A DNA stretch of 64,000 nucleotides from Chiloscyllium plagiosum. Taxonomy: Eukaryota. Under the pieces are notes generated by a model. The model did no database searches. It was given only the letters and a program-made list of their open reading frames with translations, and had not been told where the DNA came from. The translations under genes were made by a program, and so were the position numbers. Positions within the stretch are counted from its first letter, which is position 1. Every line of letters begins with the position of its first letter. The stretch lies in NCBI RefSeq assembly GCF_004010195.1, contig NC_057755.1, positions 4,746,155-4,810,154 of the forward strand. The letters are read 5' to 3'. Shown piece after piece: positions 1-64,000 of this stretch.

Positions 1-439
1 TGTGTGCGTGTGTGTGTCTGTGTCTGTGTCTGTGTGTGTGTGTGTCTGTGTGTGTGTCTGTGTGTGTGTCTGTGTCTGTGTGTGTGTGTGTCTGTGTGTG
101 TGTCTGTGTGTGTGTCTGTGTCTGTGTGTGTGTGTGTCTGTGTGTGTGTCTGTGTGTGTGTCTGTGTCTGTGTGTGTGTGTGTCTGTGTGTGTGTCTGTG
201 TGTGTGTCTGTGTCTGTGTGTGTGTGTGTCTGTGTGTGTGTCTGTGTGTGTGTCTGTGTCTGTGTGTGTGTGTGTCTGTGTGTGTGTCTGTGTGTGTGTC
301 TGTGTCTGTGTGTGTGTGTGTCTGTGTGTGTGTCTGTGTGTGTGTCTGTGTCTGTGTGTGTGTGTGTCTGTGTGTGTGTCTGTGTGTGTGTCTGTGTCTG
401 TGTGTGTGTGTGTCTGTGTGTGTGTGTCTGTGTGTGTCT

Positions 440-470
<31 letters not shown>
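1..470. repeat. (TG)n/TC-interrupted microsatellite with 46-bp higher-order periodicity
   Basis: TG dinucleotide run with C interruptions at spacings 16,12,12,6 repeated from about 30 to 414. Confidence 0.97.
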
Positions 471-859
471 CTGGTGGCGCTGTCAGTTTGGATGGTGTTG
501 TGTGTAGTTGCCCTACCGCTCTCTCCCACTGGTGTTATTCAGACTTCACCACCCTATGTCCAGTGGTGTTGGGAGTACTTCACATGTTGAAATTGTATCA
601 CTTTCAACACAAGGAAATTTGTTTGAATTATTCTGAAGCTGTGTCCATTGACAGGAAGTTTCTGATTGGTGTGTTGTTGCTTTCTCTTTTCATCCATTTT
701 AAGTCAATTCTGGTTATTAACCCATTTTTTTGTGCGTTATGTTGTGAGTTGTTGATTTTATCGTCTAGCTATGGCATGGGTTCTCACTCCCTTCGCAGGT
801 AGGTATCAATATTTGCAAGAGGTTTCTCTGCGTTCTGAATATATTCGACCTTGACCACA

Positions 860-1910
860 AACAGCACTCCCACAAATCCAACCCAAACTCTGGATCAGAT
901 ACGGGGATGACACTTCTGTCATCATGAAGAGAACAGAAATCGAGAACACACACACCAAATAATCAATACCGTACTCACAGGGATCAGAATTACAGGAGAG
1001 AAGGATACCAACAATCGACTCCCATTCCTGGATGTGATGGTGGTAGAACACAGAATGCTGAATGCAGCACAAAAGTAGACAGGAAAGCAATGCATACCCG
1101 ACCATGATCTGAATTACAACAGCAACCATCCAAACACATACAACAGAGCTCTATCAGGACTCTGTTATGGATTACAACACATTGCAGCACTCCTGACCTA
1201 CGAAGGTAAGAGGAAGAACACTTCTACAGAGTCTTTGTCAAAAACGAATATCCCCGCAACTTCATCCACAGATGCCTAACACACAAATGTGACGAGGACA
1301 TGTCATGACCTAACTCACTTTCCATACTACCTTACAGAAGAAAAAAAAGTCTTGGAACGAACAGTGGGCAGACATCTCTACCCACCGGGATTCATAACAG
1401 CCTATAAACCGACAGCCAGGTTTAGACAACAACTCACCATAACAAAAGACGCTGTCCCCGTCAAGTGCAAGTCAAACGTAATTTATAGGAGTCCATGCAA
1501 AGATTGCACGCTAAACCAGAAAGGAGAAACAGGTAGTAAGATCGCAATCCACATCCACCAACACCAACCAGCCACTAAACGCCACGACCAGCTGTCACTA
1601 GTAGCCATACACACAGATGACAAGGACCAAACATTCGACTGGAAAAACACAACGATCATAGGGCAATCTAGACAGAGGAGAGCCAGAGAATTTCTGGAAG
1701 CCTGGCACTCACCCACGGACTTACATCAACAAACACATTGAGCTTGACCAATATACCGGACACTACAACCAACGAACAGAGACAGCACCTGGAAGCAGCA
1801 GAAACAGAATCAAATACATCCCAGAAGATACAATACAGCAGCATTCACAGGAGGCTTCAAGGCATTGAAGATGTCACCGAGACCGGGGATGAAACATCTG
1901 CACATCAACT
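860..1910 (+). mobile_element. Penelope-like element (RT C-terminal half + GIY-YIG endonuclease + terminal repeat), decayed
   Basis: PKLWIRYGDDT (YxDD-like) at ~880-912; LPFLDV at ~1018; ORF 1289-1741 has SNVIYRSPCKDC..KGETG (GIY-YIG) and REFLEAWHS; tail resembles the 41705-42193 element. Confidence 0.88.
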
Positions 1911-1939
1911 TCTGAACACTTCAACTCCCCCTCCAACTC

Positions 1940-2390
1940 CTCCCAGGACATACAGGTCCTGGGCCTCCTCTATTGCCTCTTCCTTATCACCCGACACCTG
2001 GGGGAGGAACGCCTCATCTTCCACCTCTTGACCCTCCAAACTTATGCAATCAATATGGATTTCACAAGTTTCCTCATTTCCCCTCCCCGACATTATCCCC
2101 GTTCCAACCTTCCATTTCAGCACCACATTCATGACCAATCCCACCTGACAATCTTCTGTTCCACCTACCTTCTACCCCCCTCCCCTCCGACCTATCACCA
2201 TTAACCCCACCCCATCTTCTTATGGCTCTGTCAGCCACCATCGCGCAGCCCGACCCCATGTGATTTATTTCTCCACCCCCTCAGCTCACAGCCTCATTAT
2301 TGATGAAGGGCTTTTCCCCGAAACGTTGCGTTTCTTGCTCCTCAGATGCTGCCTGACGTGCTGTGCTTTTCCAGCGCCATACTCTCGACA
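1940..2390 (+). mobile_element. PLE 3' end (GIY-YIG C-terminus plus terminal repeat with degenerate hammerhead)
   Basis: EERLIFHL..TLQ..INMDFTSF C-terminal motif at ~2005-2070; ttgatgaagggcttttccccgaaacgtt at 2300-2327 followed by the gatgctgcctgac tail. Confidence 0.75.
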
Positions 2391-3044
2391 GAAATAACAA
2401 CAGTAATAATTACAAAATGATAGCAACGGTGTTGCCTTTGCTCGCACACGTTATGTGAAACTTGTTGCTGGTCCTGAACAGATTGTGAACATGATATCTT
2501 CAACTTCAATTTAGGAACCAAACAGTCTACCTGAACTCCACTTATATGCCCAGTTGATGAGATAGATTAGAGGCAAAAGAAAAATAGCAGAACCGTTTAG
2601 CAAAGTTTACCATAACTCTGTGAAAATTCCAAGGATGATGAAATAGTAGGCAAACACAACACAATGATCAAGGAAACTGGTGATAATGGCATAGCTGGAA
2701 ATGTCGCTGCTGAGCAACTCAGCAGTATCATGATAGATGACAAAGAGGTGCCTCAAAGGCTCATGGTGCTCCAGGTAGAGAAATCTGGATTGCTGAGAGA
2801 GGTAAAGGATTCAATTTGGGAGGCCATTTACGGAAATTTTCCGGGTCTCACTGAACACAGGATTAATCCAGTGGTACCGGAGGATTGTCAGAGTGACACC
2901 ACCGTTTAAGAGGCGGACAAAGGACAACTCAGGAAACTACTGAACTCTCAGCTTGATATCAAAGCTGGAGAAACTGCTGCAGAACATAATGCAGGATAAG
3001 CTAATAAGACTTGTAGAGAAAAATAGGTTGGTACAAGGCAGTCA

Positions 3045-3290
3045 ATGGAGCGGCATGTTGGCACAGTGTTTTGCAGTGCTGTTTCCCAGTGACAAGGATC
3101 CAGGTCCGTTTCCAGCCTCGGGCGACTGTCTGCGTGAAGTTTGCACGTTATCCCCGTGTCTGCGTCGGCGTGTTCTGCGTCCTCCCACAGTCCAAATAGG
3201 GGCAGAGTCAGGGTGGATTAACCATGCTAAATTGCTCATAGTGTTCATGGATATGTAAGTTAGGTGCATTAATCAGGTTAAATCTCTGAT
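3045..3290 (+). mobile_element. HE1-like tRNA-derived SINE, diverged
   Basis: tRNA-like head (ggcacagtg..gacaaggatccaggtccgtttcc) and core gtttgcacgttatccccgtgtctgcgt shared with other copies. Confidence 0.75.
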
Positions 3291-3435
3291 GCAGTTTTGG
3301 AGAAGAAACACAGAGAGACAATACAGGCTGAATGGTACTAACTTCAGGGGAGTACAGGAGCAAAGGAATATCTGGAGTCAAGTGCATAATTCCCTGGGGG
3401 GTGGGGGAGGCACGTTTTAGCAGTTGTTAAGAAGG

Positions 3436-3752
3436 GGTGGCAGGGTGGCTCAGTGGTTACCACTGCTGCCTCGCAGCACCAGGGACCCAGGTTGAATTCC
3501 AGCCTCATGCAATTTTCTGTGTGGAGTTTGCATTTTCTCCCCGGGTCTGAATGGGTTTCCCCGTGGTCCTGCGATTTCCTTCCACAATCCAAAGATGCGT
3601 AGATCATGTGAATTGGACAATGCAAAATTCCGCATAGTGTGAGGTGCATTAGTTAGAGGGAAATGGGTCTGGGTGAATTGCTCTTTCGAGGGTCGGTGTA
3701 GACTTGTTGTGCTGAAGGCCCTGTTAGCAGACTTGAAGGAATCTAATCTAAT
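3436..3752 (+). mobile_element. HE1-like SINE
   Basis: A box ggtggctcagtggtt, B box ggttgaattcc, core gtggagtttgcattttctcccc, (atcta)n tail. Confidence 0.85.
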
Positions 3753-3759
3753 CCAAGGC

Positions 3760-4220
3760 TTATAGGATCCTTGCGTTTATGAACAGAGGAAGAGAGTTAA
3801 AAAAAATATAAGCCAGTGATGCTACACCTTTACAAACCATTGGTCAGACAACAATTGGGGTATTGTGTTCAGTTATGGGCACCGCTGTTAAGAAAGGATG
3901 TTAAAACGCTGAAGAAAGTTCAAAGGAAATTTGTTAGAATGATGCCAGGAATGAGTGGCTTTCCTTAAAAGATGAGAGAAGCTGAGCGCATCCACGTTGG
4001 AGCAGCGACGATTAAGAGAAGACATTATTGTAAGTGTTCAAATCTACGAACAGCTTTGACTGTGTCAAGATGGATATTCCGTCTCCAGTGGCTGGCATGT
4101 CAAAAACACAGGGTCACAATTTGAAGATTGTCAACAAGGCAGTGAGATCAGGAGAAGCTTCTTTGCTCAGAGAATTGTTCGGATTTCGAATGCACTGACT
4201 AGGCGAGTGGTGGAAACAGA
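3760..4220 (+). mobile_element. Old CR1-like LINE 3' fragment
   Basis: LYKPLVRQQLGYCVQLWAP..KDVKTLKKVQRKFVRMMPGM motif. Confidence 0.75.
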
Positions 4221-4224
4221 TTTA

Positions 4225-5476
4225 GACTCATAGAGTCATAGAGATGCACAGCACGGAACAGACCATTCGGTCCAACCCGTCCATGCCGAACAGATATCCC
4301 AACAGAATCTAGTCCCACTGCCAGCACCCGGCCCATATCCCTCCAAACCCTTCCTATTCATATACCCATCCAATTGCGTCTTAAATGTTGCACTTCCCCT
4401 CTGACAGCTCATTCCATACACGTACAGCACTTTGTGTGAAAACGTTGCTTCTTGGGTCTCTTTTACAGCTTTCCCCTCTCACCCTAAACCTATGCCCTCT
4501 AGTTTTGGACTCCCCCGCCCCAGGAAAAAAGACTTTGTTTATTTATCCAACCCGTGCCCCTCATATTTTTGTAAACAATGATAAAGTCACTCCTCAGTCT
4601 TCGACACTCCAGGGAAAACAGCCCCAGCCTGTTCAGCCACTCCCTATAGCTCAAATCCTCCAACCCTGGCAACATCCTTGTAAATCTTTTCTGAACCCTT
4701 TCAAGTTTCACAACATCTTTCCGATAGGAAGGAGACCAGAATTGCACACAATATTCCAATAGTGGCCTAACCAATGTCCTGTACAGCTGCAAACGTTTCC
4801 AATTTTGGTGTCATCTGCAAACTTACTAACTGTACCTCTTATGCTCGCATCCAAATCATTTATGTAAATGACAAAAAGTAGAGGGCCCAGCACCGATCCT
4901 TGTGGCACTCCACTGGTCACAGGCCTCCAGTCTGAAAAACAACCCTCCACCACCCTCTGTCTTCTACCTTTGAGCCAGTTCTGCAGCCAAATGGCTAGTT
5001 CTCCCTGTATTCCATGAGATCTAACCTTGCTAACCAGTCTCCCATGGGGAACCTTGTCGAACGCCTTACTGAAGTCCATATAGATCACATCTACCGCTCG
5101 GCCCTCATCAATTATTTTTGTTACTTCTTCAAAAAACTCAATCAAGTTTGTGAGACACGATTTCCCACGCACAAAGTATGTTGACTATCCTGAATCAGTC
5201 CTTGCCTTTCCAAATACATGTACATCCTGTCCCTCAGGATTCCCTCCAACAACTTGCCCACCACCGAGGTCAGGCTCACCAGTCTATAGTTCCCTAGCTT
5301 GTCCTGAGCACCTTTTTTAAACAGTGGCACCACCTTAGCCAACCTGCAGTCTTCTGACACCTCTCCTCTGACTACTGATTGTGAAAATATATCAGCAAGA
5401 GGCCCAGCCATCACTTGGCTAGCTTCCCACAGAGTTCTAGGGTATACCTGATCAGATCCTGGGGATTTATCCACCT
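4225..5476 (-). mobile_element. CR1/HER1-like LINE, 5'-truncated, internally deleted
   Basis: ORFs 5142-5474, 4708-5172 ([23 protein letters not shown]) and 4499-4792 ([16 protein letters not shown]); (ctatgact)n tail. Confidence 0.95.
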
Positions 5477-6499
5477 TATGTGGGTTTATATTTCATGTGA
5501 GGTTTCTTAAGAGAGCAGGGTGTATACTTGAAAGTGATCAATTTAGAAGGTCACCGAGACAGGGTGGGAGAGTGGAACTACTGGGCAGTTCTTTCTAGAC
5601 TTTGTTCAGTCACGATGGGATCAATGGCCTCTACCTGTACTGTAAAGTTCTGTGACATTCTTACAATTTCTGAGGCCTTATTGAGGAATCTTTTCAAATT
5701 CGGCAGAAGTGATCAGCTGTGGCAGTGAGAAACGCAATATTGATGAGTGGACCCCATAACCATTGACATGTTACCCACTTCTTTCACAGAGTTAGATCAT
5801 CAGGGACGCGAACGAACAGGGAATTACTCATAAATCCGTTCGTAGGTGAACGGTTCATGGAGACGAACATGCAAGGTCTGAAAAATATGATCGACAGAAA
5901 CTCTGTTGTGGGTTTTACAGAGACCCTGTTGGGTTCAGTATCATTCCTTTTCCAATCACTAATCCGGACAATTAGATTAACTGACCTCGCGACATCCATG
6001 CAGAGATGTACGTGACTATGGGAAAAATGGGCTCAGAACAGGGGTTCTGGCTTTCAGTCCATGACTGTTGATTACCAGTTGGCGAGCTATACGTTCAGTT
6101 TCCTAATCTATTGAGTCACTGACCCGACTGAAAGAACGGTTTTTGAAAAAGCTCAGACAGAATGCACAAAAACTGTTGCTCCTGTCCCAGCAGGATATAT
6201 TGCAGCAATCAGTCAGTTAGGCTGTTTATTCTCAAACATCACTTCTGTCCCACTCTGACTCGACACTACATTCCCCATCAATACCATCCACATTTGATGT
6301 AAATGTGGACACCAATGCTGATGGGGAATCTTTGTTGAGGGTTTATGGTAAATGCAACACTTGTGCATGAGAATCACTCAGACTCACTGCTAGTCTGTCC
6401 TCTGGTACCTTTTGTTTTGGCATTTTCTTTAAAGTTGCTACTGGATACGTCTGGACAAGGTTGGGTTGATGGTCAATCTCTTTTCTTCGAGGTCGTGCC

Positions 6500-7404
6500 A
6501 TCACAAGTAACTGTAAACGTATATTTTGCCTAATAATTAACAGAATAATTGCTGTGAGTAGATATTTCAGAGTCCCTATACAAATGGTCTCTGAACTTGG
6601 ATTGAGTTGCCATGTACATGTGTTTGTGCAGCAATTGAGGTTGTGCAGCTGAAACCCAACGTGTTCGAAGATATCAGATGAATGATCACGAAAGTATTCT
6701 GCAATCAAAGAAATATAAGACATATACAAGCCACAAAAGTATGAAGCTTCTGGAAATAGTGAAGAGCAAAATCACATAATTTCCTTCTGCTCTGCATTTC
6801 TGGGTTACTGGGATTCTTGCCCTTGTTGACACTCCTCAGTCCTTTACGAACTCGACTTATTAATAAAATATGTCTGACTGTCAGTGCGTTGAACAATGCC
6901 ATTAACAGAAATGGGGGCATTGAGGTTAAAATTGTATCCAATCGAGAAAACGCCATCCACCCGGGCTCAGTATAATTACTGGGCTTTTCAGAACAGAATC
7001 ATGGTACATTGTCAATTTATTCTGCAGGTTCATATACAAAGTAGAAAGGAATATTTTTCACGAGTAGTAGAATGTCATTGCTAGAACCAAAGATGCAGTT
7101 TTCTCAGTACAATATTTAATTTTCATTTCCCGGCAGCAGATGAATACAAATTGATTCAAGCAGAAAGTGATAGTGAACCAGACAGAACAATCTGTGGCTG
7201 CACAACTGAGGACACTGAGAATGCTACAGACAGGGGTGATGTCCAAGAAACATAATGGGAAATAATGAATATTAATTTGACTCAGTATCACCTCGATAAT
7301 AAAGAGGAGTAGATTCGCCACTGCCATAGCGACGAGATAACATGTGATGCAGTTGCTCAGTCCACACTTTAGCCGATACAAGATTATAATCGCTATGAGA
7401 TTGG
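6500..7404 (-). pseudogene. GPR139-like GPCR pseudogene, exon 2 with several frameshifts
   Basis: Acceptor cttgcag then ANLIAIIILYRLKCGLSNCITCYLVAMAVANLL..PVC..DCSVWFTITF..ICC; FNALTVRHIL..NPEMQSRRK (6705-6956); VGFQLHNLNCCTNT (6343-6729) lie in different frames. Confidence 0.9.
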
Positions 7405-8309
7405 CTGCAAGATTGGGAGATAAAATAAATGAAATTAGTCACACAGGGAATTTCTGTTCATGAACCTACATTGTCTGTGTTGAATTTAGCATCTATAACT
7501 ATAGACTGAATACCATCAGATATTTAGAAATTTTAGTCACAGTTTGAAATCTTCTCAATATGATCTACTTGGATTATGAATTGAATTGGGATAGGGAGGG
7601 AGCAGCAGCGTCTCACCGTGGGAGGGGCCATACAGAAAGACATTGTGATGAGGTCGACTTATTCAAGTAATTATGATATTAAAAGCATTCAATCACCATT
7701 GCCTTCCCAGATCATGAAGCTATTTCTTGTTAGACAAAGATACAGTAGACCCCACTTACCCACGTTCCATGACCTACCGTGGAAGCCAAAAACCGCAGAA
7801 AGGTGCAAATCCATTCATTTAACTGAGAAAATTTCCTTCCCAGCAGCCCCCGGTCCCTCGTTCTGGAAGGTTACCTATAATATGTATAGGCCGCAGCAAA
7901 CAGCGGGAACCTGAAAGCACAGAAAACAAGTCTGTGGATATGGAGGTCGCTCTGTACTGGTGGTGATTTAACTTGAGGGCCATCACACATCAGGAAAGTA
8001 GACAGATTGAGAAGGTGAGTCCTTCATGTTAATCTCAGCTAGTGATGGGAATTGAACACACACTGTCGGCATTAACACTGCTTCACAAACTATCTTTTCA
8101 GCCAACGAAACTAAACCTTCACCCTACAATGGTGTTCGGTTCTACCTAGTTTCAAGGATTCACATTGACCTCTGGGGACTCAAGACACACAGCAAGTGGC
8201 AGCTAAAGGGAAACAAAATCAGGATTTTTAAACAAATCTCTTGTGTGACATGAGGAGATGGATTGGTGACGATTCTCAGCCACTTTCTGATTACCACGAA
8301 GTAAATACA

Positions 8310-8885
8310 GTCATCGAGTCATAGAGATGTACAGCATGGAAACAAACCCTTCGATCCAACTCGTCCATGCCGCCCCAATCTAGTACTACATGCCGGCACC
8401 CGGCCGGTATTCCACCAAATCCTTCCTATTCATATACCCATCCTAATGCCTTTCATATGTTGCAATCGTACTAGACTCAACCACTTCCTCTGGCAGTTCA
8501 TTCCAGGCACGTACCACCATCTGCGTGAAAAAGCTGTCCCTTAGGTCTCTTTTATATCTTTCCCCTCTCATCCAAAAACCATGCCCTCTAATTCTGGACA
8601 CGCCCCAACCCATATTCACCCTGTCCATGCACCTCATGATTTTATAGACCTGTATAATGTCACCCCTCAGCCTCCACTTATTCAGCCTATCCCCATAGCT
8701 CAAATCGCTCAACCCTGGCAACATTCTTGTGTATTTCTTTCTGAACCTTTATACATTTCACAACATCCTTCCGATAGGAAGGAGACCAGAACTGCAACAA
8801 TATTCCAAAATCGTCCTAACCAATGTCCTGTACAGGCGCTATACGACCTTTCAACCCCTGTACTCAATATTCTGACTAATAAACA
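8310..8885 (-). mobile_element. CR1/HER1-like LINE 3' fragment
   Basis: ORF 8443-8724 (LRGDIIQVYKIM..FFTQ..WNELPEEVV); (ctatgact) tail. Confidence 0.9.
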
Positions 8886-9429
8886 TTATCCAAGTGTTGG
8901 ACATTGCTTTCCTTTCAATCAGCTGCTTCTGGAACAGTCCACCCTTATTCTGTGACCCTCCTCAGCGACCTCCTCAACAGAGTATTAGTCAAAACTAGCA
9001 ACCAACATGTCTTCCTGAAGGAAAAGCTTTCACGTTGAAAATATTAGTTACAAGAAACTTTCGATCAACAGAGGGTGAAGAGCTTGAGTTTCAGAATTTC
9101 CTGCCAATCCCTGCACAAAGAATCAGAAGTCAAAGTGTCAAATATCGCTGTGCAAATTATTCAGCCATAGTGATACATCAGATAACATTTGTGGGCAGAG
9201 AGACCATCTGAAATCTAGCAATTACAGTACGAACTGATTCGGTTACTTAGCGGAAGGCAGGGTTGATTTTTTGACAAACGTTATCAGGAGTATGAAAAAT
9301 CGAATAAATAGAGATACTGCAGTTGGGATGAAATGATGGAGAAATTCTTAGAGCAGAGAGATTGGGAGGAGGGGCCCTTAGATGATTGGTCCTCATGGGA
9401 AATTCTCCAGTGTGCGATAAGACATTTGT

Positions 9430-9860
9430 ACACTGGCGTGTGGACCATAGGAATATAGGAACAGGCGTAAGCCACTCAGTCCCTCAAGTTTCTTTGATCA
9501 TTCCTAACTCCATATATCTGCCTTTCGCCCATATACCTTCAATACTTTGCTTCACAAATAGATGTTCATCGCAGATTTAAAATTAAGAACTTCCATTTGT
9601 TGAAGAGAATTCCAAACTTCTAAGACCCATTGTGTATAGATTTGCGTCTCAATATCCCTCCTTAATGGTCTGGCCTCAATTCAAACACTATAACCTTATC
9701 CTGATCCGTAACCAGTGAGAGTAGTTTATCTTTATCTACCCTGTCTTTTTCCGTTAATATCTTGAAGACTTTGATAGATCATGTCTTCGCCTCTGGAGGA
9801 AACGGTTAAATTTTTATAGTCTCTCCTCGTAACTGAACCTATTCAGCCGACATATTCGAC
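9430..9860 (-). mobile_element. Old CR1-like LINE 3' fragment
   Basis: RLNRFSYEERL and VFKIL motifs; 3' UTR cataggaatatagg type. Confidence 0.6.
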
Positions 9861-10109
9861 ACAACAGAAGCAAAAGATGTTGCCCATTGACAATATAAGA
9901 TTCTGAGCTGATGAAGGACATGGGAATTCGATAGTGAGCAGTGAATGAAGGAATTAGAGCAAATAAGTGTAAAATGGTGAGTGGACGAGTGGAAGGCAAT
10001 CAGTGGTGACTGACCCAGAATGGTGTTTTGCTGTCTGTTAGGAGACAATGGGATATAGGAAGAGAAAGGAAATGCGCTGAAGGGAGAATATAGGAAATTT
10101 GGCAGCAGC

Positions 10110-10600
10110 TTGAAAAGTAAGCCCTCAAAGGTAGCAATAACTTGATTACTCCGTGTTGCCACAAGCACATGAGAGTGCGATCACAAAGTTCGAGGAGGTG
10201 AATGCGAGACTGAGGCTCTGGAGTTGCAATGGAGAAAGATTCATATTTCTGCATCGTTGGAATCTCTTCTGAGGTAAACGTCACCCGTACAAGAAGGATG
10301 GATTGCACCTCAATTGGAACAGAACCAATATCCTGGTGAGGACATTTACTCGAGCTGCTCAGGAGGATTTTCAACGTAGAAATTGCCTGGAAGGGTGTGA
10401 CCAATGAGATAGTGAGAGAAGTGCTAAGTCTAAGGCTGGTACCGTTTAGTAAGGGGAGCACGTCATATAGTGAAGGCAGGAAGCAAAGAACAGACGACAA
10501 GGTAAAACTGATAAATCAAAGGTCTTTTAGTGCAATGTGAGAGGCCCGACAGATAAGGCAGATGAACTCGTGGCATGGCTGGAGACGTGTCACTGGGGCA
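10110..10600 (+). mobile_element. CR1 ORF1 (esterase C-terminus)/ORF2 start fragment
   Basis: LYKKDGLHLN-type segment (ccgtacaagaaggatggattgcacctcaattgg) and KADELVAW-like ORF2 start, similar to 39844-40443. Confidence 0.7.
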
Positions 10601-10614
10601 TCTAAGGTATTACA

Positions 10615-11541
10615 GAAACATAGAGACATGGCGATGTACAGCATGGAAACAGACCCTTCGGTCCAACCCGTACATGTTGACCCAGATATCCAAACCCAGT
10701 CTAGTCCCACCTGCCAGCACCCGGCCCACCCATATCCCTCCAAACCCTTCCTATTCATATACCCATCCAAATGCGTCTTAAATGTTGCAATTCCACCACA
10801 TCCTCTGGCAGCTCATTCCATACACGTACCACTCTCTGTGTAAAAAAGTGGCCACTTAGGTCTCTTTTATATCTTTCCCCTCTCGCACTAAACCTATGCC
10901 CTCTAGTTCTCGACTCTCTGATCCCAAGGAAAAATCTTTGCCTATTTATCCTATCCATGCCCCTCATAATTTTATAAACTTCTGTAAGGTCACCCCTCAG
11001 CCTCTGACACTCCAGAGAAAACAGCCCCAGCCTGTTCAGCCTCTCCCTATAGCTCAAATCCTCCAACCTTGGCAACATCCTTGTTAATCTTTTCTGAACC
11101 CTTTCAAGTTTCACAACATCGTTCCGATAGGCAGGAGACCAGAATTGCACGCAATATTCCAACTGTGGCCTAACCAATGTTCTGTACAGCCGCAACACAA
11201 GATCCTGTTGTAATCTGAGGTAGCCCTCTTCGCTGTCCACTACACCAACAATTTTGGTGTCATCTGCAAACTTACTAACTTTACCTCTTATTCTCGCATC
11301 CAAATCATTTATGTAAATGACAAAACGGAAAGGACCCAGCACCGATCCTTGTGGTACTCCACTGGTCACAGGCCTCCAGTCTGAAAAACAACCCTCCACC
11401 CACCACCCTCTGTCTTCTACCTTTGAGCCAGTTCTGTATCCAAATGGCTAGTTCTCCCTCTATTCCGTGAGATCTATCCTTGCTAATCAGTCTCCCATGG
11501 GGAACCTTGTCGAACGCCTTACTGAAGTCCATATAGATCAC
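10615..11541 (-). mobile_element. CR1/HER1-like LINE, 5'-truncated, internally deleted
   Basis: ORFs 11305-11541 and 10755-11399 with RT motifs; highly similar to 4225-5476. Confidence 0.95.
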
Positions 11542-12059
11542 AGGATTGGCAGGGATGTCTGATTATTTATAAAGCAGTGCTTACTAATGTTCACAGTGCA
11601 GTTGGATTTTCAAGGTGGGGTATTCACTACTGCTACTGACTCATATTCAGTGTGATTTTACCATGATTACATCGACATTGTGTTACACATTTCTTCGGAT
11701 CGCCCCAGTCAGTCTCGAACACTGAATGCAATGATATCCCTCCAATGAGTGGTCATTGGGTTAAGTGATCAAGTTAGTGAATTAACTTTGCAAAATTGCA
11801 CAGTGACAGCGGATCTGTGTAGTACTCTCAGTGTTCTGGTCCACGCGCAGTATATTTTTATATTGCATTCTTTTCCTACTTCCTCTGAGCAGTTCTTTCC
11901 ACTCAAATCAGAGTCAATAGTGCGCAGTGCTGGTAGGCATCAAAGATTGGGAGAGTTGGCCAAGTGCGTGAGACACCCGGCTGGTGTTCAGTAAAGAAAT
12001 TGTGACAAATAACTGAGGTAATAGCAAAGCGTCATTCATTCAGGATACAGCAAGGAAAT

Positions 12060-12305
12060 TAGATGCTGGAAATCTCAAACAAAAAGGAAGAACAGAAACT
12101 GTAGAAGAAACTGAGCACGTCTGGCAGTGTCTGTGGACGAAGTGTTAACGTTTCGAGCCCACTGACCCTCGTTCAGAACCCAAAGAAAGATATCACAGAA
12201 GAGTCCCTGGACTCAAAACGTGAACTCTGTTTTCTCTCTCTCTCTCTCTCTCTCTCCACGGATGCTGTCAGATCAGCCGCTTTTCTTCACAATTTCTGTT
12301 TTCAC
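12060..12305. mobile_element. Head-to-head pair of PLE-type terminal repeats (second family) with degenerate hammerhead cores
   Basis: Minus copy ctgaacgagggtcagtgggctcgaaacgtta (rc of ~12145-12177) faces plus copy gaagagtccctggactcaaaacgtgaactctg..gatgctgtcaga. Confidence 0.65.
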
Positions 12306-12633
12306 TACTTATTTAGCAGGCCTGTCTGAGCAAGGTGTTCAGCTAGACTCTGTTGACTCAAAGGCTGATTTCTGATGCAGAAGAACACTAAACATGTGGG
12401 TTAAACTACCTCAAATCATCTCCTTCTTAAGAGAATCAATAGCCCTGTTTGCTGAGACCATGGTGACTACCACTTAACAACCTAAAAGAATAATGCTTTA
12501 GTATGAAAATCCCTCAGCAAAAGCAGTAAGCAAATAAATCTGAAAGAACTGCAAACGCTGTAAATCAGCAAGTTCAACATGGACAGCTGGAACAGCTCAG
12601 CGGTTCTGGCAGCATCTGTGTAGAGCCAGCAGT

Positions 12634-12800
12634 GTGTTATGGACCAGGCCGGACCCCGCTAAAACATCTCAAGGAAGTAGTCCAGACCCAAATTTTACCA
12701 GTTGTTTTAAGCAGGTGCAACATGTGTATTCCAGGAGTGACGCAGCTGGTCAAACCACTTAGTTTTAAACGAAACAGAATTTATTCACAGAACATGCAGC
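12634..12800 (-). mobile_element. Gmr1-like LTR U5 fragment
   Basis: Reverse complement ends ..ggcctggtccataaca like LTR ends at 24798, 45891 and 63736. Confidence 0.6.
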
Positions 12801-13459
12801 TTGCTGTTCTTTTCTCATGCATCCGTTTGCCTTCCTTTTTTCCAGCCTTAACAACTCTCCAGCATTTCAGACACTCTTCTTAATTTATGTGGTTATTATC
12901 TTTCTGGTACGCATCGCATGAATTCTTTTCTTCCTCATTTCCTCATCAACGGCCGCAGTCGTCTGGGACACGTATAATTTGGATGCCCTGTCGTTATTTC
13001 TGAAAGGTGTGTACCTAGTTTTCACTCTATATATCACTCTTTTGAATGCCTCCCTTTTTGCAAACATTTCATTTATTGGCGAAAAATACAATGCTAATCA
13101 GCGTGTAAAAAAAATTTAGCTTTTTGACGCCAATAATCTGCCTTTTGTCTGCCTTGGATCTTAGTCATTGACTGACCTTTATCGCCTTTTTTCTCATTTA
13201 TGATTGTACCTTCTGACAGTGTGGTCACCATTTCCAAACGGTCATGCAGTCTGATGTTCTCCACTTCTCTGCTCCTGCCTTATTTTCCAGTAGCAAAGTC
13301 AACAGTGTGTCGCATCTGTAAGAACTGGAAATGTACTGTTCTAGAATGTTCTCCTGCACTCATTGCAGCAATATCTTCTTTTCCGTGTCCAACATTTTAT
13401 CCTTTGGCCCAGTCCTCTCTGGACTAATCAGAATTATCAACTATCACATATTACTTACA

Positions 13460-13890
13460 GTCATAGAATCAGAGAGATTTTCAGCATGGAAGCAGATCCT
13501 TTTGTCCAACCAGCTCATGCGAACTGGATATCCTAACCTAATCTAGTCCTATGTGCCAGCACTTGGCCCGTATCGCTAGAAACCATTCTTATTTATATAC
13601 CCATCCAGTTGTCTCTTAAATGTTGTAATTGTACCAGCCTACACCACTTCTTCTAGCAGCTCATTCCACACACGCACTAACCTCTGCGTGGAAAAGCTGC
13701 CCCTGAGGTCCCTTTGATATCTTTCCCCTCTCACCCTAAATTAATGCCCTCCAGTTCTGGACTCCTCCACCCCAGAGAAAATACCTTGTCTATTTACCCT
13801 ATCCATGCTCTTCATGAGTTTATAAACCTCACCCCTCAGCCTCTAACACTCAAGGAAAAACAGCCCTAGCCGATTCAGCCTCTCCCTCTA
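13460..13890 (-). mobile_element. CR1/HER1-like LINE 3' fragment
   Basis: Homologous to the 3' end of 4225-5476. Confidence 0.88.
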
Positions 13891-14020
13891 GCCCAAAACT
13901 GTGTTTTCTTAATTTTGTCTGCGACACCAGCGTGGGTTCATCTTTGCTAGGGAAGAATTCGAGCGCACAATAAGAGCAATCAGACCATCATGGTTCCTGG
14001 GGCGTAAAACTTATCGTGAA

Positions 14021-14130
14021 ACTTCTGAAGAAGGGTCAGACTCGCAACATTAACTGTTTCCCTCTTGACAGATGTTGCTGAGTTTCTCCAGTATTTTCAG
14101 TAGATTCAGTAGATTCCCAGCATCTGATAT
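14021..14130 (+). mobile_element. PLE-type terminal repeat with degenerate hammerhead core
   Basis: ttctgaagaagggtcagactcgcaacattaactg..cagatgttgctgagtttctccag. Confidence 0.55.
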
Positions 14131-15179
14131 ATGGTAATTTTATTCCTACATAATGTACTCATATACATACACATGGCAATTGAGCTATTTTGAACCATAC
14201 ACAGAAGAAAATGTGCAAATTGTACACGAAGTGTGATCCCTCAGTTTTAGCTGAATCAGAGAACTGTGGTTTGGTTTGTAGCCGAAGGCATGTGGAACCA
14301 TTTGATCTAAAATATCAGGATGTTTAGCACAAATGGGGTATGGTGAGATTTGTTTCTTGGAAATACTTGTAAAGATAATGACACAAAACTATGAAATGTT
14401 TGACAGCTGAGTAATGGCTGTAATTCTTTATGACAGTTTTGTATTCCCAGCATTTCAGAGACTAGTCCAACTCAGTATGGGATAATGGTGATCTCAAATG
14501 TATGACAAATGCGAATACAACGAGACCAAATTTGCTACGCAATTAGAAGTTATGATTCGATTCTCCCTTATTTTAGATTCATTGCTTGTTGCTAAATTGC
14601 AATTCCCACGACTTCAGACTAAAAAACGATTGTTACACACACCATTTTTCATGTCACGCTGAATAATTTACGATATCAGCAGTTGCAAATTGAGCATAAT
14701 TTTTCACATACACAAGTGTGAACTCTTGTATTGAAGATCGATACGAGGATGTTTAATAATGAGACAGCTGAAGATATTTGTGTCTGAGTTTTTACTCTGG
14801 ATGGGCTGGCAGTGACGTGGTAGGATTCATCCCAATTACATACAAGTGTAAATGCGTTCCTTTACTTTGATATTTCTGCAATAAGTGCAGATAATAACGC
14901 TCATTCCCATTGATCTCAGGTTCATTGTTATCTTTCTTGGGCCATTTGATTCTATTCTTAGTTACTACCAACTTATCTATTTACCTTAGCTCGTTTCTCC
15001 AATGATTGGATAGTGGCTGTAATAACGTCAGGAACTCAGTGGAACTGGGTGATTGCAACTGAACATTTATTTCTGAATGAGTGCACTTCGACGTATGGTC
15101 GGAAGTGTGCCAGATCAAGTTTAACTGAGCTGAATGTCAGGTGCTGCATTTCCGCAAGGAAAATCAACAGTTGTGGTGA

Positions 15180-16810
15180 GTGAGCTTGCAGATGACACCA
15201 ACATTGGAGGTGTAGTGGACAGCGAAGAAGATTACCTCAGATTACAATGATATATTGATCAGATAGGACAGTGGGCTGATGATTGGCAGATGGTGTTTAA
15301 TTTAGACAAATGTGAGGTGCTGCATTTTGGGAAAGCAAATCTTAGCACGACTTCCACACTTAATAGTATGGTCTGAGGACTGTAAGTTTCCTTACAGTAA
15401 TACTTAGAAGATCTTTGTGCCTCCTCCACAAACTAAGAAATGTGTATTGCATTTATCTTCTGCCTAAGAGGTTCAAGAGTGCAATTTCACTTCTGTTTGA
15501 AATGTCAACTGTTCCTGAACAAAGAGACCTTGGAGTGCAGGTTCATAGATCCTTGTAAGTAGGGTCACCGCTAGACAGGATAATGAAGAAGGAGTTTGGT
15601 ATGCTTTCCTTCATTGGTCAGAGTATTAAGTGCAGGAGTTGGGAGGACATGTTGCAGCTGTCCTCCAGGAGATTGGTTAGGCCACTTTTGGAATATTGTG
15701 TACACTGCTGGTCTCCCTCCTTTTGGAAAGATGTTGTGAAACTTGAAAGGGTTCAGAAAATTGTTCCAAGGATGTTGCCAAGGTTGGACGATATGAGCCA
15801 CAGGGAGAGGATGGATAGGGCTGGGGCTGTTTTCCTTGGAGCTTCAAAGGCTGAGAGGTGACCATTCAGAGGATGATAAAATCAAGAGAAGTATGGATAG
15901 GATAACTAGACAAAGTATCTTCCCTGGGATGGGGAAGTCCAGAACTAGAGGGGCATGGGTGTAGTTGAGAAATAAAAGAAATATAAAAGGCAACTTTTTC
16001 ACGCAGAGCGTGGTACATGTATGGAATGAGCTGCCAGAGAAAGTGGTGGAGGCTGGTACAATCACAACATTTAACAACCATCTGGATGGGTACATGAATA
16101 AGAAGAGTTTAGAGGGATATGGGCTGGGTGCTTGCAAATGGGAGTAGATCAGGTTGGGATATCTGGTCAGCATGGACGAGTTGGACCGAAGGGTTTGTTT
16201 CTGTGCTGTACATCTCTATGACTCTATTAATCAAGTTAAGGAACTTGGGGGCTGTTGCAGGACAGAGATACTTGGTGTGTAGGTTCACAGTTTCTTGAAA
16301 GTGGATTCGCAGGTGGACACGATAATGAAGAAGGCATTTGGTCCAGTTGCCTTTATTGATCGGTGAAACTGATGTAGGTTTTGTGAAGAGCTGAAAATGT
16401 GTTGCTGGAAAAGCGCAGCAGGTCAGGCAGCATCCAAGGAGCAGGAGAAATCGACGTTTCAGGCATGAGCCCTTCTTCACGGAATGAGGAAAGTGTGCCC
16501 AGCAGGCTAAGGTAAAAGGTAGGGAGGAGGGACTTGGGGGAGGGGCGTTGGAAATGCCATAGGTGGAAGGAGGCCAAGGTGACGGTGATAGGAGGTGCAG
16601 GTGAATTTGTGGCGGATATGGAAGGATCCCTTGGGGCCTTGGAGGGAAGTAAGGGGGGAGGTGTGGGCGCAAGTTTTGCATTGCAGGTTTTGTGAAGACG
16701 TGTTGCCAATGTACAGGACATTCTTTAGACCAGTTTTGGAAAATTGTGTTCAATTATGATCTCCTTGCAGCAAGAAGGATGTTGTGAAACTTGAAAGGGT
16801 ACAGAAACGT
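15180..16810 (+). mobile_element. CR1/HER1-like LINE fragments (two adjacent pieces, nested PLE insertion at 16390-16684)
   Basis: ADDTNIGGVVDS at ~15188; ORFs 15583-15861 and 15965-16147; tail ctctatgactct at ~16215; second piece 16240-16810. Confidence 0.88.
16390..16684 (-). mobile_element. PLE fragment (Zn-finger/GIY-YIG piece + hammerhead terminal repeat) with 14-bp TSD
   Basis: TSD aggttttgtgaaga at 16376-16389 and 16685-16698; rc encodes CKTCAHTSPLTSLQGPKGSFHIRHKFTCTS; rc has gtgaagaagggctcatgcctgaaacgtc. Confidence 0.88.
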
Positions 16811-16814
16811 GTGC

Positions 16815-17190
16815 CTTTCCTATACACTGTTGTGGTGCCTTCTGTGTTCTTTGTGCCATCACATCCAGCAATGGGAGTTCATTGTTGGTTTCCTTCTCTC
16901 TCATAAACCTGATCTATGTGAGCATGGTGTTGATAATCTGGTGTGTACCAAGATGTGTGAGCCATTGATCTGTTCACATATTTGGTTGTTGAATGCGAAG
17001 TGTGTGGTCAAGCACAGGTGTAATAGTTTGAGTCCTTGTTGAAATGTTCTCCGTCGTGTTGTCTGTTCTGTCTGTCCAGGAGTTTGGCTATTGTCTCTCT
17101 GGTAAGATATTTGTCAATTGAAGTGAACAGTGGCATTATATCGAATGATGTCCTTCTCTGTGTTTCTGTTCTTCACGTTGTCTAGGATTA
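16815..17190 (-). mobile_element. PLE reverse transcriptase fragment
   Basis: rc translates TSFDIMPLFTSID (SFDVxxLFTxI motif) and LHLCLTTHFAFNNQI. Confidence 0.7.
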
Positions 17191-17449
17191 ATACGGTTGA
17201 GAAAGATCTTTTTTCAATCATGGACTTATGAATGGTACATTGGAAAATTCACAAACATGACATACAAACAGATTCCAAGGTCCTGGAAATATGGATAGAA
17301 TGATAAAGTCAGTCTGTCCAGAAAGAAAGATCGCATGGTGGCCTTCAGACAAAAAACGGTCGACTTGTGCACTTTAGCCATTGGTTGCATTCAGCTAGTC
17401 CTGACAAGACCAGTGCTTTCTTGCCTGGGGCTGATTGGTGAGAGGTTAG

Positions 17450-17725
17450 ATGCGTAAGGAGAGACGGGAAAGATTTAAAAGGGTCCGAAGGAGCAATCTT
17501 TTTCATGCAGAGAGTGGTGACCATATGGGATGAACTGCCAGAGGAAGTGACGGAGGTAGCTATAATTAGGATTGTTTTTAAAAAAAAAGCATCTGGCTGT
17601 GTGCATGAATAGGAAGTGTGCAGACGGCTATGCACCAAGTGCTGACAAATGAGACGATGCCCGTCTATGTTTGGTCTGCAAGGACGAGTTGAAACGAAGG
17701 GTCTGTTTCTGTGCCACGTGACTCA
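17450..17725 (+). mobile_element. CR1-like LINE 3' fragment
   Basis: FFMQRVVTIWDELPEEV motif plus 3' UTR gaagggtctgtttctgtg. Confidence 0.75.
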
Positions 17726-18294
17726 GTTCTTTAGAATGCTAACAGTGGCGAACAAACTGTTCTGGAACCTGCTGGCACGCATGCGCAAGCTTTTGTACCT
17801 TCTACCCGACTGAAGATGTTGGAAAAGGGTTTAACTGGGGTGCAAAGACACTTTGTTATGTGGCCTTTGGAAATGTATTGCCATTCCTTCACTGTCATTA
17901 GGTCAAAACAGAAGAAATGCCACTCTACTGTATTGTTAACCTGTCGTCTGCACATGACCTGCAGTGGTTCAAGAAGGAACTTCCACATTCACAACCACAG
18001 CTATGGATGGGCAATAAATATTGGTCCAGTCAGAGACGCCCACGTTCCACGAAAGAATATATTTTAAAAAAAAATATTTGCAACCAGCGAATTAATCATT
18101 TGATGGGTTACAAACACGCATTTCCCTGAAAAAAAAAATGATATTTTGGCAGAAAGGATATTTGCAAAGAGGTACATATCTTGCATGTGTCACGTGGTGG
18201 GAACAAGCTCCAATTGCTACCTGGAGAGGGAAAGGCCAGAGCTATTCTGAAGACTTCTTGCAGACGACGAGACAAAAGATCATTCATTTTACTG

Positions 18295-18426
18295 GAAACG
18301 AGGAAATGAGGAGTGCAGATGCTGGAGAGTCAGGGTCGAATTTGATTCTGGAAAAGCACGGCAGATGAGGCAGCATGCGAGGAGCAGGAAAGTCTACGTT
18401 TTGGGCGTAAACGCTTCATCAGTTCT
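18295..18426 (-). mobile_element. PLE hammerhead terminal repeat, diverged
   Basis: rc ctgatgaagcgtttacgcccaaaacgtag..ctgctcctcgcatgctgcct; probable TSD tcattcatttta/tcattcctttta (18280-18291, 18427-18438). Confidence 0.75.
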
Positions 18427-19689
18427 TCATTCCTTTTATGGATATGAGTAATGTAATTGGAGGTTGGTTCCGAATTTTAAAGATGCTGTGTTCCCTTTGA
18501 TAAGTTTGTGTGGTTATAAAACATGACAGTGTTTGACTGACAAATTTCAAAGTGCCTATGACAGTTGGACCTCTGACAACACTGTATAGCTGTCGTTCAC
18601 AGGTTAATTTGCATTGACGTGATTAAATTAGTAATGATGTGGTGATTTTGCTTTGGTAAATTATTATGACAGTAGGGCAAGAGGGTGACTGAATAGCTGA
18701 TCTTTTTATTTCAGGAAAACTGAAGTCATACCGTCCGAGATTGTACATTGGGCGAAAGGGTGCTTTGGGTTTCATAATCGCTTTTTAACATTGTGTTAAC
18801 ATCTCAGCATCTTGGCAAACAGTATCATTTGCATGGATTTTAACCTTCCCAGTTTCACAGAGAAGTTTTGCAATATAAGTCAGAGATTCTTTCATTGTTT
18901 TATAATCCAACTGTGCAATTTGAATTTCATTCAGCAGCAAGAAGTGAAAACATCGCAGTGAATCTTTATCAACAACAAATATCGATAAAATAGAATGTCA
19001 ATCTCAGAATTGGCCTATCGATAACATGATTGTAATAAAGATCATCTAAACACGGTAAGCATTGTGATAACCTCATGGAGTTGCAAACACAAGAAGCAGG
19101 TTTTTCATGATCACATGGTCACGGTTGGGTTAAGAGGAATTGCCCTTGACTGATGCCCAGTGTTTTTGAAAACAGCTGATCAGAGGTGGACACGTGTCCA
19201 ATAAGAGCAATAAGATGTGAAGACTAGTCCGCCAAGTTTATTAACTTGACCAATGGTGCCAAGCAGACTTCTGTCAGATGGATATTCTCAAACAGGAGAT
19301 GAGATGCGCATGAGTATTGTAGGCAAGGCCTTCTGCACAACTCGTCCAATGGAGCTGCATGATATGCAGGAAATGCGTCACACGGAAATGTAGGATCTCA
19401 AGGGCTGCTGGGTGTGAGGTAATGTGATGGGAGGCGTTTTGTGATGAGTTCCGTCATTTCAAACTTGGGATTCCCGGAAATAAGGGTCTGTGGGTGTCAG
19501 AATGATCAAGGGCTTTCAAATGAAAGAAAAGTTACAGAGGCAGAGAACAATGTCACAGCAGAATATGTTTACGTTGTGACTGAATAGTACACTGCCCATC
19601 ATTTCCACTGTTTCACTTAATTCGTTTTGTCCTTTAATGAGACGTTTACAAGGAGCTAATCTGACAAGGTGAGAATCGAAATTTTTTTT

Positions 19690-19995
19690 TAGATTACTTA
19701 CAGTGTGGAAACACGCCCTCTGGCCCAACAAATCGACACCGACCCGCCGAAGCGCAACCCACCCAAACCCATTCCCCCACACTCTGCCCCTTCACCTAAC
19801 ACTATGGGCAATTTAGCAGGGCCAATCCACCTAACCTGTACATCTTTAGACTGTGGGAGTAAACCAGAGCAAACTCACGCAGACACGGGGAGAACGTGCA
19901 AACTCCACTCAGTCAGTCGCCTGAGGCAGGAATTGAACCCGGGTCTCTGGCGCTGTGAGGCAACAGTGCTAGCCACTGTGCCACCGTGCTGCCCA
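19690..19995 (-). mobile_element. HE1-like SINE, full length
   Basis: rc starts gggcagcacggtggcacagtggctagc (A box), B box ggttcaattcc, core and aatcta tail. Confidence 0.92.
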
Positions 19996-21286
19996 TAAAA
20001 AATCTTGGAGGAGCCAATATTCCTCACGTTCACCATCCTCACCGTCACGTCGTGCCCCCACATTCATTTCAGCAAAATCTAAACACCGTTGCAACTTAAG
20101 TGATGTTGAACTGATCCTCATATTTGAAAGCCGCAGACTGGAAATGCTGTGACACAGCCGGCTCACTCTCAGATGTGCAGCGTTTTTCATTCATTGTATA
20201 AGGTATGCAACTAGAGATTTCAGCGCAATCTTGATTTCCTGCCTGAACTTGGACTGAGTTGCTGTGTAATATCATTTGTTTGTTTAGGAACTCAACCCCC
20301 ACAGCAATGTATCTGCATTCTTCAAATACTACTTCGGAATTTGTGCAGTCTAGTCCTTGAATGGCATAGTAGAAGTCATTCAGAAAAATTAACTACCAGA
20401 GGAGTGTCAATCTGGGGTATATTGGCGTGGGGCGGTGATTGAATATAAGTCTAACCTATAGAGAAGGAGCGAGGCATTGACTTACTTTCGATCTAACCAA
20501 CAGACAGAGAGATAGACGTTAACTGATGACAGGTCTGACAAACAGAGGGCTGGGTGAAGACTGATGGTCAGTCTGACCATGAGAGAGAGAGAGAGAGAGA
20601 GAGCACCGTTGCTACAGAAAAATATCTGGGGGATCACTTTCAAAACAAGGCAAAACTGAGGGAAACACAAACACACACACGCATGCACAAAACACACACA
20701 AACATACATAGATACACCACAGACACACAGACACATACACAGCATATGTTTCTATTCTAATATTAGTGAATATCAGAAAAAAAACAGATTAGTTGGATGA
20801 TGGTTTAGTCAGTGAAATCTATTTTCTTTCTGGGACTTGAATCCTGGACTCTCAAGTTAAAAATAATGAGACTGAAGACTGAATTAGGAAAAACTAAAAC
20901 ACTATTTGCTATTGAGATTGAATTATATCCAAAAGATGAAATTCGGGTGTTGAAAGGAGACAAGAACACCAAACCAAATGGGAAATGACAAGCTAAAAGT
21001 TTGGAAGAATAAATCAAAAAGGGGTGATGGAAGAAGAATGGCAAGAGAGCAAATAAAGTGACAAAGTGTGCAAAGTGCAAACTCGAGATTTTCATTCGCT
21101 GCTTTAACTTGAAAATATCATATTGTACTTCTTCTACCATCAACCTGCATATGTCCACCCCAAAACAGGCAGTTTTCATCTCAACGTGAGCATTTTCTCG
21201 TCAATCAGATGCTGCTGCTTGAAAGGCACAACAGGAGACCACATTTCTGAGTAATTCAGAAAGGTAAGCAAAGTTACATCATGGTG

Positions 21287-21488
21287 AAGTGTGGCGCTGG
21301 AAAAAAGCACAGCAAGTCAGGCAGCATTTGAGGAGCGGGGAGTCGACGTTTTGGGCATCCTGAGGAAGGGCTTACACTTGAAATGTCGACTCTCCTGCGC
21401 CTTGGACGCTGCCTGACCTGCTGTGCTTTTCCATCGCTACACTTTTCGATTCTGATCTCCAACATCTGCAGTCCTCATTTTCCTCCAA
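21287..21488. mobile_element. Fold-back pair of PLE hammerhead terminal repeats with 9-bp TSD
   Basis: Minus arm 21287-21358 and plus arm 21359-21486 are reverse complements over the gtcgac..ccagc core; TSD atcatggtg at 21278-21286 and 21489-21497. Confidence 0.88.
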
Positions 21489-21499
21489 ATCATGGTGCA

Positions 21500-23700
21500 A
21501 TAAAGCAGAAGCAATCTTAAAGCAACGGTGTGCAAATTCTGGTGTTGCAGACAGCGAAAGGTATTACAAAAAACGAGCAAGTCATGCAAGCTTTCACAGG
21601 TCTTTGATTATTCCCATCATGACGTAATTCCCCCTTCCGCCTCTGTTCTGGGAATATCAGATTTAACCTCGTGGATAATCTTCTCCTCATCAGCAACCCT
21701 GCTGGAGCTGTCCGTGTAGTTGTGTGAGGTTTAATCGCTTCATCAAACGGGAACCGACACTGTTTGTTCAGCCTGCCTTCAAAGTTGGGAAGGCTTTTTC
21801 CCGCCAAACTATTGGATGATGGACAGCATGAAGTTGACGGACATGCACAAAACCATTCATCTTTTGGAAGTACTCAAAATCGTTGTTGGTAAATGATGTC
21901 CCAATGTCCGTGGCCAATACTTCAGAATCAGTGTATCATGAACGATGCTCGCAGCTTTTCAATCATTATCCCTGAATTGTCAATGCATTGTGCACGCACG
22001 CTAAAAAGTTGAATGGGCATATACAATAGCCAAGAGCATTGGGCTCTTGAAAGGACCGGCACAGTGGCGGGTATTCATACCAAGTGTTTCCCTCGCCATT
22101 TCCATGAATTTGGCAGTCCTGCTGGTAGCATTCTTTGCCCTTGCAGGTGCTGTGGGCGCTGCTCCCCTATGTTGGCATCTAATCCTGGCCACCAGACATA
22201 ACCTCTCGCCAACATCTTCATGTTGGTCACCCCTGGATGATGATGGTGGAGTTCAGCCAGCGTCTTGAGGAGACTTTTGCTCAGGACAATAACCATTGAT
22301 CCCCACATTAAAAAAAAAACCATCGTCGACGGCGAGTATTTGGGACTTATCCATCTGCAAGAAGCAGTTTACTGTTTGTTTCAAATCCCCTCAGAGGTAA
22401 ACCGACCTATCTTCTTCACAACCAGTGCGACTGGTGCTACCCATCTTGCAAACTGGACTTGTTTGATGAATGCTTCACTTACAATCCTCCTGATTTCTGC
22501 TTCTGCTGTCAGCCATTGGGCACTGGGCGGGCCTTTTGTAATCATGGACTCGCTTCTTGGTCAACATGCAAGGAGGCTTTGTCTCGTTTGATAATCCCTA
22601 GAGCTTCCTGAAAATCCTCCGGGTGATTATTTGCGACTGTATTCAGCCAACCATTTTCGAACAGCAAAATGCTGAAACAATCGAGGTGATTTTCTTCTCA
22701 ACCAATCCCGCCCCAACTGTCTTGGGTGCGAGCCTTTTGCTAAAATCGCTGGTAACTGAAGCAGCTGCCTAATCATACTAAACCATAACTTAAGTTGTAT
22801 CCTTAACCTGGAAGGTTTCCACACTGTCGGTTCTCAGTCGAGTCGAGGTCTTAAACAAACTTAATTTGGAGTTCAGAGGGCAGTTTCTTAAAGACAAACA
22901 ACTTCAATCAATGATATGGCCGCACCAGCACTATACTGCATTAGAGCTGGGTGACCATTTCAACAGGTACTTACTTTGGTCAGTTCTGGATTGTGAGCTG
23001 CAATGCAATTGAATTCTTGCAAGCCAGGTGTAGGTGGGCTTCCCGGAGTGTGCACTCCCCTGGATACTGGCCTATGAGCTCTCTTACTCAATTCTGGCCC
23101 AGTGGGACTCTTTTTTTTTCTGTCTCAAGATCTTATTCCAGCAACTTCTGCATTGTCTTTCCGACCCAGGTCCTGAGGAAAGCATGAACCACTTGACAAA
23201 GACTTGGCTTTACCTTCTAGTGTTCCTGTGGGCTGATCTGGAGACCCTCTGTCCACGATATGCCCTGAGTGAAGCTGTGTAATTGCCTCCACTCAAGCGG
23301 TATTCCTCAGCGCAGTTATTCTTGCGATGCTGGCTATTTGCACTGACATACCCTGCAAATGTTATGCTCCACTTGCTGCATTTCCGGTTGACATGGCCTA
23401 TTGAAGTGCCTGTTTGAAGTCCAGTGTGGCTTCAGTGAGTAAGTGCTTTTGCAAGGTTATGTCATTCATCCCACTGACACTGAGGCCACAATCCCGTCAC
23501 CAATTGACCCTTTATTTACACGTGGGAACCTTTTTATGTTGCTCCAGCTTCTTCACACCAAGCTGGTAATGAACAGAACTCTGACACTCCCATTTATTTT
23601 AGTCAGCCAGGGCTCCCTGATTGGATCAGGTTAACAGCTCCAAACACGGAAGTCATTCTATGAAATCGAGATGGCTAACTTTATTATAATCACGGCACCA
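21500..23700 (-). mobile_element. Ty3/Gypsy LTR retrotransposon relic (LTR, gag/pro/RT pieces, integrase)
   Basis: Integrase HHCC region LHHHHPGVTNMKMLARGYVWWPGLD (22075-22323) and core CAGPF..LAIVYAHS (22001-22192); LTR-like 23480-23700 shared with 52770-53290. Confidence 0.85.
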
Positions 23701-24243
23701 ACTGCATTCCAGTTGGCATCTAACCCCTCCACACTTGGTTGCCTACGTGCCTGGTACCTTAGCACTCAAGCCACCTTGCACCCCTACTAACCTGGTGTCT
23801 CACTTCATTCCCCCTTGGTCAAATTACTCTTACAACACTAGCAAATCATCCTTCCTGCATGTCACAAAACTGCTTCTTGTTTCCTAAAACCTGGTCCATT
23901 TCCCAAGGATGGTAGTCCTTGTTTTTTTTTTCCAGAGATGTCATAAATGCTAATGGTGCCTATTAGAATGGTTCGGTACAACGATTATAGGGTACTGAGA
24001 GACCTTTTTGCTTTTTTATGTAAATAGATGAGACTTCAAGCCAAGGTGGTCATGTTCTGGAAGTTACTTGCATAATGAAAGGGTCCAGCTGAGCTGTTCA
24101 GTTCAGTCCAGATCTAGTTCCAGATCTAGAACAGCGCGCTGTGCGAAAACTCTCTCTCTCTCCTTCTGCCCTTCTAAGTGGATCGTGCAGCCATCTGTTC
24201 CATTTCATTTACTGATTTTTAAGGGGGTTTGCTTATTGGGACT

Positions 24244-24550
24244 AGATTAGATTAGATTACATTACAGCGTGGAAACAGGCCCTTCGGCCCAACAAGGCCA
24301 CACTGACCCGCCACCCACCCATGCCCCTATATTTACCCCTTACATAATATTACGGGCAATTTAGTATGGCCAATTTACCTGACCTGCACTTCTTTGGACT
24401 GTGGGAGGAAACCGGAGCACCCGGAGGAAAACCACGCAGACACGGGGAGAATGTGCAAACTCCACACAGTCAGTCGCCTGAGGCGGAATTGAACCCGGAT
24501 CACAGGCGCTGTGAGGCAGCAGTGCCAACCACTGTGCCACCGTGCCGCCC
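24244..24550 (-). mobile_element. HE1-like SINE nested in LTR
   Basis: rc head gggcggcacggtggcacagtggttggc, B box, core, (taatc)n tail. Confidence 0.93.
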
Positions 24551-25199
24551 ACCTGTTGTGTATATTCAGAACAGCATAATTAAGTCTAGTTTGGATAGAC
24601 AGAGTTCATAGGGGTTCCTTATTCTGTTTCGTTATGTAACATTGTGAATTTTTTTTGTGTGTTTGAAAACCTGGTCGTCAAAATGAATGGCTTCCTCCGT
24701 GTAATTCTTACTCTACATATACTGACACAGATTGCAAAGTTATGATCTGGGTTGGCTTCCCAAGGATGTTTTGAGTGACCTGCCCTACTCCATAACAGAT
24801 TCGGGGGACTTTGCGGGATTTTGAAGAGAAAGTGGTAGGTGCTGGTGTTTTTATTTCACGTGTTGGATTGGTTGGGTAGACAAAGCTTGGGATAGCAATA
24901 GCTCTTTTGTCGCTAAAACGTTTCTGGAGGTGGATCTGGTGACCTTGAACGTTTTGTAAAAGATGAATAAGACCAAGTTGCAGGAATTAGCAGACCAGCT
25001 GTAATTGGAGCTGCCTGCCTCTGTAAGGAAAGTAGAGGTAATTACAGCAGTAGCTGAGCATTTGAACTTGCTGGAGAAACCATCAGAATCTATAGAGATG
25101 GCAAGAATTCAATTGCAAATGAAGCAGCTTGAGTTAGAGGCGAGAGAAAAGGAAAGGGCAGCAGAAATGAAACAGCTTGAGTGACGATTAAAAGCAGCA

Positions 25200-25406
25200 G
25201 CAGATCACCCAAAACATCCTTGGGAAGTCAACCCAGATCATAACTTTGCAATTTGTTTTAGTATGTGTACAGTAAGAATTACACGGAGGAAGCCATTCAT
25301 TTTGACGACCAGGTTTTCAAACACACACAAAAAAAATCACAATGTTACATAACGAAACAGAATAAAGGATCCCTATGAACTCTGTCTATCCAAACCAGAC
25401 TTAATT
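25200..25406 (-). repeat. Inverted duplicate of LTR segment 24578-24783 inserted in gag
   Basis: Reverse-complement match, e.g. aaaacatccttgggaag vs cttcccaaggatgtttt and ttgacgaccaggttttcaaacacac vs gtgtgtttgaaaacctggtcgtcaa. Confidence 0.93.
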
Positions 25407-26209
25407 TGAACTTCAAAAGCTGACACTTAAAAGAGAAAGTCAGTTTAAAAGGCAGGAGACACAGGTTGAAGACAGCATTAGCGAGGAAATAATGCGAACT
25501 CATGTGGAAGAGCAGACAGTTAGAATGGCAAGGTTAACAGCTGAAGCGGCTGCTCCATAGACAGTGGTTTTATGGGCTGGTCCATAAAACTCGGTTTGGC
25601 TTCCAGAATCAATTTCAGTCCCCAGAGGAACAGAAATTGTGACAAAGGGAAATCCTGATGTGGAAAACGAAAAAGTAGATCACCAGTGAAGATCATAAGG
25701 ATAACTTACCGCAGGGTAAGAAGGAAACCATTCCGGGAGACAAAGAAGTTGCAAAGCTCCAATGTTCTATTTGTAATAAAGTGGGCGGCACGAAATCACA
25801 GTGTTGGTGGGCTTGGAGAAAGCTTTACTTTTCTATTATTTATCCAACATTTTGTAGCTAGAGACCTTTGATAGTGTTGGAAATGGCGAAAATCCACGAT
25901 TTTCGCTGCACTCATGTACTCCTTTACTTGAGTACACGTGACAATATAATTTAGCTCTACTTCTCGGGGAATTAGTGGAATTTCAGTCATCAACACAGAT
26001 TCTGTTGAGCTCAGAGGAAAGTGATATATTTGCTGCTTGTTTAATGTATGACTAATGTAGCTCGTGATTCAAACAGATTTAGCGTCTCAAAGGACGTTCA
26101 GCTTCCACATGAGATGAGATTGTCTTGCCCATGTTATTGTATTTCAGCGGACAGAATCATTGTCTCCATAGCAACAAACAGACCTGCGTGGAACAGAATG
26201 AAATAGGAA

Positions 26210-26575
26210 AAGAACAAAAACAAAGAACAAAGAAACTTCACAGCCCAAGAACAGGCCCTTCGGCCCTCCAAGCATGTGCCAATCCAAATCTACTGTCTAA
26301 ACCTGTCGCCCAATTCCTAAGCATCTGTATCCCTCTACTCCCCACCTACTCATGCACCTATCCAGACGCATCTTCAATGTATCTACCATGCCTGCCTCTA
26401 CCACCTCTGCTGGCAACACGTTCCAGATACCCATCACCCTCGGTGTAAATATGTGCCACGTGTATCCCCCTTAAACTTTTCAACTCTCAACTTGAAAGCA
26501 TAACCTCTCGTTATTGAAGTCTTCAGCCTGGGAAAAAGTTTATCTCTATCTACCCTGTCTATACCCTTCATGATT
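26210..26575 (-). mobile_element. CR1-like LINE 3' fragment interrupting unit 1 exon 1
   Basis: Homologous to 3' end of 37213-40850 (cagcccaagaacaggcccttcggccctccaag). Confidence 0.88.
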
Positions 26576-27229
26576 CTGAGCTGCCTGAGGAGCCTTGTTC
26601 AGCTTCTGCAATTCAAGTTGCAGATGATTCCACTGCTTTTACTGAACGACGGTGGAGGGTCAGACTGACGCTTTACGGCTATGATGGCAATCAAGTAGCC
26701 TGAAATGTCCTGGAGAAAAGAAAGACAAACTACTGCAGATGCAGGGTATCTCTATTAAACAAAGGAAATATCTGATAAACCCGAAAGAGTTGGTGGTTTT
26801 TGTGTACAGAGAAACAAAAGCGAAGAGTTAGAGTCTGCCTTAACACTTCTTCGGAATTTTGCAATCTCCTAGATAGCATCAAGTGCCTTTATTTGTTATT
26901 GGAGCTGAACCCATCCGGGCAAGTGGGGAGTATTCCACCACACTCCTGACTTGTGCCTTATAAATAGTGGGTAGATTTTGCAGAGTTAGGAAGTGACTGC
27001 AGAATTCATAGCCTCTGACATACTGTTGTGGAACCAATCCTGATATGGCTACTCTAGTGTAATATTAGGTCAGTGGCAATCCTCAGGATGCTAATAATGG
27101 TGATTTACGTGATGATAGTGTCTCTTAATATCAAAAGGGGTTGGTTAGAATCTCTATTGTTGGAGATAGTAATTGCCTGACCCTTGGGTGGATCTAATGT
27201 TAATTACTACTTTTCCAGAGATCATGAGT

Positions 27230-27760
27230 CTATAAAGCAGAGGAGCAAAGTTAGCCCATTTGGCCCAACGAATCCTCTATGCCATTTGATCATGTCTGAT
27301 AAGTTTCATAAACCTACTCTTATGTCTCCTCTTTGTCCCCTTTGATTCCCTTACTCATCAAGAAATTATCACTGCCTTAATTACACTCAGTGACGGTCTC
27401 CGCAGCCTTTCTATGGTAATGAGTTCCACAGCTTCACCATCTTCTGGCTGAAGACATTACTCACATGTCAGCTCTAAAGAGTCGTCCCTTCACCGAAGGC
27501 TGTGTCCTCGGGTCCCAGTTTCTCCTCCGAGAAACGTCTTCTCCACGTGCTCTCAATCCATGTCTCAGTGCTCTGTAGGTTCCAGACTCCCCCTCATTCT
27601 TCCAAACCCCATCGAGTACAGATACACAGTCCTCAACTCCTCCTGATATCTCAAATTATTCATCCCCAGGATCATTTTTGTGAAATTCCTCTGAAACCCC
27701 TTGAAGACCAAAATATCCTTCCTTAGACCACATGCTTCAAAATCACTCACAACACCTTGA
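27230..27760 (-). mobile_element. Old CR1-like 3' fragment shared by all three GPCR units
   Basis: QRNFTKMILGMNNLRYQEELRT; homologous to 42240-42780 and 55500-56030. Confidence 0.7.
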
Positions 27761-28614
27761 GTAAGTTGTAAATGTCGACTAATAAGTATATGAAAATAAT
27801 GAGTACATGGAACTTTCATTAACAAGTTACATTTCCACATAGTCCACTATGATTTCATTGTATTGTGATTATTGCAATAATTTTCTAGCAGATGATTGCG
27901 TGGTCCTGTGTTTAATTTTATGTTTGACTAATTGTTTTCAAAGGGCAGTTATTAGAGGAAGATGTAAAATTATGTCCAACATTATCAAACGCATCAAAGC
28001 AAATTAAACCTCAAACTGGACCATCAGGTTAGTGCAACCATGTTCTGCTCATATAATTATTGATTCCACTGGATCTGTCCGTTGTGAGCTTGAACAAATA
28101 TTTTCCCAGTATGATGCCTGTAGTTATTCAATATATACCAGAATAATCTGACTTGTTGCAATTTCATCTGGTCGACCTGCATTGCGCCTCCCCAGTAAAT
28201 TGGCAGCAACATTCAGCTCTCCTATATCGATGCTGTGAGTTCCAACCAGTGGATCACACCAAGTCCCACCTGCTTCAGAGATGTGTCATGATATCTCTGA
28301 AGAGGATGATTCGGAAAATACATTGATGCTTTTAAGTACTTGGCACTGTCAATAAAGGGAAGTCAGATAAAATGGTTTTGCAGTAATTATTCAGATTTAT
28401 TGAATGGTATTGAGTTAAATCGTTTTTGTTTTTACCTGGAATACAGATAAAATTCATTTTTTGAAATTGAGCATCATCATATTGTCAAATGAATATTTTG
28501 CTGTACATGTGGACCAACAAGATATCAGATTTCGTGAGGAGGATCTTTGTTTTCCATCAATTCTGCCATTTCAGCACTTTTATACACTCTGTGTTTCCTT
28601 TCACAGCACAGGTC

Positions 28615-28962
28615 ACAGAATCATAGAAAACCCACAGTGTGGAAGCAGGCCACCGAGCCCATCGAGTTCATACCAACATTCCATAAAACAGCCAATACAG
28701 ACCCACTATCCACTACCCATGCAACGTTGCACTCCCTATTGCTTACCTACATAACATGCACATCCCTGGACAATTTAGCATGGCCAATGCACCCTAACCT
28801 GCACGTCCTTGCACTGTGGAAGGGAACAGGAGCACCCGGAGGAAACCCACGTAGACATGGCAAGAACGTGCAAACACGACACTGTCGCCCGAGGTTGTTA
28901 TCAAAACAGGGTCTCTGGCACTGTGAGGCTTCAGTGCTCACCACTGAGCCACAATGCCACCC
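28615..28962 (-). mobile_element. HE1-like SINE, diverged
   Basis: rc head gggtggcattgtggctcagtgg, core and tail. Confidence 0.8.
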
Positions 28963-29009
28963 TCAGGCAGTTGCTCAGTTTCTGAACACTGTCGTCCATT
29001 TTTCAAAGA

Positions 29010-29640
29010 AGAAAGAACAAAAAACGTAACAGCACAGGGACAGGCCTTTCGGCCCTCCAAGCCTGCGCTGATCCAATTCCTCTATCTAAACCAGCCATAG
29101 TCTTTCTAAGGATGTGTATCTCTTTGCTCTCTGCCCAATCATGTAATTGTCGAGATAAATCTAAAATGATGCTGTAGTTCTCATTCCTAAAACTTCCGCT
29201 GGGAACGCATTCGTGACACCCATCACCATCTGTGTGAAGACCATTCCACGTATATCTCCGTTAAGCTTTTCCCCTCTCACTTTGAGCATGAGACCCTGAG
29301 TAATTGAGTCCTCTACTCTGGGGAAATGTTGCCTGTTATCCACCCAATCGACACCTCTCATGGTTTCGTAAAACTCAATCAGGCTGCCCCCCCAACTTCC
29401 TTCTTCCCAATGAAAATCCTCCTGATCGACTCAAATTCTCCCCACATCTCGCACCAGACAACATTCTGATGAAACTTCTCTGCAACCTGTCTAAAGCATC
29501 CACAACCTTTTTGCAACGTGGTGACCAGCATTGTAACCAGTGTTCCAAATATCGCGGAACTAAACTCTTGTACAACTGAAACATGACCTGCCAAGTCTTG
29601 TACTCAATATCCCATCCAATGAGAAAAACAACATACCGTA
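29010..29640 (-). mobile_element. CR1-like LINE 3' fragment
   Basis: ORFs 29375-29584 (LYKSLVPRYLEHWLQCWSP) and 29161-29361. Confidence 0.85.
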
Positions 29641-30189
29641 CTCCAGCAAGTCAGCCATAAATCAAAGCTTCCATTTCTGAACGTGGTTCTGAACGCCGTC
29701 TTCTTGGACTTCTGCACTCAGCAGTTTGCAGACAGATTCCTTCTTACAATTCAAAGATCAAACTTTGCTGTATGTTAATTTTGACTAATCAAGTATTCCA
29801 CAAACCAAGATATTTTTCTGATTCCTTTGAAGTCCTTCCGCCCATATGTTGATCCACTCGAACACGTTAATTCCCACACTTCCATTATCTTCACAAACCC
29901 ACGATAATTTAAGAATCTTGATCAGGAATAAGAGCATGCGAAATCGAAGCAGAAGTCGTTTATCCTGAAGCCTGCTAGCTGTTCTATGGAATCAGGGCTT
30001 ATCTGTTGCAAGTTGTTTTTTTTGTGCTGGTTTCCCATTTCCTTTAACTGTATGATATTTCAAAAATGTAACTAACTCCTCAAATACTTTCAGTGATCTA
30101 AGTTCCAGAAATGTCTGGGCGTAGAGCTCCAGGCAGTCACTAATACCTGAGGAGCAATTCAATTTAACCATGTTCAGCAAGTTAGAGAA

Positions 30190-30915
30190 ATTGCACCAAA
30201 ATTAGTAGTGTAGTACAGTGAAGAATGTTCTCTAAGATTACAAGGGGGCCTTGATCAATTGGGCCAATAGTCCGAGGAGTGGAAGTTGGAATTTAATTCA
30301 GATAGATGTGAAGTGTTTCATTTTGTAAAATGAACAAGGGCAGGACTTACATAGTTCATGAAATTTTCCCGGGGCGTAATGTCAAACAGATAGACCTCAA
30401 TGTTCAGGTGCACAGTTATTTGAAAGCTTTGTCACAGATAGACAGGTTGGGAACTAAGGCATTTGGCTTCCTTGCCTTCATAGCTGAGGCAAATACATGT
30501 CGGAGTTGGAATGTCATGTTGCATTTGTACAGGACGTTGGTGAAGCCACTTTTGGACTATTGCGTAAAATTATGAGGGGTATAGACAAGATGAACAGCCA
30601 AGCTATTTTCCTTGGGGTTGGGGAGTCCATGATTAGAGATCATATTTAAAGGTGAAAGGAGAAACTTTTCGAAGTGACCTAAGGGGCAACGTCATCAGAC
30701 AGAGAGGGCTTCCTATGTAGAGTGAACTGCAACAGGAAGTGTTGGATGCAGGTGCAGTTATACTGAGAAGGTATTTGCACAGGTAAAGGAATAGATCAGC
30801 TTTAGAGGGGCATGGGTCATACACAGGCAAATGGGACCAAATTTAGTTTGGGGAAACTGGTTGGCAAAGGGCAAGTTGGACTGAAGTGTATGTTTCCGTG
30901 ATGCATGACTATATG
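30190..30915 (+). mobile_element. CR1-like LINE 3' fragment, internally deleted
   Basis: ORF 30330-30575 (LHLYRTLVKPLLDYCV) and HER1-type 3' UTR. Confidence 0.82.
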
Positions 30916-33900
30916 ATGGTCTGATTGAAAACCAAAATCAAATTTAAGATGACTCGCATCAGAGAAAAGTTTAATAAACTATCGATTGGATCATGGAGAT
31001 ATGTTTCATTAAAGAACACAGACCTCGACAAATAAGAAGCAACGTACATTCCTAGTATTCAACATGTTTATCGTTGAAGCTTACTTTATAGATAAAATAT
31101 TAGAGTAACTTAAACCGATCTACACTTCAATTGGAAACTATCCCTTTGGCCCCTGGAGATGACAGCCTTAAATAGTAACGAGGGACCCATGCTGCTAGTG
31201 GGATGATTGAATTGCAGTTGTAGAAGTCAGGAATATTGGAATGCAGTTAAATGGAGTACACATTTTAAAGCTGCAAGGATAGCGATAACGTTGTCTGGGA
31301 AACATCACAAGATCATGGAATACCGAGGGTCATCTATAAAGATTATCCACATTGTGAATTGGATTAGGTGCGTATGTAAGTAATTAACAATATGATTGTG
31401 CCGTAATTGCTAAAGGTTGGATAAAATGCATGTAGAAATGTTTATGTCTTTCCTTCGTTCAGTAAAGAAGCTTCTGAACCTCCAGATGTTACTTCACATC
31501 CGTGTGACATCAATTATCTCTATGAAGCTAAAAATGGAATCTGGGGTCATGTGACTTCTTTCGCCATTCCACCCAAAAGCATTTGTTTCACACCAAAAAA
31601 ATCTTACAAATGCAAGTTATCTTAAAATGAGCTTACGTATTCAAACTGAAATTTGAATTCATATTATTTCATTTATGTCATTCATGCGTGGGATATGAGC
31701 ATTATTGGCAGGGCCAGCATTTTTTGCCTGCCTCTCATTGTCATTGAGAAGGTGGTGTTGAGCTGCAATCTTGAAATGCCAAAGTCCACCTGCTGTGAGT
31801 TGATCCAGAATGCCCTGAGGGAAGGAATTCCTGGATGTTGACCCAGCGACTGTGAAGGAACAATGATATATTCCCAAGTTAGGTTGGTGAGTGGCTTGGA
31901 GGGGAACTTGTAAGGGGATGGGTTTCCCTCATATTGGCTGCTCTGTCATTCTGGGTGGAATTGTTTGCAGATGTGGAAGGTGTTGACAGTGACATTTTGG
32001 TACATTTCTGCAGTGAATCCTGTAGATAGCACACAATTCTGCGACTGAGTGTTATTGGGTGGAGGGGGTGGATAATGTTGTGAATGTAGTGTGTGTCAAG
32101 CAGGCTGCAAACGCAACTTCAAATGACAGTATTACTTTTCTGACAGAGGACCACACCTACTGAGTACAATAATGATTCTCATCTGCTACTATACACCTTC
32201 GTCTCATGGCTCTGCCGCCCTCCATTTGCAGCTCCGGCAGGTTTGTGGCAAGCATGAGTGAGAAAGCATGGACTCTAGTAAGTCACAGGCCAGTCCAATA
32301 AACTAAACCTTGTATTGGACCATTTGAGTTCCCATTCCGAAAAATTATATATTGTCCTGTTGAGACACGTGCTCAGTTTCTGATTGGGTGAAATGATGTA
32401 AAATACCTTGTTCTTATTCCCATTTGAATCTCTTGTGCTTTTCTCCATATTACCAGTTTGATAAGCATGAAAAAGTTATTAAACTGTTCGGTGAATCTGT
32501 CAGCATCACATACTTGCATTAAAACATTTCATTCATTATAATTTTCATTTCTCACTGATTGATTTAGTCTGTCTATCCATAGGTTTAAAGCGTGTCTTTC
32601 TTCATTTCTGGAGTTTGTTTGAATCCATAAATGCATTGCATCATTTTACCAAATTGGTGTGATTTAGAAGGCTAGTTTAGCTGTTGTTTTTTGCTGTAAC
32701 TCCATTCATGCAGAGGCTCATCTACGTTATTTTTAAAATAGTTAACTTAGTGGCAATTGTGCTTCTGACTCGAGGCAAGTGTGAACTCTCTCGACGCATC
32801 ACTCGCTATTTGCTGGCAATGTCAACTGCAGATCCACTTCTCGTCATCCTTAATTTCGTACTGAACCAAATAAATAATGTTTATTTCTCAGTTAATTTCT
32901 TATCCATCACTCCTGTGTGCGCTGTGAGAGTTGTTCTTTTCCATGCAGTACTGGACTGTTCAGTTTGGTTCGCAGCTGATTTCACATTTGATCAATTTGT
33001 AGTAATTTGTTGCCAGAAACTCAGATATTGCAATATGAGAACTGCATTTGTGGTCATAATAACAGTGAGTGTGGTGAGCTGTTTGTGGTCATTTACTTTG
33101 TATTTTGTATTTATTCCTTCATTTGTTATTGACAATATACCATGGTTTTGTGTCACAATACCAAACTATTACGCATCGTTATGTTGGAAGATGTATGAAT
33201 GGGCTGACAGTATAATTATGCTGTTGCTTCCACTCATATTGATTTTGGTATTTAATGCTCTGACTGTCAGGAATATTATAACATCCAACCAGATCCGCTG
33301 TCGTTTCCAGATCCATGGAAATGGGCAGAATAATACTGATTCAGGGGTGGTAAACCGGAGAAAATCCATCTTCCTGCTTTTTGCATTATTTGCAAATCTT
33401 ATACAGTTGTAGATGACCTATGTCATACGCACGTTAATATGGCAAGAAAGAAACTATAATTATGAAGGCAAGACTTTTAATGACACAATATTTATCTTTC
33501 AAGAAATTGGATTCATGCTACGGCTTCTGAATTCATGCACTAATACCTGCATTTATGCTCTAATACAAACAAAATTCAGAGAGGAGTTAATCAGTGGAAT
33601 AGAATACCCGTTTATTCGAACTGTTAAGCTATGCAAATAAGCATACACGTCTGACCTCTATTTGAAGACATTCTTGCAGTCAAAAAACAGGATCTCTTTG
33701 TTGACAGAGCTTTTGGAATTTCCCTGGCTGCACTAGCTGAAAAGAAATTCATGTTCTCAGAATTTGAACGAACCTTCCCAGTCACTCAAATTGGAAAGAA
33801 TTCGCTCTAAGAAAAGAAACGAATTGAAATTAGCATCATTTATCAAGTAGATTGTGTCTTTCTAAAGCATGTTGCTGGTCGAACGCATGAGTCATTGCTT

Positions 33901-35085
33901 TTGTATTTCATGTTAATAACTTTTCCAATTTCTAAAGTTTTGCATTTTCCGATTAATAAGTTTATGTTCTTCTGCTGAAAGGACAGTGGCAGCCTCATGT
34001 GGATATGTTCACTGATTAACAGCCATGATTACCAAATACAAAGATTAAACATAAAATTTTCCCAGATGTTGTCACTGTTGAATCTGAATTGGCCAGTATT
34101 ACTTGCGGCTGTTACCATAACACACACCATTCAGAAGTATTTTCCACAACACACCTTGAGTCTCTGGCATTAATGGGTAAAAACCACTTGACTGGTCGTT
34201 CAAATTGTTGTATACCATATCCCACAATCCATTCTTGAATCTGCCCCATTGCCGACATTTCTGAAACTTCTTCTTTGGGTGTGCCTTGCATGCTTTTTAA
34301 AAGCTGTTATAGACTGCAACTTGATTTTTCAGTTCCGATATGTAATTGTGATTTGTTTTTAACACATTTTCCTGTTTATTTTTGGCGCATTGAATGCATG
34401 GCACAGTGGATGATGACCTACTTCACCATATCAGGACAGCTCCATGAACGTTGAAACTGAACGCCAAGAATCACTGTGAAAGAAATTCTGTGGAATGACA
34501 CTAATTATGACGAAATTTCTTGACAACTGTGAACGACATCATTAACCAATCAGGATGTGCTGAAGTAAATTGATACAAAATACATGATCTCCCCCGATCA
34601 AACACGCTACAGCGCTGAAATAAACCCTTTGATGGCTGGAATGGAATTGAACGCCAAGTGGTTGACTTAATATTGTGAGCAATTTTGGTCCCATGCCCCA
34701 CGAAAGAGGTATTGGCCCTGGAGCGGGTTCAGAGGAGGTCCACGAGAATGAAAGGCTCAACATATGAGTAACGTTTGAGGACTCTCGGACCGTACTCGAT
34801 GATGGAGATCTGTGAGTGGGGCGCGCGGTCTGACTGAAACAGTCAGAATACTGAACAGTCTGTACAGAGTGGTTGTTAGGGATATGATTATATTGGCACA
34901 GAGGCGAGAACCCGAGGGCACAGCCTGAGATTAAAGGGATGATCTTTCACAACAGAGATAAGGAGAAACTTCTTTAGCCAGTGAGTAGTGAATGTGTGGA
35001 ATTAATCGCCACAGAAGCCTGTGGAGGCCAAGTCATTTAGTATATTTAAAACAGAAATACGTAAGTTGTTGTTTGCCAAGGGGAT

Positions 35086-35541
35086 TGATTCGAAATGTGT
35101 CAAGATCAGGTCATAACAGGGTAAAAACAAAGGACTGCAGACGCTGGAAACCAAATTCTGGAGTAGAGTGGTGCTGGAAAAACACAGCTGTTCAGGCAGT
35201 ATCCGAGGAGCAGTAAAATAGACTTGCTCAGTTTCCCCAATGTACCGAGCCTCAGGGCATCCTTGCCTGTAACGTATAAGAGACAATGTTGGCTGAGTCA
35301 CATGAGTACCTGCCACGTACATGGTGGGAGGTGTCCCCAAATGTAATGGTGGTATCCATGTCCACACTCTGGCACGTCTTGCAGCGCCTACCGTGACAGG
35401 GTTGTATGGAGTTTCCTGAAGAAGGGCTCATGCCCGAAACGTCGATTCTCCTGCTCCTTGGATGCTGCCTGACCTGCTGCGCTTTTCCAGCAACACATTT
35501 TCAGCTCTGATCTGCAGCATCTGCAGACCCCACTTTCTCCT
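35086..35541. mobile_element. Composite PLE insertion: minus terminal repeat + minus GIY-YIG piece + plus hammerhead terminal repeat, 10-bp TSD
   Basis: TSD ccaaggggat at 35076-35085 and 35542-35551; rc encodes RCKTCQSV and CPEARYIGETEQ. Confidence 0.88.
35413..35446 (+). ncRNA. Minimal type I hammerhead ribozyme motif
   Basis: CTGAAGA(35416-22) A GGGC tcat GCCC GAAA C GTC; predicted cleavage after C35443. Confidence 0.72.
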
Positions 35542-36750
35542 CCAAGGGGATCAAAGACTACGGGAAAACACGGGGAAATGGGTTAGAAAAACCTGTCAAC
35601 CATGATTGAATGGCAGAGCACTCGATGGGCTGATTGATGTAATTTCTACTCCTATCTCCGATGGTCTTTGGTCTTAAATGATTCCTCTCTAACAACGGAT
35701 GTGTGATGTTTGGTGGCTCATTGTAATATTGCACAGATAGTCTGTAAGAATATAAGACCATAATAAAGGAGGCCGTCCGTCTCCTTCAGCCAACTCCAAC
35801 ATTCAATAGGATCTTGTTGGATCTGACAATTCGTGGGTCCACTTTCCAAGCGATTCCCCAAAAGACTTGATTCCCCGACTGACCAATAATATGTTTCTCT
35901 CATCGTTAAACACCCAAGAGGATGCAACCCCCACAGTTTTTTTCCCCCTGCATTATGACCACTCCCCAGTTGGCAACCTACATGTGTGGCACAGTAATTA
36001 CATTGCATCGTGTTCACCTCTTGCACGACATTGTTAACCAACTGGAACCTGACTATTGCAGAACTGCTAAATCACAATTCCTGTACGAATTACAAGACAG
36101 TTCTAGCCATGAAAGATACTTTAGTGTGGACGAACGGGTCCTCATTCTTGAGGGTATCCTTAAATGGAAGCTGCTCTCAGAAAGGCAATGCTCTATCCTT
36201 TCATCAGAAAGAAAATAGCTAGAAACAATTTGTGTTTCAATCTGTGATTCCCACCTCCTGGGAAATCTGTGCTGGTCTTCTGCTGATTTCAAAGGCAATA
36301 AGGAAGGAAAAGCTTTATCTCTTTAATCTACTAAATACTAAGAAAATCTATAATGTTTAATTTTAACCAGGATTATTTACTTTTCTACTTTGTATCTAGG
36401 CATCCTTGTATGTAGGATGGCGCCGGGAATGGAGATGTTGTCCACTTTTCGCTGTACTTCTGTATTTCTGTACTTGAGTGTATGTGACAATATAATCTAA
36501 TTGTAATTCTCAGGAAAATAGCGGCATTTTATTCTTCAAAATGTATAACTGTGAAATAACCCTCAGAGGAATATTGTTACTTTGCTGCTTCTCAGATTGC
36601 AGCAATTGGTGCAGTTAGTGATCCAAACATATTTATTCTCTCACGGGGCATTTAGCTTCTCAATAAAATGAGGTTGTGTTGACGTTATCATTATTTTTCG
36701 GCAGACAGAATCGTTGTCTCTCCTCTCACAGACGACCTGACTGGGACAGA

Positions 36751-36820
36751 ATGAAATACTCAGTAATCTTACAGGCCGCACGAATTTACTACCCGATACT
36801 TGCAGCTGTTGGTATTGTTG
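36751..36820 (+). CDS. GPR139-like GPCR exon 1 (MKYSVILQAARIYYPILAAVGIV + 1 nt)
   Basis: 70-nt ORF ending G|GTAAGT donor; phase 1 matches exon 2 at 46345; encodes the start of TM1. Confidence 0.88.
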
Positions 36821-37212
36821 GTAAGTATATAAATGCAGCTATGTTTGTGTAAACCTATTTAACTCCACTCCCCCATTCTTCATTGAAATTTGATGGAGGT
36901 TGCTCGGCTTTGGTTCATTCTAACCTTTTGCATTTCTAGTGGTTTCATCCGACGTTGATTTTCACTCTTGCTTGCTTCCATCTGTGCAATCAGGTTTAGC
37001 AATAAGTATTTTACAGACTGTTAAATTGCATTACAGAGCAGGCTGAGACAGCACTAGTTTCCCATCCTGAGTTACACTTGAGAATGTAGTGGATCGCGGC
37101 GTTGTCAAACCACTGCAGACCAACTGGTGTAAGACCACCTGTATTGAGTTGTAGATTCATCCAGCATGGAAACAGATTCTTCCGTTTAACACGTCCCCAC
37201 TGACCAGATTTC

Positions 37213-40200
37213 AAAGAACAAAGGACCAAGAAAATTTACAGCCCAGGAACAGGCCCTTCGGCCCTCCAAGCCCGAGCCAATCCGAATGCACTGTCTAAAC
37301 CTGTTGGTCAATTCCTAAGCATCTGTATCCCTCTGCTCCCCACCTACTCATGCATCTGTCCAGACGCATCTTAAATTAATCTACCGTGCCTGCCACGACC
37401 ACTTCTGCTGGCAACACGTTCCAAACGCCCACCATCCTCTGTGTGAAGTACGTGTCGTGTGTATCGCCCTTAAACTTTCCACACCCCTCCTTGAAAGTGT
37501 GACCTCTCGTTATTGAATCCCTCACCCTGGGAGAAAGCTGGTCTCTATCCACCCTGTCTACACCCTTCATGAATTTGTAAACCTTCAATCTCTTTTTTTT
37601 CTCCTGAAAATAAACCTAACCTATTCAACCTCTCTTCATAGCTAGCACCTTCCATACCAGGCAACATCCTCGTAAACCTTCTCTGCACCCTCTCCAAAGC
37701 GTCCACATCCTTTTGGTAATGAGGCGACCAGAACTGTACACAGTATTCTAAATGTGGCCGAACTAATGTCCTGTACAATTTTAACATGACTTGCCAATAC
37801 TCCGTCCAATGAAGACAAGCATACTATATGCCTTCTTGACCATTCTATCCACCTGAGCAGCAACCTTCAGGGTACAATGGACCTGCACTCCCAGATCTCT
37901 CTGCCCATCAACTTTTCCCAAGGCTCTTCCGTTCATTGTATAATTCTCTCTAGAATTAGTCTTGCCTAAATGCATCACCTCATATTTGTCTGGATTGAAA
38001 TCCAGCTGCCACTTTTCCGCCCAACTCTCCAGTCTATCTATATCCTCCTGTATTCTCTCACAGTCCCTTACACTTTCTGCTACTCCACCAACCTTTGTGT
38101 CATCTGCAAACTTGCTGATCATATCAACAGTGCCCTCTTCTAGATCATGTATATATATTACAAACAACAGTGGCCCCAGCACTGACCCCTGTGGAACACC
38201 ACTGGTCATTTCGAGAAGCTCCCTTCAACCACTACTCTCTGTCTTCTGTTGCTCAACCAGTTCTTTATTGACCTAGCTACAACACCCTGCACAGCATGTG
38301 ACTTCACTTTTTTCATTAGTCTACCATGGGGAACCTTATCAAACGCCTTACTAAAGTCCATGCATATGACATCAACAGGCCTTATTTCATCTATCAACTT
38401 GGTCACTTCCTCAAAGAACTCGATTAAGTTAGTAAGGCACGATCTCCCCCGCAAAAAAAAACCATATTGCCTATCACAGATAAGCTTATTCTTTTTAAAA
38501 TATAAATAGATCCTATCTCTCAGTACCCTCTCCAGCAACTTCCCCACCACCAACGTCAGGCTCACTGGTCTGTAGTTACCCGGAACATCCTACTACCCTT
38601 TCTGTACAGAGACACAACATGAGCAACCTTCCAGTCCCCCAGCACCTCACCTGTGTTTAAGGATACCACAAAGATATCTGTCAGGGCCCCAGCTGTTTCC
38701 TCTGTCGCCTCCCTCAGCAACCTGGGAGAGATCCCATCTGGTCCTGGGGATTTTTCCACCTTAATAGCCTTTGGCATACCCAACACATCTTCCCTACTGA
38801 TGCCAACGTGATCCAAACTAATTAAACTTCAATCCCTCATCTCAAGATTCATCATGTTCCTCTCCTCAGTGAACACTGATGCAAAATAATCATTAAGAAT
38901 CCCACCCATTCTCCCAGGTTTGGCACTCAGCCTTCATTCATTATCTTTTAGTGGACAAATCCTTTCTCGAGTTACCCGCTTGCTTCTTATATAAGAATGA
39001 AATCCTTTGGGATTTTCCTTAATTTTGCTTGCTAAAGCTATTTCATGACACCTTTTAGCCGACTTGATTCCTTGTTTAAAGACTTGTCCTACTCTTCCAA
39101 TATTCCTCCAGGGTCCTTTCTGTTCTTAGCTGCCTAGACCTTATGTACGCTTCCCTTTTCCTCTTGGCTCGTCGTACAATTTCTCCTGTCATTCACGGTT
39201 CACGAATCTTGTCCTTCCTATCCTTTGCCTTCAACGGGACATCCCTGTCCTGCACTACCTTGAACCTATCTTTGAAAGCCTCCCACATCTCAAACGTGGA
39301 CTTCCCTTCAAATAGCTGTGTACAATCCACATTTCCCAGCTCCTGCCTAATTTTGATATAATTGGCCTTGGCCCAGTTTAGTACTCTTCTCTTAGGACCA
39401 CTCTCTTTTTTATCTATGAGTATTCTAAAACGTACTGATTTGTGGTCACTGTTCCCAAAGAAATCCCCCAGCGCAACGTCTAACACTTGGCCTGGCTCGT
39501 TCCCCAGTACCAGGTCCAATATGGCCCCTTCCCTCGTCGGACTATTGACATACTATTCTAGAAAACTCTCCTGGATGTTTCTTACAAGTTCTACTCCATC
39601 CAGACCTCTGACGCTGAGTGTATCCCAGTCAATGCTGGGAAAATTAAAATCTCCCATCACTCTATTGCCTCTATATCTGTTCACAATCTGTTTACCTATT
39701 TGTTCTTCTACCTCACGCTGACCGTTGGGAGGTCTGTAGTACAGCCCCAACAATGTAACTGCACCCTTTTTATTTCTCACTCCACCCATAATGCCTCACT
39801 ATCCAAGACCGCCATAGTGTCCCCCTTTAGCACAGCCGTGATATCATCCCTTGACCAGCAATGCAACTCCACCCCATCTTTTACTTCCCTCCCTGTCCTG
39901 TCTGAAGCGTCTATATCCTGGGACATTTAGTTTCCAATCATCATGCCCTTCCTTCAACCAAGTCTCTGTGATGGCAATAATGTCATACTCCAAGGCACCA
40001 ATCCAAGTCCGAAGTTCATCTGCCTTACACACTATACTCCTTGAATTAAAGTAGTTGCATTTCAGACCACCAGTTCTTTTACGCTCATCTGCTCTCTGTC
40101 TGGTCTTCCCTTTATTAATGTTATCCTCATAATTCTTACAGTCTCCAGTCTCCACCTCGCTGCCTATTTGTTTTCTCTTCTGGTTCCCAGCTCCCCTACC

Positions 40201-40850
40201 ACATTAGTTTAAAACCTCCCCAACAGCAGTAGCAAAAACTCCCCCAAGGACATTGGTTCCAGTCTGGTTCAGATGTAGACCATCCATTTTGTAATAGTCC
40301 CCCCTTCCCCAGAACCGGTCCCAATGTCCAACAAATCTGAACCCCTCCCTCCTACGCCATCTCTCAAGCCACGTGGTCATCCTGCCTATTGTTTTGTTTC
40401 TACACTGGCTAGCACGTGGCACTGGTAGTAATCCCGAGATCACTACCTTTGACGTCCTCCCCTTTAACTTCTCTCCGAGCTCCCTGAATTCTTCTTTCCG
40501 GACCTCATCTCGCTTTCTCCTATATGCACCAATACAACTCGCTGTTCACCGTTCCCTTTTAGAATGCTCTGCAGCCGATCAGTGACATCCCTGACCCGAG
40601 CACCTGGGAGGCAACATACCATCCAGGAGTGCCGTTTTCGCCCACAGAACTGCCTATCTACTCCTCTCACAATAAAATCCCCTATGACTATGGGCCTTCT
40701 AGACAGCAGTGCCCACCACGGTGCCATGATCTTGGCAACTGCTGCCCTCCCCTGGTGAGCCATCTTCCCCAACAGTATCCAAAACGGTGCACCTGTTTTG
40801 GAGGGAGATGACCGCAGGGGGCACCTGCAGTGCCTTCCTGCTCTTTATCT
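37213..40850 (-). mobile_element. Near-complete CR1 LINE: SGNH-esterase ORF1, APE endonuclease, RT; decayed
   Basis: IVIGDFIVRG..CLPGARV (40464-40772), DGLHLN (40204-40443), IIAITETW (39844-40155), [36 protein letters not shown]; absent from paralogous site ~54630. Confidence 0.96.
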
Positions 40851-40968
40851 GCCTTTCCTAAACGTAACTATTCACATTTGCCTGCACTAGACTCATATCC
40901 CGCTAAACCTTTCCTAAACGTGTAGACGTCCAACTTTGTTTGAAGTGATCCAGCAAAAATGAAGAAAC

Positions 40969-41039
40969 GGTGACGTGTGCCCAAGCCAGAAGGTGACGTG
41001 TGCCCAAGCCAGAAGGTGACGTGTGCCCAAGCCAGAAGG
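40969..41039 (+). repeat. Perfect 3 x 23-bp tandem repeat ggtgacgtgtgcccaagccagaa
   Basis: Direct reading; single diverged copy in paralog at ~54750. Confidence 0.95.
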
Positions 41040-41249
41040 GAAGGCAAGTGCTGTCATTCCCTTACATCTGCTGCTTCTAGACAGTAGTAGCTGTGAGGGT
41101 GACAGGGAACTGTCCGAAGAAACTTGGTGAGCTGCTGCACTGTGTCTTGTAACTAGCACGCACTGCCCGTTACTGAGTAAGACTGGGGGAAATGAGGGTT
41201 TGCAAATGTGGTGGCCATCATGTTCGCTGATGTAGCCTGAAATAAAGGC

Positions 41250-41380
41250 AAAGTATTGCAAATGCTGGATATCTGCAACAAAGAAAGGAAATGTAGGATA
41301 AACTCCACATGCCTGGCAGTTTATGTGGCGAGAGAGAGAAAAGTTAAGGTTTCGGGTCTGGAATGACACTTCTTCAGAAT
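41250..41380 (-). mobile_element. Older PLE-type terminal repeat with hammerhead-like core (paralog 55005-55135)
   Basis: rc ttctgaagaagtgtcattccagacccgaaaccttaac. Confidence 0.6.
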
Positions 41381-41704
41381 TTTCTTTGGTTCTGAATGGA
41401 GTCGAGCTTCGTGAGTTTCATTGGAGCTGCATGCTTTCAGGCAAGTTGGAAATCTTCTACAACACTCTTGACTTGTGCGTGGCGATGTTGGAAATTCGTT
41501 GGAATGGTGTGTTTTTTTCACAGCAGGATTCCTGGCCCCTGTCACATTGTATAAGCAACAATACCTGCGTGGTTTATCCAGGGCTGTTTTGGTTTCAATG
41601 TTAATCCTCGGTATGTTGATAATGGTGGCAATCTGATTGAATATCAAGGATGGTGGTTCAAAGTTCTTTTGTTGGAGATGGTGATTGTGTGACACTTGTG
41701 TAGA

Positions 41705-42193
41705 AAGTTTGTGAGAAGATTTGTAGCTCGGGTGCTCGTTGTAGTGGGTCTGTTCGCCGAGCTGTTGCAGACATTTCGTCCCCTGTCTAGGTGACATCCT
41801 CAGTGCTTGGGAGCCTCCTGTGAAGCGCTTCTGTGATCTTTCCTCCGGCATTTATAGTGGTTTGAATCTGCCGCTTCCGGTTGTCAGTTCCATCTGTGGA
41901 TGAGTGCCATGCCTCTAGGAATGCCCTGGCTGTTCTCTGTTTGGCTTGTCCTATAATAGTAGTGTTGTCCCAGTCGAATTCATGTTGCTTGTCATTTCTG
42001 CGTGTGTGACTACTAAGGATAGCTGGTCGTGTCGTTTCGTGGCTAGTTGGTGTTCATGGATGCGGATCGTTAGCTGTCTTCCTGTTTGTCCTATGTAGTG
42101 TTTTGTGCAGTCCTTGCATGGGATTTTGTACACTACATTGGTTTTGCTCATGCTGGGTATCGGGTCCTTCGTTCTGGTGAGTTGTTGTCTGAC
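41705..42193 (-). mobile_element. PLE 3' fragment (GIY-YIG + terminal repeat with hammerhead), 6-bp TSD
   Basis: ORF 41951-42151 TNVVYKIPCKDCTKHYIGQTGRQLTIRIHEH; TSD tgtaga at 41699-41704 and 42194-42199; empty site at ~55450. Confidence 0.93.
41767..41806 (-). ncRNA. Minimal hammerhead motif of the second PLE family
   Basis: rc gca CTGAGGA T GTCACC tagaca GGGGAC GAAA T GTC tgc; related degenerate copy at 1862-1901 (+). Confidence 0.6.
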
Positions 42194-42983
42194 TGTAGAT
42201 CAAATGGTATTTAATTGCCCTTTGTTTGGCAATCAGGAATGCGAATCAAAGTAGGCTGTTCTGTCCATCGATTCTGCTATGTCATTTAATTATGACTGGT
42301 CTGTTTCCAAACCACATTCTCACACCTTCTCCCCTTAATTATTTATTCCCTTACTCATCAACAATATATCTATTGCTGTCGTCAATACGTTCACTGACAT
42401 TTCCTCCACAGCCCTCTGTGGCAATGACGTCTACAGATACACCACCATCTGTCTGGAAAAAATCCTTCTCATCTCAGTTCTGAAGGGACGTCCCTTCAAT
42501 ATGAAAATATGCCTTTGGGTTCTATTCTCTCCTACAGTGGAAACCTCTGCTCCATGTCCATTCCATCCAGTCCACTCAGTGCTCTTTAAGTTTCAGTCAG
42601 ATCCCCCTCATCATTCCAAATTTCATCTAGTATAGACACAGAGGCCTCAACCACCCGTCAAGTTACAAACCCATCATCCCCTGGATCATTCGTGTAAACC
42701 TCTTCTGAACCCTCTTCAAGTCAAACACATCTTTCCATTGGCACCTTTCCTTTAAAAAAAAAATGCTCACAATGTCTTGCGTAAAGCATTAAATATCTCC
42801 AAACGTGTACATGGAACTTTCACTTTCATCACGTGTGCGTCAATTTCATTTTCCACTTAATTCACTCCAAATTCACACTTTTGAGATTATTGCATTAATT
42901 TCAAGTCATTGCGAGTATTGAAAGACACATTTTCTGAATGCTGAAGATTGAATGGTCCCACGTTCAAATGTTTGTTGTTTGAC

Positions 42984-43235
42984 TAAATGCTGTTTCCAAG
43001 AGCAGTGATTAGCAAAAGATGTAAAAAAAAAATTGTTCTACATTATCAAACACAACATTGCACAATAACTTCAATTCTGAACCATGAGGTTAGCACGACC
43101 ATGTTGTCTTTAAATGCTGTTTCCAAGAGCAGTGATTAGCAAAAGATGTAAAAAAAATTGTTCTACATTATCAAACACAACATTGCACAATAACTTCAAT
43201 TCTGAACCATGAGGTTAGCACGACCGTGTTGTCTT
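42984..43235 (+). repeat. Near-perfect tandem duplication (127 + 125 bp)
   Basis: 42984-43110 vs 43111-43235 differ by poly-A length and one substitution. Confidence 0.95.
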
Positions 43236-43561
43236 CATGTAATGACTGAAGCAAATCGCGTCCCTGTGAGGTAGCAGTGTTAACCAATCAGCCACTGTGA
43301 CACGTCCACACAGTTCTTTGATTTCTGCATAGTTTTGTCTACTTGTCCTCTCTACTTCAACGCTTCTGTTTCTCAAACGTGGTTCTGAACACCTTCTTCT
43401 TGGAGTTCTACATACTGTTCATTTTACACTCCAAAGATTAAGCATGGCTGCATGCTAATCATCTACCATTTGAAAGGCTCCCACATGTCCGATCTGGATT
43501 CATCTTCAAACAACCATCTCCAATCAAAATTCTCCACTTCCTGCCTAAGAGTGTTGTAGTT

Positions 43562-43850
43562 GAAACTTTATTGCTGGAACAGCACAGCAGGTCAGGCAGC
43601 ATCCAGGGAACAGGAGATTCGACGTTTCGGGCACAGGCCCTTCTTCAGGAATGAGCAGAGAGTGTTCAGCAGGAGAAGATAAAAGGTAGGGAGGAGGGAC
43701 ATGGAGGACCTGCATATCCTCGGTGGAGTGGGGGGGGGGGTTGAAATGCTGTGCTACAGGTTGGTTGGGTTGGTTCGTCCGGGTGGCCCAGAGGTGCTCT
43801 CTGAATCGCTCCGCAAGTAGGCGGCCTGTTTCCCCAATATAGAGGAGGCC
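43562..43850 (-). mobile_element. PLE fragment with hammerhead terminal repeat
   Basis: rc has GLLYIGETGRLLAERFREHL (GIY-YIG) and the terminal repeat; absent at paralogous site ~56695; flanked by agtt. Confidence 0.88.
43617..43652 (-). ncRNA. Minimal type I hammerhead ribozyme motif (best copy)
   Basis: rc: attc CTGAAGA A GGGC ctgt GCCC GAAA C GTC gaat; 4-bp stem I and 4-bp stem II. Confidence 0.78.
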
Positions 43851-44658
43851 AGTTCTCCTTCCATCAATTTAACACTTTCACTCGAGGACTGCTGTTATCC
43901 CTTTTCATGAGCAACTCGAAAGTCAAGAAATTATGGTTCCTACTCCGAAATGTTCCCTCTCTGAAACTTCACTCACGTGTCCGAGCTCACTTACAAAAGT
44001 AGGTCCAGTATAACCCCTTCCCTGGTTGGACTGTTTGCTTATTGTGTAAAAGAAACCCTCCTGAACGTTCCTTACAACTTTTTCCCATCCAAGCATATAG
44101 CACGAAATGAGTCCCAGTCAATGCAGCAGAAGTTAAAATTACGCACCATAACAGTCATGTCGTTTTGACATCTTTCCAAAACCTGTGTGCATATTCTTTC
44201 TTCAATCTCCCGCTGGCTGTTGGGAGGTCTATAATATACCCCCGCATTGAGATTTCACCTTCTCGCTTCCTGAGTTCTAACCAATTTGCTTCGCTACACG
44301 AGCCCTCTGATCTTCCCTCAGTACAACTGTGAGTTACCCATTTACCAGTAATGGATCTCCACCACCCATTTTGCATCCCTTTTTATCTCACGGGAAACAT
44401 CTAGGTCCTGAGACGTTCAGCTGCCAATGCTGTCCTGGTTTCAATCAAGTCTTTGTAATTGCAATGATGTCATAGTTCGAAACACTAACCAAAGCTCTGA
44501 GTTCATCTAACTTGCCAATTGTATTTATTGCATGAAACACATGCATTTCAGACCACTTCCCCTGTTCATTTCAACAGCGTTTCCTGCCTTCGCTTGTTCT
44601 TTTTCGTGGTTGCCTTGGTTTCTATCTATCCTTCAATTCCTGCATCTACTGCTCTACT

Positions 44659-44750
44659 CTATTCCTGAAGAAGGGCTTATGCCCGAAACGTCGATTCTCC
44701 TGTTCCCTGGATGCTGCCTGACCTGCTTCGCTGTTCTAGCAACACATTTT
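44659..44750 (+). mobile_element. Stand-alone PLE terminal repeat with intact hammerhead core
   Basis: attc CTGAAGA A GGGC ttat GCCC GAAACGTC at 44661-44692; flanking repeat ctgctctact at 44649-44658 and 44751-44760; empty site at ~57665. Confidence 0.88.
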
Positions 44751-44849
44751 CTGCTCTACTGTACTGCTTGCCACCCACCGTCACACTCATTTGAATCTTC
44801 CCCAACCAGTCTCTAAAGCAGCTCCCCAAGGGCATCAGTCCCGGTCCTG

Positions 44850-45891
44850 CCCAGGAGTAACCCCTCCATAGATATTCCATGATTGATAAAGAGATATTCA
44901 GCTAGCTGTTGGTGTTGCAACATTTCAACATTTACATTAGCAGTGATCTAACTGAGATAGTTGTATATACTGATCATGACGCTTTAAAGTTTTCGGAAAT
45001 TTGTAAGTATCCAAATTTCAGTGCCGCTCATTATTGCAGTCATTCGACTTGAGAATTACGCACAGGGCAGGACGACAGAACATAAATGCCTACGTATTTT
45101 CGTCACTTAAGGGAAGGAAGGCGCCAGTGTTTGGTGGCAGACAAGGAAAACGGACTGGGATCGATGATAGTGAATGTTTGCATGCTCACAGTCAATGTAA
45201 TGTATATTTACTGTTGTGTACAAATAGTGTAAGACTAAAGGTTATTAAAAATCGATTTATATTGGTGTGTTTCTTTATGGAGAGAGTTGAGACAATACTA
45301 CGGATTCAAGATTAGAAATTCCTCCTCTTTTTTGGAGCAGTTTGATGACAAAGATAACAAGATATCTATTGAAAGCCGATGAAGTAAATCGCTTTTGAAG
45401 TCTTCGGGACTTTTTGTTAAAATGCTTGAACAATAAAAGTAGCCTGAATGGGTGGGGCAAGCTCCTATTCAAGTAGGCATTCTAGTTTTAGCTTTTCAGT
45501 CGCATCAGGTTTTTTTTGAAGATGTGGAAACTGTTTTACTTGTTTTTTTGGTTGCATCTAAAATCAGGGGGTTCTCTGCCTGCTGCCAGAATTGCATTGA
45601 GGCAGTCTGTTTAACTAAATTTTCCCCTTTCCAAGGATGTGTTTATCGCATGTTACTATATTGAAACAGTTGCCGCTTAGTAATTCAATAATCTATTATT
45701 CTGTTAAGATTTCCAATAGAGTTAATTTTTTCTAACGTATTGTTCCTTCTGCTGGATTTTAAGTACGATTCATGAATAATTGAATTGTATTTGGAACACA
45801 AGACCTCGCATTTGCCTTACAATGAACAAAACGTTCGAGTCAAGGCTATCTTCTGGATATATTTTGGCGATGGTTTGGACTGGGCCATAAC
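44850..45891 (+). mobile_element. Gypsy RNase H remnant + 3' LTR (paralog 57790-60203)
   Basis: YSxIxKEIFS..LLVLQHF..VYTDH (clear in ORF 57607-57963); purine tract ggagagag at ~45280; LTR ends ccataaca. Confidence 0.75.
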
Positions 45892-46344
45892 ACTTTTCTG
45901 GCAAATTACCACATTTACGAGTCCCGTAACGGTTCTCATGTGCTCGTATGCGTCCCATGTCCGACCTCTATGTTGCTCTTATCCCTATTGCAACTTTAAC
46001 TTTATTTCTTTTCTTCATTAACTGTACAATAATCATGAAAAATCTATTGAACCCTTCTGTGGAGCTGTCAGCACCATATGCTTCCATTAACATATTTCAA
46101 TCATTATAGTTTTCATTTCTCGATTATTTATTTATTCTGTTCATCTATTCTTTCAAAGTATGCCTTTATTTTATTCTGGATTGCTTAAGTCAATAACATC
46201 ATTCTAATCTTTCACCCTATATAGTGTAATTTCGTTCATATGTTGATCTGAGGTAGTTAGTGTCATTTAGCAGACATATTAAGATGACACCTTGGTTGTG
46301 AGTCAAGTCATGAAGAGGTGTATCTTTCTTTAATTTTCTTACAG

Positions 46345-47249
46345 TTAACTCTGTCGGAATTGTGATTTTGAATCGAGGCCATTGTGGGCTCTCCACATGC
46401 ATCACTCGCTATTTGCTGGCAATGTCGACAGCAGATCTACTTCTCGTCATCCTTAACGTCTTATTCGACCGAATTAACATTCTTTTCTTCCCAGTTAATT
46501 TCTTATTCATCACTCCTGTCTGTGCCTCGAGAGTTGTTCTGTACCTTGCAGCCTTGGACTGCTCAGTTTGGTTCACAGTCGGTTTCACATTTGATCGGTT
46601 TGTAGCAATTTGTTGCCAGAAGCTGAGAGCGAGATATTGTAATAAGAGAACTGCATTTGTGGTCATAATAACTGTGACTGTGGTTAGCTGTTTGCGGTCA
46701 ATTACTTGGTATTTTGTGTTTATTCCATTATTTGTTATTGACAATGTGCCATGGTTTTGTATCGCAATACCAGACTATTACACATCATTATTTTGGAAAG
46801 TCTATGTATGGATTGATACGATAATTACACCGTTACTTCCAATCGTATTGATTTTTATATTGAATGCTCTGACTGTCAGGCGTATTATAACAGTCAACCG
46901 CATCCGCTGCCGCCTTCAGATCCATAGAAGTCGGCAGAATAATTCTGACCCAGAGGTGGTAAACCGGAGAAAATCCATCGTTTTGCTCTTTGCATTGTCT
47001 GCCAATTTTACACTATTTTGGGTTGCATATGTCGTCCGCACTTTAAACTGGAAAGAAATAAACTATAATTATGAAGACATGACTTTTGATGATCCAATAT
47101 TTGTCTTTCAAGAAATTGGATTCATGCTACGCCTTCTGAGTTCCTGCACCAACACGTGCATTTATGCTTTAACACAAACAAAATTCAGAGAGGAGTTAAT
47201 CAATGGAGCAAAATATCCATTTTCTAGAATACTTAAGCTGTGGAAATAA
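46345..47249 (+). CDS. GPR139-like class A GPCR exon 2 (TM1 end to C-terminus); spliced protein 324 aa
   Basis: Polypyrimidine + ttacag acceptor; open 905 nt; ADLL (TM2), PVC, FDRF (DRY), PWFC (ECL2), NALTVR, RRKSI, CTNTCIY (NPxxY position), KFREEL helix 8. Confidence 0.95.
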
Positions 47250-49294
47250 TCATGCAGGTCTGAACTCTATGTGAAAATGCAAGTCTTGTCATGAAAGTGG
47301 ATCACCATGTTGAAAGAGGTTGTACGATTTCCCTGACTGCACTAGCATAATTAATTCATGTCCTCAAAATGGAAAGAAGTTTCCATATATTCAAATTGGA
47401 AATAATCCGCTCTGCAAAAAAAAACATTGAAATTAACATAACATTTCAAGTAGATTGCGGATCTGTAAATGATGCAGCTGGTCAAAAGGCTGAGACTTTG
47501 CTTTTGAGGTTCATGTTCACATCTTCCACAATTTCTAATGTATTTATGGCTTTGCATTCTTTGGTTAATGAGTTTATGTCGTTGTGATGAAAGTTCGGTG
47601 GCAGCCTCATGTGAATATCTTCAGCGATTATCTACCACAGCGACCAAATGTAAAGATTAAACTTCAAATCTTCCATACTGCAGTTTCTCTGGAATCTGAT
47701 TTGACCAGTATTATTAGCAGTGTGACAATAACTCACAAATATTCAGAAGTGCTTTGCACAATGCACGTTCCGCCTCTAGAATTTCATCAGAAGAACAACT
47801 AGTCTTTTCTTTCACATTATTTTCTCACATCTCTCAATCCATCCTTGAATCTGCCCCATTGAAAACATTTCTGAATCTTCTTCATTGGGTATGCCTTGTA
47901 TTGTGCACTTTTAAAGCTGTTTAAGAATGCCCGTTGAGGTTTCCATTACTTTCTAAATTGTCACGGGTATTTAAGGCATTCTCTTGTTTATTTACCGGCA
48001 CATTAAGGGCAAGAGACTGTACATGGACCGTTCCCTTACTATTAGAACAGCTCCCTGAACATCGAAACTGAGCACCAATATTCACTGTGAAAGAGCTACT
48101 GAGTACTGGCACTAATAATGATGAAAATTCTCGGCACATGGTGAAGAAAATTGTGCACCAGCCAGCATGTGCTGATGTAAATGAACACAAAATGTATGAT
48201 CTCCTTTGATCCATGGATAAGCGCATGGCAGATCCAGTTACTTACTCCTCACTGGCCAAGAAATAAACCGTTTCTGGTTAGAATGGAACTGAGTGGCAAG
48301 TGATTGACTTAAGGCACTCCACTTGAACAAGGGGTGAGTGACCTTTGGTGGTTCAATGGTACATTGAGTAGCTGTTTTATAAGACCACAAGGCGAGAAAA
48401 ACGAAAACAGGACGAGGTCGGCCGTCGACTTGATCCTGCTCCAATGATCAATTTGATCATTTCTGGTACGACAGTTCTCACTCTCACCTTCTTGCCCTTT
48501 CACCTTAACACTTAATGCTCCAAATGTACAGGAGTGCATAACTCCCCGCCTTAAATATACAAAACTAATTCAACACCACTTCCCCTCGCCCCCACCGCCA
48601 TTGCTTTCTGCAACAAGGAATTCTAAAGGCAATCCTCAAAAGGTAGAAATCCCGCGTCTTCCAAATCGGACATTGATTTTCCTTCACTATCTTGCCTGTA
48701 TGGGCACAATTCTAACCACAGTCATGAAGCTTGACTTTTCAAATGCAAGCCAGTGCGATTTATCGACACCGGATCCACAAACATCCGTCCAACACTGATG
48801 CCTAGTCGTAGCAGTGTGTACCATCTACAAGACACACTGCAAGAACTCAACTAAAACCCTCAGACAGCGCCTTCCAAACTCATGAAAGCTTCCATCTGCA
48901 AGGTCAAAGGCAGCTGGTGTATCAGAATACTGACCCCTGCAAGTTCCCCTCCAAAACACTCACCACCCTCACTTGGAAATGTATTTGCTGTCCTTTCAAT
49001 GCCGCTGGGTCAGGATTCGTGAAGTCCCTCCATCAAGATATTATAGGTCGGCCAACACGTACGTGGAAAAGAAGGCAGCTTACCAACACCTTTTCAAGGG
49101 GCAACCAGGAATGAGGGCAAACACTGCTGGCCCAGCTGCAATGCCTCCATCATTGCACAGTGAAAATAAGCTGACCTTTTAATTCGTACTCAAAAAGTCG
49201 ATTAAAAACAGTTATGATTTTACACACTTGCCTTGTGGCATCCAGTAGTCTCAGCTTGCCAACATGCAAGTGGCACAGAACACTGAACTGTGAA

Positions 49295-51110
49295 CATTAT
49301 AGCACAGTACAGGTCCTTCAGACTTCGATCTTGCGCCGACCTGTGGAAACAATCTGAATCCTATCGATGCTAAACTAAATCAATTTCATCCATCATTTTA
49401 TCCAATGACCTGTTAAATGCCCTTAAACCTTATGGATTTGTTACTGTTGCAGGTAGTGTATACCATGCCGCGACTACTCTCTGAGTAAAGAAACTACCTC
49501 TGACATCTCAATTTAAAGCTATGTCCCCTCGTACTGGCCACCACCATCCGAGGAAAAGGTTTCTCAATGCCCAAACGATCTAATCCTCTGATTATCTTAT
49601 ATGTCTCAATTAATTCACCTCTCAACCTTCTTGCTTCCACTGAAAACAGCTTCAAGTCCCTCAGGCTTTCCTCATAACTCCTTCCCTTCATGCCAGGCAG
49701 CATCCTAGTAAATATCCTCTGAAACCTTTTGAAAGCATCTACATCATTCCTATGATGTGGTGACCAGAACTGTGCACGCATTCCACTGAGCCCACACCAA
49801 GAATTTTGTATAGCTGCAGCATGACCTTGTGGCTACGAAACGTAATCCCTCTACCAATAAAAGCTAACACATTGTATGCTTTCTTAACAACCCTATTAAC
49901 CTGGGTTGGTAACTTTCAGCGATCTATGTACATGGGCACCAAGATCACTCTGCTCATCTGCATTGCCAAGAATCTTAACATTAATTCAATGTTTTTTATT
50001 GCTGTTGCTTCACATTATTGCTGTTTCCACATTAAACACCGGTTATTCAGCTTATCTATGTCCCTCTGTAAACTGCAACATCATTCAGAACTATCCACAA
50101 CTCCATCGACATTTGTGGCATCCTCAAATTGCTAAACCACCCTTCTTCGCTCTCATCCAGGTCGTTTATAAAAATAACAAACAGCAGTGGAACCAAAACA
50201 GATCTTTGTGGTACACCACTAGTAACTGAACTCCAGGATGAGCATTTATTATCGGCTGCCACCCTCTGTCTTCAATCAGCTACTCAATTTCTGATCCAAA
50301 ACGCAAAATCACCCTCAATCTCATGCTTCTGTATTTTGTGCAATACCCTACCGTGGGGAAACATATCAAACGCCTTACTGAAATCCATTTGCACCACTTC
50401 AGCCGCTTTACCCTCATCCACCTGTTTGGTCGTGATCTCAAAGAACTCAATAAGGCCTGTGAGGCACGACCTACTCTTCAAAAACATCTGTTGACTATCC
50501 CTAATCAACTTATTCCTCTCGAGATTATTGGAAATCCTAATTTTTTTTTAACCATTTTCCAACAGTTTACCCACAACTGAAGTAAGGCTCACTGGTCTAT
50601 AATTACCAGGGTTGTCTCTACTCCCCTTCTTGAACAAGGGGACAACATTTGCTATCCTTCAATCTTCTGGCACTATTCCTATAGACAATGACGACATAAA
50701 GATTAATGCCAAAGACTCGTCAATCTCCTCCCTGGCTTCCCAAAGGAACCTAGGATAAATACCATCCAGCCCAGGGAATTTATCAATTTTCACACTTACC
50801 AGGATTGCTAATGCCTCCTCCTTGAGCGTCTCAATCCCGTCGAGTCTAATAGACCATATCTCACTATTCTCCTCAGTGTGAATACTGACGAAAAATATCT
50901 GTTTATCGCTTCTCTATCTTCTCGGATTCCATGGACAACTTCCAACTGCTATCCTTGATTAGCCCTAATCTTTCTCTCAACATTCTTTTATTCCTGATAT
51001 ATTTGCAGAAAGCTTTCGGGATTTCCTTGATCCTATGAACCAAAGTCTTCCCCTGTCCCTTCCTGGCTCTTCTTAGCTTTCTCTTTCGGTCTTTACTGGC
51101 TAACCTGTGA
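49295..51110 (-). mobile_element. CR1-like LINE RT region, decayed
   Basis: ORFs 50284-50508 (DFSKAFD), 50056-50262 (GVPQRSVL) and 49494-49781. Confidence 0.92.
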
Positions 51111-51179
51111 CTACTTTCTTTACTTCCAGTTCAGATTGCTAATCAGTCCTGAAACATAACAATGCTTTGTGTTCATTTG

Positions 51180-53290
51180 ACACTGAAATAACTGCACAGA
51201 GACCAGTATTCGTGCACCAAGACACACACTTTTAACATGTGCACAAACATGTTCTCTGACAAACCAGCTCAAAACCAGTCCACAGACCGAGATTCTCTTG
51301 TTTATTTACTTATTAAATTTTATTTTAATTTTATGTATGCCATGCACTAAAACTGCACAGCAGACACTCATAACACAAATGCTCACTTGGCTCTGTGTGT
51401 GTCTGTGTGTGTGTATGCGTGCACATGCACATGTTTGGTGACTCCGTTATAAAAAAGACACAATTGTGCACGATATTTCTTCCACATTTTCACCAACATG
51501 AAAAACACTCATGTGGGCAATGATCCATTAACAAGCAAAGTGCGATAAGGTCAATATCTATGTGAGAAAAAAAATGAAGTGGCGGGGGGATTTAACTAGA
51601 AATGGGTTTGGAGGAGGAAAGAAAGCAATCCATTCTCCGTGGTGTCCACCTCTTCCTCAAGGCAATCGTGGACAACGTGTTCCCCCTCTCCAAGGACATC
51701 TGGTCTCGAACATAACTGCAGTAGGGTGCAGGCAGTCAACACAGAAGGTGATCTCTTTATATCTGTCAGCCAGAACTCCCAGATTGGCCCAGGTGGACAA
51801 TCCCAATCAAAGATCGCATAGTCAATGAGATCCGTTGACCTTCATTCTAATCACTGCATCACATACACACCCACTCCCACCCATCCCCCAACCATTGATA
51901 TCTGTCTCCGCTGCTGTCCAAAACGTAAATGGAACTTGGGGTGGTTTTACAGAATTGCTTCCTTGTCAACCTGCAAGATGAGCTTGGCTCCTTTGATAAT
52001 CCTTCGATCGTGCTGGAAAATCTTCCATGCATTTAATTGGGACTTCACTCAGGCAGCCATTTACGTAAATAAAAATGCAGAGCTAATCAAAATAAAACTT
52101 TCTCAGCTAGTTTTAATCCATCAGACTTGGTCCTGAGTTTTTTTCCACAATCAGTGGTAACTGGACGAGCAAGATCGAAGCCGATGTTGTACCCTTAATC
52201 CGTTAGAGATCCCTAGTTTTGGCTCTCAGTGTAACCAAGGGCTTACGCAAACTGAAGGTTTGGAGTCTAGAGTGCTCTATGTCACTTACACAAGCTGCAC
52301 CATATAAAACTGCATTAGAACCAAGTGACCATTTCGCCAGTTGTTTGACTGTTCCAAGCCAGACACGGGTGAGCTTTCCAGCGTGCTCACTCCCCTGGAT
52401 ACCAAATTATGAGTTCTCTCATTTAATTCAAGCCGAGTGAACTCTTTCGCTGTCTCAAGTATGCAAACTGGATGTGGTTACTATTGCTTGCCGGCCGGGT
52501 ACTGCAGAAAATGTACCCTGCTTGGTTCATGCTGGCTTTGTTTTGGGTTTTTGCTGCAGGACCACCTGAACTACCATCGTTCAGCATATGACCTGAGTGA
52601 AGCTATGCAATTGCCTTAACTTAACTGGCGTCCCCAAAGCTCAACTGGCCAGGCGAGAGTTCCCACTTTTTCAGCAAACCATATGCTCCACTTGCATTCA
52701 GCAAAATGGCGCTTTTTATGGCTCAGTCAGTAATCCCAGTCTCGTCTCCCCTGAAATAACTCCACAGAGACCAGTATCCCATCACAAATGACCAGTGAAT
52801 TGACACTGATCCAGAGCACTCAGAGCCAGCGCTCAGAGTGAACAGAACCCCTGACACTGATGAGGCATGGGACATATTGGTTAGCCTGTTGCTTCACAGT
52901 GCCAGGCACCTGGGTTCAGTTCAAGCCTCGGGCGATTGTCTGTGTGGAGTTTGTACATTCTGCTTGTGTTTCCTCTGGGTGCTCCGGCTTCCTCCCACAC
53001 CACAATTATATGCAGGTTAGGGTGGATTGGCAATGCTGAATTGCATAGTGTTCTTGGGATGTGCAGAGTAGGTGCCTTACTCAATAGTAAATGCAGAATA
53101 ATAGGGTATGGCAATGGTTCTGTGTAGGTTCCTCTTTGGAGAGTCGTTGTGGACTTGTTGGACTGAGTGGCCTGTTCCCTCACTTATGGATTATATGGAT
53201 TCCGTGATCCTGTTTAGATACGTCAGGCAGCATTCCCTCATTGGACCAGATTAACAGCCCCAGTTGGGGAACTCATAATGATATCTATCT
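51180..53290 (-). mobile_element. Gypsy relic related to 21500-23700 (LTR pieces, gag/pro)
   Basis: 52250-52620 aligns with 22850-23290; 52770-52858 + 53205-53290 aligns with 23480-23680. Confidence 0.65.
52862..53200 (+). mobile_element. HE1-like SINE nested in LTR
   Basis: Core tgtgtggagtttgtacattct..gggtgctccggcttcctcccacac; tail gtggacttgttggactgagtggcctgtt. Confidence 0.82.
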
Positions 53291-53850
53291 CACCGGCTGC
53301 ATTTAAAATACTACGCGACCCACGTCCCAGTTACATTATACCCCCCTCCCGAATTGGCAACCTATGTAAGTGGCACCATTAAAAAAAACCTTACATCCTA
53401 TTCACCTGTTACACAACATCATTAAACATCTGGAACCTGAGACAGCAGCACTGCCAAATCATAGTTCCTGTCTGAATTATAAGGCAGTTCTAGCCAGGAA
53501 AGGTATTTTAGTGTGGAAGAACAAGTCCTCATTCTTGAGGGCACTTTAAATGGAACGTGCTCTCAGAAAGGCAATCAGAAAGAAAAGGGCCCGAGACAAT
53601 CTGTGTTAGATTCTCACGAACTGGGATACCTGTCCCAGTGTTATGTTGATTTCAAAGGCAATGAGGAAGGAAAAGCTTTATCTCAGTATGGCATTTACAT
53701 ATTACTAAGAAAGTCTGTGCTGTTTAATTCTAACTCGGTTTCTTTAGTTTTCTACTTTGTATGTGGGCATCCTTGTATGGAAGATGACGTCGGGAATGGA
53801 GATATTGTACACTTTTCGCTGTCCTCCTGTACTTCTGTACTCGAGTACAC

Positions 53851-53927
53851 TGCCTGACCTGCTGCGCTTTTCCAACAACGCATTTTTCAGCTCTGCTCTC
53901 CAGCATCTGCAGTCCCCACTTTCTCCG
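53851..53927 (+). mobile_element. PLE terminal-repeat 3' part without hammerhead
   Basis: tgcctgacctgctgcgcttttcc..cagcatctgcagtccccactttctcc flanked by acac; empty site gagtacacgtgacaat at ~25930. Confidence 0.8.
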
Positions 53928-54201
53928 ACACGTGACAATACAATCAGGTACTAACTCTCGGGAAATTATTGACGTTGCATTCTCCAAAGAATATATTACT
54001 TTGAGGTAGTCATCAGAGGAAGGTTGGTACTTTGCTGCCTGTTCAAATTACTGCAATCAGTTTAATTGGAGATCCAAACATATTTATCGTCTCACGGGGC
54101 ATTTATCCCCTAAATAAAATGAGTTTGTGTCGACGTTGTTATTATTTTTCGGCAGACACAATCATTGTCTCTCCTCTCACAGGCGACCTGACCGGGACAG
54201 A

Positions 54202-54271
54202 ATGAAATACTCAGTAATCTTACAGGCCGCACGAATTTACTACCCGATACTTGCAGCTGTTGGCATTGTTG
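54202..54271 (+). CDS. Orphan GPR139-like exon 1 (unit 3), peptide identical to 36751-36820
   Basis: ATG..GTT G|GTAAGT; one synonymous difference (ggc/ggt); no matching exon 2 downstream in the window. Confidence 0.75.
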
Positions 54272-56984
54272 GTAAGTATATAAATGCAGCTATGTTTGTG
54301 TAAACCTATTTAGCTCCACTCCCCCATTCTTCATTGAAATTTGATGGAGTTTCCTCGGCTTTGGTTCATTCTAACCTTTTGCATTTCTAGTAGTTTCACC
54401 AGGAGTTGATTTTTACTGTAGTTTCCTTCCATCTGCATAATCAGGTTTAGCAACAAATGTTTTACAGAGTGTTTAATTGCAATTCAGGGTAGGCTGAGAC
54501 AGCATTGATTGACAATCCTGAGTTACAATTGAGATGGTGGTGGTGAGCTGCTTTCTCAAACCACTGCAGACCAATTGGTGTATAGAGTAATCCAGGGTGG
54601 AATCAGACTTTTCGATTTAACTCGTCTCTGCCGTTTCCTAAAATTAACTATTCACATTTGCCAGCACTTGACTCATATCCCGCGAAACCTTTCCTAATCG
54701 TGCCGACATCCAACTGTGTTTTAAGCGATTCAGCAAAAATGAACGAACCGTGACGTGTTTCCAAGCCAGGAAGGTGAGTGGCTTAAAGGAAACTTGCAAG
54801 TGCTGTCATTCCCTTACATCTGCTGTTTCTGGACAGTGGTAGCTGAAAGGGTGACAGGGAACTGTCTGAAGAATCTTGGTGAGCTGCTTCAATGCATCTT
54901 GTAAGTGGCACACACTGACTGCTGTTACTGAGTAATACTGGGGGAAATGAAGGTTTGTAAATGTGGTGGTCATCAAGTGCGCTGATATTGCCTGAATAAA
55001 GGCAAAGTTCTGCAGATCCTGGATATCTGCAATAAACAAGCGAAAATGTTGGATTAACTCGGCACACCTGGCAGTTTATGTGTAGAAAGAAAGAAACGTT
55101 ATGGATTCGAGTCTGGTATGACTCTTCCTCAGAATTTTCTGTGATCCTGAATGGAGTCGAGCTGCATGAGTGTCATTGGAGGTGCATCCATCCGGGCAAG
55201 TTGGAAGTACTCCATCACACTCCTGACTTGTGCTTTGAAGACGTTGGGCATTCGTTGGGATGGTGTCGTTTCCAAGCAGGATTCCTAGCCTCCGGCACAT
55301 TGCAGTAACAACAACACTTAAGTGGTTAATCCAGGGCTGTTTTGGTTTCAATGGAAATCCTCAGCATGCTGATAACGATGGAAATCTAATTGCATATCAA
55401 GGAGGACGGCTCGAATTTCTTTTGTTGGAGACTGTGATTGCGTGACACTCGTATCGATCAAATGGTATCTAATTATTGCCAATAGGCCATTAGAAATCAG
55501 AAATACGAGCATACGTAGGCAGTTCTGTACATAACTTCTGCTCTGTCATTCAATTATGACTAGACTGTTTCCAAACAGCATTCTCACACCTTCTCCCCCT
55601 AAGTATCTATTCCCTTACTCACCAACAATCTATCTATTGCCATCTTCAATACACTCACTGACATTTTCTCCACAGCCCTCTGTGGCAATGAGTTCTGCAG
55701 ATTCACCATCCTCTGGCTGAAAAAAAATCCTTCTCATCTCAATTCTGAAGGGGCACCGCTTCAATTTGAGGCTATGCTTTTGGGTTCTAGTCTCTCCTAC
55801 AGCGGAAACCTCTGCTCCATGCCCATTCCATCCATCCGCCCAGTGCTCCTTAAATTTTATCAGATGCCCCTCATCATTCTAAACTTGATCCAGTAAAGAC
55901 ACCGAGTCCTCAACCAGCTCTCATGCTACAATCGCTTCATCCCATGGATCATTCCTGTAAAACTCCTCTGAACCTGTTCAAGTTCAACACACCTTTCTAT
56001 TGGCACTGGTCCTAAAAACGCTCATGATGGCTTGTATAAAGTATTAAATATCTTCTGAAGTGTTCATAAAACTTTCACTTTCATCAGGTGTATGCCAATT
56101 TCATTTTCCACATAGTGCACTCCAAGTTCTACATTTGAGATTGTTGCAATAATTTTCTCGTCATTACTAGTATTGAAGTATATTTTTTTCTGACTGCTGA
56201 AGATTGAGTGGCCCCATGTTTAATTTTTGTTGTTTTCCAAGAGCAGTGAGGAGCAAAAGATGTAAAAATATTGTTCTACGTTATCAAACACAGCAGTGAA
56301 AAATAACTTCAATTCTGAACCATGAGGTTAGCACGACCGTGTTGCCTTCATATCATGAATGCAGCGACCCTGGCTCCCTATCGCTGTGCGGTAGCCTCGT
56401 TAACCACTGAGGCATCCTGTGACACACACCCACGCATTTTTTTGGTTTCTGTATACTTTTGTCTATTTCTCCTCTCTACTTCAAAGATTCAATTTCTCAA
56501 TGTGGTTCTCAACACCTTGTTCTTGGATTTCTGTTGTTCTTCTGTGAACAGATTTTTTTTTCACAGTCCAAATATCAAGCATGGTGGTATGTTAATCGTC
56601 TACCATTTGTAAGACTCCCACATGTCCGTTCGCATTCATCCTCAAACAGCCACTTCCAAACAGAATTCTACACTACCTGCCTACGAGTGTTGTATTTCTG
56701 CTTCCAACAATTTAACACGTTCACAGGAGGACTGCTGTTATCCCTATCCATGATTGACTTAAAACTCAAGAGATTATGGTTCCTGCTCCCGAAATGTTCC
56801 CCCTCTAAAACTTCACTCACCTGTCCGTGCTGATTTCCCAAAAGCAGGGCTAGTATGACTCTTTCCCTGGTTGGACTGCTTCCATATTCTGTAAAAGAAT
56901 TCTCCTGAATCTTTGTTACAACCTCTTCCCATCCAAGTCCCGAGGACGAAGTGAGTCGCAGTCAAGATGGGGGATTTTGAAATT

Positions 56985-57146
56985 AGATTAGATTAGATTA
57001 GATTANNNNNNNNNNNNNNNNNNNNNNNNNNNNNNNNNNNNNNNNNNNNNNNNNNNNNNNNNNNNNNNNNNNNNNNNNNNNNNNNNNNGTGCAAACTCCA
57101 CACAGTCAGTCGCCTGAGTCGGGAATTGAACCCGGGTCTCTGGCGT
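56985..57146 (-). mobile_element. HE1-like SINE spanning assembly gap
   Basis: (agatt)n tail before the gap; gcaaactccacacagtcagtcgcctgag..gaacccgggtc after it. Confidence 0.85.
57006..57088. other. Assembly gap
   Basis: Run of N. Confidence 1.
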
Positions 57147-58292
57147 TGTCCACCATAATAGTCCTGCTGTTTTCAAAACGTTCTGCGTCTTGCCAAAATC
57201 TGTGTGCATATTCTCTGTTCAATTTCCGTCTGGCTGTTGGTAGATCTGTCGCTGCATTGAGATTTCACTTTCCTATTCCTGAGTTCTACCCAATTTGCTT
57301 CACTGCACGAGCCCTCTGCTGTATCCTCACCCATAACTGCTGTGAGATTCTCATTTATCAGCAATGGATCTCCTCCACCCCTTTTGTACCCTTTCTATTA
57401 CACCTGAAACATCTAAAACCTGGGACAATCAGCTGTCAATCCTTCCCTGCTTTCAACCAAATCTGTCTAATTGCAATGATGTCATAGTTGAAAACACTAA
57501 CCACAGTTGTGAGTTCATCTAACTTGCCAATTATACTTCTCTCATTGAAACACATGCATTTCTGGCCAGTTCCCCTGTTCTTTTCAACACCGTTTCTTGC
57601 CTTCTCTTGTTCTTTTTCGTGTTTGCCTTAGTTTCTATCTATCTTTCAATTACTGCATGTACTGCCCTACTCCACTGCTTAACACACACCACCCCCCACC
57701 TTCCCCCACCCCGTCACATCAGTTTGAATCTTCCCCAACCAGTTTATAAAGTAGGTCCCCAAAGGCATCAGTCCCGGTCCTGCCCAGGCGTAACCCGTCC
57801 GAAATATTCCACGATTGAGAAAGAGATATTCAGCTTGCTGTTGGTGTTGCAACATTTCAACAATTACGTCGGCAGTGACCATTCTGAGATAGGTGTGTAC
57901 ACAGACCATGACCCTTTAAAGTTTTTGGAAAAATGTAAGTTTCAATATTTCAGACCGTGTTAAGGTGGACCTCATTATTGCAGTCATTCCGTTTGAGAAC
58001 TATGCATAAGGCAGGATGAGAGAACATCTTTGCTGACTTTGGGGAAGGGTGGCGCAAGTGTTTGGTGGCAGAAAAAGAAAATTGACTAAAATACGCCACA
58101 GTAGTGAACGTTTGCACGCTCAGAGTCAATCTATTGTTGTGCACAAATTGAGTAAGATTAAAAGTTATTAAAAATCAACGTATATTGATGTGTTACTTCA
58201 TGGAGACAGTTATGATGATATTCGGGCTTCAAGAGGTGAAATTTATCATTAGATTTTTTTGGAAAAGATTTTTGAAGACAGAGGTAACAAGA

Positions 58293-59722
58293 TGTCCAGA
58301 TTACAGAGGAGGAAGTGCTGGATGTCTTGAAACGGTTAAAGGTGGATAAATCCCCAGGATCTGATCAGGTGTACCCGAGAACTATGTGGGAAGCTAGAGA
58401 AGTGATTGCTGGGCCACTTGCAGAGATATTTGAATCATCGATAGTCACAGTTGAGGTGCCGGAAGACTGGAGTTTGGCAAACGTGGTGCCACTGTTTAAG
58501 AAGGGCGGTAAAGTCAAGTCAGGGAACTATAGACCGGTGAGCCTGACCTCAGTGGTCTGCAAGTTGTTGGGGGAATCCTGAGGGACAGGATGTGCATGTA
58601 TTTGGAAAGGCAAGGATTGATTCGGGATAGTCAACATGGCTTTGTGCGTGGGAAATCATGTCTCACAAACTTGATTGAGTTTTTTGAAGAAGTAACAAAG
58701 AAGATTGATGAGGGAAGAGCAGTAGATGTGATCTTTATGGACTTCAGTAAGATGTTTGACAAGGTTCCCCATGGGAGATTGATTAGCAAGGTTAGATCTC
58801 ATGGAATACAGGGAGAACTAGCCATTTGGATACAGAACTGGCNNNNNNNNNNNNNNNNNNNNNNNNNNNNNNNNNNNNNNNNNNNNNNNNNNNNNNNNNN
58901 NNNNNNNNNNNNNNNNNNNNNNNNNNNNNNNNNNNNNNNNNNNNNNNNNNNNNNNNNNNNNNNNNNNNNNNNNNNNNNNNNNNNNNNNNNNNNNNNNNNN
59001 NNNNNNNNNNNNNNNNNNNNNNNNNNNNNNNNNNNNNNNNNNNNNNNNNNNNNNNNNNNNNNNNNNNNNNNNNNNNNNNNNNNNNNNNNNNNNNNNNNNN
59101 NNNNNNNNNNNNNNNNNNNNNNNNNNNNNNNNNNNNNNNNNNNNNNNNNNNNNNNNNNNNNNNNNNNNNNNNNNNNNNNNNNNNNNNNNNNNNNNNNNNN
59201 NNNNNNNNNNNNNNNNNNNNNNNNNNNNNNNNNNNNNNNNNNNNNNNNNNNNNNNNNNNNNNNNNNNNNNNNNNNNNNNNNNNNNNNNNNNNNNNNNNNN
59301 NNNNNNNNNNNNNNNNNNNNNNNNNNNNNNNNNNNNNNNNNNNCCTTATAGAGGTTTACAAAATTATGAGGGGCATGGATAGGATAAATAGACAAAGTCT
59401 TTTCCCTGGGGTGGGGGAGTTCAGAACTGGAGGGCATAGGTTTAGGGTGAGAGGGGAAAGATCTAAAGGAGATCTAGGGGGCAACGTTTTCACGCAGAGG
59501 GTGGCACGTGTATGGAATGAGCTGCCAGAGGTTGTGATGGAGGCTGGTACAATTTACATTTAAGGGGCATTTGGATGGGTATATGAATAGGAAGGATTTG
59601 GAGGGATATGGGCCAGGTGCTGGCAGGTGGGACTAGATTGGGTAGGGATATCTGGTCGGCATGGACGCGTTGGACCGAAGGGTCTGTTTCCATGCTGTAC
59701 ATCTCTATGACTCTATGACTCT
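58293..59722 (+). mobile_element. Young CR1/HER1-like LINE, 5'-truncated, containing a gap
   Basis: ORFs 58315-58581 and 58590-; tail ctctatgactctatgactct; absent at paralogous site ~45363. Confidence 0.95.
58843..59343. other. Assembly gap
   Basis: Run of N. Confidence 1.
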
Positions 59723-60464
59723 ATATCTGTTGAAAGCCCTTGAAGTATACTGCTTGTGAAATCTTGAGGACTTTTTAATTAAAATGCTGGACTATTGAAG
59801 CAGCCTGAATGATTGGGGCAAGCTCTTATTCAAATGCGACTTCCAGTTTTAGCTTTTCAGTAACATCAGTTATTTTTACAAGATGTGGAAGCTGTTTTGT
59901 TTCTGTTTTGGTTGCATCTAAAATCAGGGGGGTTCTCTGCCTGCTACCAGAGTTGCATTGAGGCAATTTTTAAACTGAATTTTCCCCTCTGCAATGTGTT
60001 TATAGCATGTTACCATATTGGAAAGGTTCCTATAGATTTACCTAATCTATATAAAAAAAAAGACTATGCTTCAATTCTGGTAAGTTGGTCAATTGAATTG
60101 CATTTGGAACACGAGACCTGGCATCTGTCTTTAAAATAAGAAAATGTTAGTGTCAGGCTATCTTTTGAATATATTGTGCCGAATGTTTGGTCTGGGCAAT
60201 AACACTTTTCTGGCAAATTACCACCTTTACCGAGTTCCATAGCGATTCCTATGCGCTCGTACACGGACCGTGTCTTGTTTCTATCTTGTTCTTCTCCTTA
60301 TTACCACGTTCATTTAATTTATTTTCTTGATTAATGGGACAATAACCATGAAACATCTACAGAACCCAACAAGCATGACATACTTGTGTTAGCATAGCTC
60401 AATCATGATAATTATCGTTCCTCGTTTATTTATTTATTATGCTCATCTATTCGTTCAAAGTATT

Positions 60465-63400
60465 GATGACACAACATCATAGCTAAAAGGGTTGGAGAAG
60501 AAGTACTCATTTATTTTTACTGCATGTGGACTACCAATAGAGATACAGTCAGATGAAGGATCAAACGTCTTATCCAAACTATTCAAGGAGGTTTTGGATA
60601 GCTTGAGCAGAAAACAATTCATATCTACTGCGAACCTTCCAGAATCGCAGGCAGCGCGAGAAAGGTGGCATCAAACATTAAAGACCATGTTGAGGGCCAA
60701 TGATCAGGACTATCAAGATGATTTGGACAACTGAGTTCCATTTGCGCTTTTTGCAATAAGAGATGTACTGAATGAATCGACCACATTCAGTCCATTCGAA
60801 TTAATTTCTGGACATGAAATAAGAGGACAGCTAAAATTGGTAAAGGACAAATGAATAACTCAGAATTTAGAGACCACATATTTGGAGTATGTGTAAAACT
60901 TTATAGAGCGAGTAAATAGAGCTGGGTCATTGGCTAGACCGCGTTTAAAAGTATCCCAGCATACACTGAAAAAGCAAGCGGGCAAGAAATCCCACGTTTG
61001 CCTTTGGGGATAAGGTATTGGTGTTACTTCTAGTAATAGGTGAACCTTTAACAGCACGGTTTAGTGGACCTTATCAAATCGAGAGGTAATTGAGTGAAGG
61101 GAACTTCTTGGACTCCAGACAGGAAAATTTCACAGAGTGTGCTCAAAAGGTATTTTGACAGGGAAGGAAAGCAAGAGAAGGCGTCAATAATGACAACCCG
61201 GAAGGAAAAACCAAATTCAGAAGATTCTGAATTGGACATTCGTAAAATCAAATTGCATAATGAGGAAGTTATCATAACTTGCGATAAATTATTGAGTTAT
61301 CTTCCACAGGAAAAGTGAAATGTACTGAAACAGTTTGTACTGTCGCATGGAGAGATATGTGGAAAAAAACTGGAAAGTACTAACCTAATTGTGCATCATG
61401 AAGATGTAGGAGATGCTGTTCTGATTAAACAACATCCTTATAGACATAACCATCTAAGGCTGGTGCAGGTTCAGAAGAGTGAAGAACGGATGTTCCAAGA
61501 TGGCATTATCGAATTGAGTCACAGTGACTGGAACTCACCCAAAGTCATGGTGCCAAAGCCACATGGTACCCCAAGGTTATGTGTGGACGATTGCAAAGTA
61601 AGTGCCGTCACAAAGACTGATGCATATCCAATTCCGTGGTTGGAGGAATGTGTCAAAAAGGTGGAAAAAATGTTTACATTTCTAGGTTGGACTGGCTCAG
61701 AGGCTACTGGCAGGTACGTTTGTTACAAAGAACAAAGGCAATTTCGGCTTGCAGATAATGCCAAATGAAGTAAATTAGTTAAAAGTCATGTCATTTGGTA
61801 TGAAAACGCTCTGTCCATATTTCAGAAGTAACTAATAAGGTTATGGACGGATCTCCAACTGCTGCAAATATGTTGCTGGAAAAGCGCAGCAGGCCAGGCA
61901 GCATCCAAGGAGCAGGAGAATCGACGTTTCGGGCATGAGCCCTTCTTGAGGAACGTCGATTCTCCTGTTCCCTGGATGCTGCCTGACCTGCTGCGCTTTT
62001 CCGGCAACACATTTTCAGCTCCGATCTCCAGCATCTGCAGACCTCACTTTCTCCTCGAGGATCTCCAACCTGCGTTGTGTACATTGATGACCTGGAGATT
62101 TTTAGTCACTCATAGAAGGAACATTTCCACCATCTACTGGACTTCTTCAATCGACTTCAGAGGGCAGGCTTGGGGGTAAACCTAGCTAAAAGTGAATTTG
62201 CCAAAGCCCAAGTCTCTGACCTGGGTGATGTTATTGGACATGGACAAATAGCCCCACGGGATGTGAAAACGAACGTAAATGGTGGGTTTCGCGCACTTTC
62301 AATGAAAAGAGCAGTACTCCAGTTCCTGTGATTGGGTCTGTTTTACCGAAAGTTTGTGACAAATTTTAGCCGAATGGCTGCTCCACTCACCGAATTGTTG
62401 AAAAACCAAGGAATTTCAGTGGACAGCATTCGACAGCCTAAAAACTGTGTTAGTCACTGCCCCAATGTTAGCCAAACCTGATTTTGTGAATCCTTTCAAG
62501 TTGGCTATTGATGCCTGTGATGTAGGTGTCAGTGTGGTTCTCTTGCAGGAGGGTGACGAGGGAATAGAAAGACCCATTGGGTATTTTTTCAGGATGTTGA
62601 ACGTTTATCAACACAAATATTCTACAGTTGAGAAAGAGACTTTGAGCTTGGTGTTGCCATTAAGACATTTCGATGTTTATTTTGCCAGCAACGCATCTGA
62701 TGCAATCGTATACATTGATAATAATCCGTTGACATTTGTGGAGAAATTTAAGGAAAAATGCCTGATTGTAGCGATACAGCTTGTTGTTGCAGTCATCCAA
62801 TTTGACATTTGTGCAAGGAGCGCATCATGAACATATGGTTGCCAATGCACTGGCGGGACTCGATGATATGCGAAGGTGTTTGCTGGTGGGTGTGCCACGG
62901 CCTGAATTCGAAATTGGTTGTGCATGCGTTCATGTGTATAGTCATGTGTATAGTGTGTGCATGTGTGTGTGTGTGTGTGTGTTTCAGCATACTAACCATT
63001 TTTTGAGGGGTTTTAAAATGAAGCCATCTTTGCACATCAATGGTTCTATTTTTAAGGTGGGAGGTGGCACAAAGGTAGTCCTTTGTTTAAAAAAAAATTG
63101 TTTTTTTCCTTCTCTCAAGGATACCGTGCCCTTGTTTTCTTTTCAGAGGTGACGTTAAACATCCCAGGCTCCGATTAGGCTGAAGTGGTACAGAGATGAA
63201 AAGGGTACTGGGAGACCTTTTTTGCTTATATGCAAACAAATCGGTCTTCAGACCAAAGCTTGCAAGTTTTAGAAGCAACATGTATAATGAAAGGGGAGTG
63301 GTCAGTTCAGAAAGCTGAAGTCTTGTTTTTAGTCAGTTCGGTAGTGCTGTGTGTGAAGAAGGGCTGCTGAAGACAGTCAGTTGAGACTGGAACATCTCTC

Positions 63401-63736
63401 TCTCCTTCTGCCCTTCTAACTTCGACCTGTAAGCCTCTGCTTCATTTTTACTCCGGGTTTGGCGAATTTGCTCATGGTATCTGTTGTGTATGTTTGGAAC
63501 CGCATAATTAAGTCTAGTTTGGATCGACTGAGTTCTGTGGGTATTTTGTATTCTGTTCTTTGTGTCTTATTCCGTAATTTTGTGAATACACTTTTGTCTG
63601 TTTTAAATCCTTGTAGTCAACGTAGCTGACCTACTCCGGGTAACTTTCACTGTTCTCGCGCCAAAACAAATAGCAAAGCTACAGTCTAGGCTGCCTGCTT
63701 AAAAATGTTTGGAGTAATCTGACGTTGTCCATAACG
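60465..63736 (+). mobile_element. Gmr1-like Gypsy retrotransposon (integrase upstream of RT-RNase H), 5'-truncated, with 3' LTR
   Basis: INT GLPIEIQSDEGS..ERWHQTLKTML (60492-60734); RT IKQHPYR..WNSPKVMVPKPHGTPRLCVD (61391-61768), CVVYIDDL at 62071; RNase H LAIDACDVG..YSTVEKE (62447-62830); purine tract aaggtgggagg at ~63055; LTR homologous to 23940-24797. Confidence 0.92.
61860..62058. mobile_element. Fold-back pair of PLE hammerhead terminal repeats with 11-bp TSD inside Gypsy RT
   Basis: Arms ~61870-61950 and ~61952-62010 are reverse complements over the shared core; TSD ggatctccaac at 61849-61859 and 62059-62069. Confidence 0.92.
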
Positions 63737-64000
63737 CATTAAATAGCATTATCTCTGGTCCGACAGTCCTCACACACGCACATTTCTCACCATTCCCCAT
63801 AAGAGTTAATCCCCAACTGCTCAAACATCTGTCTCTTTCAGCCTTAAATCTACAGGGAGTGCAGCCAAACCAGTCCATGTGATTGGTACTCCAAAGACAA
63901 CCCGCTGAGCGAAGAAATCCCTTTTCATCTCCGTCCTAACTGGATGCCTCTTAATCCACGCACTCGCATAAGGACAGCTCCAACAACACACAGGAAGCTT

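Follow-up and report, generated by a model that had tools for sequence, protein, structure and literature searches.

The short hammerhead-bearing repeat that recurs through the 64-kb window (the whole stretch of 64,000 nucleotides of Chiloscyllium plagiosum contig NC_057755.1 that was analysed) is the terminal repeat (pLTR) of a Penelope-like element (PLE) encoding an RT-GIY-YIG protein. Its 95-135-bp copies are probably cDNAs that were started inside the 5' leader of the element and copied up to the capped first base of the RNA, which would lie four bases before the hammerhead core.

The preliminary description had listed nine sites, all of which match the repeat. Together with one old arm that it overlooked, and counting an arm of a related family within a composite insertion, the whole 64 kb contains 13 arms at 10 sites (Table 1). 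TSDs of at least 9 nt flank the insertions at five of these ten sites (chance rate 9/1949), in agreement with the 9-14 bp duplications reported earlier for several copies, and the empty paralogous sites proposed there exist for the copies at 43560, 44661 (with extra indels) and 53850. The copy at 2300 is present, but it does not stand alone: a longer old copy, which also contains the GIY-YIG C-terminus, ends in it. Likewise, the GIY-YIG sequence noted near 35086 is present, but it comes from another PLE family (31% aa identity) and lies on the strand opposite to the young arm at 35413. The internally deleted copy at 43558..43851 is 98-99% identical to the ORF-bearing copy L093. In the Rfam search, the fold-back pair at 21278..21497 produced a spurious match to the MIR844 hairpin.

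Table 1. Copies of the repeat and related PLE sequence in the 64-kb window. Positions within the repeat are numbered from the hammerhead C3, taken as 0; a dot marks insertions with parts on both strands.
Feature	Coordinates	Strand	Composition	TSD	Empty paralogous site
Old 5'-truncated PLE copy	1912..2385	+	GIY-YIG C-terminus 1911-2087, 3' UTR, decayed hammerhead at ~2300; blastn 66-74% to L093/L208, tblastn 56%		
Old pLTR arm, previously overlooked	12549..12616	-	+45..+111		
Insertion	16376..16698	-	Endonuclease Cys linker piece 16591-16681 joined to 3' UTR/pLTR 16387-16604	14 nt (at 16390)	
Older short copy	18300..18422	-	C3 (0) to +123, with tail; core mutated	No clear TSD	
Head-to-head fold-back pair	21278..21497	.	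- arm 21287-21358 (+14..+84); + arm 21358-21488 (from -2, with tail)	9 nt (at 21287)	
Composite insertion	35076..35551	.	Minus-strand piece of other PLE family and young + arm	10 nt (at 35086)	
Other-family piece in composite		-	pLTR 35131-35223, GIY-YIG 35282-35412		
Young short arm in composite	35413..35541	+	-3 through tail; intact minimal hammerhead core 35416-35443, predicted cut after C35443		
Internally deleted copy	43558..43851	-	GIY-YIG piece 43707-43851 joined to pLTR -60..+90		Near 56696
Solo short copy	44649..44760	+	Starts exactly at A(-4) (44661); intact core from 44665; no tail	10 nt (at 44661)	Near 57672-57700
Short copy without hammerhead	53850..53926	+	+49..+124		36479-36484
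Head-to-head fold-back pair	61849..62069	.	- arm 61861-61953 (-3..+89); + arm 61952-62058 (from +22, with tail)	11 nt (at 61861)	

The identity of the element is seen in its longer copies. ORF-bearing copies of 2.3 kb have the repeat at their end, and in L092 and L093 it follows RT-GIY-YIG frames of 749 and 684 aa, respectively, with matches to RVT_1 (E=1.2e-8 and 2.7e-6) and GIY-YIG (E=3e-4, just below the curated cut-off) and with visible DKG and CX4CxxC motifs. In rare tandem copies, the repeat is followed by a 36-nt tail and then by the start of the ORF, and exact tail-to-body junctions number 296. The pLTR precedes the ORF start in the partial tandems L208 (pLTR-body-EN-pLTR, with the ATG at +162) and L181, and the same sequence follows the ORF elsewhere. 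No intact full-length single master was identified, because most long open frames cross N gaps. Among 97 copies, the 3' ends fall into two classes (45/97 and 52/97) that differ by an optional 30-40-nt tail, and 53 of 79 short arms adjoin an inverted arm. The element itself is an ordinary PLE, and with EN+ PLEs (PMC8557442, PMC3846280) it has in common an RT with the DKG motif, a CX4CxxC linker, a C-terminal GIY-YIG domain, a pLTR with the optional tail, an adjacent inverted 5'-truncated arm, and TSDs of about 9-16 nt. Comparison of the Cys linker with PMC8557442 suggests, by motif, a Neptune-type placement. A search of a phage collection returned no match.

A hammerhead descriptor recovered three intact minimal motifs in the window (C3 at 35416+, 44665+, and 43648-), compared with a mean of 0.13 and a maximum of 2 in 60 Markov controls. 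These have the CUGANGA/GAAA/NUH core, an extra base before stem II, and a palindromic 15.2-16.2; their loops vary as previously claimed (TCAT, TTAT, CTGT), the ATTC/GAAT stem I at 43617-43652 is correct, and C35443 corresponds to C17. The cores at 2300, 16390 (a 1-nt insertion), 18422, 21358, and 61953 are mutated, and stem I of the commonest subfamilies has a U.U mismatch. Across three families, the stem letters differ while pairing is kept (stem I ATTC/GAAT, CAC/GTG, and CCA/TGG; stem II GGGC/GCCC, GGAGC/GCTCC, and GTTACC/GGTAAT), although the descriptor itself demands pairing in stem II; a motif search for a fourth family found none. Rfam gave no hammerhead match for the minimal motif, and z-scores of four 44-45-nt motif stretches (-0.05 to -1.2) mean that folding energy alone gives the motif no support. 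The excess conservation of core and stems expected in the preliminary description was not significant in single copies (mismatches 10/1671 vs 25/2385, p=0.17), and CpG decay within the motif was neutral (29/522). The preliminary description correctly read the motif as a type I hammerhead of the minimal kind, carried by the terminal repeat of a PLE. The source elements keep this hammerhead, which would need to dimerise or be helped by a protein in order to act. A cut at +27/+28 would take off the cap, which suggests a regulatory rather than a template-making role.

The 5' ends of the copies pile up just before the hammerhead. We scored 91 of the 97 copies, leaving out six next to N; our samples were drawn from the beginning of a single chromosome and represent young subfamilies. 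Fifty of the 91 begin within the 13 nt from -9 to +3, as do 20 of the 34 non-inverted copies (hand count), and 16 of 58 arms in an independent flank sample begin at -8..+2 (hand count), so the copies are not random truncations, as had been argued earlier. Only four of the 91 begin near the cleavage site (+27..+30), which rules out 5' ends defined by cleavage and a unit bounded by it. With slightly different filters, 6,289 copies end at -3 and 5,010 at -4, the former largely via microhomology with the inverted arm. Ordinary 5' truncation after priming in the 3' pLTR would also give such a pile-up if the RT stalled on leaving a folded (dimeric or protein-bound) hammerhead and microhomology fixed the junction. 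We regard this as rather unlikely: the ends do border on stem I, microhomology is used at many of the -3..0 junctions, truncation with inverted arms is standard in PLEs (PMC8557442), and a smaller cluster lies at -477..-479 (6/28 endonuclease-anchored rows, where the bait begins), but the motif folds weakly, the stop of a second PLE family lies 5 nt beyond stem I, and stalling does not predict the extra base described below.

Copies that start at A(-4) start in an initiator-like TCATT, and the base before it is most often G. This held for 55 copies among the first 100 in the list of 5,010 (hand tally; 27% expected, p=3e-9) and for 35 of 65 copies retrieved with their flanks, and where a single base lies between a TSD of at least 9 nt and A(-4), it is G in five of six cases. 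Internal truncation points had no excess (7/46 against 8.4 expected); this control comprised 53 rows less seven dropped as inverted, and about six of the 46 retained reflect small internal deletions or duplications, not the ends of inserts. It was used in place of the copies ending at -3 (G in 12/100, hand tally), which are a weak control as arm microhomology dominates there. In LINE-1, an extra G is read from the cap, as discussed in PMC4038843. Against a cap, 45 of the 100 copies at -4 have no G, and a non-templated G could be added wherever an RNA end is blunt. Upstream of the main family start there is a weak TTTTAT at -32 and no TATA box. The second PLE family has TATAAA exactly 30 nt upstream of its stop at A(-8) and a G in 11 of 14 copies stopping there (hand tally), or 8 of 11 without self-templated palindromes (p=0.002); about half of its 100 listed copies extend further upstream.

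The second family also bears on whether the end was capped at all. A defined but uncapped end, produced either by RNA processing or by the endonuclease of the element acting on the ATT that begins at -4, with the RT adding a non-templated base, would account for the many fold-back junctions centred at -4, and the anole endonuclease favours 5'-ATT-3' in its own pLTR (PMC11167929). This seems unlikely, as the second family has the same G at ACAATC/ACTATC, which is not ATT, 30 nt below a TATA box. A processed end made by splicing at -4 is ruled out, since AG is absent before that position.

Our preferred reading is run-off at a capped RNA start, and it would proceed as follows. In rare tandem masters, the upstream pLTR would supply the promoter, and transcription would begin at the A of TCATT; in Penelope, the promoter and start site lie within the pLTR (PMC2377424). 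The GIY-YIG domain would nick the target, and the RT would begin inside the RNA, at either +89..96 or +119..133, modelled as reported for the anole element, in which RT starts internally and uncut RNA is used (PMC11167929). It would then read through the uncleaved ribozyme and place a C opposite the m7G cap. The product would be joined to the target as a solo copy, be paired head-to-head with a second cDNA to give a fold-back, or grow longer when the RT jumps templates into the 3' UTR and the ORF. Having neither the promoter region upstream nor anything past the tail, solo copies are probably dead on arrival.

In the preliminary description, the repeat was a unit in its own right, a short SINE- or retrozyme-like RNA that has source copies of its own and is amplified in trans by a PLE. 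Mobilisation by PLE proteins and the very high copy number were right, but separateness, which we consider quite improbable, does not fit a repeat that is the pLTR of ORF-bearing copies. Short copies do far outnumber ORF-start junctions (53,805 vs 296 exact matches to different patterns), the defined 5' end is SINE-like, and vertebrate retrozymes derived from pLTRs are reported (bioRxiv 10.64898/2026.07.22.740005). A rearranged non-autonomous derivative of about 1 kb also seems to have been amplified to 33 copies (a further deletion is common to two), and short non-coding masters may exist. Yet common short haplotypes also occur in long copies (short/long TTAT/TC 27/11, TTAT/TT 11/2, TCAT/CT 4/1; few sites in a small sample of 79 short and 17 long copies), the ends are not at the cleavage site, and CpG decay is neutral. 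No tandem hammerhead monomers or head-to-tail arrays were seen among the window copies and the 97 anchored copies, which occur singly, head-to-head, or linked to an ORF. The RNA reads resemble passive read-through of both strands: in the only run that gave coverage (single-cell poly(A), 3,032 reads, an ill-suited library), 94% of reads continue into unrelated sequence in both directions, with no cleavage peak, no site of frequent molecule start or end, and no capped 5' end.

Minus-strand strong-stop DNA of LTR elements is a short cDNA primed near the 5' end. We tentatively suggest that PLEs might make a comparable product, primed in the 5' leader and copied across the uncut hammerhead to the cap, which would then integrate or jump to the 3' part of the RNA. 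The pLTR would thereby be rebuilt, the fold-back arms explained, and the ribozyme would act as a decapping switch; scattered minimal hammerheads of vertebrate genomes would be start-site fossils, a map of PLE transcription starts. How the pLTR is regenerated is not obvious (PMC2377424), hammerhead cleavage is dispensable in vitro (PMC11167929), and both pLTR regeneration and the role of the hammerhead are open questions in these papers. The boundary would predict the start site, imply a capped, uncut template, and explain single minimal hammerheads without a new class of element. Being base-exact, with a cap-like G, present in thousands of copies, and repeated under a TATA box in the second family, it allows a direct test. 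The likeness to strong-stop DNA and to the LINE-1 cap G (PMC4038843), namely a short run-off cDNA at the cap and an extra G at the 5' junction, is an analogy; here, priming would be target-primed without a tRNA, and the short product would integrate alone.

In contrast to other EN+ PLEs, most insertions here are only the leader part of the pLTR, with one start site and the extra G; we found no such single-site start with an extra G for PLE copies in the literature searched. Like the Anolis Poseidon element PAc (PMC11167929), this element would have its tail defined by two RT start sites, would use uncut RNA as template, and lacks RNA reads beginning at the cleavage site. However, the PAc ORF starts within the hammerhead, whereas the long ORF here starts at +162, after the tail, and run-off at the RNA start is not described in PMC11167929. 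Metazoan non-LTR retrozymes (PMC7229834; bioRxiv 10.64898/2026.07.22.740005) are likewise non-coding and pLTR-related, with a type I hammerhead and TSDs above 4 bp, but they form head-to-tail tandems of 150-450 bp from which monomers and circles are processed, whereas the copies here are shorter, solo or head-to-head, and not bounded by cleavage. Published work already describes minimal hammerheads within pLTRs as well as scattered single motifs: those of metazoan PLEs, mostly single and read as probably truncated PLEs (PMC4209133), have the same CUGANGA, single extra base before stem II, G10.1-C11.1, palindromic 15.2-16.2 (ACGU), short stem I, and absent helix III. Differences are the 4-bp stem II and the U.U mismatch in stem I of the main subfamilies, with cleavage here being predicted, and the copy number, which by exact pattern search for the core is at least 37,586 genome-wide, compared with about 4,000-9,000 in coelacanth and Xenopus.

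The repeat, a 95-135-bp arm bearing a hammerhead motif, is a very abundant but ordinary terminal repeat (pLTR) of a Penelope-like element (PLE). In this 3.56-Gb animal genome, which resembles that of a cartilaginous fish and where CR1-like LINE pieces are plentiful, an exact 31-nt core pattern had 37,586 matches and a second exact 31-nt pattern, lying 3' of it, had 53,805, with 0 for either reversed control; flanks of sampled loci contained 58 arms in 218.7 kb, a density that transposon flanks may enrich. The suspected link to PLEs through the window's GIY-YIG pieces was borne out: one piece led to two loci (L092 and L093) with RT-GIY-YIG frames of 749 and 684 aa, the same repeat begins about 170 bp past the frame ends, and the window copy at 43558-43851 is 98-99% identical to L093. 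The protein has a DKG motif and a CX4CxxC linker, in agreement with the Neptune type as given in PMC8557442, a motif-based placement. The junction from tail to conserved body has 296 exact matches. A natural tandem (L208) reads pLTR-body-endonuclease-pLTR; it is internally deleted and has its ATG at +162, where hammerhead C3 is position 0. Another locus (L181) has an open frame across the 100 codons translated. The repeat both ends genomic copies and forms the leader before the ORF, and is therefore a pLTR.

Copy shape was read from 97 of the first 100 matches listed for the 3' pattern, a choice independent of the ribozyme. Their 3' ends form two classes (45/97 and 52/97) about 36 nt apart and correspond to the PLE tail, which PMC11167929 traces to two internal RT starts. 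With six copies adjoining N left out, the 5' ends of the other 91 lie upstream of -9 (15), at -9..+3 (50), +4..+11 (15), +12..+26 (4), +27..+30 (4; the predicted cut falls between +27 and +28) or beyond (3). Truncation is thus neither random, as the preliminary description had considered for all copies, nor at the cleavage site. An inverted arm adjoins 53 of 79 short arms; by hand count, 20 of 34 non-inverted copies begin at -9..+3, and 16 of 58 arms in an independent flank sample begin at -8..+2. Several copies (L031, L040, L048, L051, L052, L055, L059) start at -477..-479 in the endonuclease region, without G excess; this is possibly a second truncation hot spot, or perhaps selection, as the bait starts there.

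Matching stops in 5,010 copies at A(-4), the A of CTCATT four bases before C3, a context that we take to fit the initiator consensus. The preceding base, tallied by hand in 100 among the matches listed (two being substitutions in longer copies), was G in 55, T in 23 and A in 22, against 27% G expected (p=3e-9). Sampled A(-4) loci had G in 35 of 65 (solo 17/35, inverted 18/30); target-site duplications (TSDs) of 9-16 nt flank 14 of the 35 solo copies, and where exactly one base separates TSD from A(-4) it is G in 5/6. Two controls showed no excess: internal truncation points (G 7/46 vs 8.4 expected) and copies ending at -3 (G 12/100 among the matches listed, hand tally). Stalling of the RT at the folded motif is a rival source of such ends that we judge quite unlikely.

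Another family with a hammerhead (7,837 matches; at one locus, L274, a same-strand RT fragment precedes it) replicates the boundary G: stops at A(-8) carry G in 11/14 among the matches listed, and in 8/11 once self-templated palindromes are removed (p=0.002). TATAAA begins exactly 30 nt upstream of A(-8), and about half of 100 among the matches listed continue further upstream.

Published work discusses an extra G from cap copying for LINE-1 and AMV RT (PMC4038843), and reports a promoter and start site within the Penelope pLTR (PMC2377424) and a TATA/Inr-like pair in a rotifer pLTR (PMC3846280). Short copies probably stem from internal priming: the RT would prime in the 5' leader of capped, uncut element RNA, the cDNA would run off at the cap, and the product would then integrate alone, pair head-to-head or jump into 3' sequence. 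The boundary with its added G might instead reflect a defined but uncapped end, or self-cutting at ATT, which we consider unlikely. RNA sequencing run X20 placed 3,032 reads, in both directions, on L208:1270-2400, 94% of them continuing into unlike sequence, with no position in this interval where many molecules start or stop; run X21 placed 0 reads there. The X20 pattern looks like scattered copies being read through passively and, because the library is single-cell poly(A), speaks neither for nor against a capped start.

The SINE- or retrozyme-like unit mobilised by a PLE that was first proposed is not supported, and we hold a separate element of this kind to be the least likely account. It is weakened by the haplotypes that short and long copies have in common and by the lack of head-to-tail tandems among the window copies and the 97 sampled ones, but tandem masters with internal deletions, L208 for one, could serve in trans as templates, and a rearranged derivative of roughly 1 kb is present 33 times. 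The fold-back junction at these 33 places, where an inverted arm reaching -203 meets -629, is identical on many contigs, with 97-100% sequence identity (L096-L098, L301-L308) and a further deletion common to L304 and L306; the pattern is suggestive of a small non-autonomous derivative that has amplified, the alternatives being microhomology acting repeatedly or effects of assembly close to N gaps. An identical inversion junction in two subfamilies only 89% identical (L171, L179) points to recurrent microhomology-driven inversion.

The motif has all features of the PLE minimal hammerhead in PMC4209133, recognised here from sequence. It has no Rfam match and unremarkable folding energies, as expected when stem II has 4 bp and helix III is missing. 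Across three families in sampled DNA, found with a descriptor that demands stem II pairing, stem letters differ while pairing and palindrome are kept. The excess conservation of core and stems proposed as a check was not significant within the young family (10/1671 vs 25/2385 mismatches downstream, p=0.17), where CpG decay in the motif is 29/522 and subfamily differences lie in loop II and downstream. This pattern fits a hammerhead selected in source elements, with copies decaying neutrally. Separately, pLTR +46..+75 contains CTGAC, a pyrimidine tract and CAG, a layout like that of a branch point with its 3' splice site; the RNA reads examined showed no matching splice joint.

Earlier publications already describe minimal hammerheads within pLTRs, lone scattered motifs, the tails and the inverted arms. 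We found no description of PLE copies that accumulate at one start site and carry an additional G in the literature searched, which was mostly open-access and excluded supplements, Repbase and Dfam. The base-exact boundary with its G offers a testable lead on how PLEs replicate.

Within the window, all nine sites of the preliminary description match the repeat. The TSDs it claimed were recovered, at 9-14 bp, for 5/10 sites (chance rate 9/1949), as were empty sites, three having an unoccupied counterpart among the window's duplicated units of 13-17 kb. Three intact hammerhead motifs compare with 0.13 expected from 60 Markov controls.

Repeat-related and neighbouring features of the window
Feature	Position	Remark
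Intact hammerhead motifs	35416+, 44665+, 43648-	
Extra old arm	12549-12616	beyond the nine sites
Arm of related family	35131-35223	beyond the nine sites
Splice-site-like stretch	35462-35491	example of pLTR +46..+75
Young + arm, minus-strand GIY-YIG/pLTR piece of a different PLE family, 45 other bases	35086-35541	single TSD pair; perhaps a template jump between families, or one insertion nested in another
Another PLE family, GIY-YIG remnants	1280-1902(+), about 41700-42150(-)	own minimal hammerhead with longer stem II, preceded about 50 nt before C3 by a TATA-like box
Repeat with decayed CTGAAGA...GAAA-like motif	26682-26860, 41197-41405, 54951-55160 (-), 14018-14065	inside paralogous units; may be the end of an older PLE with a hammerhead
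GPCR-like single-exon frames (by eye)	32681-33412, 46314-47249, about 6343-7438(-)	in 13-17-kb paralogous units; 46314-47249 open for 311 aa
Short frames similar to remnants of Gypsy-type RT/RNase H (by eye)	57523-57963, 61319-61768, 62402-62830	
Tandem minisatellite	1-570	10-12-bp units
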